Source: a virus. From it: a stretch of DNA of 64,000 bases. Position numbers and translations under genes: made by a program. Positions 1 through 64,000 of this stretch are shown piece after piece. The DNA is taken from positions 4,671 through 68,670 of IMG/VR virus record IMGVR_UViG_3300031344_000086. One strand, given 5' to 3'. Each line of letters begins with the position of its first letter. Position 1 is the stretch's first letter. The notes under the pieces are model-generated. The model was not told the origin of the DNA. It saw only the letters and a list, made by a program, of their open reading frames with translations, and searched no databases.

Positions 1-76
1 AAATGGATTGTAAATTGATCGAATGTGGGTATGTGTTATTAACGCAGGAACAATGCGAGAAATATATGTTATTGAT

Positions 77-1852
77 ATGAAAACATTAGTAATAGTTGAG
101 TCGCCAAACAAAATAAAGAAGATATCAGAATGTCTTGGAGATGATTATATAGTTGTTGCAAGCGTGGGTCATGTGAAAGACTTAGCCAAAGGTGGTAAAA
201 ACGGTATCGGCATCGATATACAAGACAATTTTAAACCACATTATATTCTACTCAAAGATAAATTAGAAGCAATAGATAAAATAATTGATGCATCAGTAAA
301 TGTTGATGAAATATTGCTCGCAACAGATCAAGATCGTGAAGGAGAGCGTATTAGTTTTGATTTAGCACAGATACTCAAATCGACAAAGAAACCAATGTTT
401 CGAGTTATATTTAGTGAGATAACTAAATCTGGTATTAAGACTGGTATTGAAAATAAGCACGATATAGATATGAATGCGGTTCATTCTCAGGAAGGACGAA
501 GACTACTGGATCGAATAGTCGGATTTACAGTTTCACCGTATCTAATAACTGCATATGGTAATAATCTTTCGGCTGGTAGAGTTCAGAGTGTAGCAACAAG
601 ACTTATATCAGATCGAGAAGCCGAGATCGAAATATTTAAGCCAGAGGAATATTGGACTTGTGGTGTTAAATTACAAACACAATCACGAGAAGTATTTTCA
701 TCAAAATATGATGGTAAAATTAAAAATAAAGAACAATCAGATAAATTAGTTTCTTTTATACGAGAAAACAAACACTTCGTTGTTGCAAAGGTTGTTTCCA
801 AACAAGTTAAAGAAAGATCGCCGGCACCATTAATAACAGCATCATTACAGCAAGTTATGGCAAAACAATATGGCTTCGAGCCAGATCGAACAATGAAGGC
901 AGCTCAAAACCTATACGAGTCAGGTTATATAACATATTTAAGAACGGATTCGACAGCAATAGCAGAAGAGGCGATAGAACCAGTTAGGAAATGGATCAAA
1001 GATAACGGGTATGATCTTCCCAAAACGAAAAATGTGTATGCTGCAAAAGACACAGCCCAAGGAGCGCACGAATGTATTAGACCTACAAATGTATTTTCTA
1101 ATACAGATGGAGGTTATATAGCCGGTGATGATAAAGAGGTATATGATATAATTTTTAAATACTTCGTTGCAAGTCAAATGACGCCAGCAATATGGAACAC
1201 GTTAAATGTAAAAATCGTAAATAAAAATGACAACAAGGTTGTTTTCAAGTCATCAGGTAAGGCGTTAGCAGATAAAGGATTCTTACAAATATTCGGTGAT
1301 GTTGAAATGGGTAGAATTGAGATACCAAATCTGGTAGAAAAACAAGAGCTATTATTAGATGATAAATCAATAAAAGCAGATCAAAAGTTCACACAACCAC
1401 CACCAAGATATAATGACGCATCATTGTTGAAAGAATTAGAGAATAAACAAATTGGTCGTCCAGCAACATTCGCTGAAATTATAAAGAAAATATCTAATAG
1501 ACATTATGTAGAGAAAACCAATAATACATATAAGCCAACAGAGTTAGGTAAAAGCATAACAAATTGTCTTTCAGGATTATTTACATTTATGGATTATAAT
1601 TTTACTGCTAAAATAGAAGAAGAGTTAGACAAAATAGCACAAGGTAAAATAACTCATACTGAGCTGCTTCATAAGTTTTATGATGTATTTAGTAAAGAAT
1701 TAGCAACAGCATATCATAATAAATTAGGTGATAAAGTTTTGTGTAAAAAATGTAATCAAAATATGGTTGAGCGAGAGGGAAAGTTTGGGAAGTTTAATGT
1801 TTGCACAAATGCTGCGTGCAGAACTATTGAGAATATAAAGATGGTAGCATGA
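77..1852 (+). CDS. topA: DNA topoisomerase I (type IA)
   Basis: TOPRIM start LVIVESPNK, ATDQDREGE, SAGRVQS, catalytic GYITYLRTDS, IGRPAT, C-terminal Zn ribbon. Start placed at MKTLVIVES (77) rather than 23. Confidence 0.95.
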   Translation: MKTLVIVESPNKIKKISECLGDDYIVVASVGHVKDLAKGGKNGIGIDIQDNFKPHYILLKDKLEAIDKIIDASVNVDEILLATDQDREGERISFDLAQILKSTKKPMFRVIFSEITKSGIKTGIENKHDIDMNAVHSQEGRRLLDRIVGFTVSPYLITAYGNNLSAGRVQSVATRLISDREAEIEIFKPEEYWTCGVKLQTQSREVFSSKYDGKIKNKEQSDKLVSFIRENKHFVVAKVVSKQVKERSPAPLITASLQQVMAKQYGFEPDRTMKAAQNLYESGYITYLRTDSTAIAEEAIEPVRKWIKDNGYDLPKTKNVYAAKDTAQGAHECIRPTNVFSNTDGGYIAGDDKEVYDIIFKYFVASQMTPAIWNTLNVKIVNKNDNKVVFKSSGKALADKGFLQIFGDVEMGRIEIPNLVEKQELLLDDKSIKADQKFTQPPPRYNDASLLKELENKQIGRPATFAEIIKKISNRHYVEKTNNTYKPTELGKSITNCLSGLFTFMDYNFTAKIEEELDKIAQGKITHTELLHKFYDVFSKELATAYHNKLGDKVLCKKCNQNMVEREGKFGKFNVCTNAACRTIENIKMVA

Positions 1853-2145
1853 TGAAATGTTTAACACCATACAGAGAAATACATGATCGGTATGGAACAT
1901 CATATTATAGGTATCGTATTGGTCTAAAAGGATCTACTGCACAAATATTTTATAATACTTATACAAATAATAAATGGTATATTGCATATTGTAGAATGGA
2001 TGGATCTACCGAAAACAGTATATTCGGTGGTATAGTTTTTGATACAGCAGAAGAGGCAAAGCAGTATGTAGATCAAAAACTGGTTGAAGAAGGATATATT
2101 TTGCTCACCGAAGAACAATACGAAAAGTTTGCGATTTTAATTTAA
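1849..2145 (+). CDS. hypothetical protein
   Basis: 98-aa ORF coupled to the topA stop (ATGA overlap). Confidence 0.7.
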   Translation: MMKCLTPYREIHDRYGTSYYRYRIGLKGSTAQIFYNTYTNNKWYIAYCRMDGSTENSIFGGIVFDTAEEAKQYVDQKLVEEGYILLTEEQYEKFAILI

Positions 2146-2189
2146 CGTGTTATATAACAACTAAGGAGCACGCACGCGCGTGTATATGA

Positions 2190-2573
2190 ATGAAGAAAAT
2201 AAATAAAAAATACTCAAAAAAAGAAACATCAACATTAAAAAAAGAAACCTCACCAGAAATGGACTGGTCGTATTTTTCTCCGTTGGAGATTAAGATACAT
2301 GGAAATAATTTTGATAGAGCATTTAAATTATTCCGTTCGCTTGTGCAGGCTGACGGCGTGCTCGCAGTCTATAAGGAAAAACAAGGTTATGAGAAACCAA
2401 GCGTAAAAAAACGCCGTAAGCACGCAGAAACCATGCAGCGTTTATATGAAGAAAAAATCAAAGCCGAAAAAATTGCCTCCGGCGAATACGAAAAAGAAAA
2501 GATAAAGAAAGAAGCTAAGAAACAAAAACGTCGTCAAGAACGAGATGCAAAGAGGACAGAAGATGTCGGATAA
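2190..2573 (+). CDS. rpsU: phage-encoded ribosomal protein bS21 with charged extensions
   Basis: Core IKIHGNNFDRAFKLFRSLVQADGVLAVYKEKQGYEKPSVKKRRK matches the bS21 pattern (..ALRRFK....G.......YEKPS..R+RK). Confidence 0.8.
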   Translation: MKKINKKYSKKETSTLKKETSPEMDWSYFSPLEIKIHGNNFDRAFKLFRSLVQADGVLAVYKEKQGYEKPSVKKRRKHAETMQRLYEEKIKAEKIASGEYEKEKIKKEAKKQKRRQERDAKRTEDVG

Positions 2574-3090
2574 CGATAATTTTATACGAAACCCGAATCG
2601 TAAAAATAACCAAGAGCGTCATATTACATATGAGCCAGAACATATTCGTCTTGGAATTAAACCAGTTAAAATGGAAAGAAAAGTTGTTCCGTTCGTAAAA
2701 TCTTCAAAAAATGATACAGATTATGCTTCCATTGATGGAGCTATTTATGATGATAATGGAGATGAAATTAAAGTAGAGCCGGGGCACGTCATAGATAATA
2801 ATGATTATGTTTTCCCACCATCAAAAGCGCCAAACAGACCAGCTCAACAACGAGTGGTAGAAGAACAGCCAGATGTTTTGGATAAACAAAACGGAACGCC
2901 AAAAGTTGGTGAATATATACTTATGGTGGCTGGTAAGATCATTGATACCGGTTCATTAGAATCTATTGAAGCGACAGCAAGAGCAATTTTATATGGTGAA
3001 AACGAAAGTTTTCAAGAAGAAGTTAAAGTTGATGATATAGTAGTATTGAAACGCGTTGGAATTAATGTAGGTATATTTATAGATAGGTAA
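2563..3090 (+). CDS. hypothetical protein
   Basis: ORF in a tightly packed operon; start moved to MSDND, which follows a GAGG. Confidence 0.7.
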   Translation: MSDNDNFIRNPNRKNNQERHITYEPEHIRLGIKPVKMERKVVPFVKSSKNDTDYASIDGAIYDDNGDEIKVEPGHVIDNNDYVFPPSKAPNRPAQQRVVEEQPDVLDKQNGTPKVGEYILMVAGKIIDTGSLESIEATARAILYGENESFQEEVKVDDIVVLKRVGINVGIFIDR

Positions 3091-3093
3091 TAG

Positions 3094-3801
3094 ATGGCTA
3101 ATAATACAGAACAATTTAATCCTGATGGATATGCTCGCGAGCCTGAACCGCGTAAAGCATCAGATATTTTGCTTGCATTGGAAACCAAAGTAGAAACATT
3201 AACAAAGCTTGTATATAATCAAGATATGCTATTGAAACTTATTGCAGATCGAACGAATAAAATATATGCTTACATTGATGAATTACAAAAAGAATACAAG
3301 GAAGCTCAAAATCAAAAATCAGAAGAAGACGAAGAAGACCAAGAAGATTCGAGAGTTATTAATGTATCTAATGAGCATCAGATAACGGAAGTTAAAGAAC
3401 AAATTGGTCAACGTCGTATACAGCCACGAGCCGGTCCAAATGCCCCATCCCCGCCACAGCCGCCTATTTTAGCAGTTCCGAATCAGCAGCCAGCACCCAA
3501 GCCCCAACAGACGACTGGAAGCGATAAAAAGGTTCCGGTAATACAGAGAGTTTCCGATCAAACTGGAAAGGATATTTTTATGTCTGAAATTTTAATATCA
3601 GATGAAAATGGTAATGAAATTCATAAAACAAAAACCAATGCAGTTGGTAAATGGCAAGCTATGTTAAGACCGGGAAAATACATAGTTAAAATATCTAAAA
3701 CAGATACGGCAACGAAAAAAGTTTTACAGTCTACGCAAAATATAACTATTGGTAATTCAAGTTCAACATTGATACTTCCAGTAGTAATAATGAATAGATA
3801 A
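3094..3801 (+). CDS. hypothetical protein: coiled coil, Pro/Gln linker, C-terminal carboxypeptidase-regulatory-like beta-sandwich
   Basis: C-terminal VSDQTGKDI...TKTNAVGKW...LRPGKYIVKIS pattern. Confidence 0.55.
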   Translation: MANNTEQFNPDGYAREPEPRKASDILLALETKVETLTKLVYNQDMLLKLIADRTNKIYAYIDELQKEYKEAQNQKSEEDEEDQEDSRVINVSNEHQITEVKEQIGQRRIQPRAGPNAPSPPQPPILAVPNQQPAPKPQQTTGSDKKVPVIQRVSDQTGKDIFMSEILISDENGNEIHKTKTNAVGKWQAMLRPGKYIVKISKTDTATKKVLQSTQNITIGNSSSTLILPVVIMNR

Positions 3802-3803
3802 TT

Positions 3804-4136
3804 ATGGACGGCTACACCGAAGTAAGTGATGAAATTGTTGAAAAATATCTAAAAATGCAAGAACTTTTTGACCATCAGGTTAATTTAAATAAAGAATTGG
3901 TTGATATATCGAAAGAGTTAAGCGAAATACCGGAGATGCCAGAAAACTTAGATAAATGGATTGACAGCATCCCAAATGAAAAAAGTAAATTTAAGTTGAC
4001 AGATTACAATAGATTGTTTAAAGTTAGTAAGAAGTATAACCAGTTAGCAGAAAAACGTGAAGAAAACGCGCAAAAGATAAAAGTTCTTGTTATAGATAAT
4101 CTAATTGATAGAATAAATGAGATATTAGGAAAGTGA
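3804..4136 (+). CDS. hypothetical protein
   Basis: 110-aa helical ORF, operon-coupled. Confidence 0.65.
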   Translation: MDGYTEVSDEIVEKYLKMQELFDHQVNLNKELVDISKELSEIPEMPENLDKWIDSIPNEKSKFKLTDYNRLFKVSKKYNQLAEKREENAQKIKVLVIDNLIDRINEILGK

Positions 4137-4146
4137 TATATTTTGT

Positions 4147-4815
4147 ATGAAGTTTCAGGTTATTGTTTCAGATCCACCGTGGGGTGGATTTAAAGATAAA
4201 TTAAAAATGTCAGATGTTAAGCGTGGTGCCGAGGCAAATTACAACGGCACAATGTCTATTAAACACATATGTGATCTTCCAGTAAAACAAATCGCTGATC
4301 CGAATGGATGTCTTTTAGCATTGTGGGTTCCAAGTTCCCTACTACAAGATGGTATGGATACCATGAATGCTTGGGGGTTTAAACAGAAACAAACTTATGT
4401 ATGGTGTAAATCAAAAAAGGAAACTTCAATTTATGAGTTGCTTAATAAACAACTATATACGTTTGAGAAATTGCAAGATAAAGTTCAATATATTATAAAA
4501 AACTTATTGTCATTCGGGATGGGCAGATTATTTAGACAATCACACGAGATATGTCTCATTGGAACGAATAATAACGGTATATATGAACAATTAGAAAACC
4601 GATCTCAACGATCAGTTTCTTTTGCTACAAATCTAAAACATTCTCAGAAGCCAGAGGATTTACAAAACTCACTCGACCTAATGTTTCCAAAAGCCAATAA
4701 ATTAGAAATGTTTGCGAGACGTCAGCGAGAAGGTTGGATATGCGTTGGAAATCAAGCACCAGCAACAATGAATGAAGACATAAAGGTATCGTTAGAAAAA
4801 TTAATCAATGGATAA
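4147..4815 (+). CDS. MT-A70 family N6-adenine methyltransferase
   Basis: VIVSDPPW catalytic motif, LALWV, GMGRLFRQSHEICLIG, HSQKPE, KLEMFAR. Confidence 0.88.
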   Translation: MKFQVIVSDPPWGGFKDKLKMSDVKRGAEANYNGTMSIKHICDLPVKQIADPNGCLLALWVPSSLLQDGMDTMNAWGFKQKQTYVWCKSKKETSIYELLNKQLYTFEKLQDKVQYIIKNLLSFGMGRLFRQSHEICLIGTNNNGIYEQLENRSQRSVSFATNLKHSQKPEDLQNSLDLMFPKANKLEMFARRQREGWICVGNQAPATMNEDIKVSLEKLING

Positions 4816-5323
4816 TAAGAAAACATTACTACTAAATTATACTGATGAGATTATTGCGTTCATAAAAGAAAAGAAAGCACTACGATTAGTTTATAAAGGT
4901 AAAGCAGAAGTTATATCAGTATGGGACAATATAAAGTTTCGTGTTAGCAGTGGTGTTATGCATTTACCGGCGGTTATAAAGCTTAAATATTATGTTTTTA
5001 GGAAGTTTTCTAAAAGAGGAATAGTTTTTTCAAGGTTAAATGTATTAAAGAGAGATAAGTATAGTTGTCAGTATTGTGGGAAAGTCTTAAAATCTACACA
5101 AGCAACAATTGATCATGTTTTTCCTAAAACATTAGGCGGTCAATCAACATTCGAGAATTGTGTAGTTGCTTGTAAGAAATGTAATTCAAAAAAGAGCAGT
5201 AAAACATTAGAAGAATCAGGAATGAAATTAATTAGAGAACCAACAGTTCCATTGGAACATATACATTATATGTCCACCGAGGACGGTTGGCATAAGGATT
5301 GGGAAAAATATTTAAAAAAATAA
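4808..5323 (+). CDS. HNH endonuclease
   Basis: RDKYSCQYCG...TIDHVFPK..GG.STFENCVVACKKCN. Confidence 0.9.
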   Translation: MDNKKTLLLNYTDEIIAFIKEKKALRLVYKGKAEVISVWDNIKFRVSSGVMHLPAVIKLKYYVFRKFSKRGIVFSRLNVLKRDKYSCQYCGKVLKSTQATIDHVFPKTLGGQSTFENCVVACKKCNSKKSSKTLEESGMKLIREPTVPLEHIHYMSTEDGWHKDWEKYLKK

Positions 5324-5404
5324 GTAAAAACTTAACTTAATAAATCAATAACTCGTCATCAATATATAAGTTGATGGCAATTAAGCCTTCAAAGGAGGTG
5401 ATAC

Positions 5405-5485
5405 ATGGCTAAAGCAAAAAAGTCTACAAAGACTACAAAGAGTGCAAAAAAGAGTGCTAAAAAAGGTAAAAAATCCTCAAAATAA
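5405..5485 (+). CDS. 26-aa Lys/Ser/Ala-rich basic peptide (MAKAKKSTKTTKSAKKSAKKGKKSSK); not in the ORF track
   Basis: Near-perfect Shine-Dalgarno AAAGGAGGTG at 5391-5400; followed directly by an intrinsic terminator. Confidence 0.75.
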   Translation: MAKAKKSTKTTKSAKKSAKKGKKSSK

Positions 5486-5500
5486 TCACTCGGTAATATG

Positions 5501-5542
5501 AATAGGACACACTACTTAATAGTTTTGTGTCCTATTTTTTTT
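5501..5542 (+). terminator. Rho-independent terminator
   Basis: AATAGGACAC...GTGTCCTATT stem followed by a T run. Confidence 0.8.
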
Positions 5543-5572
5543 ATGTATAAAACAGCATTTATATAGGTATTT

Positions 5573-6364
5573 ATGAAAATGTATAAGGTATGTAGAGGAT
5601 GCGGATTAAATAAAGCAAAAGAAGAATATACACCATCGAAGTTTAAAAAAGGAAGGTGTAAAGATTGTGTTCGTAAACAAAAAGAAAAATGGATAATTGA
5701 AAATAAAGAAAAAATAGCATTATATTGTAGAAATTATAACCAGACTCATAAAGAAGAAATCAGAGAAAGAAAAAGAAAGCATTACCAAGATAACAAAGAA
5801 GAATCAAAGAAAAGAAAATATAAAATTTATAAAGATAATAAAGAGTCTATTTTAGAAAAGGCAAATAGGTATTATGAAGAACACAGGAGTGAAAGAATAG
5901 AGTATCAAATTAATTATATTGCAAATAAAAGAGAAACAGACCCTTCATTTAAATTTATGTTTAATGTATCCGCAATAATAAGATATATGTTAAAAAGTCA
6001 AGGTTCATCAAAACAAGGAAAATCTTGTAAAACCAAACTTCCATTCACAAGCGAAGAGTTATGCGCGCACTTAGAAAATCTTTTTACCCATCCTGATAGT
6101 CTTGGGCCAAATGGAGAAGTATGGATGACAAAAGAAAATCATGGTAATTACATAAAATCAAAATGGAATGATAAAGATCCTGCTACTTGGACTTGGCAAA
6201 TAGATCATATAAAACCTCATTCTGATTACCCGTATGATAGTATGGATCACCCTAATTTTCTAAAAGTATGGGATCTTTCTAACCTTAGACCGTTGTCCTC
6301 AAAGAGAAATCACGATGAAGGGGCTAACAGGACACGACACAAAACACCAAAGAAAAGAAGTTAA
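5573..6364 (+). CDS. free-standing HNH-type homing endonuclease
   Basis: N-terminal CxxC..CxxC, basic helical repeats, C-terminal WQIDHIKP...NLRPL...N; paralog of 14212-15096. Confidence 0.75.
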   Translation: MKMYKVCRGCGLNKAKEEYTPSKFKKGRCKDCVRKQKEKWIIENKEKIALYCRNYNQTHKEEIRERKRKHYQDNKEESKKRKYKIYKDNKESILEKANRYYEEHRSERIEYQINYIANKRETDPSFKFMFNVSAIIRYMLKSQGSSKQGKSCKTKLPFTSEELCAHLENLFTHPDSLGPNGEVWMTKENHGNYIKSKWNDKDPATWTWQIDHIKPHSDYPYDSMDHPNFLKVWDLSNLRPLSSKRNHDEGANRTRHKTPKKRS

Positions 6365-6372
6365 GTAAATAT

Positions 6373-6582
6373 ATGTTGTGTCCAAATTGTAGTAAATTAG
6401 CAATACTAAATACAGAAAGAACTTGTTTGCGTTGCAAGGGAAAAATACTTAATAATCTTTCTTGTATATGTGATCGATGTAGTACGGAACAGAATATGTG
6501 TTCTATATGTTTGAAACGTTTAACTAAGCCATTGGATATTAAAACACGCAGAGGCTGCAAGGCTTGCGGGGGCGGAAAATAA
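6373..6582 (+). CDS. small Cys-rich zinc-binding protein
   Basis: Five CxxC pairs in 69 aa. Confidence 0.65.
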   Translation: MLCPNCSKLAILNTERTCLRCKGKILNNLSCICDRCSTEQNMCSICLKRLTKPLDIKTRRGCKACGGGK

Positions 6583-6636
6583 AATTATTTTTCGTCGGTT
6601 GCCTGAATTAAAAAAGTTTCTTAAATTAGATGTAAG

Positions 6637-7170
6637 ATGATAATAACAGATGAAAAGATTTTACGACAATCATGTTCAAATGCTTCCGAAAACGAAGTGG
6701 GAGCCATTGTAGAGCAATTGGAGCGTGAATTAGAATATAGTGAGCGTATGGGAAGACCCGGTATTGGGCTATCCGCAATACAATGTAATATACATAAAAA
6801 TGTTGCTATCATTCGTATAGATGATAATCATAAAGTTAATTTAGTAAATTGTAAAATACAAAATAAATATGATCAATTCAAGTTTCTTGGAGAAGGGTGT
6901 TTGAGTTTTCCTAAATTAGTTGGTGATTCGATTCGCTATAATGAAGTGCATATAGTAGATAATTTAGTATATCCTCACGCCATGATATTGACTGGTATTA
7001 TGGCAGTTGTAGCACAGCATGAAATTGATCATTGGAATAATCGTCTTTTACCTGATTTTCTTTTACAAGAAGAAAAAAAGACAAAAGTAAGACCTAATGA
7101 TATATGTCCTTGTGGAAAAGTTGATCCATTAACTGGAAAAATAAAAAAATATAAGAGATGCTGTGGTTAA
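6637..7170 (+). CDS. def: peptide deformylase with C-terminal SEC-C-like metal-binding motif
   Basis: All three PDF motifs (GIGLSAIQ, EGCLS, QHEIDH); tail RPNDICPCG...KKYKRCCG. Confidence 0.92.
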   Translation: MIITDEKILRQSCSNASENEVGAIVEQLERELEYSERMGRPGIGLSAIQCNIHKNVAIIRIDDNHKVNLVNCKIQNKYDQFKFLGEGCLSFPKLVGDSIRYNEVHIVDNLVYPHAMILTGIMAVVAQHEIDHWNNRLLPDFLLQEEKKTKVRPNDICPCGKVDPLTGKIKKYKRCCG

Positions 7171-7221
7171 TGTATAGAGGGAAACTAAGTATCAAAATTT
7201 TAAAAAATAAAGGAAAATAAG

Positions 7222-7410
7222 ATGGATACAGGTAATAAAGAGATGGACTTGTTGGTAGCTGATTTAATTTTACGAGTAAATGCAATTGAGAAAATACTTA
7301 TAAATAAAAAACTATGTACAGCTGATGATTTAGTAAAAGAGATTAAAGAGATATCACAAAGTGTTATTAAATTTTTAGAAGAAAAACAAGTTAAACAAAC
7401 CAAAAACTAA
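7222..7410 (+). CDS. hypothetical protein
   Basis: 62-aa ORF with AAGGA RBS. Confidence 0.6.
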   Translation: MDTGNKEMDLLVADLILRVNAIEKILINKKLCTADDLVKEIKEISQSVIKFLEEKQVKQTKN

Positions 7411-7703
7411 TGCAGTTTTTAACTTCTGAAAATGATTTTAGTACAAATAAAAAAATAGTATTATGTTTTTATTCCTCGGAATTGTGCCATCCGATTGCCA
7501 GTATGTTGTTTTCAGTTGTAGAACAAATATCTAATCATTTAGATACATTATGCATCGATATATGTTATTTTGATAGTATAGGAAAAAGATTCGGAATAAT
7601 GGAGATCCCAACATTATTACTAATAGATAACGGAAAAGAATTAAAAAGAATTAATGGGATGATGGCAAAAACTGATATAGACTTATTATTGCAGGGACAC
7701 TGA
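7410..7703 (+). CDS. thioredoxin-fold protein lacking the canonical CxxC
   Basis: VLCFYS..., FGIMEIPTLLLIDNGKELKRING (cis-Pro motif). Confidence 0.7.
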   Translation: MQFLTSENDFSTNKKIVLCFYSSELCHPIASMLFSVVEQISNHLDTLCIDICYFDSIGKRFGIMEIPTLLLIDNGKELKRINGMMAKTDIDLLLQGH

Positions 7704-7731
7704 ACAAATGACAATAAAACGGAGTAAGAAA

Positions 7732-8037
7732 ATGACAACAGACAAAAAACACACAGTAGTCGTACAACCAAAAGCACCACCAACCGAAGGCGATAAAATC
7801 TGGGATGAGATCAAAGATAAAGAAGTTTTGATGTTCGCAATTCCGAATCAAATCGTATCACAGTATTGTGATCCACTTCCATTAGATCCAACAAAATGTT
7901 TCCTTAAATATAAGGTGTCAGCATTTATTCCAGCATTAGAAGCTGCAATTGGAGCAAATCAAAAAAACTCAAAATATAACCTTGAAGTTCAAAACGATAT
8001 AATCATCATTAGTCGAAATCATGTCCTCGGCAAATAA
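7732..8037 (+). CDS. hypothetical protein
   Basis: ORF with a GGAG RBS before MTTDKK. Confidence 0.65.
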   Translation: MTTDKKHTVVVQPKAPPTEGDKIWDEIKDKEVLMFAIPNQIVSQYCDPLPLDPTKCFLKYKVSAFIPALEAAIGANQKNSKYNLEVQNDIIIISRNHVLGK

Positions 8038-8470
8038 TCCAAAAAGAAAAGGATTGAAGGTTGATAATCAAAACTCATCAATCCCGCAACCAAAACCAAA
8101 TACCACTGCTGCTTTTAATGAGCAAGCAGATAAAGCATTCAATAAAATTGAAGAGTATAAACAGAGAAGTTTTGAGCTTGGTAGTAAATTCAAGGCTATA
8201 ATTGCAGATAAAAGGTTGGCAGCCAATAAAACTCAAATCAATAAAGATATTGAGATGGAGACACTGAGTAATTTAACAATTCTGGCTAATGATATTAATA
8301 GTGATGAAAATCAGCCAGAAGGGGCTGGCGGTGTTGCATTAGCAATGTTGATGATGAAGATACTACTTATTCAACGCGATACTATGAATGAAATTGATTA
8401 TAAGTTAGAACGACTCGAAAAGGCATTAAATGTGTTGGCTCTGGAAGTCAAAACAAATAAAGCAGTGTAA
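8021..8470 (+). CDS. hypothetical protein
   Basis: 149-aa operon-coupled ORF. Confidence 0.65.
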   Translation: MSSANNPKRKGLKVDNQNSSIPQPKPNTTAAFNEQADKAFNKIEEYKQRSFELGSKFKAIIADKRLAANKTQINKDIEMETLSNLTILANDINSDENQPEGAGGVALAMLMMKILLIQRDTMNEIDYKLERLEKALNVLALEVKTNKAV

Positions 8471-8477
8471 TGATCCT

Positions 8478-8642
8478 ATGATCACAAAAGAGAAGTTGCT
8501 TAATCTAATTGTAGAAGAAAAAGAACAATACAGTAATTATATATCATTATGTCAAAGATACAATATAACTCCGAACGAAATAGCAACAGCCCAACACAAA
8601 ACGAAGGTTGGGCTGCTTCAACAGATGATAGAGATGCTATAA
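8478..8642 (+). CDS. small hypothetical protein
   Basis: MITKEKLL... helical ORF; overlaps the 5' end of the next ORF. Confidence 0.45.
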   Translation: MITKEKLLNLIVEEKEQYSNYISLCQRYNITPNEIATAQHKTKVGLLQQMIEML

Positions 8643-9151
8643 AATTACTTATTCAGCGGGCTAATACCGCTGATTTAATGACTATTTTTAAGTCATATGG
8701 TATAAATTTTGATGGCTACGGTGGCAGACTAACTAAAATATGTTGTCCGTTTCCAAATCATAATGATAGAAGTCCATCATTTTTCTACTATGCTGAAACT
8801 AATTCATTTAATTGTTTCGGTTGCGGCGTCGGTGGCAAAGCAGTTCAATTAGTTTCTATAATGGAAGGTGTTAGTCAAGAACAGGCAGCTCAAAAAATAA
8901 TTGATAATTACTATATTGATAATAATGTAGTTATAGATAATAAAGATTATTTTGATCGTCAAACGGCTATTTTAGAGTTTTCATCAAAAATTAGAAATTT
9001 TATAAATGATAATGCTAATGATGATGTAGCAATTGAATATGCAGAAAAATTAACACTTGTATATGATACAATGATGGAAAAGCATACATTAGAAGTAGAT
9101 GGTTTAAAAAAATTAATAGATAAACTTGGAAAGAAGTTAGAAGTTTACTAA
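8549..9151 (+). CDS. stand-alone CHC2 zinc-finger protein (DnaG zinc-binding domain)
   Basis: CPFPNHNDRSPSFFYY....FNCFGCGVGG.AVQLV..MEG.S...AA; no TOPRIM domain follows. Confidence 0.85.
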   Translation: MSKIQYNSERNSNSPTQNEGWAASTDDRDAIKLLIQRANTADLMTIFKSYGINFDGYGGRLTKICCPFPNHNDRSPSFFYYAETNSFNCFGCGVGGKAVQLVSIMEGVSQEQAAQKIIDNYYIDNNVVIDNKDYFDRQTAILEFSSKIRNFINDNANDDVAIEYAEKLTLVYDTMMEKHTLEVDGLKKLIDKLGKKLEVY

Positions 9152-10338
9152 TGAACAATAAATCAATAATTTTGGGGGACCCCCATTTAGGAGCACAGTC
9201 AGTATCTGGTAAGCCGGTAATTGGAAATCAATTAAATTCAAGGGTTATAGACCAGTTCAAGATTTTGGATTGGGTTCTCAATCAAGCGATTGATAATGAA
9301 ATTAATACAATAATAATAACCGGTGATCTTTTTGATGTTCCAACACCAAGTAGTTCAATTATAGTTTTATTGATTGAATGGTTAAAACGGTGCTCTGATA
9401 ATCATATTAGTGTTCATATATTATTAGGAAATCACGATCTTTTAAGATCGGGTCAACATCAAGTTTCGGCATTAGATATAATAAACAGTGCGGAAATAGA
9501 GAGTGTTTTCATTCATAAAACGATAAACACTATCCATATGAATGGAGTTTCTTATACAATGCTGCCATTCCGCGATAGACGATCATTTAATGTAAATACT
9601 CATGATGAGGCTGTATCCATACTCAGAGATAAATTACCATATGAGTTGGCTGAAATAAGTCGTCATAATATGAAAGTTGCAGTTGGGCATTTAGCATTGG
9701 AAGGTTCGATCCCAGCATTGAATGAAATTGATGATACTATAAACGAACTATTTTGTCCAATAAATATGTTTAAGGATTATGATTACACGTTTTTTGGTCA
9801 TATACATGCGTTCCAAGAATTAAGCGGATCTCCGTTTGTCGCGCACATTGGGTCTATGGATATCTCCAACTTCGGAGAGTCAAAACAAGATAAATATATA
9901 GTTATTATAGACCCTGATAATTCACCACACCATACGTACGTGCGCATACCCACGCGTCGATTAAATCAAGTATCAATATCCGTTCCTGAAAATATTACTG
10001 ATGCAACGGCGTATGTACTTCAAGAATTAAAAGACAATAAGCAGGACTTGGCTAAATCCATTGTAAAACTTAATATTACATTGGATAGTCAAGACGTGAT
10101 AAATGTTGATCGAGGTATAATAGAAAAATATCTAAATGATCTTGGAACGTTTCATGTATCAAGAATCAGTGAAGAGCGTAAAGTATCAACGATAAAGAAA
10201 AACACTGAATTGGATGGAATTGATAACACTATAAATCCAGCAACGGCAATCAGGTTATATGCGGAAGAGAATGTTGATCAGGATATTAAAGAAGAGTTTA
10301 TTCAGTTAGCTAATGAGATCGTAAAGGAAGCGGTATGA
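9151..10338 (+). CDS. sbcD: SbcD/Mre11-like metallophosphoesterase nuclease
   Basis: GDPHLG, GDLFD, GNHD, GHL and GHIH motifs; adjacent to an SMC ATPase. Confidence 0.9.
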   Translation: MNNKSIILGDPHLGAQSVSGKPVIGNQLNSRVIDQFKILDWVLNQAIDNEINTIIITGDLFDVPTPSSSIIVLLIEWLKRCSDNHISVHILLGNHDLLRSGQHQVSALDIINSAEIESVFIHKTINTIHMNGVSYTMLPFRDRRSFNVNTHDEAVSILRDKLPYELAEISRHNMKVAVGHLALEGSIPALNEIDDTINELFCPINMFKDYDYTFFGHIHAFQELSGSPFVAHIGSMDISNFGESKQDKYIVIIDPDNSPHHTYVRIPTRRLNQVSISVPENITDATAYVLQELKDNKQDLAKSIVKLNITLDSQDVINVDRGIIEKYLNDLGTFHVSRISEERKVSTIKKNTELDGIDNTINPATAIRLYAEENVDQDIKEEFIQLANEIVKEAV

Positions 10339-12491
10339 AACCATTAAAGCTAATCCTCAAAGATTTTTGTGGGCATAGTGATAGCGAAATTAACTTCGAT
10401 GATTTTAATTGTGCATTAATTACTGGTAAAATTCGTGGCAATGAACGTGGTAGTAATGGTAGTGGAAAGAGTACGATATTCGGTTCTATACGTTTTGTTT
10501 TATTTAATCAAACAGACTATTCATCATTAGACAAGGTAATTCGTAAAACAACGCAAAAATGCACAGTTTCGTTCGATTTTGTATCAAGTTTTGATAATCA
10601 AATATATCGTATTACTCGTTCCCGACACATTAAAACTGGCTCAGACGTTCGTCTTTTCTGTAAAGAAAATGATGAATGGAATGATTTAACTCAGCGAACA
10701 AATTCACAAACAGAACAAGAAATACAGAAAATAATAAAAATAAACTACAAGACATTTTGTAATTCTGCATTCTTCGGTCAAATGGATCTGACAGGATTGG
10801 CGTCATCAACGCCATCGGCTCGTAAGAAAATACTCAAAGAGATTTTAGATTTAAGTGTATATGGTAAGTATGAAAAAATAGCCAGCAAAAAACTATCAGA
10901 TTTAGTAAAAGAAATAGAAAAAAATAAAACTATTCTTTCAACAATTGGTTCACCTGAAAATGATATTCAACAATTTACCTTAGAGTTGTTGGAACTATCC
11001 ACGTTGGCTAATAATAAAAACAATTCAGCATTGGTCTTAAAAGACAAGTATGATACTGAAAGTAATAAATATCTTTCATTGACGAAAGAATTAGAAATAC
11101 TCGAAAAAGATACAAAAGAATACTTACTTAAGTATAAATCACTAGAAAATGATACCATTAAGTTTTTCAATATAGTAAAAGAATATGATAAAAAGGTATC
11201 ATCGATCAAAGACAATGGTACTTCTTTAATAAAAGAAGTAAAAAATCTTAAAGATGAGATATCTAAAATTAATCTTTCTGCGTTCCGTGCAAAAGATATA
11301 ATAAAACAGGATATAGAAAATCTATCAAAAGATATAATTGAAAATAAAGCATCAGTAAATTATTCTAATTCTAAGTTAATCGAATTAAAAATACCATTAC
11401 CATCGGGCGGTAAATGCAAACATTGCCGTCGCATTATAACGGAGGATGAGGTAAAATCTTGTCAAGAGGCAATTGATCAGGAAATAAAAGATTACACTAA
11501 TAAGATTAAGCTAGCACAAGAAAATATAGTATTATTAAATAACCAAGATAAAAAACTGAAAGAAGAATTACAGCAATCAGAAAATATCATAGTGTTGCTA
11601 ACAAGTAAAAATCAGCAGTTAGAAAATAAAGAAAAAGAGATAGAAACAAAGAAATCAGTTTTTGTTGAGTTCAATAATCTTTTAGAAAAAGCAAAAATAG
11701 AGCACGGTAATAAACAACAAGAGTTTGATTTATTTATATCAAATAAGCCACAAGATAATTCGGATATAACAAATAATCTAAAATTAGAAATATCAAATAT
11801 AAAAAATAAAATATCGTTAGTTTCACAAGAAATAGAGATAATAAATAAAGAGATATCTGGTATATCAAATAAATCAGCCGTTCTAAATCATAAGATAGAA
11901 CAAAGAACATTAGATATAGCAAAAATAAAAGAATATAAAGAGATTATATCGGTCTTAGAAAAGAAGTATACTATTCATAGTAAAGTGGTTTCAGCATTCG
12001 GTAGTAAAGGTATTCCTGCATTAATAACAAAAACTATCCTTGATGATTTTATGTATGAAACAAATCAATACATATCTAAATTACATCCTGGTATTGTTAT
12101 GCAGTTTATAATTGAAAAAGAGCGAACCGATGGCGACAAGGATGATACGCTCGATATTCAATTTTTAATGAATAACGACACGTTCGAGTATGAACAGCTC
12201 TCCGGCGCGCAGAAGCTAATTGTAGCATTAGCCCTGAGGCTTGGGTTGGCATCCGTGCTCACCAAGCGCCTTGGTGTGTCGATGCAGATGTTATTGATTG
12301 ACGAAGTAGATCAGTGTCTTGATGATATTAATGTTGAGTTTTTCGAAGAAGTGATAAAGAAACTAAGTCAAGAAATGAAAGTTCTTGTAATAACACATAA
12401 TAAAGACTTGAAAACAAAATTTAATCACGTTATAGTTGTAGAGCAGGATGAAAACTTCGTATCAACGGCAAAGGTAGCAAATGATTGGTAA
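10335..12491 (+). CDS. sbcC: SbcC/Rad50-like SMC ATPase
   Basis: Walker A NGSGKST, long coiled coil with CKHC zinc hook, LSGAQ signature, LLIDE Walker B, ITH. Confidence 0.92.
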   Translation: MKPLKLILKDFCGHSDSEINFDDFNCALITGKIRGNERGSNGSGKSTIFGSIRFVLFNQTDYSSLDKVIRKTTQKCTVSFDFVSSFDNQIYRITRSRHIKTGSDVRLFCKENDEWNDLTQRTNSQTEQEIQKIIKINYKTFCNSAFFGQMDLTGLASSTPSARKKILKEILDLSVYGKYEKIASKKLSDLVKEIEKNKTILSTIGSPENDIQQFTLELLELSTLANNKNNSALVLKDKYDTESNKYLSLTKELEILEKDTKEYLLKYKSLENDTIKFFNIVKEYDKKVSSIKDNGTSLIKEVKNLKDEISKINLSAFRAKDIIKQDIENLSKDIIENKASVNYSNSKLIELKIPLPSGGKCKHCRRIITEDEVKSCQEAIDQEIKDYTNKIKLAQENIVLLNNQDKKLKEELQQSENIIVLLTSKNQQLENKEKEIETKKSVFVEFNNLLEKAKIEHGNKQQEFDLFISNKPQDNSDITNNLKLEISNIKNKISLVSQEIEIINKEISGISNKSAVLNHKIEQRTLDIAKIKEYKEIISVLEKKYTIHSKVVSAFGSKGIPALITKTILDDFMYETNQYISKLHPGIVMQFIIEKERTDGDKDDTLDIQFLMNNDTFEYEQLSGAQKLIVALALRLGLASVLTKRLGVSMQMLLIDEVDQCLDDINVEFFEEVIKKLSQEMKVLVITHNKDLKTKFNHVIVVEQDENFVSTAKVANDW

Positions 12492-13113
12492 TCGTCAATT
12501 GAGAATTGGGCTAAGCGGAAAAGCGAAAACCGGAAAAAATACAGTTGCTGATCTAATAGTTACACATTTAGATTTAAATCGAGATGAATATAGAATAAGA
12601 GCATTCGCAGATCCAATGAAGGAAATTATGAAAATTATGTTTCCGGGTGCTGATAATGAATGCTTGTATGGAGCAAGTGAATTAAGGGAAAAGGTAATAT
12701 CAAACAAATTCCTTAATAGAGATTTTCATAGAAAACCCTTAACATATCGAAGCGGGCTAACAGATATAGGTAAGTACGCGCGTGAGTATAATGAAAATAT
12801 ATGGATATATAATTTAGATTATGATTTAAATAATTGGGTACCTAATATAGATCGTACATCAAGCAGTAGATATAAGTCAGCATATATAGTTTCTGATTGT
12901 AGATTTATTAATGAATTTAATTACTTACGTGAGCAAGGGTTTTACCTAATTAGGATTTTACGAAAAGGAACTAATAGTGGAGTTGATGTTTCAGAAGTAG
13001 AACAAGAACAAATACCAAATGAAAGTTTTGATAAAGTAATACATAATGATTATTCGATTGATGTGTTGTCAGAAGAGGTTAGGCAGATAATGAATGAATT
13101 GCGTATAAAATAG
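12481..13113 (+). CDS. deoxynucleoside monophosphate kinase (T4 gp1-like)
   Basis: IGLSGKAKTGKNT P-loop, AFADPMK, IVSDCRFINE. Confidence 0.85.
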   Translation: MIGNRQLRIGLSGKAKTGKNTVADLIVTHLDLNRDEYRIRAFADPMKEIMKIMFPGADNECLYGASELREKVISNKFLNRDFHRKPLTYRSGLTDIGKYAREYNENIWIYNLDYDLNNWVPNIDRTSSSRYKSAYIVSDCRFINEFNYLREQGFYLIRILRKGTNSGVDVSEVEQEQIPNESFDKVIHNDYSIDVLSEEVRQIMNELRIK

Positions 13114-13125
13114 TATTATACTACA

Positions 13126-14148
13126 ATGTCAGTCATTAATATTACTATAACGGCAAGCACAACTCAAACTATTCCAGGCATTCCTGATACTATATCTCTT
13201 AGTACAAATGAGCCTGCCACCATTTTTTTCAGTCTTGATGGTTCAATACCAAATACATTTTCGCCAGTTTATACGGTTCCAATTATTATGCCACAAACAT
13301 TATTAAATGTTGTGTTAAATGTATTCGCTACAAACGGTGTAGATAATTCGGCAATCATAACACAAACATATTCAACAACACCAGATCAATTACCAGCATA
13401 TGCCGTTGGAGCGAGAGTATCACGTTCCGCTACAACAAATCTGAATAATGCAAGCTCAACAAACAGCTTATATCCGTTCGGAACAGATGGTCAAAATACT
13501 AATTTTCAATATACAGGAACTCAAAATGCTGGCGTGACGGTTTATAATGAATCACAGCCTGCAACACCATCAGGTTTCGATGGAAGCGGTAATCCAGCTG
13601 GTTTCGTAAATAATCCTTCATCAGTCAATAATAAGTTTAAACAAATATATTCTACTACAAATGCAGAAGGTGAAGTCAAAATTGGTGTTGGTAATCTTCC
13701 AGCTAAAACAAGAATAATTGGTAAATCTGCTCCAATGGAATATACACAGGAGCAGAGCAGCACAAGTGATAAAATCTTTAATCCAAGAGCGCTGGTTGTT
13801 TACCAAGATACAACCACAGAAGACCCAACAAATCCAGTAATAATAAATAGAGGTGATTTTAGTTTAGAAAACACAGAGATAGTAAGAGACGGCGTAATGC
13901 TTATGAATACCGCATTAGATAGTCCACCAACACAAGGATCATTCGTTAGAAGAGAGTTTAATCCACGAACTCAAATGTGGACTTGCTATTATAGAGATAA
14001 TACGGTTAATCGTTGGATTATATCTTCGTTCCCTCATCAGCCAACCAAACAGGATGTTGGAGCATTGTATAACATGGTGTTTCCTCGCGAACACGGCGCT
14101 GGCATGGTGTTCAAATGGGTATGGAATCAGAGAGTAGTTTTACATTAA
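13126..14148 (+). CDS. hypothetical Thr/Asn-rich protein with N-terminal Fn3-associated/chitobiase-C-like domain, possibly a virion protein
   Basis: ISLSTNEPATIFFSLDGSIP....YT.PI motif. Confidence 0.55.
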   Translation: MSVINITITASTTQTIPGIPDTISLSTNEPATIFFSLDGSIPNTFSPVYTVPIIMPQTLLNVVLNVFATNGVDNSAIITQTYSTTPDQLPAYAVGARVSRSATTNLNNASSTNSLYPFGTDGQNTNFQYTGTQNAGVTVYNESQPATPSGFDGSGNPAGFVNNPSSVNNKFKQIYSTTNAEGEVKIGVGNLPAKTRIIGKSAPMEYTQEQSSTSDKIFNPRALVVYQDTTTEDPTNPVIINRGDFSLENTEIVRDGVMLMNTALDSPPTQGSFVRREFNPRTQMWTCYYRDNTVNRWIISSFPHQPTKQDVGALYNMVFPREHGAGMVFKWVWNQRVVLH

Positions 14149-14211
14149 AAATTGTTGTTTTTTACCGTAAAAATATGTATAAAGTGATATATTTATACGT
14201 AGGAGATTTAC

Positions 14212-15096
14212 GTGAAAAAGACAGTTAAAATATGCACAAAATGTAAACAAGAAAAGCCAGAAGAAGAATGGCAACCATCACAATTTAAAAGATCATCTGG
14301 ATTATGTCGTATGTGTAAAAACGAATTAGATCGTGAGTATAGATTAAATAATTTAAATACTGTTAGGGAAAAAGATAAAAAAAGATATAAAAAAAGAAAA
14401 GAAGATTTTGTAAATACATACGAAAATAAAATATGCACAAATTGTGGAGAAGATAAAAAAGAACAAGACTATTCGGTATCAGAATATATACAAATAAGTT
14501 CAATTTGTAAGATATGTGTTGCCTATTCTACGGAAGAATATAGAAACAAAAATAGAGAGATGTTGAGACAAAAAGCGAAAGAATACAGAGATTCTTTTTC
14601 GGAAGAGGATAGGTCTAATAAGTTAGAATATGATAAGTTGTATTATCAAAATAATAAACAGGAAATAAATAAGCGACATGCAGAATATGTATGTGAAAGA
14701 ATAAAAATAGATCCAATATTTAGGTTTAGACTGCTTGTATCTGGTAGTATTCGTAAAGTATTTAAAGAACGCGGAGTATCTAAAAATAAATCTTCTTGTT
14801 GGGCAAAACTTCCATATACACCAGAGGAGTTAATTCAGCATATTGAATTATTATTCGAGCCGTGGATGAATTGGGAAAATCACGGAGATTACATATTCGA
14901 AACTTGGGATGATAAAGATCCATTAACATGGAAGTGGCAATTAGATCATAAAGATCCTCATTCAGATTTTCCATACGACAGCCTTGACCATCATAATTTT
15001 CAATTAGCGTGGGCGCTATCTAACTTGCGTCCGTATTCAGCCAAACAGAATATCATTGATGGCTCCCGCCGTGCTAGGCATGCTGAAAAGAAATAA
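14212..15096 (+). CDS. free-standing HNH-type homing endonuclease
   Basis: Two N-terminal Zn-finger units, WQLDHKDPHS...NLRPY...N; paralog of 5573-6364; GTG start after AGGAG. Confidence 0.75.
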   Translation: MKKTVKICTKCKQEKPEEEWQPSQFKRSSGLCRMCKNELDREYRLNNLNTVREKDKKRYKKRKEDFVNTYENKICTNCGEDKKEQDYSVSEYIQISSICKICVAYSTEEYRNKNREMLRQKAKEYRDSFSEEDRSNKLEYDKLYYQNNKQEINKRHAEYVCERIKIDPIFRFRLLVSGSIRKVFKERGVSKNKSSCWAKLPYTPEELIQHIELLFEPWMNWENHGDYIFETWDDKDPLTWKWQLDHKDPHSDFPYDSLDHHNFQLAWALSNLRPYSAKQNIIDGSRRARHAEKK

Positions 15097-15131
15097 AATT
15101 AATATCTTACAGCTTACGCTATAAAATCTGC

Positions 15132-15142
15132 TGATATATAAT
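15132..15142 (+). promoter_or_regulatory. representative TGATATA(T) promoter box overlapping a sigma70-like -10
   Basis: Also at 4134, 14185, 28330 (GATATATA), 31232, 34669, 42964 and 55562, each within about 60 bp upstream of a start codon. Confidence 0.55.
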
Positions 15143-15148
15143 ACTAGA

Positions 15149-15979
15149 ATGTCAGTAGAACAAACAGAAAATATAATTAAAAAATTAAAACTCAGTGTTT
15201 CAAAAGTCAAGACGTTTTCGCAGTGTAAGAAAAAATACTACTATACATACGAAATGAAGCTTCCTCGTAAAACTTGGGCGTTTCATACGCTTGGTAAGTT
15301 CGTTCACTTAGTACTTGAGGAGTTTCATAAATCATTTTTGAATGGTACGGATGAGCCGCTCCATGTCGTAATGGGTCGGGCATACAGAGTTGCTATGAAA
15401 GAGTTCGGAAAATCAATGTCCGAAGATAGTAAAAAAGAAGCGTTTGCTATGATAGATGCTTATTTACAAAAAATAACTAATGAAAAGCATACATTAAAAG
15501 ATGTAATCGCAGTAGAGAAAAACTTCAGTTTTCCTATAACAGATCATATTATATTGAACGGTATGATTGATAAAATACAGATTGATCATGATGGTATATT
15601 AAATGTTGGAGATTACAAGACAACAAGGGATAAAAAATATCTTTTAAATGATTGGCTTCAATTACAGACATATGCATACGTGCTTGCGACCGAAGATTCT
15701 AGTATAAAACAAATACGAGGATCGTATATATTAGTTCGCCATGGGTTCGAGCGTATCGAAAAAGTTTTTAATATAGATGAGATTATGCAAATAAAAGATC
15801 AATTCGAGTCTTATGCAAAAGACATAGAGGACGAACAATTATGGGAAGCAACTCCCACACGATTGTGTGGCTACTGCGATCATTTAGCGATATGTAAAGA
15901 GGGATCGGAGTTTATGAACAAAATTAATAGAAACACTAATACATTTAGTGATACAAATCATGGTGAAGTGAAATGGTAA
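15149..15979 (+). CDS. PD-(D/E)XK nuclease (RecB/AddB/Cas4-like)
   Basis: LSVSKVKTFSQC, GKFVHLVLE, GMIDKI...DYKT, QLQTY, C-terminal CGYCDHLAIC. Confidence 0.85.
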   Translation: MSVEQTENIIKKLKLSVSKVKTFSQCKKKYYYTYEMKLPRKTWAFHTLGKFVHLVLEEFHKSFLNGTDEPLHVVMGRAYRVAMKEFGKSMSEDSKKEAFAMIDAYLQKITNEKHTLKDVIAVEKNFSFPITDHIILNGMIDKIQIDHDGILNVGDYKTTRDKKYLLNDWLQLQTYAYVLATEDSSIKQIRGSYILVRHGFERIEKVFNIDEIMQIKDQFESYAKDIEDEQLWEATPTRLCGYCDHLAICKEGSEFMNKINRNTNTFSDTNHGEVKW

Positions 15980-16001
15980 TTTATAAAGGAAAGATATAAA
16001 A

Positions 16002-17243
16002 ATGCAAATCCAATTACAAGAAACTGAATACTGCAAAATCCTCGTTCAAGTTGAAGCCGATCAAAATGAAATCAACGAAAAACGAAATGAAGTAATAACT
16101 AAATTTAAGGGATATAAAGTTCCGGGCTTCCGTAAAAATAAGGCTACACCGGAAGCAATAAAAACTCACTTCAAAAAAGAAATACAAAATGCCCTAACAC
16201 AGGAATTGGCAGAGGCTGCGGTTCAACATACATTATTCGAAAAAGATGTAAAGCCATTCGGTCGCCCCCAATTTACACAAATAAAATTAGATAACAATAA
16301 GTTTAGTTGTGAGTTTTCGCTTCACAAACAACCAGATTTTGAGCTAAAAACATATAAAGATTTTGAGATCCCAAAACCAGCAGTCGGTATATCAGCCGAC
16401 GAACTTGGAGCAAAAATGCTTCAAGAACTACGAGATCGTAATGGTATTACAACAGCATACGGTGAAGATGACGTTGTTCAAATGGGTGATAATGTTGTCA
16501 TTGACTATCAGGCATTCAAAGATGGAGTTGCTATTGAAAGTTTCAAAAATGCTGGCGAATTGGTTAGCGTTGGTAAAATTGATATTCCGGGCTTCAGCGA
16601 GAATATACTTGGTATGAAAGCCGGGGAAACAAGAGAGTTTGAGCTATTATTCGATGCTAAAATTAAACCAGAGTATAATAATCAGATACTTAAGTTTGAA
16701 GTAAAATTACATATGGGTAGTAAAGTATCACCAGCCGCATTGGATGATGACTTGGCTAAGTCGGTTGGGTTAGAGTCATTGAATGCATTGATGGAAAATG
16801 TTAATACTATGGCTGGAAACCGCGTAAAAGAATTAGAGAAAGCGCAAGTTGTTGATCAAATTGCAAAACGATTGGTGGAGAGTCATGACTTCCTCATTCC
16901 TGATTGGATATCAGTAGCAGAAGCTCAAATAAATGCGCGTAATAATAGAAAAGACTGGAATACAATATCAGATCAAGAAAAAGAGGTTTTCATAGCCTCG
17001 GCTGAAAATAATATTAAGTTGTCGCTCGTGCTTGATAAAATTAGGGGAGTAGAGTTGGACGCGCAACTTGGTCAAGAAGAATTATTGAAAATAGCCCAAG
17101 CTAATCTACAACAACACACACAAGAGCCTCAAAAGGTGTTTGAGGAATTATATAAAAATGGTCAGTTGGGATTATTTTTAAATAGAATAAAAGATGAATT
17201 TACGCTTGAATTTTTAAGTAAAAATTGTAAAATTATTGAATAA
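16002..17243 (+). CDS. tig: trigger factor
   Basis: Ribosome-binding signature VPGFRKNKA; FKBP domain (GDNVVIDY..., IPGFSENILGMKAGE); helical C domain; 413 aa. Confidence 0.9.
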   Translation: MQIQLQETEYCKILVQVEADQNEINEKRNEVITKFKGYKVPGFRKNKATPEAIKTHFKKEIQNALTQELAEAAVQHTLFEKDVKPFGRPQFTQIKLDNNKFSCEFSLHKQPDFELKTYKDFEIPKPAVGISADELGAKMLQELRDRNGITTAYGEDDVVQMGDNVVIDYQAFKDGVAIESFKNAGELVSVGKIDIPGFSENILGMKAGETREFELLFDAKIKPEYNNQILKFEVKLHMGSKVSPAALDDDLAKSVGLESLNALMENVNTMAGNRVKELEKAQVVDQIAKRLVESHDFLIPDWISVAEAQINARNNRKDWNTISDQEKEVFIASAENNIKLSLVLDKIRGVELDAQLGQEELLKIAQANLQQHTQEPQKVFEELYKNGQLGLFLNRIKDEFTLEFLSKNCKIIE

Positions 17244-17270
17244 ACAAATAGAAAGAAATAGGTAAATAAA

Positions 17271-17558
17271 ATGAGTGATAATAAAGATTTTCCAGCAAAA
17301 TTATTAAAGAAATTGAGCCCAGAGTTCGTTGACGCAGTCAATGGTTTAAGTGATGAAGAAATTAAGGCTCGTATTCTCACGTGTGAAGGTAATTTATATG
17401 AGATTGCTTCCGCCAAAGAAAACGATGAAAAACTTAATGGTGCCAAAGAAATTGTTAAGGATTTAGGTAAACCGTATTCAGAATCAAAGGCTTCCGAAAA
17501 TGCAAAAATCCAGTTCTGCATTTTTACACTTGAAAGCCGTGGGATTAATTTAAATTAA
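17271..17558 (+). CDS. hypothetical protein
   Basis: 95-aa ORF with RBS. Confidence 0.65.
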   Translation: MSDNKDFPAKLLKKLSPEFVDAVNGLSDEEIKARILTCEGNLYEIASAKENDEKLNGAKEIVKDLGKPYSESKASENAKIQFCIFTLESRGINLN

Positions 17559-17782
17559 TGAGAAAATTATTCGAAGATAAATGTATATATTCATCCAAGG
17601 AAATACATGAACAAGCATATTATGGAGATATATGTCCAGACTGTAATGCGTTGTTAGAGTGGGAAAATCATAGTTGTAGAGCACCGCTGGAAGGTGGATA
17701 TATGTTAGCTACTTGTGATTGTCCAGAAGGCAAAAACGTAATTAGAATGTATGTAGAAACCGTCAAAATAACTAGAAACTAA
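17558..17782 (+). CDS. small zinc-ribbon protein
   Basis: CPDC...CDC. Confidence 0.55.
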   Translation: MRKLFEDKCIYSSKEIHEQAYYGDICPDCNALLEWENHSCRAPLEGGYMLATCDCPEGKNVIRMYVETVKITRN

Positions 17783-17798
17783 TAGAAAAATAAATAAA

Positions 17799-18338
17799 AT
17801 GAAATTATTATGGCTAGATATAGAAACAACAGGATTAGATCCTCAAAAAAATGAAATACTTGAAATTGCAATAGCGGAAGCAGAATTAACTGATCCGTTT
17901 AATGCAAAATTGATTTACGACGCACCCGTATTTTTCCCGGCTCGCCCAAATCAAAAATGGGAACAGTTAGATAAATTTATTATTGACATGCACACTAAGA
18001 ATGGATTATTCGAAGCGTGTATAAATGGTAAAGATATTAAGCAAATACAACAAGAGTTATTAGAATTAGTTCCAGTAGTTGAAAATAAAGAGGAGAAGCC
18101 AACATTAGCAGGCTCATCTATTCATTTTGATCACAGTTTTATTCGCGTTCATATGCCAGAGTTTGCTAAACGATTGTCCCATAGACACATGGATATTTCA
18201 GCGATTAAATTATTTTGCCAATCACAGGGAGCAAAACCATTCCCAAAGGCAGAAGCACATAGAGCAAAAGATGATATTTATGAAAGTATTGCCCATGGGC
18301 AAGTGTGCAAAGAATGGTTAAAAAATAATCTAAAATAA
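17799..18338 (+). CDS. orn: oligoribonuclease (DEDDh exonuclease)
   Basis: LWLDIETTGLDP, DMHTKNGL, LAGSSIHFD, HRAKDDIYESI. Confidence 0.88.
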   Translation: MKLLWLDIETTGLDPQKNEILEIAIAEAELTDPFNAKLIYDAPVFFPARPNQKWEQLDKFIIDMHTKNGLFEACINGKDIKQIQQELLELVPVVENKEEKPTLAGSSIHFDHSFIRVHMPEFAKRLSHRHMDISAIKLFCQSQGAKPFPKAEAHRAKDDIYESIAHGQVCKEWLKNNLK

Positions 18339-18349
18339 AAGGTTAGTGA

Positions 18350-18517
18350 ATGAAAAACAAATATGGTGAAAATATAAGTCCGTACGATTTAGGCGCTGGT
18401 GGAGGATTACCTCGTTTAAAACGAAAAATACTGAAAAAAATACGAGAACAAGAAAAGGATGAGGATCGAAACGATAGTTCTCCATATATGCCACGAAAGA
18501 CGCCGTGGCGACCGTAA
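18350..18517 (+). CDS. small hypothetical protein (55 aa, MKNKYGENISPYDLGAGGGLPRLKRKIL...); not in the ORF track
   Basis: Fills the gap on the + strand; AAAGG upstream. Confidence 0.5.
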   Translation: MKNKYGENISPYDLGAGGGLPRLKRKILKKIREQEKDEDRNDSSPYMPRKTPWRP

Positions 18518-18795
18518 AAAAAACTATACTCAATACAGCATCTTGTAGCAAATGTAATAAAGGTCAGATTTTATTGGAATTAAATGTTCCATTGGATAAG
18601 ACGCATATTAAGTTTTTTGCTGGTTCGCCATTCCTTGAAAATAAATCATATACTAATCTTGGGTTATTTTATATGGAAAGTTTAGATTTAGTTGCAATCG
18701 GACCGTTCGGTTCGAATAGGTTAAATATAAAATGTAAAACGGCTAATTGTAATAATAATATCATAGAGTTAGAAGATATATTAAAACAAATATAA
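18505..18795 (+). CDS. hypothetical protein
   Basis: GTG start; CSKC and C...C pairs. Confidence 0.55.
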   Translation: MATVKKTILNTASCSKCNKGQILLELNVPLDKTHIKFFAGSPFLENKSYTNLGLFYMESLDLVAIGPFGSNRLNIKCKTANCNNNIIELEDILKQI

Positions 18796-18809
18796 ATAAA
18801 AGGGTTCGT

Positions 18810-19445
18810 ATGAAAGATGTAAAGGCAAAGGATGCATCAGATTATGAGTTAATATTTATGTCGTTTCATGAGTCTTCACATACAATCGTTGCTCTTCATA
18901 ATTTTTTTCAAGTATATTATGTAAATGTTAAAAACGGTGAAATAAAAGATGGAAGCGCGTTATGGTATACGTCATTCGGAATGAATGACACAGAATTAAA
19001 AAGAGCTATTCTATTATTAGAACTGCAAGCAGAATATGCTGGTTTGCTTGGTGAAAGGATAATCCATAAGGATTTAACTGGTTCACAGAAACTTCCAATG
19101 AATTTACGTGTTGGAACATCTCATGATATTAAACTTGCCTCAGATACTATTAGGTATAATAATTTAGCTGCATCCGGAAAAGACACAGCTAATTTTAAAA
19201 AAAATATTCAAAAAAAGACGGAAAAGATTTTATTAGAATATTGGGATGACGTAAAATTATTAGCTCATACGTTGTATGATAAAAGAGTTATTGAATATCA
19301 GGAACTTAAATTACTTCTGATTAGAAAATCCAAGAATAAAAAGTTTTGGAAAGATAGATTTTCTAAAATTGAACGCATATATGTATATGAAGGAGATAAT
19401 CATCCGCAAGATGATGTTATTAAAAAAATTATATTAAATAAATAA
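18810..19445 (+). CDS. stand-alone M41 (FtsH-type) metallopeptidase domain protein
   Basis: FHESSH (HExxH), AGLLGERI, GTSHDIKLA, and C-terminal LAHTLYDKRVI resembling the FtsH protease domain; no AAA or TM region. Confidence 0.7.
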   Translation: MKDVKAKDASDYELIFMSFHESSHTIVALHNFFQVYYVNVKNGEIKDGSALWYTSFGMNDTELKRAILLLELQAEYAGLLGERIIHKDLTGSQKLPMNLRVGTSHDIKLASDTIRYNNLAASGKDTANFKKNIQKKTEKILLEYWDDVKLLAHTLYDKRVIEYQELKLLLIRKSKNKKFWKDRFSKIERIYVYEGDNHPQDDVIKKIILNK

Positions 19446-19528
19446 ACGCACAAATACATGCTTCTACGTGTTAGAAGCACAGTCCCTTCGTAGGCAGTTA
19501 TTAGTGCTAAAACCAAAAAGGAAAAAGT

Positions 19529-22500
19529 ATGAGTCAGTTTGTATCGCTTCATAATTATAGTCATTTTTCATTACTTCAATCATTGATATCTCCAAAAGAT
19601 TTATTTATACGGGCAAAAGAGCTGGGTCAATCAGCAGTAGCAATAAACGATACAGGGTCGTTAGCAGCAAGCTGGGACGCGCTAAAAGCATCAAGAGAAA
19701 CCGGTGTAAAACTAATAATTGGATGTGAGTTTTATTTTCGTGATTCAAATAAGAATGATGAACAAAGACCAAGATTTATTGTCCTAATAGCTAAAAATTA
19801 TATTGGATATCAGAATCTACTTCATTTAAATAAAGAGGGTTTTGATAACCCGGTAGTAATTACAAAAAAGGTTTTTCCAGTTTTAGATTGGAATCTTTTA
19901 CAAAAATACTCAGATGGTATAATATGTCTTACAGGATGTGCTAATGGCATTGTAGGGCAATTAATTAATAATAAGAACTTCGATGAAGCAGAGGATACAT
20001 TAAAAAAATTAGTTGGTATTTATGGTGATAATCTCGGCGTTGAAGTTCAAACGCATAATTTAGTTCGTCAGGCAAATAATTTTACAGTTGGTATAAATCA
20101 ACAATTCACAAACGCACATGCCATAAGGCTTGCAGAAAAATTGAATTTAAAAGTTGTTCCAACAAACTCAGCAAGGTATATAAAACGAGAGCAGGCTAAA
20201 ATTGAAGATGCATTGCTTGCAATAGGTTCAATGCAGCCAACATATTCTAATGCAAGGATAAAGTTTGATACAAATGATATGTATCTAAAATCTTATGATG
20301 AGGTAAAATCTTTCTTTTCAAGAAATTATAGTGATGAGTTTGCTGATAAAATATGTGAAAATACAATCTATTTTTCTAATTTATGTGAGAAATCCGATTG
20401 GATTGAACCAAAGTTTTCTAATCCCGGAGGTAAAGAACTTCCGGTTTTCCCAGTAAGAGATGAAAAAGACTATCCTGAGTTTTGTGAATGGATGCAAAAA
20501 CAATCCAGTGAAAGAAAAGCGTTAGATGAAGATAAAAACTTCCTTAGATTTAGATGTGAAAATGAGCTAAAAAGAACAGGATTAAAATATAAAGACGAAT
20601 ATATGAAACGGTTTGAGGAAGAATTGGATGTTTTATATTATTGTGGAACTAGTTCATATATGTTAATTACAGCAGATTTTATGAATTGGGCAAGAAATAA
20701 TAATATACCGGTTGGGCCAGGAAGAGGTTCAGCGGGAGGTTCATTAGTAGCATACCTTCTCGGTATTCATATGGCTGATCCAATAAAATATAAGCTTGTA
20801 TTCGAAAGATTCTTCAGTAAGAAACGAACCTCATTCGCAGATATTGATAATGATATCTCAAAAGAAAAACGAGATTTAGTAATAAATTATATTATAGATA
20901 AGTATGGAAAAGATAAGTTTGCTCAGGTAAATAATTTTATTTATATAACACCAAAGGTATATGTAAAAGATTTATGCAGATCATTAGAATTAGGTGGAGA
21001 TCGTAAGGCTGCGGTTAAACTCGGAGCAGATATATCTGCTATTATTCCTGATAAGATTGATAATGTTCCAATAAGATATTGGAAAGACGCTATAAAACAT
21101 GCACCGGTTCTTTCTGAATATATTAAAAAATATTCTCAAATAGATGAATATAAAACTATATGTGAAAAACCTCGAGCTAACGGGGTTCATGCTTCTGGCA
21201 TAGTTATATCAAATAGACCGATATCACAAGTTATTCCAACGAGAATAGATAAAGATGGCACGATATCAATTCAATTAGATAAAGATAGAGCAGAAGAAGC
21301 AGGCATAGTAAAAATAGATATTCTTGGTCTAGAAACATTAGATATTATAGAAAAAACTAACGATCTAATAAAACAAAGTGGAAAACAAGTTCCTAAAATA
21401 GATTACGAAGCATATGATAAAAAAACATATGATTTAATTACATCAGGTAATACATTCGGGGTGTTCCAATTCGGAACATCAGCTGGAACTATAGATTTAT
21501 GTAAAAAAATAAAACCAAAAAGTATAGATGATCTTGCGATCATAACTACGCTTGCTCGCCCCGCATCGAAAGAGATTAGAGAGGATTTTATTAAAGTAAG
21601 AGAAGGTAAAAATGAAAAAAAGTTATTGCATCCAAGTCTTGAAAATGCATTAAAACATACATATGGGTTTCCTCTATATGATGAAAGTTTGCTGATCCTT
21701 GCTAAGGATGTTGCCGGTTGGGAGCTTGATGAAGCAGATAAGTTGAGAAAATTAACAAAAGAAAAAGGTAAAAACCCAGAAAAGGCGGAAAAGTGGAGAC
21801 AAGAGTTTATTGCCGGCGCCGGAAAGAACAAAATACCAAATAAGATTGCTATAAAAATATGGCATGAAATTATTGAACCGTTTGGTAAATATAGTTTTAA
21901 TTGTTCTCACGCGGTTCTGTATTCAATGATATCTTTTCACACAGCATATCTAAAAGCACATTTTCCAACAGAGTTCCTTCTTGCTAACTTAATGTATGAG
22001 GTTCGTTCTACAAATGCAAAGGTTGCAAAGAAAAATATAGAAAAGATAAAACAAGAGATTAGAAAGTCTGGTATTAGAATAGATAAGCCAGATATAAATA
22101 AATCCAATATTACATATCAGATACAAAAGGACGGATCGTTATTGACTGGTTTTGAAGCATTAAAAAATGTTGGTGATGATGCCATAAAAGATATTATGGT
22201 GAAGCGACCGTTCATAAGTTTTGATGATTTTATGCTTAGATCAGATTTTTCTAAAATGAGATCTAATACTATTCAGGCGTTAGCAGTTAGTGGTTGTTTA
22301 GATAGTTTTGGTATACCTAGACATTTAGTATTTTTATATTGTCAAGATTATAAAAAGAAACTGCAAGTCTGGCTAAAAAAACACGATCCTAAAATAGAGC
22401 ATTTTGAATATTCTTGGCCTGTAGAAAAAGACTGGTCGTTGTCAGAACTATACGCACTTGAAGTTCAATGCATGGGCGAAGCATTCATATGCGGTAAAGA

Positions 22501-23047
22501 TAAGGCATACATTGGATTTTTTGATGGAAAATCAACAAAAGCAAATGAAATCAAGAAATTAGAGAATAAAACAAAAGTTGGATCAGTAAAAGCAGAAGTT
22601 AAAGATATTTTTATGTTAAAAGTAAAAAAAGAGGGATCCAAATATTTAGGTCAGGATATGGCTAAGATTACAGTTGAAGATGAAACCGGAGAACAATTAA
22701 GTCTTACAATATTCCCCGATGGCTGGAAAGAGGTAAAAGATCGTATGCGATATCTTAGTGGTGGTAGATATAAGTTTGAGGAAGGAATTGCAATACATTT
22801 TTCAGGTTCAGTGAATTATTATGGAGATGAAATTGGTATTGTGTTAGAAAATCTTCATGAATATTGCGCCCCGCCAATAGCGCCTAAAAATCTAAAAGCA
22901 AAAAAAGTTGTCAAAAAAGTTTTGAAGACCGATATAGTAGATAAAAAAGAAGATGTGAATGATGTTAATGATATGATAAGCGATCTTGAAGATGATTTAT
23001 ATTCAGACGGGTTAATTGATTTAGATGATGAAGAAAATGATAACTAA
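19529..23047 (+). CDS. dnaE: DNA polymerase III alpha subunit
   Basis: PHP domain (SLHNYSHFSLL), GPGRGSAGGSL, catalytic FADIDND, KIDILGL, YSFNCSHA, C-terminal OB fold. Confidence 0.96.
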   Translation: MSQFVSLHNYSHFSLLQSLISPKDLFIRAKELGQSAVAINDTGSLAASWDALKASRETGVKLIIGCEFYFRDSNKNDEQRPRFIVLIAKNYIGYQNLLHLNKEGFDNPVVITKKVFPVLDWNLLQKYSDGIICLTGCANGIVGQLINNKNFDEAEDTLKKLVGIYGDNLGVEVQTHNLVRQANNFTVGINQQFTNAHAIRLAEKLNLKVVPTNSARYIKREQAKIEDALLAIGSMQPTYSNARIKFDTNDMYLKSYDEVKSFFSRNYSDEFADKICENTIYFSNLCEKSDWIEPKFSNPGGKELPVFPVRDEKDYPEFCEWMQKQSSERKALDEDKNFLRFRCENELKRTGLKYKDEYMKRFEEELDVLYYCGTSSYMLITADFMNWARNNNIPVGPGRGSAGGSLVAYLLGIHMADPIKYKLVFERFFSKKRTSFADIDNDISKEKRDLVINYIIDKYGKDKFAQVNNFIYITPKVYVKDLCRSLELGGDRKAAVKLGADISAIIPDKIDNVPIRYWKDAIKHAPVLSEYIKKYSQIDEYKTICEKPRANGVHASGIVISNRPISQVIPTRIDKDGTISIQLDKDRAEEAGIVKIDILGLETLDIIEKTNDLIKQSGKQVPKIDYEAYDKKTYDLITSGNTFGVFQFGTSAGTIDLCKKIKPKSIDDLAIITTLARPASKEIREDFIKVREGKNEKKLLHPSLENALKHTYGFPLYDESLLILAKDVAGWELDEADKLRKLTKEKGKNPEKAEKWRQEFIAGAGKNKIPNKIAIKIWHEIIEPFGKYSFNCSHAVLYSMISFHTAYLKAHFPTEFLLANLMYEVRSTNAKVAKKNIEKIKQEIRKSGIRIDKPDINKSNITYQIQKDGSLLTGFEALKNVGDDAIKDIMVKRPFISFDDFMLRSDFSKMRSNTIQALAVSGCLDSFGIPRHLVFLYCQDYKKKLQVWLKKHDPKIEHFEYSWPVEKDWSLSELYALEVQCMGEAFICGKDKAYIGFFDGKSTKANEIKKLENKTKVGSVKAEVKDIFMLKVKKEGSKYLGQDMAKITVEDETGEQLSLTIFPDGWKEVKDRMRYLSGGRYKFEEGIAIHFSGSVNYYGDEIGIVLENLHEYCAPPIAPKNLKAKKVVKKVLKTDIVDKKEDVNDVNDMISDLEDDLYSDGLIDLDDEENDN

Positions 23048-23056
23048 AAGGATACA

Positions 23057-24094
23057 ATGATTAAGTTTATAAAAAATGTAGTTAGTGTTGTAAAAAGTTT
23101 TATTAATGATGATTTAGATGATGATTTTATTTTTGATGAGTCATCACGGCGTAAAGGTCTACAGGTAAAAACAACGCAACATACACCAGCAATGGTGTCA
23201 GAATTAGAAGATTGTATTAGTGATAATCCTGATTGTATTATTGGAAATAAAGCATCTTTTTATAGACAGCCAGCCGAAGAATTAAACGTATCTGACGATG
23301 ATGTAGTTAATGTATCTGAAAAGTTTCAGGAAAAAATTACAGATAATACTAATGAAATTAAAAATCAATTAGGTGATATTGATTTAAGTTTAAATAAAAT
23401 CAAAGATGCTATAAAATCCGGCAAAATAGATTTTTCCAAAGTAAATTACGATCCCAATGAAACAGCCCAGTCAATGAATAGTCTAATTGATACCTCTAAA
23501 GACTTAGAGCAAAATGATTTTACTGAAATAAAAAGTATTGTATCTGATTTAAGTGAAAAACTTACCCAATATAATAAGTGGTTGCTTGAATTAAATGATA
23601 AAATATCTAATTATGAAAATAGAGAAGTTTTACAGGCAGTGTCAGCCAGAGCAGATAACGGTGGGTATGGCATCGATCTTCCATTAGATGTTCTTGAAAA
23701 CGTTGATGATGAAGAGTTTTTTAAGAATAAAGATATTCCTGAAGTTCTTTTGGCAAATGCAAAAATCAATAAACTTATTACAGATGAAGATCTGTATAAA
23801 GCATTTGATATAGTTAAAAACTATGATTTTGGGCAAGTAATGGTAAAGGAACCATCAAATTTTGTAGTTAGAGAATTAGAAACAATTCTAGGAGATGAAA
23901 AGATAAGTGAATTAGCAAATAAACAAAAACAAGAAGACACATTAGCAAGGTTTAAAATAAAACACAAACAATCAACACTAACACCAAATACTAGTAAACT
24001 TAAACTATTAAATAAACAAAAATCAAAAACTACCAAAACCAAATCACCAAAGAAAACTAAGAAAGCCAGTAAATCAAAATCTAAGAAAGTATAA
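23057..24094 (+). CDS. hypothetical acidic protein with Lys-rich C-tail
   Basis: 345-aa ORF; tail KSKTTKTKSPKKTKKASKSKSKKV. Confidence 0.7.
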   Translation: MIKFIKNVVSVVKSFINDDLDDDFIFDESSRRKGLQVKTTQHTPAMVSELEDCISDNPDCIIGNKASFYRQPAEELNVSDDDVVNVSEKFQEKITDNTNEIKNQLGDIDLSLNKIKDAIKSGKIDFSKVNYDPNETAQSMNSLIDTSKDLEQNDFTEIKSIVSDLSEKLTQYNKWLLELNDKISNYENREVLQAVSARADNGGYGIDLPLDVLENVDDEEFFKNKDIPEVLLANAKINKLITDEDLYKAFDIVKNYDFGQVMVKEPSNFVVRELETILGDEKISELANKQKQEDTLARFKIKHKQSTLTPNTSKLKLLNKQKSKTTKTKSPKKTKKASKSKSKKV

Positions 24095-24096
24095 CA

Positions 24097-24696
24097 ATGA
24101 AATGTAATTCTTGTAGTGAAGATGTTCCAGCTAAGTTTGCTCATGCAATATCAATCAATTCTTGTCCATTGTGCGGAAACGCAATAGTTGATCCAGAAGT
24201 AAAACTCATTATAAATGATCTGGAAACCGTTCTCAATAAAGCAAAAGATCATATGGAACAGATCGAAGATTGGCTTATGACTAATTTTCAATTACATAAG
24301 GTAAAAGAAAATGAAATTGTAATTAATAAGGACGAACTTCCTGCAACGGTTAGAGACGAAGAGCGGCAGGGTAGAGGCAAAGGTGTAAATGTTCGCAGGG
24401 CTGGTGAAGATGGTAATGATGAAGACGGTGTTGGCTCAAATAAATTGAGCCCAAAACGAGCAATTGATATAATCAAGGGTCGTACTGGTTCTGGTCTTGC
24501 CGATCCGAAAGAATTCGTAGGAACTGATGATGAAGGAAATAAAATAGATCTCGCATCAGAAGCCGGTGAAGGGTTAGATAGAAGTGAAGTAAATCAAATG
24601 GCAAATCTTTTTGGCGACGGTATGCATGTTGATCCAAAAGAAAGCGCTAGACATGATGCTCACATACAAAAATTAAAAAGTCTTCGAAGAGGATAA
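24097..24696 (+). CDS. hypothetical protein with N-terminal zinc ribbon
   Basis: CNSC...CPLCG. Confidence 0.65.
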   Translation: MKCNSCSEDVPAKFAHAISINSCPLCGNAIVDPEVKLIINDLETVLNKAKDHMEQIEDWLMTNFQLHKVKENEIVINKDELPATVRDEERQGRGKGVNVRRAGEDGNDEDGVGSNKLSPKRAIDIIKGRTGSGLADPKEFVGTDDEGNKIDLASEAGEGLDRSEVNQMANLFGDGMHVDPKESARHDAHIQKLKSLRRG

Positions 24697-25032
24697 ATGC
24701 AAAAACGAGTAATTGCAAATCAAATGGTTCTTTTAACAGATGATGAGTATCAAATGTATAAAGATATTTGTGCTTCATATGATCGTCCGCCTTCAATGAA
24801 GGGATCAGACTTGTTTCAGGATCTTATTGTTTCAGATAATAATGGATATATAACATATATTAAGCCACCGTCAACTAGACAGACTTCAATGGAAGTATTT
24901 TTATTTATATGTTCTATAATGCAAAATCAACAGTTAAGGCTCATGCAGAAACAAGTTGATGATCTATGCGCTAATATTAAATTACAAGCCGACAAATTAT
25001 TCGAAGAAATAAAGTCAGACCTTAAAAAATAA
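24697..25032 (+). CDS. hypothetical protein
   Basis: Operon-coupled 111-aa ORF. Confidence 0.65.
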   Translation: MQKRVIANQMVLLTDDEYQMYKDICASYDRPPSMKGSDLFQDLIVSDNNGYITYIKPPSTRQTSMEVFLFICSIMQNQQLRLMQKQVDDLCANIKLQADKLFEEIKSDLKK

Positions 25033-25083
25033 ATTAAAAATAAAGTTGTTGCGGATAAATCTGACAGTAAGTAAATTAGGAAG

Positions 25084-25581
25084 ATGAAAGAAAAAATCAC
25101 ACTTGGTCAAGTCATAGGTGAAAGCTTCGATGACAACTTCTCTGACTTCGATCTTACAGAAATACAACATGTGCTATCGGTTTTAGCATCAGAGAATGCT
25201 ATCGATATAGCACACGCCGAATTTTTACAACAAAAAACATTATATGGAGCCGATATATTAATCGGTTATATCGCAAAGTTAGTCAAAACAGTTTCATTTT
25301 TGGAGACGAAAGCCAATTCAATAAAGAATAAAGTAGCACTTGAATATAAAGCAGCAGATGGGAAAACTACTGCTGATATGAAAAAGCAAGCTGGCGAGTC
25401 ATCGGAAGACGTTGAAAAATTAAATATTTTGCTTGCAAAAGCAAAAGGAAGTAAAACATTTTTAGAGAGAAAGTATGAAATACTGATCAAGGCTCATCAT
25501 TATTATAAAGACGTTGGGATTGGTATGCGTAAAGGAATAGTTTCGTCATCGAATAATAATGATATGATAGGATGGAAATAA
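25084..25581 (+). CDS. helical protein, possible UvsY-like recombination mediator
   Basis: All-helical 165 aa immediately upstream of recA; the function is inferred from position and composition only. Confidence 0.4.
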   Translation: MKEKITLGQVIGESFDDNFSDFDLTEIQHVLSVLASENAIDIAHAEFLQQKTLYGADILIGYIAKLVKTVSFLETKANSIKNKVALEYKAADGKTTADMKKQAGESSEDVEKLNILLAKAKGSKTFLERKYEILIKAHHYYKDVGIGMRKGIVSSSNNNDMIGWK

Positions 25582-25595
25582 TAAAAAGGAATAAA

Positions 25596-26738
25596 ATGGA
25601 TAATAAATTAGAATCATTTTTTAAATCATTTGCGGAAGCAGATGAAGAGTTAGATTTTAGATTTGCAGATCAATTTGGGTCTAAGGTTCCAGTTGTAAAA
25701 ACTGGAAGTCCCGGTCTTGATGATGCATTGTCGTCTGGTGGTCTTCCATTTGGAAGAATAATTCAATTATACGGGCCACCACACAGTGGTAAAACATTAA
25801 TGTCTATGCTTGCAATTTTAGAAGCTCAAAAGTTAAATACAGAATCTAAGCAATTATTTATAGATGCCGAAGGAACATTTAGCTCTATATGGGCTCAAAC
25901 ACTTGGAATAGATATATCGCGTGTTCTAATTGTGGATGGGGATTCCGCAGTCAATGGTCGAAGACTATTTGAAACATTACTAGGGACTCCAAAAGAGGAT
26001 AGCAAGCATATTTTAGTTGGTAAATCAAAAGAAGGATTTTTAGATAAGGTTGCGGATAAAACATTCGATTTTAACTTGGTTGTATTGGATTCGCTTGGAG
26101 CAATTATACCACCGGGTGAAGATGTTTCAGCAGTTGGTAAAATGAATATGTCATTGCTTGCCAGGTTTCTTTCAACAACAATGAAAAAACTATCGTTAGA
26201 AGTTAAAAAGGCTAATCTTCCTTTTATAATTATTAATCACAAAAGAGATGGAATGGATCCGTATGGACCAGACCATACGTTCTCTGGTGGTAATACATAC
26301 GGACATTTTCTATCTTGTAATGTGTATTTTGAAGCGATACAAAGAAAAGATGCCCAAATTTTAAATGAAAAAGATCAAAAAATTGGACACATGATAAGAG
26401 CAAAAGTTGAAAAAAGCAAGTTTGGAATTACACCAAGACAATGCGAATTCAAAGTGGATTTTTCTAAGGGTGTAGTAGATAAGCATGAAGAAATTGCTAA
26501 ACTTGCATTAGATTACAATGTTGTTGAGAAGCCTACATCAGTATCACATCAATATGGAGATTATAAATGGGTAGGTTTTCCAAAGTTTTGTGAAGCTCTT
26601 TTAGAAAATCCTGCGCTATGTCAAGAAATATCAGATAAGATTGAAATAGCAAGAGATTCAAAATTCAATAGAAAACCAGATTCAGCAAATGTTGTCGAAA
26701 TGAAAACAGAAAAAAAATCAAAGAAAGTAGCGGTCTAA
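25596..26738 (+). CDS. recA: RecA/UvsX recombinase
   Basis: TGSPGLDDALSSGGLPFGRIIQLYGPPHSGKT, FIDAE, VVLDSLGA, KVEKSK. Confidence 0.93.
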   Translation: MDNKLESFFKSFAEADEELDFRFADQFGSKVPVVKTGSPGLDDALSSGGLPFGRIIQLYGPPHSGKTLMSMLAILEAQKLNTESKQLFIDAEGTFSSIWAQTLGIDISRVLIVDGDSAVNGRRLFETLLGTPKEDSKHILVGKSKEGFLDKVADKTFDFNLVVLDSLGAIIPPGEDVSAVGKMNMSLLARFLSTTMKKLSLEVKKANLPFIIINHKRDGMDPYGPDHTFSGGNTYGHFLSCNVYFEAIQRKDAQILNEKDQKIGHMIRAKVEKSKFGITPRQCEFKVDFSKGVVDKHEEIAKLALDYNVVEKPTSVSHQYGDYKWVGFPKFCEALLENPALCQEISDKIEIARDSKFNRKPDSANVVEMKTEKKSKKVAV

Positions 26739-26739
26739 C

Positions 26740-27066
26740 ATGCCAGATGATGTAGTGATTCAACCAGCAAAACTTCTGGAAAACTTCAAGCTTCCAGCAC
26801 GAACAACACCAACATACTTGGTTATAATAAATACTGGTAAAGCAAAAGAAGTAGACTCATATTTTATAGCAGTAAAGCGTGATGATAACTCGTCTAGTTC
26901 TGCTAAGTTCGTTGGATTTTTTTCCAATAAACCAGAAAAAGATATTAGGTCGTCATACGATCAAATAATAAAAGAAACAGATACGGCAGAATTTATAGAA
27001 ATAGAGTTTCCTTGGGCTAAAATATGTAGTATTCAAAGCCTAATTTATAGACATAAAACCAAATAA
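26740..27066 (+). CDS. hypothetical protein
   Basis: 108-aa operon-coupled ORF. Confidence 0.65.
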   Translation: MPDDVVIQPAKLLENFKLPARTTPTYLVIINTGKAKEVDSYFIAVKRDDNSSSSAKFVGFFSNKPEKDIRSSYDQIIKETDTAEFIEIEFPWAKICSIQSLIYRHKTK

Positions 27067-27127
27067 AAACTTACCTTAATAAACAATCAAATAAACAAAA
27101 ACAGAAAACAAAACAGGAGAAATCAAA

Positions 27128-27442
27128 ATGAGCAAGACATCAAAAACAACACGAACAGTTCGTAAATCAAGCACCATAACACGACCAAACGTTGATCGTA
27201 CAATAGTTCAAAGCATAAAAGAACAAGTAATCAGTCTTCTTGATACAGCTAAGAACGGTCAATGGGTAGGAACAATGACAGACCTAAGCGGCAAAATCCG
27301 CACCGGTATTCGTTCACCAAGCTATCTTCGTCGTGTTCTAAACGTTGCGGTTCCATCAATTCGCAACGCAGGCGTTAGCGTTAAATTCGGTCGCACAACC
27401 GATCATTCACGTACACGTTATGTTCGTTTTATTCAGGGTTAA
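27128..27442 (+). CDS. small basic, probably nucleic-acid-binding protein
   Basis: Arg/Lys/Thr-rich; AGGAG RBS after an A-rich leader. Confidence 0.6.
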   Translation: MSKTSKTTRTVRKSSTITRPNVDRTIVQSIKEQVISLLDTAKNGQWVGTMTDLSGKIRTGIRSPSYLRRVLNVAVPSIRNAGVSVKFGRTTDHSRTRYVRFIQG

Positions 27443-27558
27443 ATCTGGTAATAAATTAACATATTAATAGAGAAAATAGTTCCTCCAAAAGAGGCTATAT
27501 TCGGTAAAAACAAACAGTAAATCTAATAGTTAGATTAAATAGATAAAAGGAAAATAAA

Positions 27559-28251
27559 ATGGCAACAGCAAATAATAATGGTGAAGTAACTTGGTCAGAC
27601 ACAGTACTATTCGATCCAAATAAAGGCAACGTAAAGAAGGACGAATGGCTACGATTAAAAGAAGGTTCTAATGTAGTTAGAATACTTACTCTTCCGCATC
27701 AGTATGCACAACATACTTATAATATTGAAGGCGGTAGAAAGTATGGCTATCGTGTTAATTGTTCAAAAACAAAAGAAACAGGATGTCCATTATGCGAACA
27801 AGGAGACAATGCTAAACGACGTTGGCTACTTGGTGTTATTGATCGTGAAACTAATATGTATAAAATCCTCGATGTTAGTGCAGCTATATTTAAAGGAGTT
27901 AAAACTTTAAATGATGATGCTGATTGGGGTGATCCAATAGCATACGATGTTTCAATAATCAATACGCCTGCCGCAGGAGCACAAAGATATTCGGTTATTG
28001 GTAAACCTAAGAAACCACTATCTGCTTCTGATGTCGCTATTCAAGCAGAAAATGGAACAGAGGTACTGCTTCGTAGAACAGCAGCACCAACATATGAACA
28101 AGTTCAAGCTCGTCTTGCTAAAATAGCAGAAGAGGTTGGCGGGAATACTGGTGGATCTTCTAATTCATCAAATAATTCAGATGATAGCGAAGAAGATGAA
28201 AGTCAAGATAACTTCTTTCGTGATTACGATTCTAAGAAAAAATCAGCATAA
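27559..28251 (+). CDS. single-stranded DNA-binding protein (T4 gp32-like)
   Basis: LRLKEG..VVRIL, Zn ligands H..C...CPLC, VIDR...KIL, acidic C-tail. Confidence 0.75.
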   Translation: MATANNNGEVTWSDTVLFDPNKGNVKKDEWLRLKEGSNVVRILTLPHQYAQHTYNIEGGRKYGYRVNCSKTKETGCPLCEQGDNAKRRWLLGVIDRETNMYKILDVSAAIFKGVKTLNDDADWGDPIAYDVSIINTPAAGAQRYSVIGKPKKPLSASDVAIQAENGTEVLLRRTAAPTYEQVQARLAKIAEEVGGNTGGSSNSSNNSDDSEEDESQDNFFRDYDSKKKSA

Positions 28252-28275
28252 ATAAAATATAAATAAAAAAATGAT

Positions 28276-28310
28276 AAAGCCGAGAGATTAGCGTTTCTCG
28301 GCTTTTCTTT
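28276..28310 (+). terminator. Rho-independent terminator
   Basis: AAAGCCGAGA...TCTCGGCTTT followed by a T-rich run. Confidence 0.85.
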
Positions 28311-28343
28311 TATGTTTAATCAATGCGGCGATATATACTAATT

Positions 28344-29003
28344 ATGCAAACAATTCTTGGTATAGATTGTAGTACTAAAACGGTCGGGTATTCCATTATT
28401 GAAACAGATGATCGATTAAATAATCCTAAATTAGTTTTGTGCTCATTCATCAAACCACCCCAGAAGGGAAATCGTTTTCAGCGTATAGTTGAAGCTCAAA
28501 ATATGATTATTGATATACTAAATAAGTATAAACCAAACATTATAGGTATAGAAGAGATTATTCAGTTCATGAAAGGTCGCAGTGGTGCGAAGACAATTAT
28601 TGCGCTTGCGCGCATAAATACAAGTATAGGGCTCATTTGCTACAATTACCTTGGGCACTCACCAGCCATGTGCAACGTGATGGCGATTCGTCATGGAATT
28701 AAATTAGACGAGGTTCTTCCAAAAAAGGAACAAATCCCAGAGTTGATTGAAAAGATTTTAGGAATTAAGTTTCCATATGTAATGGACGGTAAAAAAATTG
28801 CCGAAGAAAGTTTTGATGCCGCCGACTCGTGTGCGGTTGCACTATATACAATCAAACATATTAAAGATTTAGAGGCAAAATTATTGAAGCCAATTAATAT
28901 GGCGCTTCCTAAAAAACGTCTATCAAAAATAAAAAAAGAACGAAAACTAATTCAGCAAGAATATAAGGAAATTATAGGATATGAATATTCAAGAAGCGTA
29001 TAA
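28344..29003 (+). CDS. RuvC-like Holliday junction resolvase
   Basis: ILGIDCSTKTVGYS, IGIEE, DAADSCAVA. Confidence 0.8.
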   Translation: MQTILGIDCSTKTVGYSIIETDDRLNNPKLVLCSFIKPPQKGNRFQRIVEAQNMIIDILNKYKPNIIGIEEIIQFMKGRSGAKTIIALARINTSIGLICYNYLGHSPAMCNVMAIRHGIKLDEVLPKKEQIPELIEKILGIKFPYVMDGKKIAEESFDAADSCAVALYTIKHIKDLEAKLLKPINMALPKKRLSKIKKERKLIQQEYKEIIGYEYSRSV

Positions 29004-29952
29004 TACATTGGAAGTTAAAGATAGTATATCTGATGTAGATTTAAAATCTACATATAAAAAATTAGCGAAACAGTTTCATCCGGATGTGTATAAAACGGAT
29101 ACAGATAAATTTAAAAAAATCAATGAAGCGTATCAGCTTATAACTGACTATCGTAAAAATCCTGAAAAATATAATCCGCCATCACGTAGCCCATTCGGTG
29201 GCGGAGGGTTTAATATTAATTTAAATGATATTTTCAATGCTGGGTTTGGACGATCTAACCAATCTGACACAAATATATCCCCAATAAAGATAGATACAAA
29301 AATATCTTTTAAAGAAAGTGTTCTTGGAGCTGAAAAAGAGATAGCATATAAAAAGACAGTAAAATGCGATGATTGTGATGGTAAAGGTAAAGAAGCAATC
29401 ACCAATGGTTGTAAATCTTGTAATGGTTTTGGTAGGGTCGTACAACAACAGGGCAATATGCACTTCACAAGTGGTTGTAATAAATGTCATGGCAGAGATA
29501 TAAAATTTAAGGATTGTCTTAAGTGTAAATCTAAAGGTGTATTAGAAGTAGATGTTAATGCAAAAATAAACATTCCACCTGGCAACTCAACAACACTTAG
29601 AGTACAAGGGGCTGGTAATTTTATTGGTTCTGGTCCGTTCGGCGATATGTATTCTGATGTTTTGTTAAATGTATCCGTTGAACCAGATGCAGATCTAAAA
29701 TTAGATGGAGCCAACGTTGTATATAATTTACAAATACCGTTAGTTGATGCACTGACAGGATGCAGCGTAGATGTAAAAACTATTTATGATACACGATCCA
29801 TAAATATTCCATCCAAATCGAAAAACAAAGATGAAGTGATAATTAATGGTTGCGGTGTAAAACATGCTAATGGAAATCAGCGTGTTATATTGAATATTGA
29901 TTACGGTAATGTTGATAAGTTGATAGAGTTTCTAAAACAAGAAGGAAAATAA
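28981..29952 (+). CDS. dnaJ: DnaJ chaperone (J domain, G/F region, Zn finger, C domain)
   Basis: HPD motif, FGGGGF, four CxxCxGxG-type repeats. Confidence 0.92.
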   Translation: MNIQEAYNTLEVKDSISDVDLKSTYKKLAKQFHPDVYKTDTDKFKKINEAYQLITDYRKNPEKYNPPSRSPFGGGGFNINLNDIFNAGFGRSNQSDTNISPIKIDTKISFKESVLGAEKEIAYKKTVKCDDCDGKGKEAITNGCKSCNGFGRVVQQQGNMHFTSGCNKCHGRDIKFKDCLKCKSKGVLEVDVNAKINIPPGNSTTLRVQGAGNFIGSGPFGDMYSDVLLNVSVEPDADLKLDGANVVYNLQIPLVDALTGCSVDVKTIYDTRSINIPSKSKNKDEVIINGCGVKHANGNQRVILNIDYGNVDKLIEFLKQEGK

Positions 29953-29955
29953 CAA

Positions 29956-30297
29956 ATGGCATTCAGAACAAATTGCACGACAAAAGGATGTAGGAAAGAC
30001 AACGAGCCCTATTTAAATCCATTAACAATGGAGGTTCATTGCTCAGAGTGTGATGCGCCAATAGCTAACATTCCAATTTTTACAAAAAATTTAATGAAGA
30101 GTCAAGGTCAAGTTAGGAAAGCTGCCAAAGTAGCGTTCAGTGTTCGTTGTGTAAAATGTAAAGTTGAAGCCTTGCCAAAAATATCTGATACGGATAAGCT
30201 CGTGTGTGTTGGTTGTGGAAGCCCGCTAAACGTATCTAAAATATATGAAAACCAAGTTAGAACAATTATTAAAAGTGGCGGTCATCAAGATCTATGA
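29956..30297 (+). CDS. double zinc-ribbon protein
   Basis: Four Cys pairs. Confidence 0.65.
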   Translation: MAFRTNCTTKGCRKDNEPYLNPLTMEVHCSECDAPIANIPIFTKNLMKSQGQVRKAAKVAFSVRCVKCKVEALPKISDTDKLVCVGCGSPLNVSKIYENQVRTIIKSGGHQDL

Positions 30298-30464
30298 GCA
30301 ATGGTAGAGTCTTCAGCGATTACTCAGAAGATGAACAAAAAGAAATGCTAATTCATTTTATTCGAAATGAAGATATAGAAATATGTGCCAAATTAGTAGT
30401 TGAAGTTGAAAAATTATATCCACAGTATTTAGAATTAGTAAATAAATTATTATTATTAAAATGA
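30294..30464 (+). CDS. small hypothetical protein (56 aa); not in the ORF track
   Basis: ATGA-coupled on both sides (30294 and 30461). Confidence 0.55.
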   Translation: MSNGRVFSDYSEDEQKEMLIHFIRNEDIEICAKLVVEVEKLYPQYLELVNKLLLLK

Positions 30465-31204
30465 CAGCATTCGATTCAATTATAAATTGTTGCACTAATC
30501 TTTTACATTCTTTTCCACAAGCTAAAGAAACAGCAGACTATATTCATAGTCGTCTCTCTGAGCGTGCTATCGAAAAGTTTCAATTCGGATATTTTCCAGA
30601 TAACAAAAATCTTGAAGTTCTATCATCATTAGTTGGAGATGAGGTATTAAAGTCTTGTGATTTAATATACGATAAGATTTATAATGGTGAAAAATATCGT
30701 TGTAGTACTATGTCTGATTACAATCTGATTATGCCATATAGAGATGTATATGGTCGTATCATTGGTATTGTTGGTCGTAGTATTCTTTCTGATAATGAAA
30801 GAAAAAATAAAAGCATATCAAAATATAAAAATACACACTTCGCGAAAAGATCTAATCTATTCGGATTAAATTTTGCTAAAAAATCAATTATAAAAAATAA
30901 TCTAGCCATCCTATGCGAAGGTCAGATAGATGTGATTCAATCATCAGATAAAGGATTGGAGCATATTGTTGCGTTGGGGTCATCAGGAATGGCATTCGAA
31001 CAAGTAGCATTATTGATGAGATATACAAATAATATAATTTTACTACTTGATAATGATGATGCTGGGCAAACCGGTGCAAATAAAATTATACAAAATTACG
31101 GTAGGTATGCGAATTTTAGAAAAGCGCATTTACCAGATGGATTTAATGATTTAGATCAGTTTTTTATGGAAAATGACTTAAAGGATTTAGAGTTGGCTCT
31201 TTAA
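30461..31204 (+). CDS. dnaG: DnaG primase catalytic core (no zinc-binding or helicase-binding domain)
   Basis: FGYFP, IMPYRD..GRIIGIVGR, KYKNT, LFGL, TOPRIM CEGQID, LDNDDAG, DLD. Confidence 0.88.
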   Translation: MTAFDSIINCCTNLLHSFPQAKETADYIHSRLSERAIEKFQFGYFPDNKNLEVLSSLVGDEVLKSCDLIYDKIYNGEKYRCSTMSDYNLIMPYRDVYGRIIGIVGRSILSDNERKNKSISKYKNTHFAKRSNLFGLNFAKKSIIKNNLAILCEGQIDVIQSSDKGLEHIVALGSSGMAFEQVALLMRYTNNIILLLDNDDAGQTGANKIIQNYGRYANFRKAHLPDGFNDLDQFFMENDLKDLELAL

Positions 31205-31292
31205 AATAAAAATAGTATAATACATAATTCATGATATATATTAGATGGTTAGTCAAATTGATTAATCATCTTTTTTATTTTGGAGACAAAAC

Positions 31293-31766
31293 ATGAGTGA
31301 AAAACGAGCGAATAGAAGTAATGCTTACCAGCATTTATTCGGAGAGGTGTTGGTTGCTATGGAAACATTAGAGGCATTCCATGAAGATGCCAGTATATAT
31401 AAACGCTTAAATCCACATGAATATAATGAAGCAGTAGCTGAGCTTGAAGAACAATTACGTATTGAGTTTTGGAGACTTGTGAATGATAATCTAACGCCAA
31501 GACAAAAACAAGTTATAGAATTAGTTAGTCTTCAGAAATTGACTCAACAAGAAGCAGCTAAGATCCTTGGGGTTAATCAAAGCTCTATAACTAAATCGCT
31601 GCATGGCAATGTTGATTATAGTAAAAGAGATGAGAATAATAAAAAAACTAAGATTGTGTATGGCGGATCTCTCAGGAGAATACGTAAATTAGCATTAGAA
31701 GATGAAAAAATCAAATTAATATTACAACAGATATCTGATCTACGTGAAGAGACTTGGACTAAATAA
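31293..31766 (+). CDS. sigma-70 region-4-like HTH transcription factor (candidate late regulator)
   Basis: LTPRQKQVIEL....LTQQEAAKILGVNQSSITK; sits at the replication/structure boundary. Confidence 0.75.
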   Translation: MSEKRANRSNAYQHLFGEVLVAMETLEAFHEDASIYKRLNPHEYNEAVAELEEQLRIEFWRLVNDNLTPRQKQVIELVSLQKLTQQEAAKILGVNQSSITKSLHGNVDYSKRDENNKKTKIVYGGSLRRIRKLALEDEKIKLILQQISDLREETWTK

Positions 31767-31835
31767 TACAATTTTTGGTATAATCCACTAATAATCCACT
31801 ATTATTTTAGTATACCTTTTAAGGAAACCACAAAA

Positions 31836-32306
31836 ATGGCTAATTTTTCTATTGATTATAATAACTTTCATAAAACCGTTAGTAATAAAACCTATCGTCT
31901 AGATGAGGTAAAACATAGATTAGAGAAGGTGGCGTTTGATGTGGTACGATTTAAAGATTCTGTAGATCCAGAAGAGTTATGGCAAATTCAGAGTGCAGAT
32001 GATGGACAATTTATAGTTGCTCGTTATTCAGAAGAAGCTGGTGAAACTAAAAAAGCGTCCAAAGATAAAACTTGGGATGTACTTGTATCACAAGCCGGAT
32101 ATATTCATTTATATTATTGTGGAACACCTCTGGCTAAGTTTTCTGCAACTGACTTAGGGCTATCAACAGAAGATCTTTCGACAGTCAAGCGTTTCCTACC
32201 TGAAAAATTAGCAACAGATAAGGCATTCGTAAAAGCTCTCATATCGACATTAGATGGTAATACAGAACAAAGTATTCTACAATCATTCCCAGAGATACTT
32301 CAATAA
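31836..32306 (+). CDS. hypothetical head-module protein
   Basis: ORF with late-type promoter; K-x-A motifs (EKVAF, KKAS). Confidence 0.7.
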   Translation: MANFSIDYNNFHKTVSNKTYRLDEVKHRLEKVAFDVVRFKDSVDPEELWQIQSADDGQFIVARYSEEAGETKKASKDKTWDVLVSQAGYIHLYYCGTPLAKFSATDLGLSTEDLSTVKRFLPEKLATDKAFVKALISTLDGNTEQSILQSFPEILQ

Positions 32307-32317
32307 CAGGCAAACAA

Positions 32318-33943
32318 ATGGACTTCAATCAGATCAAAAATATTGCTTCTTCGCTATCGAAAACAATAGATGATAATGAAAAAATACTTCTATCATCTTT
32401 CGCAGAAAAGCTATCTCAAGCATCTGAAGCATATCCAGAAGATCAGACAATCGGAGTAATGGCAAATGTAGTAGCAAGAATGACTGGTGGTAAAAAATTA
32501 TTTATTACAAAAGCAGAAGTAAAAGATTTATATAAAAGATTGTATTCAAGAAATACAAAGTTTGCAGAAGTATTCTCAGGTGAATTAGGACAGGTAGAAA
32601 AACTAGCAACTCCAAAAACATATAATAGAGATAATATAGAAAATCTTTCCTTAGTAAAAGAGGCTTTTGAAAAAGTAGTTGATCCAACATTGGCTAATGC
32701 ATTAGATAGTATTTTTGGTAATACCGTTCGTGGTAATACAGAAGCATCAGTAAAAGTAGCCGAATCCGTGTGTACACGCGCGTGTGCAAGTGTAAAGTTA
32801 GCTTCCAAAATTAATGTTGTGAATGGTGATAATAGTTTTATTATATGTCAAGCATCTTTTGAAACACCAAAAGGAATGACATCAGTATTGATTCCAATAG
32901 AAATAGTAGCAGGAAAAGCATTACTCCCAACAGTTTTCGTAGGAAATACTGGGCCAGAAGATTTTTCTAAATCGAATTTAGAAACATACATAGCAACGAA
33001 TGCTGGTAAAAAACTAGCTGTTTCGGATAAATTAGTTCTTCAAGCAGTTAAAAATACAAAAGAAAATGATATCGAAAAAATTAGCAGCGTCGATATGGCA
33101 TTGATAAAATTAAATTCAGAAAAAGATACAAAATCAGATTATTTTACAAATAATATTTTATATCAAAATGCCGAAGTAGAAAATAAAAACTTAGTTGTAA
33201 ATACACCAAAATATCAAGATAAAGATATGGAATCATTCGCCAAAGCTTTTGATTCAGCGGTTGGTGTTGCAAACTTCTCAATTGGCAAAGATAAAGTAGA
33301 TAACGGAAGAAAAGTTATATCTAATAAATTAAATAGTTTCGGGCTAAAAAGCCATCAAATATCAGTATTTAGTAGTGATGAAAAATCAATAACATATGCA
33401 GTATCAGTAAATAGTGGTCGATTAGCTTTCCGTGTTCCAGTTAGTATAGAAGATAATAAGGTTGTTCAACCTAATATTATGATCGTAGCAGGAATGGTCG
33501 AGTCTTTTTCAAAAGATGGAATTAATTCAATAAACAAAAAAGAAGCAAAAGATTACAAAACAGCAGCAGTTGCTTCTGCGTTGTATGGATTAAAAGCAAG
33601 CGAGCTCGTACAGATTGTTCGTGAAGCAGTATCAGAAAGTAATCTAGATAAAGCAGAAGACGCATTAAATGTGCTATCAGAAGCAGGTGATGATAAGGCA
33701 TATCAAACAGCATTCACAGAATATACAAATGGATTAGGCATAAATAAAGTTGCAGATCAAAAAACTACTTGTAAAATGGTAGTAAAGAATGCTTCAAGTA
33801 AACATGAACAATGCGGGCATACAGGACTTCCGTTGCATAAAGTCTATCAGGATAAGAACGGAGATTGCCATCCTAACTATCGTCGTGGAATGGATGATAC
33901 ATATGAAGGCGCATATTTACAAAACTCAAAAATATTCTTTTAG
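32318..33943 (+). CDS. hypothetical head-module protein with internal duplicated domain
   Basis: Two similar segments (SVLIPIEIVAGKALLPTVFVG / AFRVPVSIEDNKVVQPNIMIV); C-terminal Cys/His cluster. Confidence 0.7.
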   Translation: MDFNQIKNIASSLSKTIDDNEKILLSSFAEKLSQASEAYPEDQTIGVMANVVARMTGGKKLFITKAEVKDLYKRLYSRNTKFAEVFSGELGQVEKLATPKTYNRDNIENLSLVKEAFEKVVDPTLANALDSIFGNTVRGNTEASVKVAESVCTRACASVKLASKINVVNGDNSFIICQASFETPKGMTSVLIPIEIVAGKALLPTVFVGNTGPEDFSKSNLETYIATNAGKKLAVSDKLVLQAVKNTKENDIEKISSVDMALIKLNSEKDTKSDYFTNNILYQNAEVENKNLVVNTPKYQDKDMESFAKAFDSAVGVANFSIGKDKVDNGRKVISNKLNSFGLKSHQISVFSSDEKSITYAVSVNSGRLAFRVPVSIEDNKVVQPNIMIVAGMVESFSKDGINSINKKEAKDYKTAAVASALYGLKASELVQIVREAVSESNLDKAEDALNVLSEAGDDKAYQTAFTEYTNGLGINKVADQKTTCKMVVKNASSKHEQCGHTGLPLHKVYQDKNGDCHPNYRRGMDDTYEGAYLQNSKIFF

Positions 33944-33952
33944 AGGAAACAA

Positions 33953-34660
33953 ATGAAACTATCGGAAAAACTATTATTGGTTGCTAGCTGGCTTGAAAGT
34001 TCAGAAAACGATCTTTTGGTAAATGCTGAACATGATGAAAATTGTCTTAGTGTTGTTGCTAGTTCGTTAGTAAAAGCAGCAGATGCAATAAAAGAAGGTG
34101 CCGAAGAAGTTAGTAAGGTTGAACCAGAAACCGATATAACATCAGAAAAACTTGATGAACTAGCTGCCGTCGCCGCGGCTTTTGATGAAAGTGGTGATGA
34201 ATTACTTATGAAACAAGCAAGCGTTCTTGATGAAATACTATTGACCTTCGCTGCTCCCAAAAACGCAGTGGCTGCCGCAAAACAAATGGAAGATGATAGA
34301 ATTGAACAACTAAAAAAAAAGTATAAGGATCCAAAAGTAAAACAAGACGAAATGAATAAAGTTTCAGATTCGATTAAAGATATTGAGAAGAGTCCGACTT
34401 ATAAGAAGTATCGTGTTTTGGAAGCCCCGTTAAGTACGAGAACATGTCCAGATCATGCAGGGGCACAGTTGGCTCGTGTGGGCGAGCACAGATGGCAATG
34501 CTGTATGGATCATAAAGTATATGATTATGATACTGGATTTACTACATTAGATGGAGATCGTGTGAGTGGCGGTTCGGTATCAGAACAAACTAAAGTTATG
34601 CAACACGAAAATGCACACACTGTATTCGATACAAGAAATCAAAGATTAGGACAAGAATAA
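33953..34660 (+). CDS. hypothetical head-module protein
   Basis: Helical 'AAAFDESG...ASVLD' module; C-terminal CPDH...C. Confidence 0.7.
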   Translation: MKLSEKLLLVASWLESSENDLLVNAEHDENCLSVVASSLVKAADAIKEGAEEVSKVEPETDITSEKLDELAAVAAAFDESGDELLMKQASVLDEILLTFAAPKNAVAAAKQMEDDRIEQLKKKYKDPKVKQDEMNKVSDSIKDIEKSPTYKKYRVLEAPLSTRTCPDHAGAQLARVGEHRWQCCMDHKVYDYDTGFTTLDGDRVSGGSVSEQTKVMQHENAHTVFDTRNQRLGQE

Positions 34661-34688
34661 TTTTTTGTTGATATATTAGTAAGTTATA

Positions 34689-35438
34689 ATGGTAAAAAAT
34701 AAAGAAAATATAGCTAAAAGATTTTTAGATCATCCAGATCGAGAAGAGATAGTAAGTAAATTACTCGCTGGAACACCATCATCTGATATATCTGAATGGT
34801 TAAAAGCTAAATATAACCCATTAACCGAGAAAAAGTTTATTTTTTCAGAAAAGTATATAACATCATTTAAAGATGAGTATCTTGATTTTTATACCATTAT
34901 GAGACAGGATTTAGATAAAACTAAATCTAATATAACTGCATCAGAGCAAATGCAAATAGAGCTTCAAGGGACACCCGCATATCATAAAGCATTGGAAAAA
35001 TATACTGATAGCGAGGTCGATATTAAACTAATAGTAAAAAAGCTAGTTGTAAATGCTGAAACACGTATATCACAAATGTTTGATATTATTCAAAGTGATC
35101 CTGAAAACTTCCGTTCGGACAGAACTCTTCTTGAATGGTTCTCAACACTTGCCGGCATACTCGAAAAATATGACTCCATACTTAATGGTTCTCCCGATCA
35201 AATAAATATACAAAATAATATAAATATACAGGTGGTTGATGATCATATAAATGTCATCTTTAATATAATTAAAGAAATACTTACAAAATTAGATTATGAT
35301 ACATCCCTTATTTTTATAGATATGTATAACGAAGAAATTAAAAAAATAAAGTCCTCATCTCATCCGCAATTACCGGTTGAAACAAGATTAAAAGAGGCAA
35401 CAATGTTAAGTGAAACTATCAGTGAAAAGTTAGAATAA
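34689..35438 (+). CDS. hypothetical protein with N-terminal HTH-like region (small-terminase candidate)
   Basis: HPDREEIVSKLLAG...DISEWL followed by helical oligomerisation-like segments; the function is inference. Confidence 0.4.
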   Translation: MVKNKENIAKRFLDHPDREEIVSKLLAGTPSSDISEWLKAKYNPLTEKKFIFSEKYITSFKDEYLDFYTIMRQDLDKTKSNITASEQMQIELQGTPAYHKALEKYTDSEVDIKLIVKKLVVNAETRISQMFDIIQSDPENFRSDRTLLEWFSTLAGILEKYDSILNGSPDQINIQNNINIQVVDDHINVIFNIIKEILTKLDYDTSLIFIDMYNEEIKKIKSSSHPQLPVETRLKEATMLSETISEKLE

Positions 35439-35461
35439 TAGCCATTATTCAACATATAGCT

Positions 35462-37150
35462 ATGAAGCACGCGTTTCCAAATTTTTCTGATTCTCAGCCT
35501 GTTCAGCCAGTCTATAATCTAAATAGATGGATGGTGGCTATGAAGGATATCTATATTAGAACACACCTTGGTGCTTCAAAAAACGAAGCTGTTGCTATGA
35601 TAACTGCTGGTTGGGAACCTATGGAAAAAAATGATTTTCTAAATTGGATGAAGTATTATGAATCTGGTGATCATAAAAAATACAAAAAAGCTCAAAATGC
35701 TTACTATGTAAATGAAGATACTAATTATTTTCTTCCTAATCCAAAAATGGTGCCACCAAGTCCAATTCGTACTATAAACGAAAATATATCAAACGCTCCA
35801 CAAGAAGCAGCAAATGCCGCTGCCAAACAAAAAAGCGAAGAAGAAAAACGACAATCGGTTGAAGATTTACGAAGAAAAATACTTGGTAGGCTTAATTCTG
35901 CTGAAAAGCTTTTAAGCTCGCAACAAGGTCATATGTTTGCCGGAGCTGATTTTGAAAGACTTCTTACTGCTATTTTTGAGTTGAAAAAACAAATCCAGAT
36001 AGTAAATAAAGTATCAACAGCATCATTACAAACCGTTGTAGATTTAATTGTCAGACAGGCAAATATACTTAGCCGTGAAGGCTATAATGGTGCAAGTTCT
36101 TTTATGGTAAAGCTTGCTCAGCAAACTCCTGGTGATATGAGTATAAATCTTGGAGATATACCTGCTGGTGGTAGTCAGCCACAAGGTGGCGGTAGTCTTG
36201 GCAACAACACTCCTGATGTTATGCAGCCATTACCAGGCGGTGCTCCTGAACAAAAAACTATCACAGAGGACAGTGCGGTTGGTAAATTTATTGATAATTT
36301 AGAAGACTCCGGTATTACTGATACAGTTGATGAGGAAGAGGCAGCTGATAAAGCACAAGTAGATGATTCAAATGAAGTAGAAATTGATAATGATGTATTT
36401 ATGGATCATGAGATTGTGCCAGAAGGTAAAGATGATCTTGTTGTTGAAGCACAAGCCGTTCATCAACCAGATGTTGTACGAGATTCTCCGCCTGCACAAA
36501 AAAAACCAACTGATGATTCTGAAACAGAAAAACCAGGTAAAAATGTTGCTCCAGGTATAACTCCCGAAAATGTAAATCAACCACCAAGTGTTGAAAATAC
36601 TAAAACAGATTTTGATGCTATATTAGATAGTGCTTTTGCTAATCTAACAGTTCAAGATGTTATAAACAAACTTGAACAAGTTAATAATGTATTTAGAACC
36701 AGAGAAATACCACGACAATTAGCAGTATGCGATCTTATGTTGTCAAGACTTGGGCTTGCACAATACTTCCCTCAACTCGGTGAAAGTATTAATAAAAGCC
36801 TTGATAGCGGGCAATACGCGCTTGTTCGTATCGATGAGATATTGTCTAAATTAAGAGGATCAGTTAAATCACCAGAACTTGATCTTGAAGGTAATAATCA
36901 AAAAACTCCACCTAATGCTGAGGCAGTTAAATCTAATCTTCAACAACAAGAGCAAAAAGAAAAACAACGCAAAGACGTTAAGAAACAACTTGCCGATCAA
37001 TCAGATATGGAAAAAGCAACTAAGCCAGAAGGAGCAGTTGAAGGAGCTCCACAAGAATTGGCAGCGCAACCAATTGAAGTTGAATCTCCTGCACCAGAAG
37101 CAGCGGCTCCAGCGCCAGCACCTAAACCAGCAGCGGCACCAACGGTATAA
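35462..37150 (+). CDS. hypothetical head-module protein with acidic/Pro-rich linkers
   Basis: 562 aa; KKAQ and KLAQ motifs. Confidence 0.7.
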   Translation: MKHAFPNFSDSQPVQPVYNLNRWMVAMKDIYIRTHLGASKNEAVAMITAGWEPMEKNDFLNWMKYYESGDHKKYKKAQNAYYVNEDTNYFLPNPKMVPPSPIRTINENISNAPQEAANAAAKQKSEEEKRQSVEDLRRKILGRLNSAEKLLSSQQGHMFAGADFERLLTAIFELKKQIQIVNKVSTASLQTVVDLIVRQANILSREGYNGASSFMVKLAQQTPGDMSINLGDIPAGGSQPQGGGSLGNNTPDVMQPLPGGAPEQKTITEDSAVGKFIDNLEDSGITDTVDEEEAADKAQVDDSNEVEIDNDVFMDHEIVPEGKDDLVVEAQAVHQPDVVRDSPPAQKKPTDDSETEKPGKNVAPGITPENVNQPPSVENTKTDFDAILDSAFANLTVQDVINKLEQVNNVFRTREIPRQLAVCDLMLSRLGLAQYFPQLGESINKSLDSGQYALVRIDEILSKLRGSVKSPELDLEGNNQKTPPNAEAVKSNLQQQEQKEKQRKDVKKQLADQSDMEKATKPEGAVEGAPQELAAQPIEVESPAPEAAAPAPAPKPAAAPTV

Positions 37151-37159
37151 AGGAAGTGA

Positions 37160-38077
37160 ATGAAACTTCGCGACCTTTTAAGTCTAATCAAAAAAGTCGG
37201 TGATGCTAACGGCATTCCAAATTGTTTTATTGTTGGAGGAACTCCACGCGATAAGATGCTCAATCTTTTGAAACCTGATGAGCTGAATGATCTTGATTTA
37301 ACTACTGGTAATAAATTAATTCATAACTTGGCAACAGAAGTTAATATTGAATTAAAGAAACATTATAATATAGAAGTAAAGAAGGCAGATGATGGGCATA
37401 CTTCTGTTGTGTTTCCAGGTAATCAGTTTAAATTAGATTTTAGCAGCAATTTTATTATACCAAAAATAAATCTTCACCTGCATCAACTTGGTATTAAAAA
37501 TCCTACTGATTTAGATCGAGAGATGTTTTCAAGAGATTTTTATTGTAATACATTACTAATGACATTAGATTTGAAAAAAATCAAAGATCCTACCCATCAA
37601 GGTATTAAAGATATAAAAAATAAAATTATAAGAACTTGTCTTGATCCAGATACGACATTCAGATATAATACTAATCGTATTATTCGCGTAGTATATCTAT
37701 CAGCAAAACTTGACTTCGATGTAGATCCAGAAATTATAAAATGGATATCTAAAAACAAAGATATGGTTAGACTATCACCTGATGGGTATCTAAAAAAGAA
37801 TCTTGATAAGGCTATGAAGAAAAATCCTGAACGGGCGGTAGCGGTTATTAATGCAACTAATTTATGGGATGCTATTCCTATAACGGAAGAGCTACAACCA
37901 TATTATGCAAAAAGAACTTCGGTAGTAAAATCATCGCAATTAAAACGCAACTATGATTATGGTGAAGGTTTATATATGAACCTTGATAAATATGATAGCG
38001 TAGCAGATTTTCGTAAGAAACGAATGAAAAAGCGTAAAAAAATATTACAAAAATTAAAGGATATGAAACTAAAATGA
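37160..38077 (+). CDS. class II CCA-adding/poly(A) polymerase-family nucleotidyltransferase (no HD domain)
   Basis: IVGGTPRD...DLDL (motif A), SRDF, DPT..GIKDI, NRIIR. Confidence 0.85.
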   Translation: MKLRDLLSLIKKVGDANGIPNCFIVGGTPRDKMLNLLKPDELNDLDLTTGNKLIHNLATEVNIELKKHYNIEVKKADDGHTSVVFPGNQFKLDFSSNFIIPKINLHLHQLGIKNPTDLDREMFSRDFYCNTLLMTLDLKKIKDPTHQGIKDIKNKIIRTCLDPDTTFRYNTNRIIRVVYLSAKLDFDVDPEIIKWISKNKDMVRLSPDGYLKKNLDKAMKKNPERAVAVINATNLWDAIPITEELQPYYAKRTSVVKSSQLKRNYDYGEGLYMNLDKYDSVADFRKKRMKKRKKILQKLKDMKLK

Positions 38078-38586
38078 AATATTCTAAATTATTGGAAGAT
38101 GCTAAATTATTTTGTAAAATTGCTTCAATGACATTAGAGCAGGCATATGCCATTATTGGTGTCCCCCAAAGTTCATCAAAAGATGAAATAAATAAAGCAT
38201 ATAAAAGACAGATGCGTCAATATCATCCAGATATTAATCCTTCACCAGAGGCAAAAATAAAAAGTGTAGAATTAAATGCAGCAAGAGAATTATTACTTAA
38301 TCCAGAAAGACAAGGGATTGCCGGTGATATGATGCGACAAAACGAAAATCTTCGTGATGATATAGATGATATCTTAAAAAGAGAACAAGAAAAAGCAGAT
38401 GCTTGGGTAGAAGATATTAGGGAAAAACGAAAAGAATATGATGAATGGGCAAGTGGTAAATTAAAAACAAAAGATCTTAAATATCCAGATAATATAGAAA
38501 ATGCTAAAAGACTTGAAGAACGAGAAAAAGAATATAAAAGAAAACGAAAAGAAGAATTAAAACAACAAAAATTTAAAAAAATCTAA
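38074..38586 (+). CDS. J-domain protein with short N-terminal leader
   Basis: AYAIIGV...EINKAYKRQMRQYHPDIN...LNAARELL. Confidence 0.85.
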   Translation: MKYSKLLEDAKLFCKIASMTLEQAYAIIGVPQSSSKDEINKAYKRQMRQYHPDINPSPEAKIKSVELNAARELLLNPERQGIAGDMMRQNENLRDDIDDILKREQEKADAWVEDIREKRKEYDEWASGKLKTKDLKYPDNIENAKRLEEREKEYKRKRKEELKQQKFKKI

Positions 38587-38593
38587 AAATAAA

Positions 38594-39115
38594 ATGAACC
38601 GACTTCAACAACTCCTCCAAAAATATTCCTACAACGAACCATACGAAAGTGAGTTTGGGTTCGAGGGTAGTCCATACTTCCACCGAGGAGATGAGTCATT
38701 ACCATATAATCAATATATTCCATTGGGCGAATCCACAATGGAAAAGCCGCAAGATTTAGATAGAATGGAAAATCATGGAAAAGATGGAAAAGAGTTTCCT
38801 GAATTTAAAGAGTTTGATAATAGAAAAGATAAAAGGCTCAAACGCTTGAAACTATTACGAAAACTTATGCAAGAAAAGAAAAATCCAACCTTCACCCCAG
38901 CACAATTTTCACCATCACAATATAGTAGTATGACTGGTTTTGAAGGTATGAATGCATTCACTGGTGGTTATTACGATGCTACATTAGGTGATAACACAGA
39001 TACATTCGTTAATCCTTGGAATAATATCTACCAATCGGCAAGTAATACAATAGAAGAACGAATAAAATTGAGATCGTTATTTTTCAATAATTTTGTTAAA
39101 AATACAGCACTATGA
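38594..39115 (+). CDS. hypothetical protein (aromatic/low-complexity with basic helices)
   Basis: 173-aa ORF. Confidence 0.65.
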   Translation: MNRLQQLLQKYSYNEPYESEFGFEGSPYFHRGDESLPYNQYIPLGESTMEKPQDLDRMENHGKDGKEFPEFKEFDNRKDKRLKRLKLLRKLMQEKKNPTFTPAQFSPSQYSSMTGFEGMNAFTGGYYDATLGDNTDTFVNPWNNIYQSASNTIEERIKLRSLFFNNFVKNTAL

Positions 39116-39155
39116 ATAATTTAGCATACGGTATATCCCCATTTTGAGGTAAATA

Positions 39156-40049
39156 ATGTCATTATATAAACAAGCCCAATTCTTAGATGCAAACGATTTT
39201 GAGAACTTCGGAGACGAAGATGAGGTCGTTTTATACGAAGAAAAGCCTTCAATGGAAGATGTTGTTGAACTTCATCAACCAGATAATGCTATGGAAATTA
39301 CATTCAAGCTTCCACCGCTTCCAGGCTCAGATGCAGATATGCCGTTAGAGGTTTCAACGGAAGACCCAATTGAAGTTGAGAGCAAAGGTAAGGGAAAAGG
39401 TAAAAAAGATAAAAATGATTTACAAGGAGAGGAACTTGAGGTTCAAGATCCTTGGAAATCACCTGATCCAAAAAACATTTTAACTTGGGTTCATGATCGT
39501 CTACAAAATCTTCCTCGTCATACGGGTCAAGAAACAACTGGTATGGAACGAACAATTGCAGCAATGAAGCGTATTAATAACGAAATCTCCAAAGCTATTG
39601 CTAATGATTATAATGGCGAAGTTGATGTAGCTAAACTTGAACAAGCTCGTAGAGAGATTTTTGATGGTATTCATCGTCTTGAAGAAGCAGTAGAAAAGCT
39701 TGATAATGGATATAGAGGCAAAAAAGCAGACCTTGACGAAAACGGATTAGTCAAAGAAGCCAAACAAGACCGTATTGGTGGAATTATTATAACAGTTCCT
39801 ATTTTGATATCAAGAATTGCAAAAACACTTATAAATGGTATGGTATCAGGTGGGCATGATATTGAAAGATCTTTTGATGCACAGGTAAAAGAATGGAGTC
39901 TTGATAAACGAGAACAAGCTGAATTGATGGAGCTTCTCGAAAATATGGGGTACGCACAACCACGAAGAGATCGTGCATATCCGGCAGATCATCACATGGA
40001 ATATAAATCATCAGATAATTTTGACTTCGGATCTCAATACCCCGCATAG
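39156..40049 (+). CDS. hypothetical head-module protein
   Basis: GAGG RBS and late-type promoter; KQAQ, KKAD and KEAK motifs. Confidence 0.7.
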   Translation: MSLYKQAQFLDANDFENFGDEDEVVLYEEKPSMEDVVELHQPDNAMEITFKLPPLPGSDADMPLEVSTEDPIEVESKGKGKGKKDKNDLQGEELEVQDPWKSPDPKNILTWVHDRLQNLPRHTGQETTGMERTIAAMKRINNEISKAIANDYNGEVDVAKLEQARREIFDGIHRLEEAVEKLDNGYRGKKADLDENGLVKEAKQDRIGGIIITVPILISRIAKTLINGMVSGGHDIERSFDAQVKEWSLDKREQAELMELLENMGYAQPRRDRAYPADHHMEYKSSDNFDFGSQYPA

Positions 40050-40055
40050 GAATAT

Positions 40056-40655
40056 ATGTCAAATAAATACTTCACACGCAACTCATCAATCATATCACGC
40101 GATGAAAGTTCTTTTGATCGCGGAGATAAGACTCCGTCTTGGTTTAATGAATATGCTGCTATACTAGAAAAAGATTCTGCAAAATCAAAAAAACAAGACT
40201 ACTCCTTATTCGACCAAATAAATAGTATTCTTGGCAATAAGTCAAAATATTCAACAGTAGCAGAAGCAGTAGAAGATTTACAAAAACGCACAGGCTTGTA
40301 TGATATTTTACAGAAAAAACAAGCAAGTGATTTAAAACACGGCAATATACAATTATTCAAAGAGATTCCAGTTCTAAAAACATATATAGATAATTATATT
40401 GATGATCGCCCAGGAACTTCGGTTGAAGCAGTTATACATGATTTACTGAAAATAAAGACTATAAAAGATAAGCTTCCTCAGTCAGATGACGTTCCAATAG
40501 AAGTAAAACAATATATAAGTCATAAAATTGGTGAAGTTGGTGCATCAGTTCCTAAAAATGATAATGATAATCTTGAGTTAGGAAAAATAGATTTAAGTAA
40601 AGATGTTGCAGTTGTAGATGATCCACTTGGTATATGTATGCCTGGCGGCAAGTAA
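40056..40655 (+). CDS. hypothetical head-module protein
   Basis: Internal repeat (STVAEAVEDL / TSVEAVIHDL); KKQAS. Confidence 0.65.
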   Translation: MSNKYFTRNSSIISRDESSFDRGDKTPSWFNEYAAILEKDSAKSKKQDYSLFDQINSILGNKSKYSTVAEAVEDLQKRTGLYDILQKKQASDLKHGNIQLFKEIPVLKTYIDNYIDDRPGTSVEAVIHDLLKIKTIKDKLPQSDDVPIEVKQYISHKIGEVGASVPKNDNDNLELGKIDLSKDVAVVDDPLGICMPGGK

Positions 40656-40676
40656 TATTTTATATTGAAAGATTGA

Positions 40677-42941
40677 ATGTCGGAAGATTTATTATTAGAA
40701 AAAATAAAAGACAAATTATTAGATTTTGATCCAGTTCATTTTGTTGAAAAATACCTAACAATAGATGGTGACAGGTTTCATTTACAAAAAGGTGGATGGA
40801 AACCGTTTTCAGATATATACAGATATATTGGATTGAAAGCGGTTGAAAAAGACGGTAAGCCTGTGGTTATAGTTGCTGGGCGTCAAATTGGGAAAGATCT
40901 TGCGCTAGATACTCCTATACCTACACCGTTCGGGTGGAAAACTATGGAGGATCTTCAAATAGGAGATAAAGTTTTTGATGAAAACGGTAATACATGTAAT
41001 GTAATAGATGTATCACCGGTTTTTACAGATCATATATGTTATAAATTAACATTCGATGATGGCACTGAAATGATCGCTGGAGAAGATCATCAGTGGCTAA
41101 CATATACTAATAATCAACAGTCATCAGTAAAAACAACAAAAGAAATAAAAAACACATTAGAAACTGAACACCATATTGTTTCATTAAAAAATAATTTTTA
41201 TATACATAAAGTTGAATTAGTCCCAACAGTTCCAACAAAATGCATAATGGTTGACTCAGTATCACATTTATATTTAGCGTCTAAATCTTTTATTCCTACA
41301 CATAATACTAGTATGTGCGCAGCTCTTGAAATGTATTTTTGTGGATGTGGATTATATGGTAATGGGAAAAATCCACCCATACGAATGGTTCATGCGTTCC
41401 CTGAATCAGCTCTTGCAGCCTCATACTCAAAGGTAAAACTAAATGGAATGATTAGATCGTCAGTTGTTATTGATGATGGTAATGAAATAAAAGGTATAAA
41501 GAAAAAAGCATATATGCATTCATTATTAGATAATTCATCAGAAAGTAATGATACTCTTTCATTCAAGCAGTTTGTTGGTGGAAATCATTTATGGATTGAA
41601 AGCGTTGGAGTTGATGGAAATCGTTTAATGGGAAAAACAGCTGATATCATTTTCTATGATGAAGTTCAAAAAATGATGTCTATTGCAATAGGTAATTCAT
41701 CAAAAATACTTACACAGTCAAAATATGGTAAACAAGGTGAAGGTGTTCAAGTATACTTCGGTACACCGTTGCTGAGAGGGTCTACGTACTGGGATTTATG
41801 GAATGCATCATCACAGCAGTATTTTCATTTAGGGTGTGGTAAATGTAAAAAATATTTTCCATTATATACACCGGGAACTAATGACTGGGAAGATATATGG
41901 CTATACGGTTATACCGTACGATGTACACATTGCGGGTTTGAACAAGATAAAAGGGAAGCAACAGAAAACGGTAAATGGATTGGTTTAAAAGATCAACAGG
42001 AATCTAAATATATAGGTTTTCATATAAATCAATTATATATTCCAACATTTACAAAAGAAAAAATTATATCTGAAAAACCAGAAAATAATCCAATTAATTC
42101 AGAGAAGACGTATCAAACGCAAATTCTTGGAGAATTTTACCATGGTGAAGCGACTATAATAACAATGGATCAGGTTAGAGAATTATGTGGAGATCCTGGT
42201 AGAAAATTTAGAGGAAGCATATCACCAGATGAAGATCTTCCGGTATTTTTAGGAATTGATATTGGGGCTAAGAATGATTTAGCGCAATTAGTTGATTCAG
42301 ATAGGGTAAAGCCACAAGGTCAAAGTTATAGCACGGCAGTTGTTATTGCAATGACTGGACCACAAAGAATGTCTATAGAGTTTGCAACCGCATTTAAAAG
42401 AAACGATCTTGCCAGTAAAAAGGGGCTAATAGAAGAGATAATGAGAAAGTATTCCGTTAATTTAGCTGTATGTGATTTAGGGTATGCTAATGATCTAAAT
42501 GAAATTCTTCAAACTCAGTATGGAGAAAAGTTTCTTTCATCACAGGCTTCTAACAGAGTAAATGAGCATATAAAATTTAATTCAGATGTTTTCCCAAAAG
42601 TAATTACGTTTGAACGTGATTTTTGGATTGCAGATTTATATGAGCAAATGAAAAAAGGTAATATTAGAATCCCGATGGGAAGCTATGAACAAATAGCAAT
42701 GATGATTCAACATATATGTAGTATGGAAATAAAACCAAGTATAAGTCGCGCTGGTGATATAACACCACACTATATTAAAGGTAGTACCCCAAATGATTAT
42801 TTTATGGCAATACTTAATGCATATATAGCGTATAAATTTTATGTTAGCCAGGGATTTAAAATCAAAAATCCAGCACATATGCGTGATCCTGCAAAAGATA
42901 AACCTCCTGTATTAGTAGCATATCTGCCAAGAATGAAATGA
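40677..42941 (+). CDS. terminase large subunit (lambda GpA-like) containing an intein
   Basis: Spliced Walker A AGRQIGK/T, Walker B IIFYDE, GTP coupling motif, CxxC...CxxC, GFHINQLY, nuclease GIDIG; directly upstream of portal. Confidence 0.9.
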   Translation: MSEDLLLEKIKDKLLDFDPVHFVEKYLTIDGDRFHLQKGGWKPFSDIYRYIGLKAVEKDGKPVVIVAGRQIGKDLALDTPIPTPFGWKTMEDLQIGDKVFDENGNTCNVIDVSPVFTDHICYKLTFDDGTEMIAGEDHQWLTYTNNQQSSVKTTKEIKNTLETEHHIVSLKNNFYIHKVELVPTVPTKCIMVDSVSHLYLASKSFIPTHNTSMCAALEMYFCGCGLYGNGKNPPIRMVHAFPESALAASYSKVKLNGMIRSSVVIDDGNEIKGIKKKAYMHSLLDNSSESNDTLSFKQFVGGNHLWIESVGVDGNRLMGKTADIIFYDEVQKMMSIAIGNSSKILTQSKYGKQGEGVQVYFGTPLLRGSTYWDLWNASSQQYFHLGCGKCKKYFPLYTPGTNDWEDIWLYGYTVRCTHCGFEQDKREATENGKWIGLKDQQESKYIGFHINQLYIPTFTKEKIISEKPENNPINSEKTYQTQILGEFYHGEATIITMDQVRELCGDPGRKFRGSISPDEDLPVFLGIDIGAKNDLAQLVDSDRVKPQGQSYSTAVVIAMTGPQRMSIEFATAFKRNDLASKKGLIEEIMRKYSVNLAVCDLGYANDLNEILQTQYGEKFLSSQASNRVNEHIKFNSDVFPKVITFERDFWIADLYEQMKKGNIRIPMGSYEQIAMMIQHICSMEIKPSISRAGDITPHYIKGSTPNDYFMAILNAYIAYKFYVSQGFKIKNPAHMRDPAKDKPPVLVAYLPRMK
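40896..41306 (+). mobile_element. 137-aa mini-intein (class 3-like) in the terminase Walker A
   Basis: DLALDTPIPTPFGW (block A), DHQW (block B), KCIMVD (block F), IPTHN/T (block G); no homing endonuclease. Confidence 0.9.
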
Positions 42942-42989
42942 GATTGAATATATTGATGACTAATGATATAGTATATATCAAGGAAACTA

Positions 42990-44849
42990 ATGTCGAATAA
43001 TGGTAAATTTTTACAAAAACAAGGGTTGCCACCTATTGCCTCAAATGATATGTATAAAAACGTTTCTAAATATCGTCAGCAACAATTAACAAAAGAGGTG
43101 GAACGAGGATTATACAGAGATGGTTCTGGTAATGGTAAAAGCGAGTTAAGTCCTGCATCGTATGTTTCTACATTAAGTGGTAATTTAAAAAAGAGTGCAC
43201 AAGTATTGTCCAGTGGTCAGTCATCAGGTGCTAATTGGCGCGGAGGTAGCGGTGAGGCAACCAGGCAAGCACCAGCCGTATATAGTCCATTATGGTTGAA
43301 CTCAAATCTAAATCTCCCCCGCGACCGCGCAACAATCAATAGCTGGCTACGATCTTTTTACGCCCTAGCTCCATTCGTTCAAAATGCCATTAATCTTCAT
43401 TCTACCTATCCTATATCTAAATTAACAATTCGTTGTCCAAATCGTAAGGTTGAAAACTTCTTCAATACAATGATTGAAGATATTGATCTCATGAATATAT
43501 GTATACAGGTTGCTCAGGAATATTGGCTTCTTGGTGAAGCATTCGTGTATGGAGAGTTAGATCAAAATAATGCAGTGTGGAGCAGACTTGTAATTCAAAA
43601 TCCGGATTATATGGTGGTACAAAAATCAGTTATTGCAAGTGAGCCACTTATTATGATGCGTCCAGATGATAATCTTCGTAGACTTGTTTATTCTAATAAG
43701 CCTGCAGATATTGAACAAAAAAGCCAAGTAAATGAAACTATAATAGAGCACGTTAAACGTGGTGAAAACATACCATTAGAAAATCTATATATATCACACT
43801 TAGCAAGAAGAATAAGTCCATACGAGGTTCGTGGAACAGGTCTTCCAGTTAGTTGTTTTAGACAACTAATGTTATTCGATCAACTTCGCGAGGCTAAGTT
43901 TGCACAAGCACAAAATATGATTAATCCACTTACATTAATCAAAGTAGGGTCAGCAGATTATAAGCCACAACCAGCAGATCTTGATATATGGAGAAATGCT
44001 TTCGCAGAAGCTCAATATGATCAAGACTTCAAAATATTTACTCATGAAGCCGTGACGGTGGAACGTGTCGGATATAATTCTGCTATTATAGATATATCTG
44101 GAGACATAACTCAATTACTAAAAGAGATATTCATGGGACTTATGGTTCCACAAGTATTAATGGATGGTGGCGGAGATATAACTTATTCTAATGGTGGAGT
44201 ATCATTAGATGTTCTCCGTCAAAGATATATGGCATTCCGTAATATGATGAGCACTTGGTTAAAGAATAAGATATTCGCTCCAATATCAAAATTAAATGAG
44301 TTTTACGAATATGAAGATGGTGAGAAAAAACTAATTACTCCAACAGTAGAGTGGAGTCATATGAGTATATTCGATACTATGGATTATGTTCAGCAATTAG
44401 TTGCACTATCAACTGGTGATCAAAAACGAGTATCACAGCAAACGTTGTATCGATCATTAGGATTAGAGTATGATGAAGAGCGTCGCAAGATGAAGAAAGA
44501 GGATATCCAAGAAGCCGTGAGAAAGAAAGAGCTTCTTTCCTTGGAATCAATGGCATTGAATGAATTGAGAGCCCTTGATGAGGAGTCTGATATACCAGAA
44601 GTTGCTCCAGCAGCGTTGCCTGGTCAATCTCCTTATGCGGATGCGGCTGGGCAACAACCAGGTGCAGAAGCAGGCGGATCATCATTGCCTCCGCTTCCGG
44701 GTATGGGATCAGGTGGCGGTGGAGGAGGCGGAGCAATGCCACCTCCACCAACAGAAGGATTACCTCCACCTGCACCGTCTGGCGGAACTCCAGCACCGAC
44801 TGGAGGCGGTGGAGGAACAACCTCACCACCGTCAACTCCGCCAAAATAA
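42990..44849 (+). CDS. portal protein with Pro/Gly-rich C-tail
   Basis: Follows the terminase; YWLLGEAFVY, HLARRISPYEVRGTG, IFMGLMVP portal-like segments. Confidence 0.8.
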   Translation: MSNNGKFLQKQGLPPIASNDMYKNVSKYRQQQLTKEVERGLYRDGSGNGKSELSPASYVSTLSGNLKKSAQVLSSGQSSGANWRGGSGEATRQAPAVYSPLWLNSNLNLPRDRATINSWLRSFYALAPFVQNAINLHSTYPISKLTIRCPNRKVENFFNTMIEDIDLMNICIQVAQEYWLLGEAFVYGELDQNNAVWSRLVIQNPDYMVVQKSVIASEPLIMMRPDDNLRRLVYSNKPADIEQKSQVNETIIEHVKRGENIPLENLYISHLARRISPYEVRGTGLPVSCFRQLMLFDQLREAKFAQAQNMINPLTLIKVGSADYKPQPADLDIWRNAFAEAQYDQDFKIFTHEAVTVERVGYNSAIIDISGDITQLLKEIFMGLMVPQVLMDGGGDITYSNGGVSLDVLRQRYMAFRNMMSTWLKNKIFAPISKLNEFYEYEDGEKKLITPTVEWSHMSIFDTMDYVQQLVALSTGDQKRVSQQTLYRSLGLEYDEERRKMKKEDIQEAVRKKELLSLESMALNELRALDEESDIPEVAPAALPGQSPYADAAGQQPGAEAGGSSLPPLPGMGSGGGGGGGAMPPPPTEGLPPPAPSGGTPAPTGGGGGTTSPPSTPPK

Positions 44850-44915
44850 TCGTAATTTTGCTAAATATGTTCTCGGGACATGCCATCACCAGCAGGCAAA
44901 ATAGCTACATCCCCT

Positions 44916-44933
44916 AATAATCTCACATATTAT
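44916..44933 (+). promoter_or_regulatory. representative late promoter motif AWTAWT-N4-YATA(N3T)
   Basis: Also at 31801, 39115, 50125, 56304, 62065 and 63859, each in front of a head-module gene. Confidence 0.6.
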
Positions 44934-44956
44934 TGAACTATATCTAGGAGATATAA

Positions 44957-46171
44957 ATGGATAAGAACGCACAAGAACGTGGACTTTTAAATAAACTTCG
45001 TGAACATGCTAATATAACAAGCAAATTATTAGAAAGCATAAATCCCAAGTTTAAAAAAATGATGGATGATCTTCGAAAAACTGATGAGAAGATCCGTGGC
45101 TACTCCGAACAATCAAAAGATTTAATCAAATCAGCAAAATCATTAGTTAATCGCCGAGACTATCTTTCTGCTGCATCAACTATGTCTTCATTCCACGAGA
45201 AGTGTAGATATATTGCTGCCGAACTAGATAAGTTCATAAAAAATGTAGATATGGATAGTTTTTCCGTTCTACTAGATCAGTTTGATGATGAACAAAAAGA
45301 ACGCATATTCGGTTATGATCCAAATAAAGAATTAAATTTAAATGAAGTATCATTCGTAAATGATATGGAAGTAATGGCTTCGTTTAAAAAACAAGCAGGT
45401 CTTTCTGATTGGTGGCACAATCTTACTAATGAACGCGCGACGGCCATGCGTCAATTAGAAAAGCGATTTTCAATATCTTTCCTAAAAGACTTAAAAACTA
45501 ACTCAATAAATATTTTCAACGATAGTCAAAGATTTTTACAATTTTTGTTAGCAATATTTAAAAAATTAGCAACAGCATTAGCAAGAGGCAAACCAAGTAT
45601 ATATATAAGTGTTGCAAAAAGTTTTATGTCTAAGTTTGATCAATACCATAAATCATTCGTTAAGTTTTATGAAAAAAATATAATTCCATTAAAACAACAA
45701 CATGAAAAAATGGTTGCCGATAAAAAACAAGCAGAAGAACTAGATAGACAGAAATATAAAGATTTATTGAATCAGCCTGGTGCGATGAAACTTAATCCAC
45801 AAACAACACAAGCTCCAATGCAACAAGGACCTTCTGCTCAAATGGGACCAGATCAGCCAATAAATCTCACCAATATTGCTCCATCAACCAAACAAAAATC
45901 ATTAGATGTTCTTGATGAATTAAATAAACCAAAACCCGGCGAAGAGCCATACAATAATATTCAAGATAAAAATAAACAATTACCACAGATACTATCAAAA
46001 CAGTTCATTACCAAAATAGAAAAAATAGCATCAGATAATCACCCAAGATCGTTAATGCTTGCTATTTTGAAATATTCTGCTGAGCTTGAAGATATAAATC
46101 CAGAAGCAAGTCTAAAACTACTTGCTATTGCAGAAGGAATTAAAGAAGATATAAACTTCAATATAGAATAA
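44957..46171 (+). CDS. hypothetical internal head protein
   Basis: DKNAQ, KKQAG and EKIAS motifs; C-terminal helical module. Confidence 0.65.
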   Translation: MDKNAQERGLLNKLREHANITSKLLESINPKFKKMMDDLRKTDEKIRGYSEQSKDLIKSAKSLVNRRDYLSAASTMSSFHEKCRYIAAELDKFIKNVDMDSFSVLLDQFDDEQKERIFGYDPNKELNLNEVSFVNDMEVMASFKKQAGLSDWWHNLTNERATAMRQLEKRFSISFLKDLKTNSINIFNDSQRFLQFLLAIFKKLATALARGKPSIYISVAKSFMSKFDQYHKSFVKFYEKNIIPLKQQHEKMVADKKQAEELDRQKYKDLLNQPGAMKLNPQTTQAPMQQGPSAQMGPDQPINLTNIAPSTKQKSLDVLDELNKPKPGEEPYNNIQDKNKQLPQILSKQFITKIEKIASDNHPRSLMLAILKYSAELEDINPEASLKLLAIAEGIKEDINFNIE

Positions 46172-46172
46172 T

Positions 46173-47246
46173 ATGATATCATCATCTTTCTCCAATAAAC
46201 TTAATGACATTAGCCAAGAGCTTGGAATGAATCCGAGAGATCTTTTATTAGTAATGTATCTTGAGTCTGGGGCAAATCCTAATGCGGTGAATAAATCAAT
46301 TAAGGATCCAGAATATCAGGCAAGGGGGCTAATACAATTTATGCCAAAAACACTACAAGGTATGGGTCTGTCAAAAGAAGATTCATTAAATTTTGAAAAA
46401 CGTCCCGCTGAAGATCAATTAGATTTTGTTAAAAAATATGTTCAATCACATAGGGGGTTGGCTGGAGGTAAATCATTTACATCGGCAACACAATACTATG
46501 TTGCAAATGTATGGCCAATAGCATTAAAAAAATGGAACGGTGATGATCCAGTAAAAAATGCCAATGTTGTTGTTTTAGATAGTAAAAATCCTAAAGAGGC
46601 TGGGGCGTACAAAGCTAATCCGTTATTAGATTATAATAAAGATGGTAAGATCACCGTTGGTGATCTAACTAATGTATTAATGAGTATGGAAAAATCTTCT
46701 GGGTTCCAAAAAATGCTTTCTCAATTTAATAGAGTTGCCGGTAATGGAGATGTATCTGAAAAATCAAAAGGCGTTCCACAACCACCAACACAAATGTTAG
46801 CAGAAAAAAATATACCATTGATGAATCAAATAAATAGTTTCTTAGATAGTTTTGCTGGAAAACAAGATTCAGATATAACTAAATATAGTTCATACCTAAT
46901 ATCAATTAGTTCAGATAATGATTTTACTTCTAAATTAGAATATGCAAGAATACTATCATCAGCATTAAAAGAAGAGTTAAATATAAAATCTAATATATTT
47001 ACGAATGGTAAAGATGTTCAAATACAATGTAATTTAGATTTAGATAGTAAAAAAAGTGAATTAGTACTAAAAGAGTTGTGTTCAGCAATATCAGATGTGT
47101 TTTCATATGCAACTAAAAAAATAGGTAGTCTAAAAATAGATACAAAAATTATACAAAACGGCACTCCAACATATCAAGAATTAGATATAAAATTAGCGGA
47201 AATAAATTATAGGAAGTTTCATCTTAAATTCGCAATAGGGAAATAA
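46173..47246 (+). CDS. lytic transglycosylase (SLT/lysozyme-like) domain protein
   Basis: VMYLESGANPNAVN...ARGLIQFMPKT; EF-hand-like DYNKDGKITVGDL. Confidence 0.8.
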   Translation: MISSSFSNKLNDISQELGMNPRDLLLVMYLESGANPNAVNKSIKDPEYQARGLIQFMPKTLQGMGLSKEDSLNFEKRPAEDQLDFVKKYVQSHRGLAGGKSFTSATQYYVANVWPIALKKWNGDDPVKNANVVVLDSKNPKEAGAYKANPLLDYNKDGKITVGDLTNVLMSMEKSSGFQKMLSQFNRVAGNGDVSEKSKGVPQPPTQMLAEKNIPLMNQINSFLDSFAGKQDSDITKYSSYLISISSDNDFTSKLEYARILSSALKEELNIKSNIFTNGKDVQIQCNLDLDSKKSELVLKELCSAISDVFSYATKKIGSLKIDTKIIQNGTPTYQELDIKLAEINYRKFHLKFAIGK

Positions 47247-47647
47247 TGAGCGATACACAGCAAATCGAAAATCCATTCGAATCATATAATGTATTGAGTG
47301 GTGATTTAAGAAAGTTTTCCGATGAACTTCTTATTAAGTTTAAAGGAAAGGTATTAGAAATATATATTGGTGATCAAAGTGAGACAATAAATTATGATGA
47401 TTATTCAGTTCCAAAAAATTGTAGTATATTCGGAAAATTAATTGATGTATTAGATCGGTTCGTTATTTTTGATTGTTATTATATTGATCCAAAAACAAAA
47501 ACATTAAGATCAGAAAATTATGTATATATAAATCTTTTTCAAATTAGGGCAATGACAGAAGTAAATGGCAAAGGTTCGCTTGGAGATATCTTTTTGAGCG
47601 TTGATGACTCAAAGGCAATAAGAAAACTAATTTTAGCGAGCCAATAA
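47246..47647 (+). CDS. hypothetical protein
   Basis: Operon-coupled beta-rich 133-aa ORF. Confidence 0.65.
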   Translation: MSDTQQIENPFESYNVLSGDLRKFSDELLIKFKGKVLEIYIGDQSETINYDDYSVPKNCSIFGKLIDVLDRFVIFDCYYIDPKTKTLRSENYVYINLFQIRAMTEVNGKGSLGDIFLSVDDSKAIRKLILASQ

Positions 47648-48345
47648 TGTCAATTACTAATGTATCCAAAATTGCTATATATGCACAAGAGTTTGAGGGC
47701 TTTTGTAATGATACATTAGTCAAAGTTGCTTACATTAAAAAAAGAGACGGTAAGTGGGTGATACTATCAGAAAAAGGTAAAGTATTGGGGACATATGATA
47801 CAAAAGTAGAAGCCGTTGAGAGATTGCGTCAAATTGAGTATTTTAAGAACCATAAGAAAAAGAAAGCCTCAAAAGAAGACAGCTACTCAAGTATTATGAG
47901 AGATTTACGAAAATCTTCAGATGAAGATACAATAAAATGTTTTCAGGAGGAATTTAAGAAAGCGTTTGATCAAGCAGTCATAGATGGCGATGAAGAACCA
48001 GAAAAAATTGCATTAGAAAAAGCAAAAGAAAATATAAGAGATGAAAGTGAGTTGATGGAGAAAGCTGCGTCCGCAATTAACCTTGGTGATGCTGAAACTG
48101 CTGGAAAATATCTTGCTGATTTATTAAAGTTTGTTTTAAGGCGTATATCAGAAAACAAGCGACCGCGTGCTATTGAAGGGCTAAAAAGAAAAGTATATTA
48201 TATAAATGAATATCAAATTGCGGGAAAAAAAGTCCCAGCATCATCAGCAATTGGTCAGAGCATATCATTATTAAAAAACATATTATTAGAACACGAACCC
48301 CAATATATTAGAGGTGTTTTAAATTCAATAGTAAAGAATCTATGA
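47647..48345 (+). CDS. hypothetical head-module protein
   Basis: Leader ending LVKVA, then a small KWVILSEKGKVLGTYDTK.EAVERLRQIEYFK domain. Confidence 0.65.
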   Translation: MSITNVSKIAIYAQEFEGFCNDTLVKVAYIKKRDGKWVILSEKGKVLGTYDTKVEAVERLRQIEYFKNHKKKKASKEDSYSSIMRDLRKSSDEDTIKCFQEEFKKAFDQAVIDGDEEPEKIALEKAKENIRDESELMEKAASAINLGDAETAGKYLADLLKFVLRRISENKRPRAIEGLKRKVYYINEYQIAGKKVPASSAIGQSISLLKNILLEHEPQYIRGVLNSIVKNL

Positions 48346-49109
48346 TATCTAATTTTAGAAAAGTAGATACTAATTTATATGCCGGTGCCGCCCCGTCAAT
48401 AAAAGATGTGGCATGGCTCAAACATAAATATGGAATAACTAAAATTGTTTCATTAGATGAAAATGCTGGGAAAAAAATTGATAGAGCAACCAAATTGCTT
48501 GGTATTAAGCATATTATGCTACCAATAGATATTGGTAAGAAATCATCATTAATGAGATTCTTACATCATAATATAATAAAACTATTAGATGGTGAAAAAA
48601 CTTATATCCATTGTCAATGGGGGCGCGACAGAACAGGTCTTGCAATTGCTATGTATCGTTGTGAACATGACGGTTGGTCTTGTGGTAAAGCATTGAAAGA
48701 AGCGAAAAAATATGGGTTTGGCATTGGTGTTGATCCAAAAGTAGTTCATTTATATAAAAAATTAATAGCGCAGTCATGTGGGTGTAAAGATAAAGATATA
48801 AACTCGGCATATGATATTGTTAGTAATGAAAGAGAATATCCAACAAACTATAATGATTACTCATTAGATGTTTGGCAACAAGGTAGCTGGAGCCCATATG
48901 AAGATTACCGTGTTCGAGAGTTTCCTTATGCTGATACATATCCTGATGCTGGCACTCAATATCCATCACGAATAGATCGTGGATTAGATGATAGCGATGC
49001 ATTAAATGTAGAAAATATTGATGTCCCCCAGGTTGGTCAGTTCGACCAGAATACGCAGGGTATATCAGGTGCCGGTCCAAGTATGATTGGATCTGGCACT
49101 ATTATTTAG
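48342..49109 (+). CDS. Cys-dependent protein-tyrosine/dual-specificity phosphatase
   Basis: HCQWGRDRTG (CX5R) active site; NFRKVD..LYAG start; acidic Tyr-rich tail. Confidence 0.88.
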   Translation: MISNFRKVDTNLYAGAAPSIKDVAWLKHKYGITKIVSLDENAGKKIDRATKLLGIKHIMLPIDIGKKSSLMRFLHHNIIKLLDGEKTYIHCQWGRDRTGLAIAMYRCEHDGWSCGKALKEAKKYGFGIGVDPKVVHLYKKLIAQSCGCKDKDINSAYDIVSNEREYPTNYNDYSLDVWQQGSWSPYEDYRVREFPYADTYPDAGTQYPSRIDRGLDDSDALNVENIDVPQVGQFDQNTQGISGAGPSMIGSGTII

Positions 49110-49119
49110 GTATAAAATT

Positions 49120-49740
49120 ATGGTGAATAAGCGCAAAATATATGCAGTTGATCTAACTTATGAGGTACCAAATGCCGAAAAAGACAAGGCTACTAAAATA
49201 GTTATGCATTTAGATCATCTATTAAAAATGCTTAAAGCATGCGAAGAACATCTCAATTTAATATATACTCCATTTAAAGATAATCAAAGCATATCAACTG
49301 AACAAATATTTTCCGCAAGAGCCGCATTGAGACGATATAGAGATAAGGCTGTTAGTAATTTTAATGATTTTAAACGACAAGCATTTAAGTGTTTCGTTCT
49401 TATGCAGCCGTTTTCATTCGACTCTCAAATGGTAAAATTAAGTAAATCATTCGTTCTTGCAATATCAGATATAGAAAAACAAGTAAACAGGTTTGCCGAT
49501 GTATTTTCTAATTTAGAATCCAAAGATTTTGGATCAACAATAGTAAAATCAATAGATAATATAAAAAAAGAATTAGCGCAAATAAATCAAATTATTGAAG
49601 ATAGAATGAAAGATCATATACAAAATAATATATTGGCAAGAAGTTGGGTAGATACGGTTAGTGATGAATTACAGGAAAAAGTAGAAAAAAGAATACCGCT
49701 ATCAGTTCAACTGGTAGAACAAAGAAATAAAGGTAAATAA
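49120..49740 (+). CDS. hypothetical helical protein
   Basis: Operon-coupled; start at MVNKRK. Confidence 0.65.
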   Translation: MVNKRKIYAVDLTYEVPNAEKDKATKIVMHLDHLLKMLKACEEHLNLIYTPFKDNQSISTEQIFSARAALRRYRDKAVSNFNDFKRQAFKCFVLMQPFSFDSQMVKLSKSFVLAISDIEKQVNRFADVFSNLESKDFGSTIVKSIDNIKKELAQINQIIEDRMKDHIQNNILARSWVDTVSDELQEKVEKRIPLSVQLVEQRNKGK

Positions 49741-49742
49741 TA

Positions 49743-50123
49743 ATGACAACTCATAATATGACCTCCATTATAAACTGTAATACTTGTGGTGGATATCAAT
49801 CTGGTGCAATAAATATGAGTTGTACTGTGCCTATAAAATTATGTTCTTGTTCTAATTATTATTCTAATTGTAGACAGGGCTGGATATGTTCAAGGTGCAA
49901 TAAGAGCCTATCTCCTGATACAAAAGAATGCGATTGCTCACAAGAGCAAGGGTGTTATCAGTTCATACCGTATGTTCCATGGTATCCGTATACGCCGGTA
50001 AATCCTTGGCAACCATTCACACCTATCAACCCATCATACCCGTTTATACCCGTTTACACCTATAATCCGTTGCAACACTGGGATATGACAATAACTTGTT
50101 CTACATATACCATAAATTCATAG
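49743..50123 (+). CDS. Cys-rich protein with Pro/Tyr repeats
   Basis: GWICSRCNK...ECDC; PYVPWYPYTP. Confidence 0.55.
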   Translation: MTTHNMTSIINCNTCGGYQSGAINMSCTVPIKLCSCSNYYSNCRQGWICSRCNKSLSPDTKECDCSQEQGCYQFIPYVPWYPYTPVNPWQPFTPINPSYPFIPVYTYNPLQHWDMTITCSTYTINS

Positions 50124-50181
50124 GAATAATTTTACATAAATATGCGCATAATAAGTTATTTAATTTAGACATAGGAATAAA

Positions 50182-50331
50182 ATGTTTATAAAAAACGGTG
50201 ATCTACAGCCTATATCAATTGTTGAACCGTCAAAGATTGACGAGAAGAATGCTAAACAACAATTGAAAAAAGTATTAAGTGAAATGGAAAAAGAAGAATT
50301 GGAAAATAACTCAAAAGAAAGTAAAAAATAA
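50182..50331 (+). CDS. small hypothetical protein (49 aa, MFIKNGDLQPIS...); not in the ORF track
   Basis: AGGA RBS; its stop abuts the protease start. The N-terminus resembles that of the protease (MFTKIGEL). Confidence 0.55.
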   Translation: MFIKNGDLQPISIVEPSKIDEKNAKQQLKKVLSEMEKEELENNSKESKK

Positions 50332-53300
50332 ATGTTTACTAAAATCGGAGAGTTGTCATCATTAGATGGTTCTAGCATTCAATCAGAAGAATCAGTGTTT
50401 GCAGATCCGTCAGTTGATGAAAGATTTAAAAAGTTTGCTACCGAGCTTCGAAGAGTTGCTCCGAAGGCAAATGATTTTCTTTATTTTTCAGCAGTTATGC
50501 TACATAGCGCTGAAGCTGCATTAGTCAACGCAGATGGAACAGCAAAACTTAATTCTCGTGGTGAACAAGTAAAAGCTCACTGGGAGAAAAAAGGTGATAG
50601 TTGGAAATGGGTATGTTCAGACGCGCACGTACGCCCACTGAAAAACTCAAATGGTGATATCTTTCCAGAAGAAGAATTGCTTAAAGCTTATAAATTATGG
50701 ATTGGTAAACCATTATGTGTTGATCATAAATCAAGTCAAGTAGATGCAATTCGTGGAGTAATTTTAGATACATATTATGATCGTACATTTAAACGAGTGA
50801 TCGGGTTATGTGCATTAGATAAAATATCATATCCTGAATTAGCTCGCGGTGTATCAACTGGATATAAAACAAGTGTATCAATGGGTACCGCAGTAGGTAA
50901 AGCTATATGTACTGATTGTGGAACCGTTGCTCGTACTGAACACGATTTTTGTTCACATATGCGCTCGAAGTCTTGTTATGGTGAAATTAACGTTGATTTA
51001 CAACCGATTGAGCTTTCCATTGTAGTTAATGGAGCAGATCCGCAAGCAAAGATACGTACTATTCTTGCTCATGCACAAGAAATTAATAATGCTCTTGACG
51101 AAAGCGGAAAAAAAATAAATCAAATGATCAATGAAGAAATTGATCCTGCTAATAAAATTAACCAAATGATTGGTGAAGAAATTAGCAAACCAGCGTTAAA
51201 AGCAAAATTAGACAAACTTATGGCAGAACATCACAAATTAAAGCTAGAAATTGCCGAACTTGAGAAGATGTATGCTCAAGCGCCAGATACAAATACAGCA
51301 ACAGATCATCAATCATGCGGAACGGAATCTAGCCCAAGCGATGAAACAAATCAAGAATCTTTTGGATTAAATTTACCAGAACGATTCGCATCTAATAATA
51401 ATACATTATTAGATCAGGTAAAGAATTTAATGTCTTCGGTAGAAGGAAGACTTAACAATATGGAAACTGCACTACATACATTAACTAACAAAGAGGATAC
51501 TATGTCAAAGGATGCAATGAATAAAAAAGAAGCTTATTACCAAGGTGCCGGTGGCGTTAACGAACCAACCCCAGGTCAAAAGAAATATCCTGTTGATCCA
51601 GCGAATGAGAAACTTCGTATGGAAGATAAGCATATGCAAGGCGAATCTCCATTCCCAGAAGTTGGCGCCATTGATGGACTTCATCCTTCCCCAGAGTCAG
51701 CTGATCAAAAAGATGAGCTCGAACGCAAAAAAATGTTAGCTCGTGCAGAACGACGCAACGCTGCCCTACAAAAGGCTAAGGAGAATGTTATGAAAACAAA
51801 AGAGGCTTATTGGAATGGTGGCGGTGGCGTTAACGAACCAACACCAGGTAAACAAAAATATCCCGTTGATAACCTTGAATACGAACTTCGTGAAAAAGAA
51901 GATAAGCAAATGGTTGGACAAAAACCATTCCCAGGAGTTGGCGATGTAGAAGGTCTACATCCATCACCTCTATCAGCTGATCAAAAAGACGAACTTGCTC
52001 GTAAAAAGCTTCTACAACGTGCATCGCTAAAGGCTCGTTTCGTTCGCACTGCTAAAACAGATGGAACAAATGATCTTGGTAATAGTGCATGGCAGGTGTT
52101 CGCAAAGAACGAAGACGGTGAAAAACTAGTTTTCACAGCATCAGTTAATGAAATAACTGGGGGTCGCAGTGATGTTCTTTTTGATATGGTTGCAACAAAA
52201 GAATTCGGCACAAAAATGCTAGAAAAAATCAGAACAGTTGGTTTTGAACAAGCAAATGCAATTTACAAAAAAGGTCAAGCAGTAGCAGCACCAGGTGGTG
52301 CTCCAGGTGCAGCAGATGCCGGTGGTGCAGGTGCAGCTCCAGCAATGCCAGATATGGGTGCTCCAGCTGCTCCAGCAGATGCGGCTCCAGCAGGTGATGA
52401 TGCTAAACCAGAAGATCAAGGTGGTAAAGGTGATCCAAAAGATACAGCTATGAAATTAGCTGAAAAAGTTCGCGATTACGCTTCTGATTTACTTGAAGCA
52501 GTTCGTTCACTAACAGGTGAGCAATCACAAATGGGTGATATGGAACAAGGTTTAGAGGCTATGCCAAAAGCAGCAAGTCAAGTTCTTGCTCCAATGTACA
52601 AATCACGTCGTGAATTAAATTCTGGTCTTCTTTCAGGTGCAAAGAAATCTCTTGCAGAACTAAAAGATCATCACGATGAACTAAAACTAATCGCAAGCAT
52701 TGTTGAAAATCTATCAGAAGCAAATAAAGATTACGCTAATACAGTTGTAGAAGATGCTTTTGCAGATGCAAAGAAAGCATGCAATGATGCAGAAGTACTT
52801 CTAAAATCATTCTCTTCATACGTAAAAGGTGTCGCTGGTCTTAATAAACGAGCTGAAGAAGCAAAACAAGCATCAATGTTCTCTTTTGCAGAAGACGAGG
52901 ATATGAATGATGCTCGTAAAAAGGCAAAGAAAGACAAAGAAGAAAAAGCCTCTAAGGAAAAAGCTTCTAAAGAAAAAGCCGAAAAAGAAGACAAGGCTGA
53001 AAAAGAAGAAGAGGAAGAAGACGAAGATAAGTCTGATGCAGATGATACCAATGCATTCATGGGTGATACGTTTGAACAAGCTGATAAACTTGATAAAACA
53101 CAACCAGGTGATGAGTCTTGGGAAATTCCAGGTCGTGGTGATAAAAATGACCACATGGATCATCCAGAGCATGATGACGGCGAACTTGGTTTAGAAGATC
53201 TAGATCTTCCAACAGATGGTGATGATGGTGAAGAGCATGAAGATGCAGATAAGCCAGTCTTCGATATGGACGCAGACGATCAAAATGATACAATGGTTGA

Positions 53301-54114
53301 CCTTCCAGCTGGAGCGCCAGTTCCAAATGGAGCAAAAGCAGTGGAGACAAAGATGGCATTCGATTTAACAACAAAAGAAGGTCGTACAGCTTACCGAGCA
53401 AAATTAGCTGCTGATGCAACTGGTAAAGAAGATGATGGTGAGATTCAATCCGTCGAATCTATGAAGCATAGTGATATGCTAGATGAAGCCAACAAACTAA
53501 CCGATGGTCAGACACAACTTGATGTCAAACCTTCAGATAGTCTTGGTCTAGTTGAAACAAAGCCAGAACAACAAAAAGCAGATCTAGAAGTAGCACGCGC
53601 AGAACCAAAAGTTCGCAAAGAAGCTGAACGTCTAAATCAACTAATCTCTGAAGGCAAAGTTAAAGTTGCAGAACTTGATTCACTAATTGCACAAGGTCTA
53701 GATTCAGAGGTTGTTAAATACTGGAAACAATACTGGGGTCAAGCTGGCAAAGAAGGTTCAGAGTTTGCTAAGCTTCTAACAACCGAAACAATGAAAGCAA
53801 AAGCACAAGAAGAAATTGCTGCTCACAAAGTCAAGCTAGGTCGTGCATATGAACTAGCAAACGAAATGGTTCGTCGTGGTCTATGTGAAGATGAACGAAC
53901 CGCTATCGCAGGTCAAGTTGATCAAATCATGACATGGAACGATGAGGGTTTTGAAAGCATGAAACGAGTTATTGCAAAACATGCACCAAAATCATTGAAA
54001 AAACAAGCCATGCCAGTAGTTGGTCTCAAATCAGAAGAAATGTTCTCTGAACAATCAACAGAGTCAGGTCTTCAAGATGAACTAGAAAACGCATTCTCAG
54101 GCAGAAAATACTAA
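50332..54114 (+). CDS. prohead (capsid maturation) protease fused to a long scaffold region
   Basis: NSNGDIF..EEL, KPLCVDH, SVSMG, Zn insert CTDC..CSH, IELSIV..GADPQAKI; then coiled coil, repeats and acidic regions; located between portal and capsid genes. Confidence 0.8.
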   Translation: MFTKIGELSSLDGSSIQSEESVFADPSVDERFKKFATELRRVAPKANDFLYFSAVMLHSAEAALVNADGTAKLNSRGEQVKAHWEKKGDSWKWVCSDAHVRPLKNSNGDIFPEEELLKAYKLWIGKPLCVDHKSSQVDAIRGVILDTYYDRTFKRVIGLCALDKISYPELARGVSTGYKTSVSMGTAVGKAICTDCGTVARTEHDFCSHMRSKSCYGEINVDLQPIELSIVVNGADPQAKIRTILAHAQEINNALDESGKKINQMINEEIDPANKINQMIGEEISKPALKAKLDKLMAEHHKLKLEIAELEKMYAQAPDTNTATDHQSCGTESSPSDETNQESFGLNLPERFASNNNTLLDQVKNLMSSVEGRLNNMETALHTLTNKEDTMSKDAMNKKEAYYQGAGGVNEPTPGQKKYPVDPANEKLRMEDKHMQGESPFPEVGAIDGLHPSPESADQKDELERKKMLARAERRNAALQKAKENVMKTKEAYWNGGGGVNEPTPGKQKYPVDNLEYELREKEDKQMVGQKPFPGVGDVEGLHPSPLSADQKDELARKKLLQRASLKARFVRTAKTDGTNDLGNSAWQVFAKNEDGEKLVFTASVNEITGGRSDVLFDMVATKEFGTKMLEKIRTVGFEQANAIYKKGQAVAAPGGAPGAADAGGAGAAPAMPDMGAPAAPADAAPAGDDAKPEDQGGKGDPKDTAMKLAEKVRDYASDLLEAVRSLTGEQSQMGDMEQGLEAMPKAASQVLAPMYKSRRELNSGLLSGAKKSLAELKDHHDELKLIASIVENLSEANKDYANTVVEDAFADAKKACNDAEVLLKSFSSYVKGVAGLNKRAEEAKQASMFSFAEDEDMNDARKKAKKDKEEKASKEKASKEKAEKEDKAEKEEEEEDEDKSDADDTNAFMGDTFEQADKLDKTQPGDESWEIPGRGDKNDHMDHPEHDDGELGLEDLDLPTDGDDGEEHEDADKPVFDMDADDQNDTMVDLPAGAPVPNGAKAVETKMAFDLTTKEGRTAYRAKLAADATGKEDDGEIQSVESMKHSDMLDEANKLTDGQTQLDVKPSDSLGLVETKPEQQKADLEVARAEPKVRKEAERLNQLISEGKVKVAELDSLIAQGLDSEVVKYWKQYWGQAGKEGSEFAKLLTTETMKAKAQEEIAAHKVKLGRAYELANEMVRRGLCEDERTAIAGQVDQIMTWNDEGFESMKRVIAKHAPKSLKKQAMPVVGLKSEEMFSEQSTESGLQDELENAFSGRKY
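51524..52023 (+). repeat. two ~75-aa internal repeats in the protease/scaffold
   Basis: KEAYYQGAGGVNEPTPG...GLHPSP.SADQKDEL.RKK.L.RA occurs twice (about 51524-51747 and 51796-52023). Confidence 0.9.
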
Positions 54115-54134
54115 ACGGTAAAAAGGATAAACAA

Positions 54135-54650
54135 ATGAAAAACGTAGATCTATCTAATAGTATTGCTGCCGATATGGATAAAGTATTAAATAGTGATGAG
54201 AATAAGCAGTTATTCTCATCCGCCTCAGTACTAGAAAAACTGGCATTCAAAAAAGTATCCGAAGACGATAAAACAACTGAAGTTGAAGTTGAGCTTGAAA
54301 ATGCTCTAACAAAGAACGCTTCAGCAGAAGTTGACGAAGTTGTATCAGAAGATGATGTAGTTGCTATGCTATTACAAGCATCAGAAGATCTTGATACTCT
54401 TGGTTTTGACAAATTAGCTTCGTACAGCGCGCTTATAGCTGACAAACTAATGGTCGAAGCAAAAGCAAAGGCTAAAACAAAGTCTGATAAAAAATCAGAC
54501 AAGAAATCAGATAAGAAATCTGATAAAGCCAAATCTGATAAAAAAATGGATATGAAAGATCGCATGAAGAAAATGCGTGAAATGCAAGGTAAAGGAAAGA
54601 AAGATTCCAAAAAAGAAGATAAAAAAGATTCAAAGAAATCCTCTAAATAA
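54135..54650 (+). CDS. internal head protein with Lys-rich (KSDK)n tail
   Basis: Acidic N-half, helical module, basic repetitive tail. Confidence 0.65.
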   Translation: MKNVDLSNSIAADMDKVLNSDENKQLFSSASVLEKLAFKKVSEDDKTTEVEVELENALTKNASAEVDEVVSEDDVVAMLLQASEDLDTLGFDKLASYSALIADKLMVEAKAKAKTKSDKKSDKKSDKKSDKAKSDKKMDMKDRMKKMREMQGKGKKDSKKEDKKDSKKSSK

Positions 54651-54659
54651 TCGGAACAC

Positions 54660-55481
54660 ATGTTCAATAAAAAAGATATATCATCAGAGTTAGCTGAATC
54701 AATGGCAAGTCATCTCGTTGGTAATACCATCGAGAAACGTGCAGAAGATTTAAATAAGTTTGCGACTGCAATTGATCATATCAGTGATGCAGCAGAAACG
54801 TTTGATAAACTTGGAATGAACAAAGAAGCTGAAGCACTAACTACATTACTAGAAATAATAGCAGGTAAAAAATCAAAGAAAAAATCTAAACCAAGTAAAT
54901 CCAAAAAGAAGCCATCAAAATCAAAGAAAACTGATTCGGCAACAAAAGGATTAACCGGTGAAAAAATGGTTGATAACCTAAAACACAAAGGTTGGGTTTT
55001 CAATGCTGATGATCAAAATAATGGAAATGACCATACAGATGGTTGTATGTGCAGTATGTGTATGGATGTAAATGATGTTCGTCATGGTGATGATTGCGTA
55101 TGTTCAATATGTATGAAAGATGACGAGAATGATGTAAAGCATCATAATAAATCTGAGAATAAAAATCATTATTGGGACGGGCACTCTCGTGATGAGTGCG
55201 AAGAATGGTCTACATGCCCACAACATCGTAATCAGTCTAATACAAAAGAAGATGAGTGGTATCGACACTGGGCAGATAAAGATGATAAAAACGATCACTT
55301 CGATACAGAAGAAGATGCTGGATCTCATATAAATAGAGATGATAATTGTCATATAGATATAGAAGAAAGCGAACCATTCGATTTTAGTGATACTTCAATA
55401 GATAGAAATCATAGCGATGATGATGTGAATTATGCAGAAATGTTCAAGCAATTTAATAATGATTTTGAAGATGAAGTATAA
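54660..55481 (+). CDS. internal head protein with basic patch and His/Cys/Asp-rich tail
   Basis: HTDGCMCSMCM / HGDDCVCSICM repeats. Confidence 0.65.
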   Translation: MFNKKDISSELAESMASHLVGNTIEKRAEDLNKFATAIDHISDAAETFDKLGMNKEAEALTTLLEIIAGKKSKKKSKPSKSKKKPSKSKKTDSATKGLTGEKMVDNLKHKGWVFNADDQNNGNDHTDGCMCSMCMDVNDVRHGDDCVCSICMKDDENDVKHHNKSENKNHYWDGHSRDECEEWSTCPQHRNQSNTKEDEWYRHWADKDDKNDHFDTEEDAGSHINRDDNCHIDIEESEPFDFSDTSIDRNHSDDDVNYAEMFKQFNNDFEDEV

Positions 55482-55506
55482 AAATTAAGGGAGTAAAGAT
55501 ATGGAG

Positions 55507-55538
55507 AGCGAGGAAATTTTATGGTTTCCTCGCTTTTT
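55507..55538 (+). terminator. Rho-independent terminator
   Basis: AGCGAGGAAA...TTTCCTCGCT followed by TTTT. Confidence 0.85.
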
Positions 55539-55591
55539 GCTATTTAGAGTTTTATTTTTGGTGATATATAGTTATTGAAAGGAACAGAAAT

Positions 55592-56284
55592 ATGTTTAGA
55601 TTAGTTCAAGAAAGCAATCAACTTCCTTATAGTTGGCAGGTTGATCCGAGTGCAGAGTTTGAAGCTGGAATGATAGCTCAACTAACAGTTATTGGTAATC
55701 AGGTAATGGCAACAGTTAGTAATGGTAGCGCCCCCATTGGTATCATAGATGACCAGAAAACAAAAGCATTTACCAGTAATGCTTGGGACGAATCCATAGT
55801 TATTCCAACGACCGGTGTAGCCGGGCCTAATAATACAATCGTTACGCCAGTTGACATAAAATGGGAACTCAATAATCCAAATGTTGTTCCAAATAGTTTT
55901 ATATCTATTCCGGTTGAGGTTCAATTGATTCCAAGAAACGGCGTAATAGTATTCCCAGCTGGTACATTATTGAATTATGATTTATTAGGAACAGGCGAAC
56001 CTAATGCAATTAAAACAAATGTTAGATATGCATATCAGATTCCAAATATAATTGGAGACGATAGCACGTTCGCATCACAGCGTATAACGGTTTGGTTCGG
56101 TCGTTTGATTGGTGAAACAAATATGTTTGAGGTAAATCAGATATATGAAGTTAACGCTAATTTATTCGTTAGTGAGTTGGGGCTGCTAACAACCAGACAA
56201 CCAGCTCCTAATTATCCAGCTATGGCTATAGTTACAGCTCCTCCTACCCCAATGTCATCAACTCTTCAGTTCTTATGGCTATAA
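55592..56284 (+). CDS. putative capsid decoration/cement-like protein (paralog of 62158-62865)
   Basis: Beta-rich; shares T.AS.+.TVW and GLLT segments with 62158-62865. Confidence 0.5.
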   Translation: MFRLVQESNQLPYSWQVDPSAEFEAGMIAQLTVIGNQVMATVSNGSAPIGIIDDQKTKAFTSNAWDESIVIPTTGVAGPNNTIVTPVDIKWELNNPNVVPNSFISIPVEVQLIPRNGVIVFPAGTLLNYDLLGTGEPNAIKTNVRYAYQIPNIIGDDSTFASQRITVWFGRLIGETNMFEVNQIYEVNANLFVSELGLLTTRQPAPNYPAMAIVTAPPTPMSSTLQFLWL

Positions 56285-56346
56285 TAAATAATTGATATCT
56301 ACCATTATTTTCTCATATTATTAGCCTACACCATCGGAGCAGATAT

Positions 56347-57465
56347 ATGGTATATACATTAAAAGATATAAAACATTTAGAAACTATTGCCAATCTTCAA
56401 TCCAAAGAAGTAGAGCAATCAAAACCTATTTTTGTACAAGCTGAAGATACTTCGCTTACAGCTACAATATTAAAATTATGCAATAAACTTCGTGCTGAAG
56501 GTCATAATAAATACGCGGAGTCAGTAGAAAATAAGTTTGTTAATTACAAAACTGCTGGTGTTCACTTATATCAAGCACACAAAGAAACTGGTGAAGATTT
56601 AGTTGATCAAGCACATCCAGATGGTGATAATAAAATAGTTTCAGATGTATCAGATAATAATGGTGATGTTGAAACTATTGTATCTAAACATAAAAAAATT
56701 GTTGATATTGTTAATAAACAACCAACTGGAAAATTAGCATCATATGTTGAGCAATGTAAAATTGCACTTGGTCAATCCATCACTATGCCAAAAACAATAG
56801 ATACAATGAATATTCGAGAGTTAATAAATTCTGCCAATGAAGATATACAAAAAATATATAATATGATTGTTAAATCAGGAGGAATAAGTTCTATAAGATT
56901 ATCTGATATAAGAGATAGAATGTCTTTAATATCTAACTTAGTCAATACGCCTATTAAAGATATGTCAGCTGATGAAATCAATAAAGCCGTATCCGGAGTA
57001 TCTGCCATATCACAATGGCTACATCCAAATTTACTTCATAATTATTTACCAGATTTAATAAATAAAGGAGTTAGCACTGATGAATTATGGGATAAAATAT
57101 CTGGAATTTTAAATGGTGCAACTTCAAAATTAAAATCAGCTATATCTAAATTAGTTGATGAACAATATAAGGATGAGCCAAAAGATAATGTATCAGTAAA
57201 ACAAAATCCACAAGCTGATAGCATAACAGAAAATTTTCAATCAATGATGGCGTTAATAACTCAGTTAGAAAGCCAAGTTAATAATGGTAAGTCTACTAAT
57301 AAAGCTGCGCAATTAGCTTGGTTAGATCAGATGAATCAAGCTGTTGGTGATAAGATGGCTCAATATTCATCTATTCAAAATAAAGAACCTGTTGCAAAAG
57401 AATATACAGATTTATTGGGTCAAGTTAAACAAAGATTAGATGCTTTCAAATCAAAACTCGGTTAA
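56347..57465 (+). CDS. putative internal virion protein
   Basis: Helical module plus YKTAG, GKLAS and CKIAL motifs; late promoter. Confidence 0.6.
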   Translation: MVYTLKDIKHLETIANLQSKEVEQSKPIFVQAEDTSLTATILKLCNKLRAEGHNKYAESVENKFVNYKTAGVHLYQAHKETGEDLVDQAHPDGDNKIVSDVSDNNGDVETIVSKHKKIVDIVNKQPTGKLASYVEQCKIALGQSITMPKTIDTMNIRELINSANEDIQKIYNMIVKSGGISSIRLSDIRDRMSLISNLVNTPIKDMSADEINKAVSGVSAISQWLHPNLLHNYLPDLINKGVSTDELWDKISGILNGATSKLKSAISKLVDEQYKDEPKDNVSVKQNPQADSITENFQSMMALITQLESQVNNGKSTNKAAQLAWLDQMNQAVGDKMAQYSSIQNKEPVAKEYTDLLGQVKQRLDAFKSKLG

Positions 57466-57467
57466 TT

Positions 57468-58568
57468 ATGAAAAATAAAATTAATAAAATAGCACAAAAT
57501 ACTCCTCAAAATATTCCAGATTATTTTGAAGGAACTAAGCCGTCAGAAGTACCAGCAGATTTTGTTGGACCAACTCAACAAGGACAAGCAGCACCAGCAG
57601 CTACTCCTGCCCCCGCTACACAATCTACTTCACAATATCCTCGTTCACAGTCAATTCAAGAAATGCAAACTGCTCTTCAAAGTCTCTATGGTGCATTCAA
57701 GAATTACCCAATGTTTAATAAAAAGCCAGACTATCGTGAACAAGACAAAGGTCAACGCGGCGCGGAGTACGGAGAAAACTACGAACATGGTAGCGATTCA
57801 TTTTTGACAACTATGATGAACCGACATGTAAATAAATCAGATATGGTTGGCACGGCAGATATGTCAGTGCAAGGTGCTCAAGCAGGTAAATCAGCAGATT
57901 TAATAAAACTATTAGAATCACTAAAGACATTCGGCAAAGGGCTTAATAAGCCAGATGGTGCTTGGGGACCGTATACAAATAATGCATTAAAAAATCTATA
58001 TGCTATAACAAAAGCGATGTTAGAAATGTTAGCTAACCTACATGTAAAACAAGACGTTTATACAAATAAAGATTTAGAAGAATTAAAATCTAGTATACCA
58101 GAAGATCCTAAACAAAATCAAAATCCAGATGAATCTGCTACAACTATAACAAAAAATATAGCTAAAGTAAAAATGCTACTTGGAAGTTTTGTAAATGGAA
58201 CTACTGGTGAAAATAGTCAACTTGCTCCATATATAAATCAACAAAAAGCTTTTGAGACATCATTCAATAAGAAACCAATTAATTCAAGAGCATTAGTTGG
58301 ATATAACGTTGCTCAATCACAAGTTCCAGTTCTAAATATACAGGTTCCAAAAGATCCAATGCATCCCGAACAAGGAACAGTTCCACTAGTATTAGGAAAT
58401 CTTGCAACAGCACAAGATTTTAAAGAGTTTGTTGATAGCTCTGGTATTATGGTTGATCATAAAAAACCAACAGATAAAGAGTCTATGAATAAGATAATTG
58501 AAACAATAGAAAATAAAATAAAAGCGGTTAACACTAAAACCCCAGCAACAAATGAGCCCGGATACTAA
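57468..58568 (+). CDS. putative internal virion protein with peptidoglycan-binding-like motif
   Basis: NKIAQ leader; KPDGAWGPYTNNALKNL resembles the PG_binding_1 DG..G..T..A motif. Confidence 0.55.
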   Translation: MKNKINKIAQNTPQNIPDYFEGTKPSEVPADFVGPTQQGQAAPAATPAPATQSTSQYPRSQSIQEMQTALQSLYGAFKNYPMFNKKPDYREQDKGQRGAEYGENYEHGSDSFLTTMMNRHVNKSDMVGTADMSVQGAQAGKSADLIKLLESLKTFGKGLNKPDGAWGPYTNNALKNLYAITKAMLEMLANLHVKQDVYTNKDLEELKSSIPEDPKQNQNPDESATTITKNIAKVKMLLGSFVNGTTGENSQLAPYINQQKAFETSFNKKPINSRALVGYNVAQSQVPVLNIQVPKDPMHPEQGTVPLVLGNLATAQDFKEFVDSSGIMVDHKKPTDKESMNKIIETIENKIKAVNTKTPATNEPGY

Positions 58569-59694
58569 TATGACTTTTTTATATGATGAACAGATACTAA
58601 AAGAGTTCTCTAAATTATTAGAGCCAAAGATTGCGCAACAAGCACCGCAACAAGCTTTTACGCCTGCTCAAATGCAAGATGTTGCATTAAAATTGTTAAA
58701 TAACATCAAAACAAGCTATTCACCAATAGAAGTTCCAGAAGGCGCTCAGTTATTCTCAAGAAACGCACAAAACCTTAATGAACTAACAATGTGGATGCTC
58801 AATAATAAGGTTAAGTATAATAACCACCCAATTGTATTACATGATAAGTTTCAATTAGATAAGTCGGTTCAATATACAGAATTTAATAATGCATACGTGT
58901 GGAAGGATGGATTAGTAGAGTTCCTAAAAGATTTACAAAATCAAGCAAAAGATAGTAATAATAATTTATTTATGCAACATGTTAATGGATTAATATCTGA
59001 TGCAAATAAAGATTTACAAGCAGGATTAGCAACAGAAGAAGATGCTAAATCAACAGGCGAAACAAAACAAAATCAACCAACACAACAAGGTCAACCAACA
59101 GCTCAACAAGATCAATCTGAACAAGGTCAATCTCAACAAGGTCAGGGTTCAGCAGTACAAAAAGCCGTATATGAAACACAACAAGTACTGAAACAAAATA
59201 CTGGTTCTGATAGTTTCGAATTACCATTCGATGTTGATACTAATGATGTAGATATTAAACGAATGAATAATTTTGCTCGTCAAATAGGTTTTACGTTTCA
59301 AACGGCAATTGATCAAAGTAAATGGGGAATTATGAACTCACAAGTAGAACAGGTACTAAGTTCTATCTCTAAATGGTATATAGTCGCAACGCCAGAAGCA
59401 AAACAAGGTGGGTTCCAGCTCAGTATAAATACAAATATAGATTCTTTCGTAAATACATATGCTGATAAAGATTATACTAAAGCATTAGCAATGTTGAATA
59501 ATTTAATACCATTATTACAGGTAACTCATAATTTATTAAATACATTACTAGCAAGTAAAACATATGTACAACTTTCTAATGGTGCGGGAAATTTAACCAA
59601 TCAAGCATCAAGGGCACAAGAAATGATTACTTGGGCTCAACACTGGATATCACGAATAGAAGATATTTTACGAAACAATGCCGTTAGGAAATAA
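58552..59694 (+). CDS. putative internal virion protein
   Basis: PKIAQ leader; Gln-rich linker. Confidence 0.6.
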   Translation: MSPDTNMTFLYDEQILKEFSKLLEPKIAQQAPQQAFTPAQMQDVALKLLNNIKTSYSPIEVPEGAQLFSRNAQNLNELTMWMLNNKVKYNNHPIVLHDKFQLDKSVQYTEFNNAYVWKDGLVEFLKDLQNQAKDSNNNLFMQHVNGLISDANKDLQAGLATEEDAKSTGETKQNQPTQQGQPTAQQDQSEQGQSQQGQGSAVQKAVYETQQVLKQNTGSDSFELPFDVDTNDVDIKRMNNFARQIGFTFQTAIDQSKWGIMNSQVEQVLSSISKWYIVATPEAKQGGFQLSINTNIDSFVNTYADKDYTKALAMLNNLIPLLQVTHNLLNTLLASKTYVQLSNGAGNLTNQASRAQEMITWAQHWISRIEDILRNNAVRK

Positions 59695-60714
59695 ATGCGC
59701 CCCCAACTGCAATATATAGCCGATACTATTTTGATAGAGTCTTTAACAAAAGAAGATGGTAAAATTGCCATTGCTCAAGATAGTTCTGCTTCATCACCAG
59801 TTAGCAGTTTGAAATCATATGTATCATCAATTTTTAATAAAGATAAACCTACTATATCTGGTGTCATGTCTCTTTTTACTGATGGTCTTATATTTAGTCT
59901 TGGTGGCACCAAATTAAAAATACTATATGCTCTTGCTAAAGCGTTTGGATTTAATTGGCAAGGATTTTGGCATACAGTTGGAACAGATGTTGTGGATTTT
60001 GTAAAAGATATATTGTCATCTGGTAAAAAAGCAGACCCTAATACAACCGCTACAAAAGCCAATGATATTGCAGCAAATGCAGTTAATGCTAATTTTACTG
60101 GAACCGTAGATCAATCTAAAATAAAAGAGATGTTAGGTCAAGGTTTGCTAAAATCTTTTAGTATTGAATACAACTCAAACTTAGTTAAAACTGCCAGTAT
60201 AACAAGTAAAATAGCAGGAGTTTTAATTAGGATAGTTGGGTGGTTAATAATAACAGTTATAGGTATGATAGGTCTTTCAGAAATCGGTAAATTGGTTTCT
60301 GGTAAGGGTTCTGAAAAAGAAGAAACATCACAGAATACAGGTAAGCTAATTCAGATATCGCCAGATGCACCGTCAGATTTATTTTCTATGCATAGAAACA
60401 ATATGTCATCAATATGGATTGAACACGGTAATATAGAAGATATTGAAAACATATTAAAAAATTGGATATTTTCTGCGTACCCTCAATTGAAAAAATATGA
60501 AAATTTATTAACAACTTCTCCTGCTTTTCAGTCAATGTTAGATAAGTTTGAAGAAAGAAATAAACTTGCAAACGGATTAGGGTTTATATCAGTGCCTAGA
60601 CCATATCAAAGAAAAATAGATATAGTTTCTATGATAGTTGGATCTTTTCTACGAGCAGCCGGCGTTAAAGAAAACTCAAGTATAGGAACAGACAGCAGGG
60701 CTATAACTGCATAA
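59695..60714 (+). CDS. putative internal virion protein with hydrophobic (TM-like) helix
   Basis: IAGVLIRIVGWLIITVIGMIGL immediately after LVKTAS. Confidence 0.6.
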   Translation: MRPQLQYIADTILIESLTKEDGKIAIAQDSSASSPVSSLKSYVSSIFNKDKPTISGVMSLFTDGLIFSLGGTKLKILYALAKAFGFNWQGFWHTVGTDVVDFVKDILSSGKKADPNTTATKANDIAANAVNANFTGTVDQSKIKEMLGQGLLKSFSIEYNSNLVKTASITSKIAGVLIRIVGWLIITVIGMIGLSEIGKLVSGKGSEKEETSQNTGKLIQISPDAPSDLFSMHRNNMSSIWIEHGNIEDIENILKNWIFSAYPQLKKYENLLTTSPAFQSMLDKFEERNKLANGLGFISVPRPYQRKIDIVSMIVGSFLRAAGVKENSSIGTDSRAITA

Positions 60715-60739
60715 TTAGCAATATATTATAGGAATAAAT

Positions 60740-62050
60740 ATGCGACATAGTGATATTTTTGATAGTTATGCCAAAATTGCAGAAGAGCAGGGATTAGTCT
60801 CTCTTTCAGAGGATGAGGTAAAAACCCCATCGGATAAGCCAAAAGAATCTGCAAAAATGAAGCGATACAAAAAAAGTCCCGCTCCACGAATGGGTTCAGA
60901 TACTATTGAAGTAATTGAAGCATTGTATGGTGTTAAACCAGATAATTCCATTGAATATGAAAATAATATAATGGAAGCCGCGCATAAAACTCCAGTTGTA
61001 ATTGCTCCAGCATATGATAGACTAAATGCTCTTGTAGAAAATAACAATGAACAAAACAATATAATGTGTAATATTGTTATGAAACAAAATGATAGTATTC
61101 AATCAATGCATCGATATGCTGAAAAAGAATTGCTACTACAATTAGTTCGTGTTGCAAATGATATGGATAATTGTGGTAATGAAGATATACGCGTGCTTGC
61201 AGACGCGTGCATAGAAAAACTAGCATTAAAAAAAAATGCTGATTTTTGGGATGAAGTAAAAAATAAAGCCAAAGACTGGTTCGGTGTTGGCGAAGGCGCC
61301 GTAACAGGGGCAACAGTAGGCGGAATTGTTGGTGGAATTATTGGTGCGTTTTTTGGTAGTCCGTTAGTTGGCGCAAAGATTGGTGCCTGGGCTGGCGGAG
61401 GAATTGCTGGATTAGTAGCATCCGTAGAAAAAACAGCTCCTCATGTAGTTAGCATATCAGCTAACGCCAAAGATACAGTAGAACAATTAAATGATCTAAT
61501 AAGCAAAATACCAACAGCAAAACAAGAACGAACATTTTTAGTTAGTTTTCAGGGCATATTGAAATATCTATCAGTAGCTGCTGATAAATATAGTGGAATG
61601 ATCGCTGGTATTGGTAAAGACAATAATAAAGATACCGAAGAGTCTCATAAAATAACAGATGACTTAATCAAACTAACAGATGAAACAGAAGAATATATTG
61701 AAAAATTTAATCAGAACGTAAAACAAAGTTTATATAATGAATATGATCAACATAATAAAATTGTCGACCCAATTTATTCAATAATTGGAACAGATATTGA
61801 GGATGTTCAAAAATCAATTCAATCATTAGAAACAACTATAAAGCAGTTTGATGAAGTTGTTGGGCACGTCAGACAAGCGGCAGCTCCAGCAGTTGCGCAA
61901 GCTCAACAAAGTCCAGCTCCACAGGCTACTAATCCTGAATCGGAAGATGATGAACGCGCAAAACAATTAAAGAAAATGGTTCAAGAAATTGGCGCTCCAG
62001 CAGGTAAAGAAGAACAGATGGCAGAAAATATTAAACAGTGGATAAAATAA
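60740..62050 (+). CDS. putative internal virion protein with glycine-zipper hairpin
   Basis: GAVTGATVGGIVGGIIGAFFGSPLVGAKIGAWAGGGIAG after LKKNA. Confidence 0.65.
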   Translation: MRHSDIFDSYAKIAEEQGLVSLSEDEVKTPSDKPKESAKMKRYKKSPAPRMGSDTIEVIEALYGVKPDNSIEYENNIMEAAHKTPVVIAPAYDRLNALVENNNEQNNIMCNIVMKQNDSIQSMHRYAEKELLLQLVRVANDMDNCGNEDIRVLADACIEKLALKKNADFWDEVKNKAKDWFGVGEGAVTGATVGGIVGGIIGAFFGSPLVGAKIGAWAGGGIAGLVASVEKTAPHVVSISANAKDTVEQLNDLISKIPTAKQERTFLVSFQGILKYLSVAADKYSGMIAGIGKDNNKDTEESHKITDDLIKLTDETEEYIEKFNQNVKQSLYNEYDQHNKIVDPIYSIIGTDIEDVQKSIQSLETTIKQFDEVVGHVRQAAAPAVAQAQQSPAPQATNPESEDDERAKQLKKMVQEIGAPAGKEEQMAENIKQWIK

Positions 62051-62157
62051 TTTAGATTTATAGTAATAATATAGTATTGAAATAAGAACTTTTGTAAGAT
62101 CAAGATGAAAGACACGCTATATCGTATAACGAATAGCAGATTAACAAGGAAAATAAA

Positions 62158-62865
62158 ATGGCTCTTATATTACACAATCCTGGGGCAAACCCCTTAGGGC
62201 AATTTGACGGTTATTTTGGCGAAACACTAAACTTCAAGGGCGGCGAAGTCTGCACTTGGGCAGGCATGGCATTCCCAGCTGCTGGCGCAGTTGACGTTGA
62301 TGCTGACGGTTATGTCATTACATCAATGGGTAAAGCAGTTCCAGGCGTTTCACGCGCTCTTCTAACTGCAACCAGCAAACCACTCTTCCTATCGGATGAT
62401 GGTATTACTGGTTACGGCACACTATTCGGCGCAGTAGTTGGTGGTCTACTTGGTCAACAAGTAAATGGTCCATATTCTTACACTGGCGCAGTTCTCGGTC
62501 CACACACCGCAACTGCTTCAGGCAAAGTAACAGTATGGGACAAACCAGGTCTCTACGGAACAACTCTTGATGCAGTTGATACAGCTGCAACCGGTCTAGT
62601 TCCAACTAACTTCACCCTATCAGTTGGTGCAGCTCTAACATACACAGCAACTGGTCTTCTAACTCCAGTTGGCAGTGCAAATGCTCTAGCTGGTGCATCA
62701 GTTGTCGCACGTCTAGCATCATTCGAAAATAACGGTTCACTCGTAACTACACCAAGCTCACTAGTGTCAGCTCTAAACAGCCCATCTGGTAGCGTATCCA
62801 GCCTACAACAACTTCGTTTTACACAAGCTGTTTACTGGTACAACGGAGCTGGTGGTAACGCATAA
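62158..62865 (+). CDS. putative major capsid decoration protein
   Basis: Gly/Ala/Thr-rich beta protein with high-expression-type codon usage, just upstream of the probable capsid gene. Confidence 0.6.
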   Translation: MALILHNPGANPLGQFDGYFGETLNFKGGEVCTWAGMAFPAAGAVDVDADGYVITSMGKAVPGVSRALLTATSKPLFLSDDGITGYGTLFGAVVGGLLGQQVNGPYSYTGAVLGPHTATASGKVTVWDKPGLYGTTLDAVDTAATGLVPTNFTLSVGAALTYTATGLLTPVGSANALAGASVVARLASFENNGSLVTTPSSLVSALNSPSGSVSSLQQLRFTQAVYWYNGAGGNA

Positions 62866-62900
62866 TAGTAACTAACTAGAAATAGTTATTAGATAGTTTC

Positions 62901-62936
62901 AAAAAGCCTGGCGGAAATGCTGGGCTTTTTGTTTTT
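62901..62936 (+). terminator. Rho-independent terminator
   Basis: AAAAAGCCTGGC...GCTGGGCTTTTT. Confidence 0.85.
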
Positions 62937-63030
62937 AATAATAAATTATAAATAATAATCAACAATGCACAATGTTGTATTCGGTTAGAAGATGAATGTA
63001 AGTAAACAATCTAACTAAGGATATAATACA

Positions 63031-63771
63031 ATGACAAATTATAGAAATCCAAATGTTGGTGGTATTCCCGTAATACTACCACAATCATACTGGGATGAAC
63101 AACAAAGACTCATAGATCATGCAAACGGATATGATTATACTACTAACCCTACTAACAACAATCCTGTTAATAATACTGTAAATGGGCGCACATTTAATCG
63201 TACATTTGATGGTCGCAGGAATAATTTTGGTTTTAGAGACGGCTATCATGATGGCTACGGTTTTAGAGACGGCTATCAAGACGGTTACGGTTTTAACAAT
63301 GGCTATGGGGACGGCTATGGTAACAGAAACTGGGACGGCAGCAATAATTGGAATGGAAACGTAGACGCTAATGGCAATTGGAATGGAAACGTAGATGCTA
63401 ATGGTAATTGGAATGGTAATGTAGACGGTAGTGGTAGACCACACGGTCAATTTGCTGGTCGTTCACCAACAGACGGTTCTACTGGAATGGAATGGTACTT
63501 GCCTCAAAATCAAGGAGTTATTCCACAACAACAACGATTACATATGAATACATGGAATCAATTTGGTCGTTATAATACTAGGTTTGTAAATAGTTCAAGC
63601 AATCCATCATATAATAACAATCCTTACAATAATGTTCCATATAACAACGGTCCAACAAATAATAACCCATACAACAATGGTAGATTTAATAATGGTCCGT
63701 ACAACAACGGTCCAAATAATAATCAATTCGGTAATCCTAATAATAGGTTTGCACGTCGTCGTATGTTCTAA
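63031..63771 (+). CDS. Asn/Gly/Tyr-rich low-complexity (prion-like) protein
   Basis: GFRDGYxDGY, NWNGNVDANG and NNxPYNN repeats; AAGGA RBS. Confidence 0.7.
   Translation: MTNYRNPNVGGIPVILPQSYWDEQQRLIDHANGYDYTTNPTNNNPVNNTVNGRTFNRTFDGRRNNFGFRDGYHDGYGFRDGYQDGYGFNNGYGDGYGNRNWDGSNNWNGNVDANGNWNGNVDANGNWNGNVDGSGRPHGQFAGRSPTDGSTGMEWYLPQNQGVIPQQQRLHMNTWNQFGRYNTRFVNSSSNPSYNNNPYNNVPYNNGPTNNNPYNNGRFNNGPYNNGPNNNQFGNPNNRFARRRMF
63229..63430 (+). repeat. 30-bp coding tandem repeats (2 copies, then about 3 copies)
   Basis: GGTTTTAGAGACGGCTATCA... at 63229 and 63259; AATTGGAATGGAAACGTAGA... at 63346, 63376 and 63406. Confidence 0.85.
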
Positions 63772-63792
63772 TAAGTAGATTATATACTATAG

Positions 63793-63827
63793 AATGCTGA
63801 GTAGCTTAAGTGCTATTCGGCATTTTT
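63793..63827 (+). terminator. Rho-independent terminator
   Basis: AATGCTGAGTAGC...GCTATTCGGCATT (with G-U pairs) followed by TTT. Confidence 0.75.
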
Positions 63828-63940
63828 AGTTTAAATAATTTATTTTTATAAACATAGTAATATTGAAACATAAGATCAAAGGAATATTTTATTCCAGCTG
63901 GGAAACTGGCAACAAACTCAACAATAATCGGAGAAAATAC

Positions 63941-64000
63941 ATGTCTAATTCAATGTTCGATTCAAAAGGCGAAATTAACGCCTCTAACGTAAAAGAAGCT
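63941..64000 (+). CDS. 5' end of the probable major capsid protein gene (truncated by the window)
   Basis: GGAG RBS and late promoter motif at 63859; MSNSMFDSKGEINASNVKEA; position after the protease and decoration genes. Confidence 0.5.
   Translation, partial: MSNSMFDSKGEINASNVKEA

What the first reader, a model, noticed from the sequence alone, without database searches (positions are those of the whole stretch)
2190..17243. Phage-encoded ribosome and nascent-chain toolkit: bS21, peptide deformylase and trigger factor (with DnaJ downstream)
Seen: bS21 (2190), PDF (6637) and a full three-domain trigger factor (16002) in one module, with DnaJ (28981) and a second J-protein (38074). Established: PDF and trigger factor act together at the ribosomal tunnel exit, bS21 acts at initiation, and phage bS21 and PDF are known. 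Trigger factor is, to my knowledge, rarely described in phages. Inference: the phage controls translation from initiation through co-translational maturation and folding, perhaps for its very large head proteins.
Basis: partly seen in the sequence, partly recalled or inferred. Interest (0 to 1): 0.7.

Follow-up and report, generated by a model that had tools for sequence, protein, structure and literature searches.

The report
Huge-phage nascent-protein maturation gene set
A fragment of a giant soil phage carries intact copies of a ribosomal protein, the deformylase and trigger-factor chaperone that meet new proteins at the ribosome exit, and a DnaJ co-chaperone, and its whole phage lineage keeps them, so these viruses seem to bring their own protein-maturation equipment.

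Summary
All five genes sit at the stated coordinates and match their families: bS21, peptide deformylase (PDF), a three-domain trigger factor (TF), a class A DnaJ and a small J-protein. The contig is phage. It has TerL and portal genes and is a 16%-complete fragment of a roughly 400-450 kb genome. A contig from a separate run confirms the arrangement. "One module" is too strong, because the genes are scattered among DNA-replication genes on one strand. Order and spacing are nevertheless conserved. All 20 TF-bearing large relatives searched have bS21, PDF, TF and DnaJ in the same order. Five of six relatives chosen by TerL alone have the trio, and the sixth is truncated. All 11 near-complete genomes have it. 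dN/dS is 0.07-0.13. New points: the PDF ends in a SecA-type SEC-C zinc motif (20 of 20), unlike described viral PDFs. Near-complete relatives also encode type I methionine aminopeptidase but no DnaK, GrpE, GroEL or SecB. I found no paper on a phage TF or a PDF-SEC-C fusion. This scan had already reported the same gene set on eight other phage fragments. Ribosome binding, expression and host remain untested. Verdict: a new variant of the known huge-phage translation genes, of moderate to high interest.

The parts
2163..2189 (+). bS21 leader: an AAGGAG hexamer, then a short GC-rich hairpin, then the ATG
   Evidence: Sequence read. Single-sequence folds give a 6-7 bp hairpin (-6.3 to -9.5 kcal/mol) in the window and in 3 close relatives, 4 of the 20 bS21 genes looked at. 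Comparative support is weak: 3 consensus pairs, 1 of them compensatory. Its function is unknown.
2190..2573 (+). Ribosomal protein bS21 homolog, 127 aa. The core domain is aa 34-85, with a 33-aa basic N-terminal extension and a K/E-rich C-terminal tail.
   Evidence: Pfam PF01165 50.7 bits. TIGR00030 43.2 against 28.95. PHROG 21469. N-terminal extensions in 20 of 20 aligned orthologs. dN/dS 0.07-0.10.
6637..7170 (+). Peptide deformylase with all three catalytic motifs (read by eye) and a C-terminal SEC-C-type Cys-rich tail
   Evidence: PF01327 79.9 bits. Motifs and tail present in 20 of 20 clade PDFs. dN/dS 0.09-0.13.
7090..7167 (+). SEC-C-like metal-binding tail of the PDF (last 26 aa), interrupted by a 7-residue insertion
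   Evidence: PF02810 scores only 16 bits on the tail alone, below the 20.4 cut-off. Five of 5 uninterrupted orthologs score 33-37 bits, and 2 of 2 other insertion variants do not score. Atlas: 12 PDF/SEC-C clusters; in the three shown, 95-97% of members with a taxon record are viral.
16002..17243 (+). Trigger factor, 413 aa: N-terminal ribosome-binding domain, FKBP-type PPIase domain and C-terminal domain
   Evidence: Three Pfam domains above their cut-offs. TIGR00115 192.1 against 180.2. phmmer to E. coli TF 1w26 E 3.1e-17 over aa 12-393. Model TM 0.69-0.70 to 1w26 and 2vrh. G42 and R44 of the docking loop invariant in 25 clade members. dN/dS 0.08-0.12.
28981..29952 (+). Class A DnaJ: J domain with HPD, a G/F-rich linker, four CxxC repeats and a DnaJ C-terminal domain
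   Evidence: PF00226 48 bits and PF01556 79.7 bits, both above cut-off. PF00684 27.2, below its 32.7 cut-off. HPD and the CxxC repeats read. A 310-350 aa DnaJ lies downstream of TF in 20 of 20 relatives.
38074..38586 (+). Small J-domain protein (170 aa) with HPD and a charged C-terminal half
   Evidence: PF00226 53 bits. HPD read. A second J-domain match over the cut-off occurs in only 4 of 20 relatives: G001, G005, G010 and G020.
40677..42941 (+). Large terminase (context: shows that this is a phage and defines the lineage)
   Evidence: PF05876. PHROG 675 at 2e-47. A TerL profile finds 140 IMG/VR relatives.
42990..44849 (+). Portal protein (context)
   Evidence: PHROG 16240 at 3e-48.

Best explanation
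The window is a piece of an uncultured huge phage of about 400-450 kb from rhizosphere soil. Its bS21, PDF with SEC-C tail, trigger factor and class A DnaJ are old, vertically inherited core genes of that phage lineage. Complete relatives also have a type I methionine aminopeptidase elsewhere in the genome.

Most likely these proteins work on the host's ribosomes during infection.
- bS21 enters the 30S subunit.
- PDF removes the formyl group from the nascent chain. Its SecA-type zinc tail probably tethers it near the tunnel exit, in place of the ribosome-binding helix of bacterial PDFs.
- TF docks at the tunnel exit through its conserved N-domain loop and shields the emerging chain.
- DnaJ hands clients to the host DnaK.

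The net effect would be to keep up or raise the capacity for co-translational processing and folding while the phage makes very large amounts of protein and host gene expression declines.

Shown here: gene identity, intactness, conserved key residues, lineage-wide conservation and purifying selection. Inferred: ribosome binding, the role of the tail, and the benefit to the phage.
For: Identity and fold.

Functional residues:
- The TF docking loop keeps G-F-R-K, aligned to the E. coli loop. G42 and R44 are invariant in 25 clade TFs.
- The PDF catalytic motifs are present in 20 of 20.
- HPD is present in both J-proteins.

Conservation:
- TF family: 884 proteins at E<=1e-5 and 147 representative clusters at E<=1e-30.
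- 53 IMG/VR loci, 21 of them on contigs over 190 kb.
- PDF, bS21 and DnaJ each in 20 of 20 TF-bearing records searched. The order bS21-PDF-TF-DnaJ holds in all 20 by coordinates.
- Unbiased test on 6 TerL-defined contigs: TF, PDF and bS21 each in 5 of 6. The miss is a 47%-complete contig cut off about 11 kb from TerL.
- Near-complete genomes with the trio: 8 of 8 plus 3 of 3.

Selection: dN/dS 0.07-0.13 in 9 of 9 pairwise comparisons.

Completing the set: Peptidase_M24 in 5 of 5 near-complete genomes, and 3 of 3 fetched pass type I MetAP TIGR00500. HSP70, GrpE, Cpn60 and SecB are each in 0 of 5, so the J-proteins must use a host Hsp70.

Tail:
- SEC-C is above the Pfam cut-off in 5 of 5 uninterrupted orthologs.
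- The SecA metal-binding domain binds 70S ribosomes. Its crosslinking products cross-reacted with anti-uL23 antibody, and binding depends on the metal-coordinating cysteines (PMC6620043, passages read).

Not an artefact: a 24,301-bp contig from a run not flagged as the source covers window 1265-19999 with 21 differences.
Against: - Nothing shows that any of these proteins binds a ribosome or is expressed.
- The host is unknown.
- The genes are interspersed with replication and recombination genes rather than forming a translation operon. That fits other roles just as well.
- In the window's TF the recalled signature GFRxGxxP is not exact: the second Gly is Asn and the Pro is displaced by one residue.
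- PDF (77.8 against 103.95) and DnaJ (190.8 against 377.2) fall below the NCBIfam equivalog cut-offs.
- The window's own SEC-C tail is below the Pfam cut-off because of its insertion.
- dS is about 0.4-1.9, partly near saturation.
- The 20-of-20 co-occurrence was measured on records selected for having TF. The TerL-based control has only 6 records.
Confidence: 0.62

Rival explanations
1. Selective take-over, the first reader's 'control'. The phage proteins replace their host counterparts to build phage-specialised ribosomes. bS21 with its extensions would bias initiation towards phage mRNAs, and the phage's exit-site factors would favour phage nascent chains over host ones.
For: - All 20 bS21 orthologs carry an N-terminal extension.
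- Chen 2022 proposes phage bS21 substitution into Bacteroidetes ribosomes (PMC9723584, passages read).
- The bS21 gene has an unusual leader of SD plus hairpin.
Against: - I know of no feature of PDF, MAP, TF or DnaJ that would tell phage chains from host chains.
- The phage ORFs show only a weak, ordinary AGGA signal: 23 of 68 against about 5% background.
- No experiment or expression data bears on it.
- In Chen 2022 bS21 sits among late structural genes, whereas here it sits in a replication block.
Confidence: 0.15
2. Off-ribosome chaperones. TF and the J-proteins mainly serve replication or virion assembly and not co-translational folding. For example, DnaJ with host DnaK could remodel replication complexes, and TF could act as a holdase or assembly factor for large phage proteins.
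For: - The genes lie inside a replication and recombination block: primase parts, SbcCD-like pair, DnaE, RecA, RuvC.
- The DnaJ start overlaps the end of the RuvC-like gene.
- Recalled, from no call: lambda replication needs host DnaJ and DnaK, and T. maritima TF assists assembly (the title of PDB entry 3gty mentions 'folding and assembly activities').
Against: - The TF N-domain docking loop is the most conserved short motif of the N-domain across the clade. That is hard to explain if ribosome docking were dispensable.
- PDF and MetAP act only on nascent N-termini, so at least part of the set is ribosome-linked.
Confidence: 0.13
3. Insurance or counter-defence. The phage copies replace host factors that are lost, degraded or inhibited during infection or by the environment. 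Examples would be natural PDF inhibitors in soil, or host abortive-infection systems that hit translation.
For: - Accessory PDFs on mobile elements reduce susceptibility to the PDF inhibitor actinonin, and such inhibitors may be widespread (PMC12690207, passages read).
- The phage comes from rhizosphere metagenomes.
Against: - Nothing specific in the sequence points to inhibitor resistance.
- It does not explain TF, bS21 and DnaJ travelling together.
- It overlaps largely with the best explanation.
Confidence: 0.06
4. Artefact: the contig is bacterial, chimeric, or a prophage flanked by host genes, so the 'phage' genes are really host genes.
For: IMG/VR labels 7 of the 26 related records searched as 'provirus'. 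One relative's TF is filed in NCBI under a Chitinophagales MAG.
Against: - All ORFs are on one strand, and TerL and portal lie on the same contig.
- Two relatives have direct terminal repeats at 428 and 452 kb.
- The gene order is the same in 20 of 20 relatives.
- A contig assembled from a separate run spans the region.
- The closest cellular TFs found are only 24-26% identical.
- There are no tig-clpP-clpX style bacterial neighbours.
Confidence: 0.01

Closest known systems
Translation-related genes of huge phages (Al-Shayeb et al. 2020, PMC7162821; passages read)
   Same: Huge phages encoding bS21 with N-terminal extensions and peptide deformylase, interpreted as interception or support of host translation.
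   Different: That paper's held main text has 0 occurrences of 'trigger factor' and of 'chaperon', and does not mention a SEC-C tail. An earlier agent's note assigns this lineage to the paper's 'Judaphage' clade. I could not check that, because the word is absent from the held text.
Bacterial trigger factor (Tig; structures 1w26 and 2vrh of E. coli)
   Same: Three-domain architecture and full-length fold, at TM 0.69-0.70. It passes the NCBIfam tig equivalog. The docking-loop core G-F-R-K is conserved.
   Different: - Only about 22% identical to E. coli TF.
- It belongs to a separate clade found on viral contigs.
- Two clade-specific cysteines, C11 and C103, are absent from the two cellular TFs compared.
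- There are no clpP-clpX neighbours.
- In the window the second Gly of the signature is Asn.
Described viral peptide deformylases (Vp16 PDF, cyanophage S-SSM7 PDF; Grzela 2017 PMC5591237, Frank 2013 PMC3660681)
   Same: A phage-encoded PDF with the three catalytic motifs intact. PHROG 2890.
   Different: Grzela 2017 (passages read) states that all viral PDFs identified then have shorter C-termini and lack the ribosome-interacting region. This clade instead has a linker plus a SEC-C zinc motif in 20 of 20. For Frank 2013 I saw only the search listing and its abstract start.
SecA C-terminal metal-binding domain (SEC-C, PF02810; Jamshad 2019, PMC6620043)
   Same: A CxC...C(C/H) motif with basic residues at the extreme C-terminus, after a flexible linker. 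In SecA it binds SecB and 70S ribosomes, with crosslinking products that cross-react with anti-uL23.
   Different: Here it is attached to a deformylase and not to a translocation ATPase. The window's copy has a 7-residue insertion and falls below the Pfam cut-off. No SecB is encoded in 5 of 5 complete relatives.
bS21-encoding phages of freshwater Bacteroidetes (Chen 2022, PMC9723584; passages read)
   Same: A phage bS21 proposed to enter host ribosomes. The paper also mentions phage chaperones and Clp protease.
   Different: Those genomes reach 331 kb and have bS21 on the reverse strand among structural genes. The text has 0 occurrences of 'trigger factor' or 'deformylase'. Here bS21 lies in a replication block on the same strand as everything else.

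Membership tests
Trigger factor (Tig, TIGR00115) | Score above the curated equivalog cut-off | tested here: met
   192.1 bits against 180.2.
Trigger factor (Tig, TIGR00115) | Three domains in the order N (ribosome-binding), FKBP-type PPIase, C | tested here: met
   Trigger_N aa 1-138, FKBP_C aa 159-236 and Trigger_C aa 260-405, all above their Pfam cut-offs. The model matches full-length 1w26 and 2vrh at TM 0.69-0.70.
Trigger factor (Tig, TIGR00115) | Ribosome-docking signature GFRxGxxP in the N-domain loop (motif recalled from the literature) | tested here: inconclusive
   The window has G-F-R-K-N-K-A-T-P. The G-F-R-K core is kept, the second Gly is Asn and the Pro is displaced by one. The clade consensus is PGFRKGKA, with G42 and R44 invariant in 25 of 25.
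Trigger factor (Tig, TIGR00115) | Binding to uL23 at the tunnel exit | not testable with these tools
   The host is unknown, and no ribosome-scale modelling or biochemistry is available.
Peptide deformylase (PF01327) | Pfam gathering score and the three metal/catalytic motifs (GxGxAAxQ, EGCLS, HExxH; motif names recalled) | tested here: met
   79.9 bits against 22.8. The motifs were read and are present in 20 of 20 clade PDFs.
Peptide deformylase (TIGR00079 equivalog) | Score above the curated equivalog cut-off | tested here: not met
   77.8 bits against 103.95. It is a divergent PDF, so I file it under the Pfam family only.
SEC-C motif (PF02810) | Pfam gathering score | tested here: not met
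   Window tail 16 bits, whole protein 10.5, against 20.4. Orthologs without the insertion score 33-37 bits in 5 of 5. The window copy is therefore a derived form of a true SEC-C tail.
SEC-C motif (PF02810) | Four metal ligands, CxC ... C(C/H), at the C-terminus | tested here: met
   Present in 20 of 20 aligned PDF tails, with spacing lengthened by 7 residues in 5 of 20, including the window. Metal binding itself was not tested.
Ribosomal protein bS21 (PF01165, TIGR00030) | Scores above both curated cut-offs | tested here: met
   50.7 against 27 and 43.2 against 28.95. Incorporation into 30S subunits was not tested.
Class A (type I) DnaJ | J domain with HPD, G/F-rich region, four CxxCxGxG repeats and a C-terminal substrate-binding domain | tested here: met
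   J domain 48 bits and DnaJ_C 79.7 bits, both above cut-off. HPD, the G/F stretch and four CxxC repeats were read. The zinc-finger Pfam score of 27.2 is below its 32.7 cut-off, and two repeats lack the final Gly.
DnaJ (TIGR02349 equivalog) | Score above the curated equivalog cut-off | tested here: not met
   190.8 against 377.2. The protein is DnaJ-like in architecture but is not filed as the bacterial equivalog.
Type I methionine aminopeptidase (TIGR00500), in relatives only | Score above the curated equivalog cut-off | tested here: met
   204.4, 209.9 and 215.1 against 171.35 for 3 of 3 copies fetched, from G001, G020 and G023. The gene is not in the window or in its 68.7 kb record, as far as that record is held.
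'Judaphage' clade of huge phages (a lead from earlier notes) | Placement in the TerL/MCP tree of Al-Shayeb 2020 | not tested
   The word does not occur in the held text. No reference sequences of that clade were available to me.

The most novel reading that the evidence does not exclude
This lineage of huge phages encodes its own complete ribosomal tunnel-exit station. A deformylase would be tethered beside uL23 by a SecA-type zinc domain. With it come a methionine aminopeptidase and a trigger factor bearing clade-specific cysteines, plus an extended bS21 on the small subunit. Infected cells would then run phage-modified ribosomes that couple altered initiation to phage-controlled co-translational maturation. 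The SEC-C tail would be a portable ribosome-docking module that evolution has moved from SecA onto a nascent-chain enzyme.
Probability: 0.15. Interest if true: 0.85.

Novelty: new variant of a known kind. Interest (0 to 1): 0.6.

Why it matters
Phage-encoded bS21 and PDF are known. A virus that also keeps trigger factor, methionine aminopeptidase and DnaJ would extend viral interference with translation from initiation and tRNA supply to the first steps in the life of a protein. The PDF-SEC-C fusion is a natural experiment on how exit-site factors are tethered. Bacterial PDF uses a C-terminal helix and described viral PDFs lack any tether, whereas this clade uses the module that SecA uses to touch the ribosome. 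That makes a direct test possible: does SEC-C alone target a protein to the tunnel exit? The clade is large: 147 TF clusters at 50% identity, and 53 TF-bearing viral contigs in one collection. It is found in soil, so any effect on host proteostasis could be ecologically widespread.

Tried and rejected
- **Expression:** The look-up of sequencing runs listed no RNA holder, so nothing can be said about expression.
- **Host:**
  - The SD analysis is not decisive: AGGA upstream of 23 of 68 ORFs, AGGAG within 20 nt of 2 of 68, GGAGG 0 of 68.
  - The window has no tRNA genes.
  - The Atlas neighbours of TF are bacterial TFs of many phyla with no clear donor.
  - A Chitinophagales MAG label on one distant relative is only a binning hint.
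- **Cellular relatives of the phage-type TF:**
  - The first genome-contig scan gave 43 pattern matches and 0 confirmed relatives.
  - The second gave 2 distant bacterial TFs at 24-26% identity.
  - These scans depend on short patterns and do not prove absence.
  - I built no rooted TF tree, because I had only two named cellular outgroups.
- **Cys pair as an obligate disulfide or metal pair:** not supported. Both cysteines are present in 25 of 25 core-clade TFs, but they occur separately in most of the 16 distant representatives aligned. The tools give no model coordinates, so I could not measure their distance.
- **bS21 leader hairpin:** RNAalifold found only 3 pairs, 1 of them compensatory, from 4 sequences. 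That is too little to claim a structure.
- **GenBank phage TF hits:**
  - There are 22 records, all below 60% identity.
  - The one annotated record I inspected is bacterial DNA, and another is flagged UNVERIFIED_ORG without annotation.
  - I did not inspect the other 20.
- **'Judaphage' and 'related to Bacillus phage G'** (earlier agents' notes): not verifiable here.
- **Supplements:** closed. The gene tables of Al-Shayeb 2020 and Chen 2022 may list trigger factor or chaperones that I could not see.

Full report
**What is there**

The window has ORFs almost only on the + strand and a GC content of about 33%.
- bS21 (2190-2573): Pfam 50.7 bits, TIGR00030 43.2 against 28.95.
- Peptide deformylase (6637-7170): Pfam 79.9 bits.
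- Trigger factor (16002-17243): Trigger_N, FKBP_C and Trigger_C all above their cut-offs, and the NCBIfam 'tig' equivalog at 192.1 against 180.2.
- A DnaJ with J, zinc-finger and C-terminal domains (28981-29952).
- A J-domain-only protein (38074-38586).

An AlphaFold model of the TF built on 25 clade sequences is confident, with mean pLDDT 87.4. It superposes on full-length E. coli TF, including the ribosome-bound form, at TM 0.69-0.70 over 426 columns. Its N-domain matches the isolated ribosome-binding domain at TM 0.79-0.82.

**Is it a phage?**

Yes.
- TerL (40677-42941) and portal (42990-44849) lie on the same strand.
- The window is bases 4671-68670 of a 68,670-bp IMG/VR virus record that CheckV rates at 16% complete. 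That implies a genome of roughly 400 kb or more.
- The closest relative lies on a 406,470-bp contig rated 95% complete.
- Two more distant relatives have direct terminal repeats, at 451,956 and 428,320 bp.
- The stretch is held nearly word for word in many 2019 rhizosphere metagenome runs. Nine of them are not flagged as the possible source and hold at least 0.91 of the sampled words. They may all belong to one campaign.
- In one of those runs a single 24,301-bp contig covers window 1265-19999 with 21 differences. So bS21, PDF and TF are joined in a separate run's own assembly.

**Module or not?**

The three genes are separated by about 4 kb and 9 kb of DNA-metabolism genes:
- MT-A70 methylase;
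- HNH endonuclease;
- primase zinc ribbon;
- SbcD- and SbcC-like proteins;
- dNMP kinase;
- PD-(D/E)XK nuclease.

A topoisomerase lies upstream. An RNase T-family exonuclease, DnaE, RecA, RuvC and a primase core lie downstream. So this is not a translation operon. It is a set of genes embedded in a replication block.

The arrangement is nevertheless stable. Among IMG/VR contigs that carry a TF of this type there are 53 loci, 21 of them on contigs over 190 kb. I asked for 22 of the large records and 20 were held. PDF, bS21 and a DnaJ of 310-350 aa were each found in 20 of 20. By coordinates the order bS21, PDF, TF, DnaJ holds in all 20.

Those records were chosen for having TF, so I ran a control. 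A TerL profile found 140 relatives. Six large TerL-defined contigs were not in the TF list. TF, PDF and bS21 were each present in 5 of those 6. The exception is 47% complete, and its TerL lies about 11 kb from the contig end. In the window the genes lie 25-38 kb upstream of TerL, so in that contig they would fall off the end. Counting only records at least 90% complete, 8 of 8 and 3 of 3 have the trio.

**Are they functional?**

- **Selection.** Nei-Gojobori dN/dS between the window and its two closest relatives is 0.07-0.13 for TF, PDF and bS21 in 9 of 9 pairs. dS is about 0.4-1.9, so partly near saturation.
- **TF.** The N-domain loop that aligns with the E. coli docking loop keeps G-F-R-K. 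G42 and R44 are invariant in 25 clade members, with consensus PGFRKGKA. In the window the second Gly is Asn. The name and role of this signature are recalled from the literature. The PDB entry title 'Ribosome binding of E. coli Trigger Factor mutant F44L' is in line with that.
- **PDF.** It has the three catalytic motifs in 20 of 20 clade members.
- **J-proteins.** Both have HPD. The larger has a G/F-rich stretch and four CxxC repeats.

- **(a) The PDF tail.**
  - Every PDF of the clade (20 of 20) ends in a SEC-C-type Cys motif after a short basic linker.
  - Pfam SEC-C is above its cut-off in 5 of 5 uninterrupted versions, at 33-37 bits against 20.4.
  - The window's copy and four others have a 7-residue insertion, and the insertion variants tested do not score: the window at 16 bits, and 2 of 2 others unscored.
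  - About half of the closest PDF homologs in the large protein collection carry a precomputed SEC-C domain, 59 of the 120 listed by my count.
  - The ESM Atlas has 12 clusters labelled deformylase/SEC-C. In the three shown, 95-97% of the members with a taxon record are viral.
  - Grzela 2017 states that all viral PDFs identified then have shortened C-termini lacking the ribosome-interacting region.
  - Jamshad 2019 shows that the SecA metal-binding domain binds 70S ribosomes. Crosslinking products cross-reacted with anti-uL23 antibody, and binding depends on the metal-coordinating cysteines. The domain also binds SecB.
  - The phage relatives encode no SecB, 0 of 5.
  - The simplest reading is that the tail is a ribosome tether. 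This is an inference.
- **(b) Methionine aminopeptidase.** Five of 5 near-complete relatives encode a Peptidase_M24 protein. Three of 3 fetched copies pass the type I methionine aminopeptidase equivalog. The lineage therefore holds PDF, MetAP and TF, the three factors that first meet a bacterial nascent chain.
- **(c) No Hsp70 system or chaperonin.** HSP70, GrpE and Cpn60 are each absent from 5 of 5. The J-proteins must work with a host Hsp70.

**How separate is the phage TF?**

- The exhaustive representative search gives 7,158 hits at E<=0.001 but only 147 at E<=1e-30.
- The window's TF is 31-90% identical to the 120 best members of its family, many of them on contigs of 240-470 kb. It is about 22% identical to E. 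coli TF.
- Pattern scans of one genome per prokaryote species found no phage-type TF. They found only two cellular TFs, at 24-26% identity.
- These scans use short patterns and cannot prove absence.
- PHROGs already holds a TF-like family, 26774, labelled 'unknown function'. So such genes have been catalogued but not named.

**Literature**

- Five searches combining 'trigger factor' with phage terms found no paper that describes a phage or viral trigger factor.
- One search for 'SEC-C' with 'peptide deformylase' found two papers. Neither, by its title and abstract start, concerns such a fusion.
- Al-Shayeb 2020 discusses huge-phage bS21 extensions and PDF but not TF or chaperones in its main text.
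- Chen 2022 describes other bS21 phages and mentions chaperones and Clp protease without TF or PDF.
- The library covers open-access papers and bioRxiv only, and supplements were closed.

**Earlier notes of this scan**

After I had derived the points above, a look-up showed eight earlier reports of the same gene set on other phage fragments. Those reports include the SEC-C tail and MetAP. They agree with my results. I treat them as leads and not as evidence. Their 'Judaphage' and 'phage G' assignments I could not test.

**Verdict**

'One module', 'control of translation' and a link to large head proteins are not shown.

The best explanation is capacity support for co-translational maturation on host ribosomes, at confidence 0.62. 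The rivals are:
- selective take-over (0.15);
- off-ribosome roles in replication or assembly (0.13);
- insurance against inhibitors or defence (0.06);
- artefact (0.01).

I rate it a new variant of a known kind, because of the TF and the SEC-C-tailed PDF, with interest 0.6.

Noticed in passing
window 40896-41306 (TerL aa 74-210): TerL carries a 137-aa insertion exactly inside the Walker A P-loop. It ends in His-Asn followed by Thr, as inteins do. It is absent from 4 of the 5 aligned relatives. One relative has a larger insert at the same site with an endonuclease-like part, and another has a similar insert at a different TerL site. Its first residue is not Cys or Ser. From memory, this pattern resembles class 3 inteins. 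Not tested.
   Followed up: partly
window 16032-16034 and 16308-16310 (TF C11 and C103): Two cysteines in the TF N-domain are invariant in 25 of 25 core-clade TFs and absent from the 2 cellular TFs compared. Most of the 16 distant representatives have only one of them. In the model, C11 lies in the turn before strand 2 and C103 in strand 4. The function is unknown.
   Followed up: partly
window 2163-2189: The bS21 gene has the only full AAGGAG seen in the window. It lies 21 nt before the ATG, with a GC-rich hairpin in between. The same layout, with different stem sequences, occurs in 3 close relatives. Most of the other 16 bS21 genes instead share an AAGGTTAAAA-like upstream motif.
   Followed up: partly
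window 37160-38077: A nucleotidyltransferase with a PolyA_pol head domain, the fold of CCA-adding enzymes. Its stop overlaps the start of the small J-protein gene. It may be another translation-related gene.
   Followed up: no
window 50332-54114: A 1,260-aa protein in which only residues about 103-213 match a head-maturation protease PHROG. The region 52-54 kb has the highest GC of the window, 0.41 against about 0.33.
   Followed up: no
L185 (GenBank CAKLQH020000005.1, 'Acinetobacter phage MD-2021a'): This 219,710-bp contig filed as a phage carries tig-clpP-clpX with leuA and a TonB-dependent receptor beside them. At this locus it looks like bacterial chromosomal DNA in a phage collection.
   Followed up: partly
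G022 (IMG/VR record holding L099), about 345.9-346.3 kb: One relative has a second, weaker PDF match at 41.8 bits, far from the conserved one.
   Followed up: no
G003, G007, G009-G012, G022 (IMG/VR records): Seven of the 26 related records are labelled 'provirus' by IMG/VR although they are 267-481 kb and up to 100% complete. The label may be triggered by their many bacterial-type genes.
   Followed up: no
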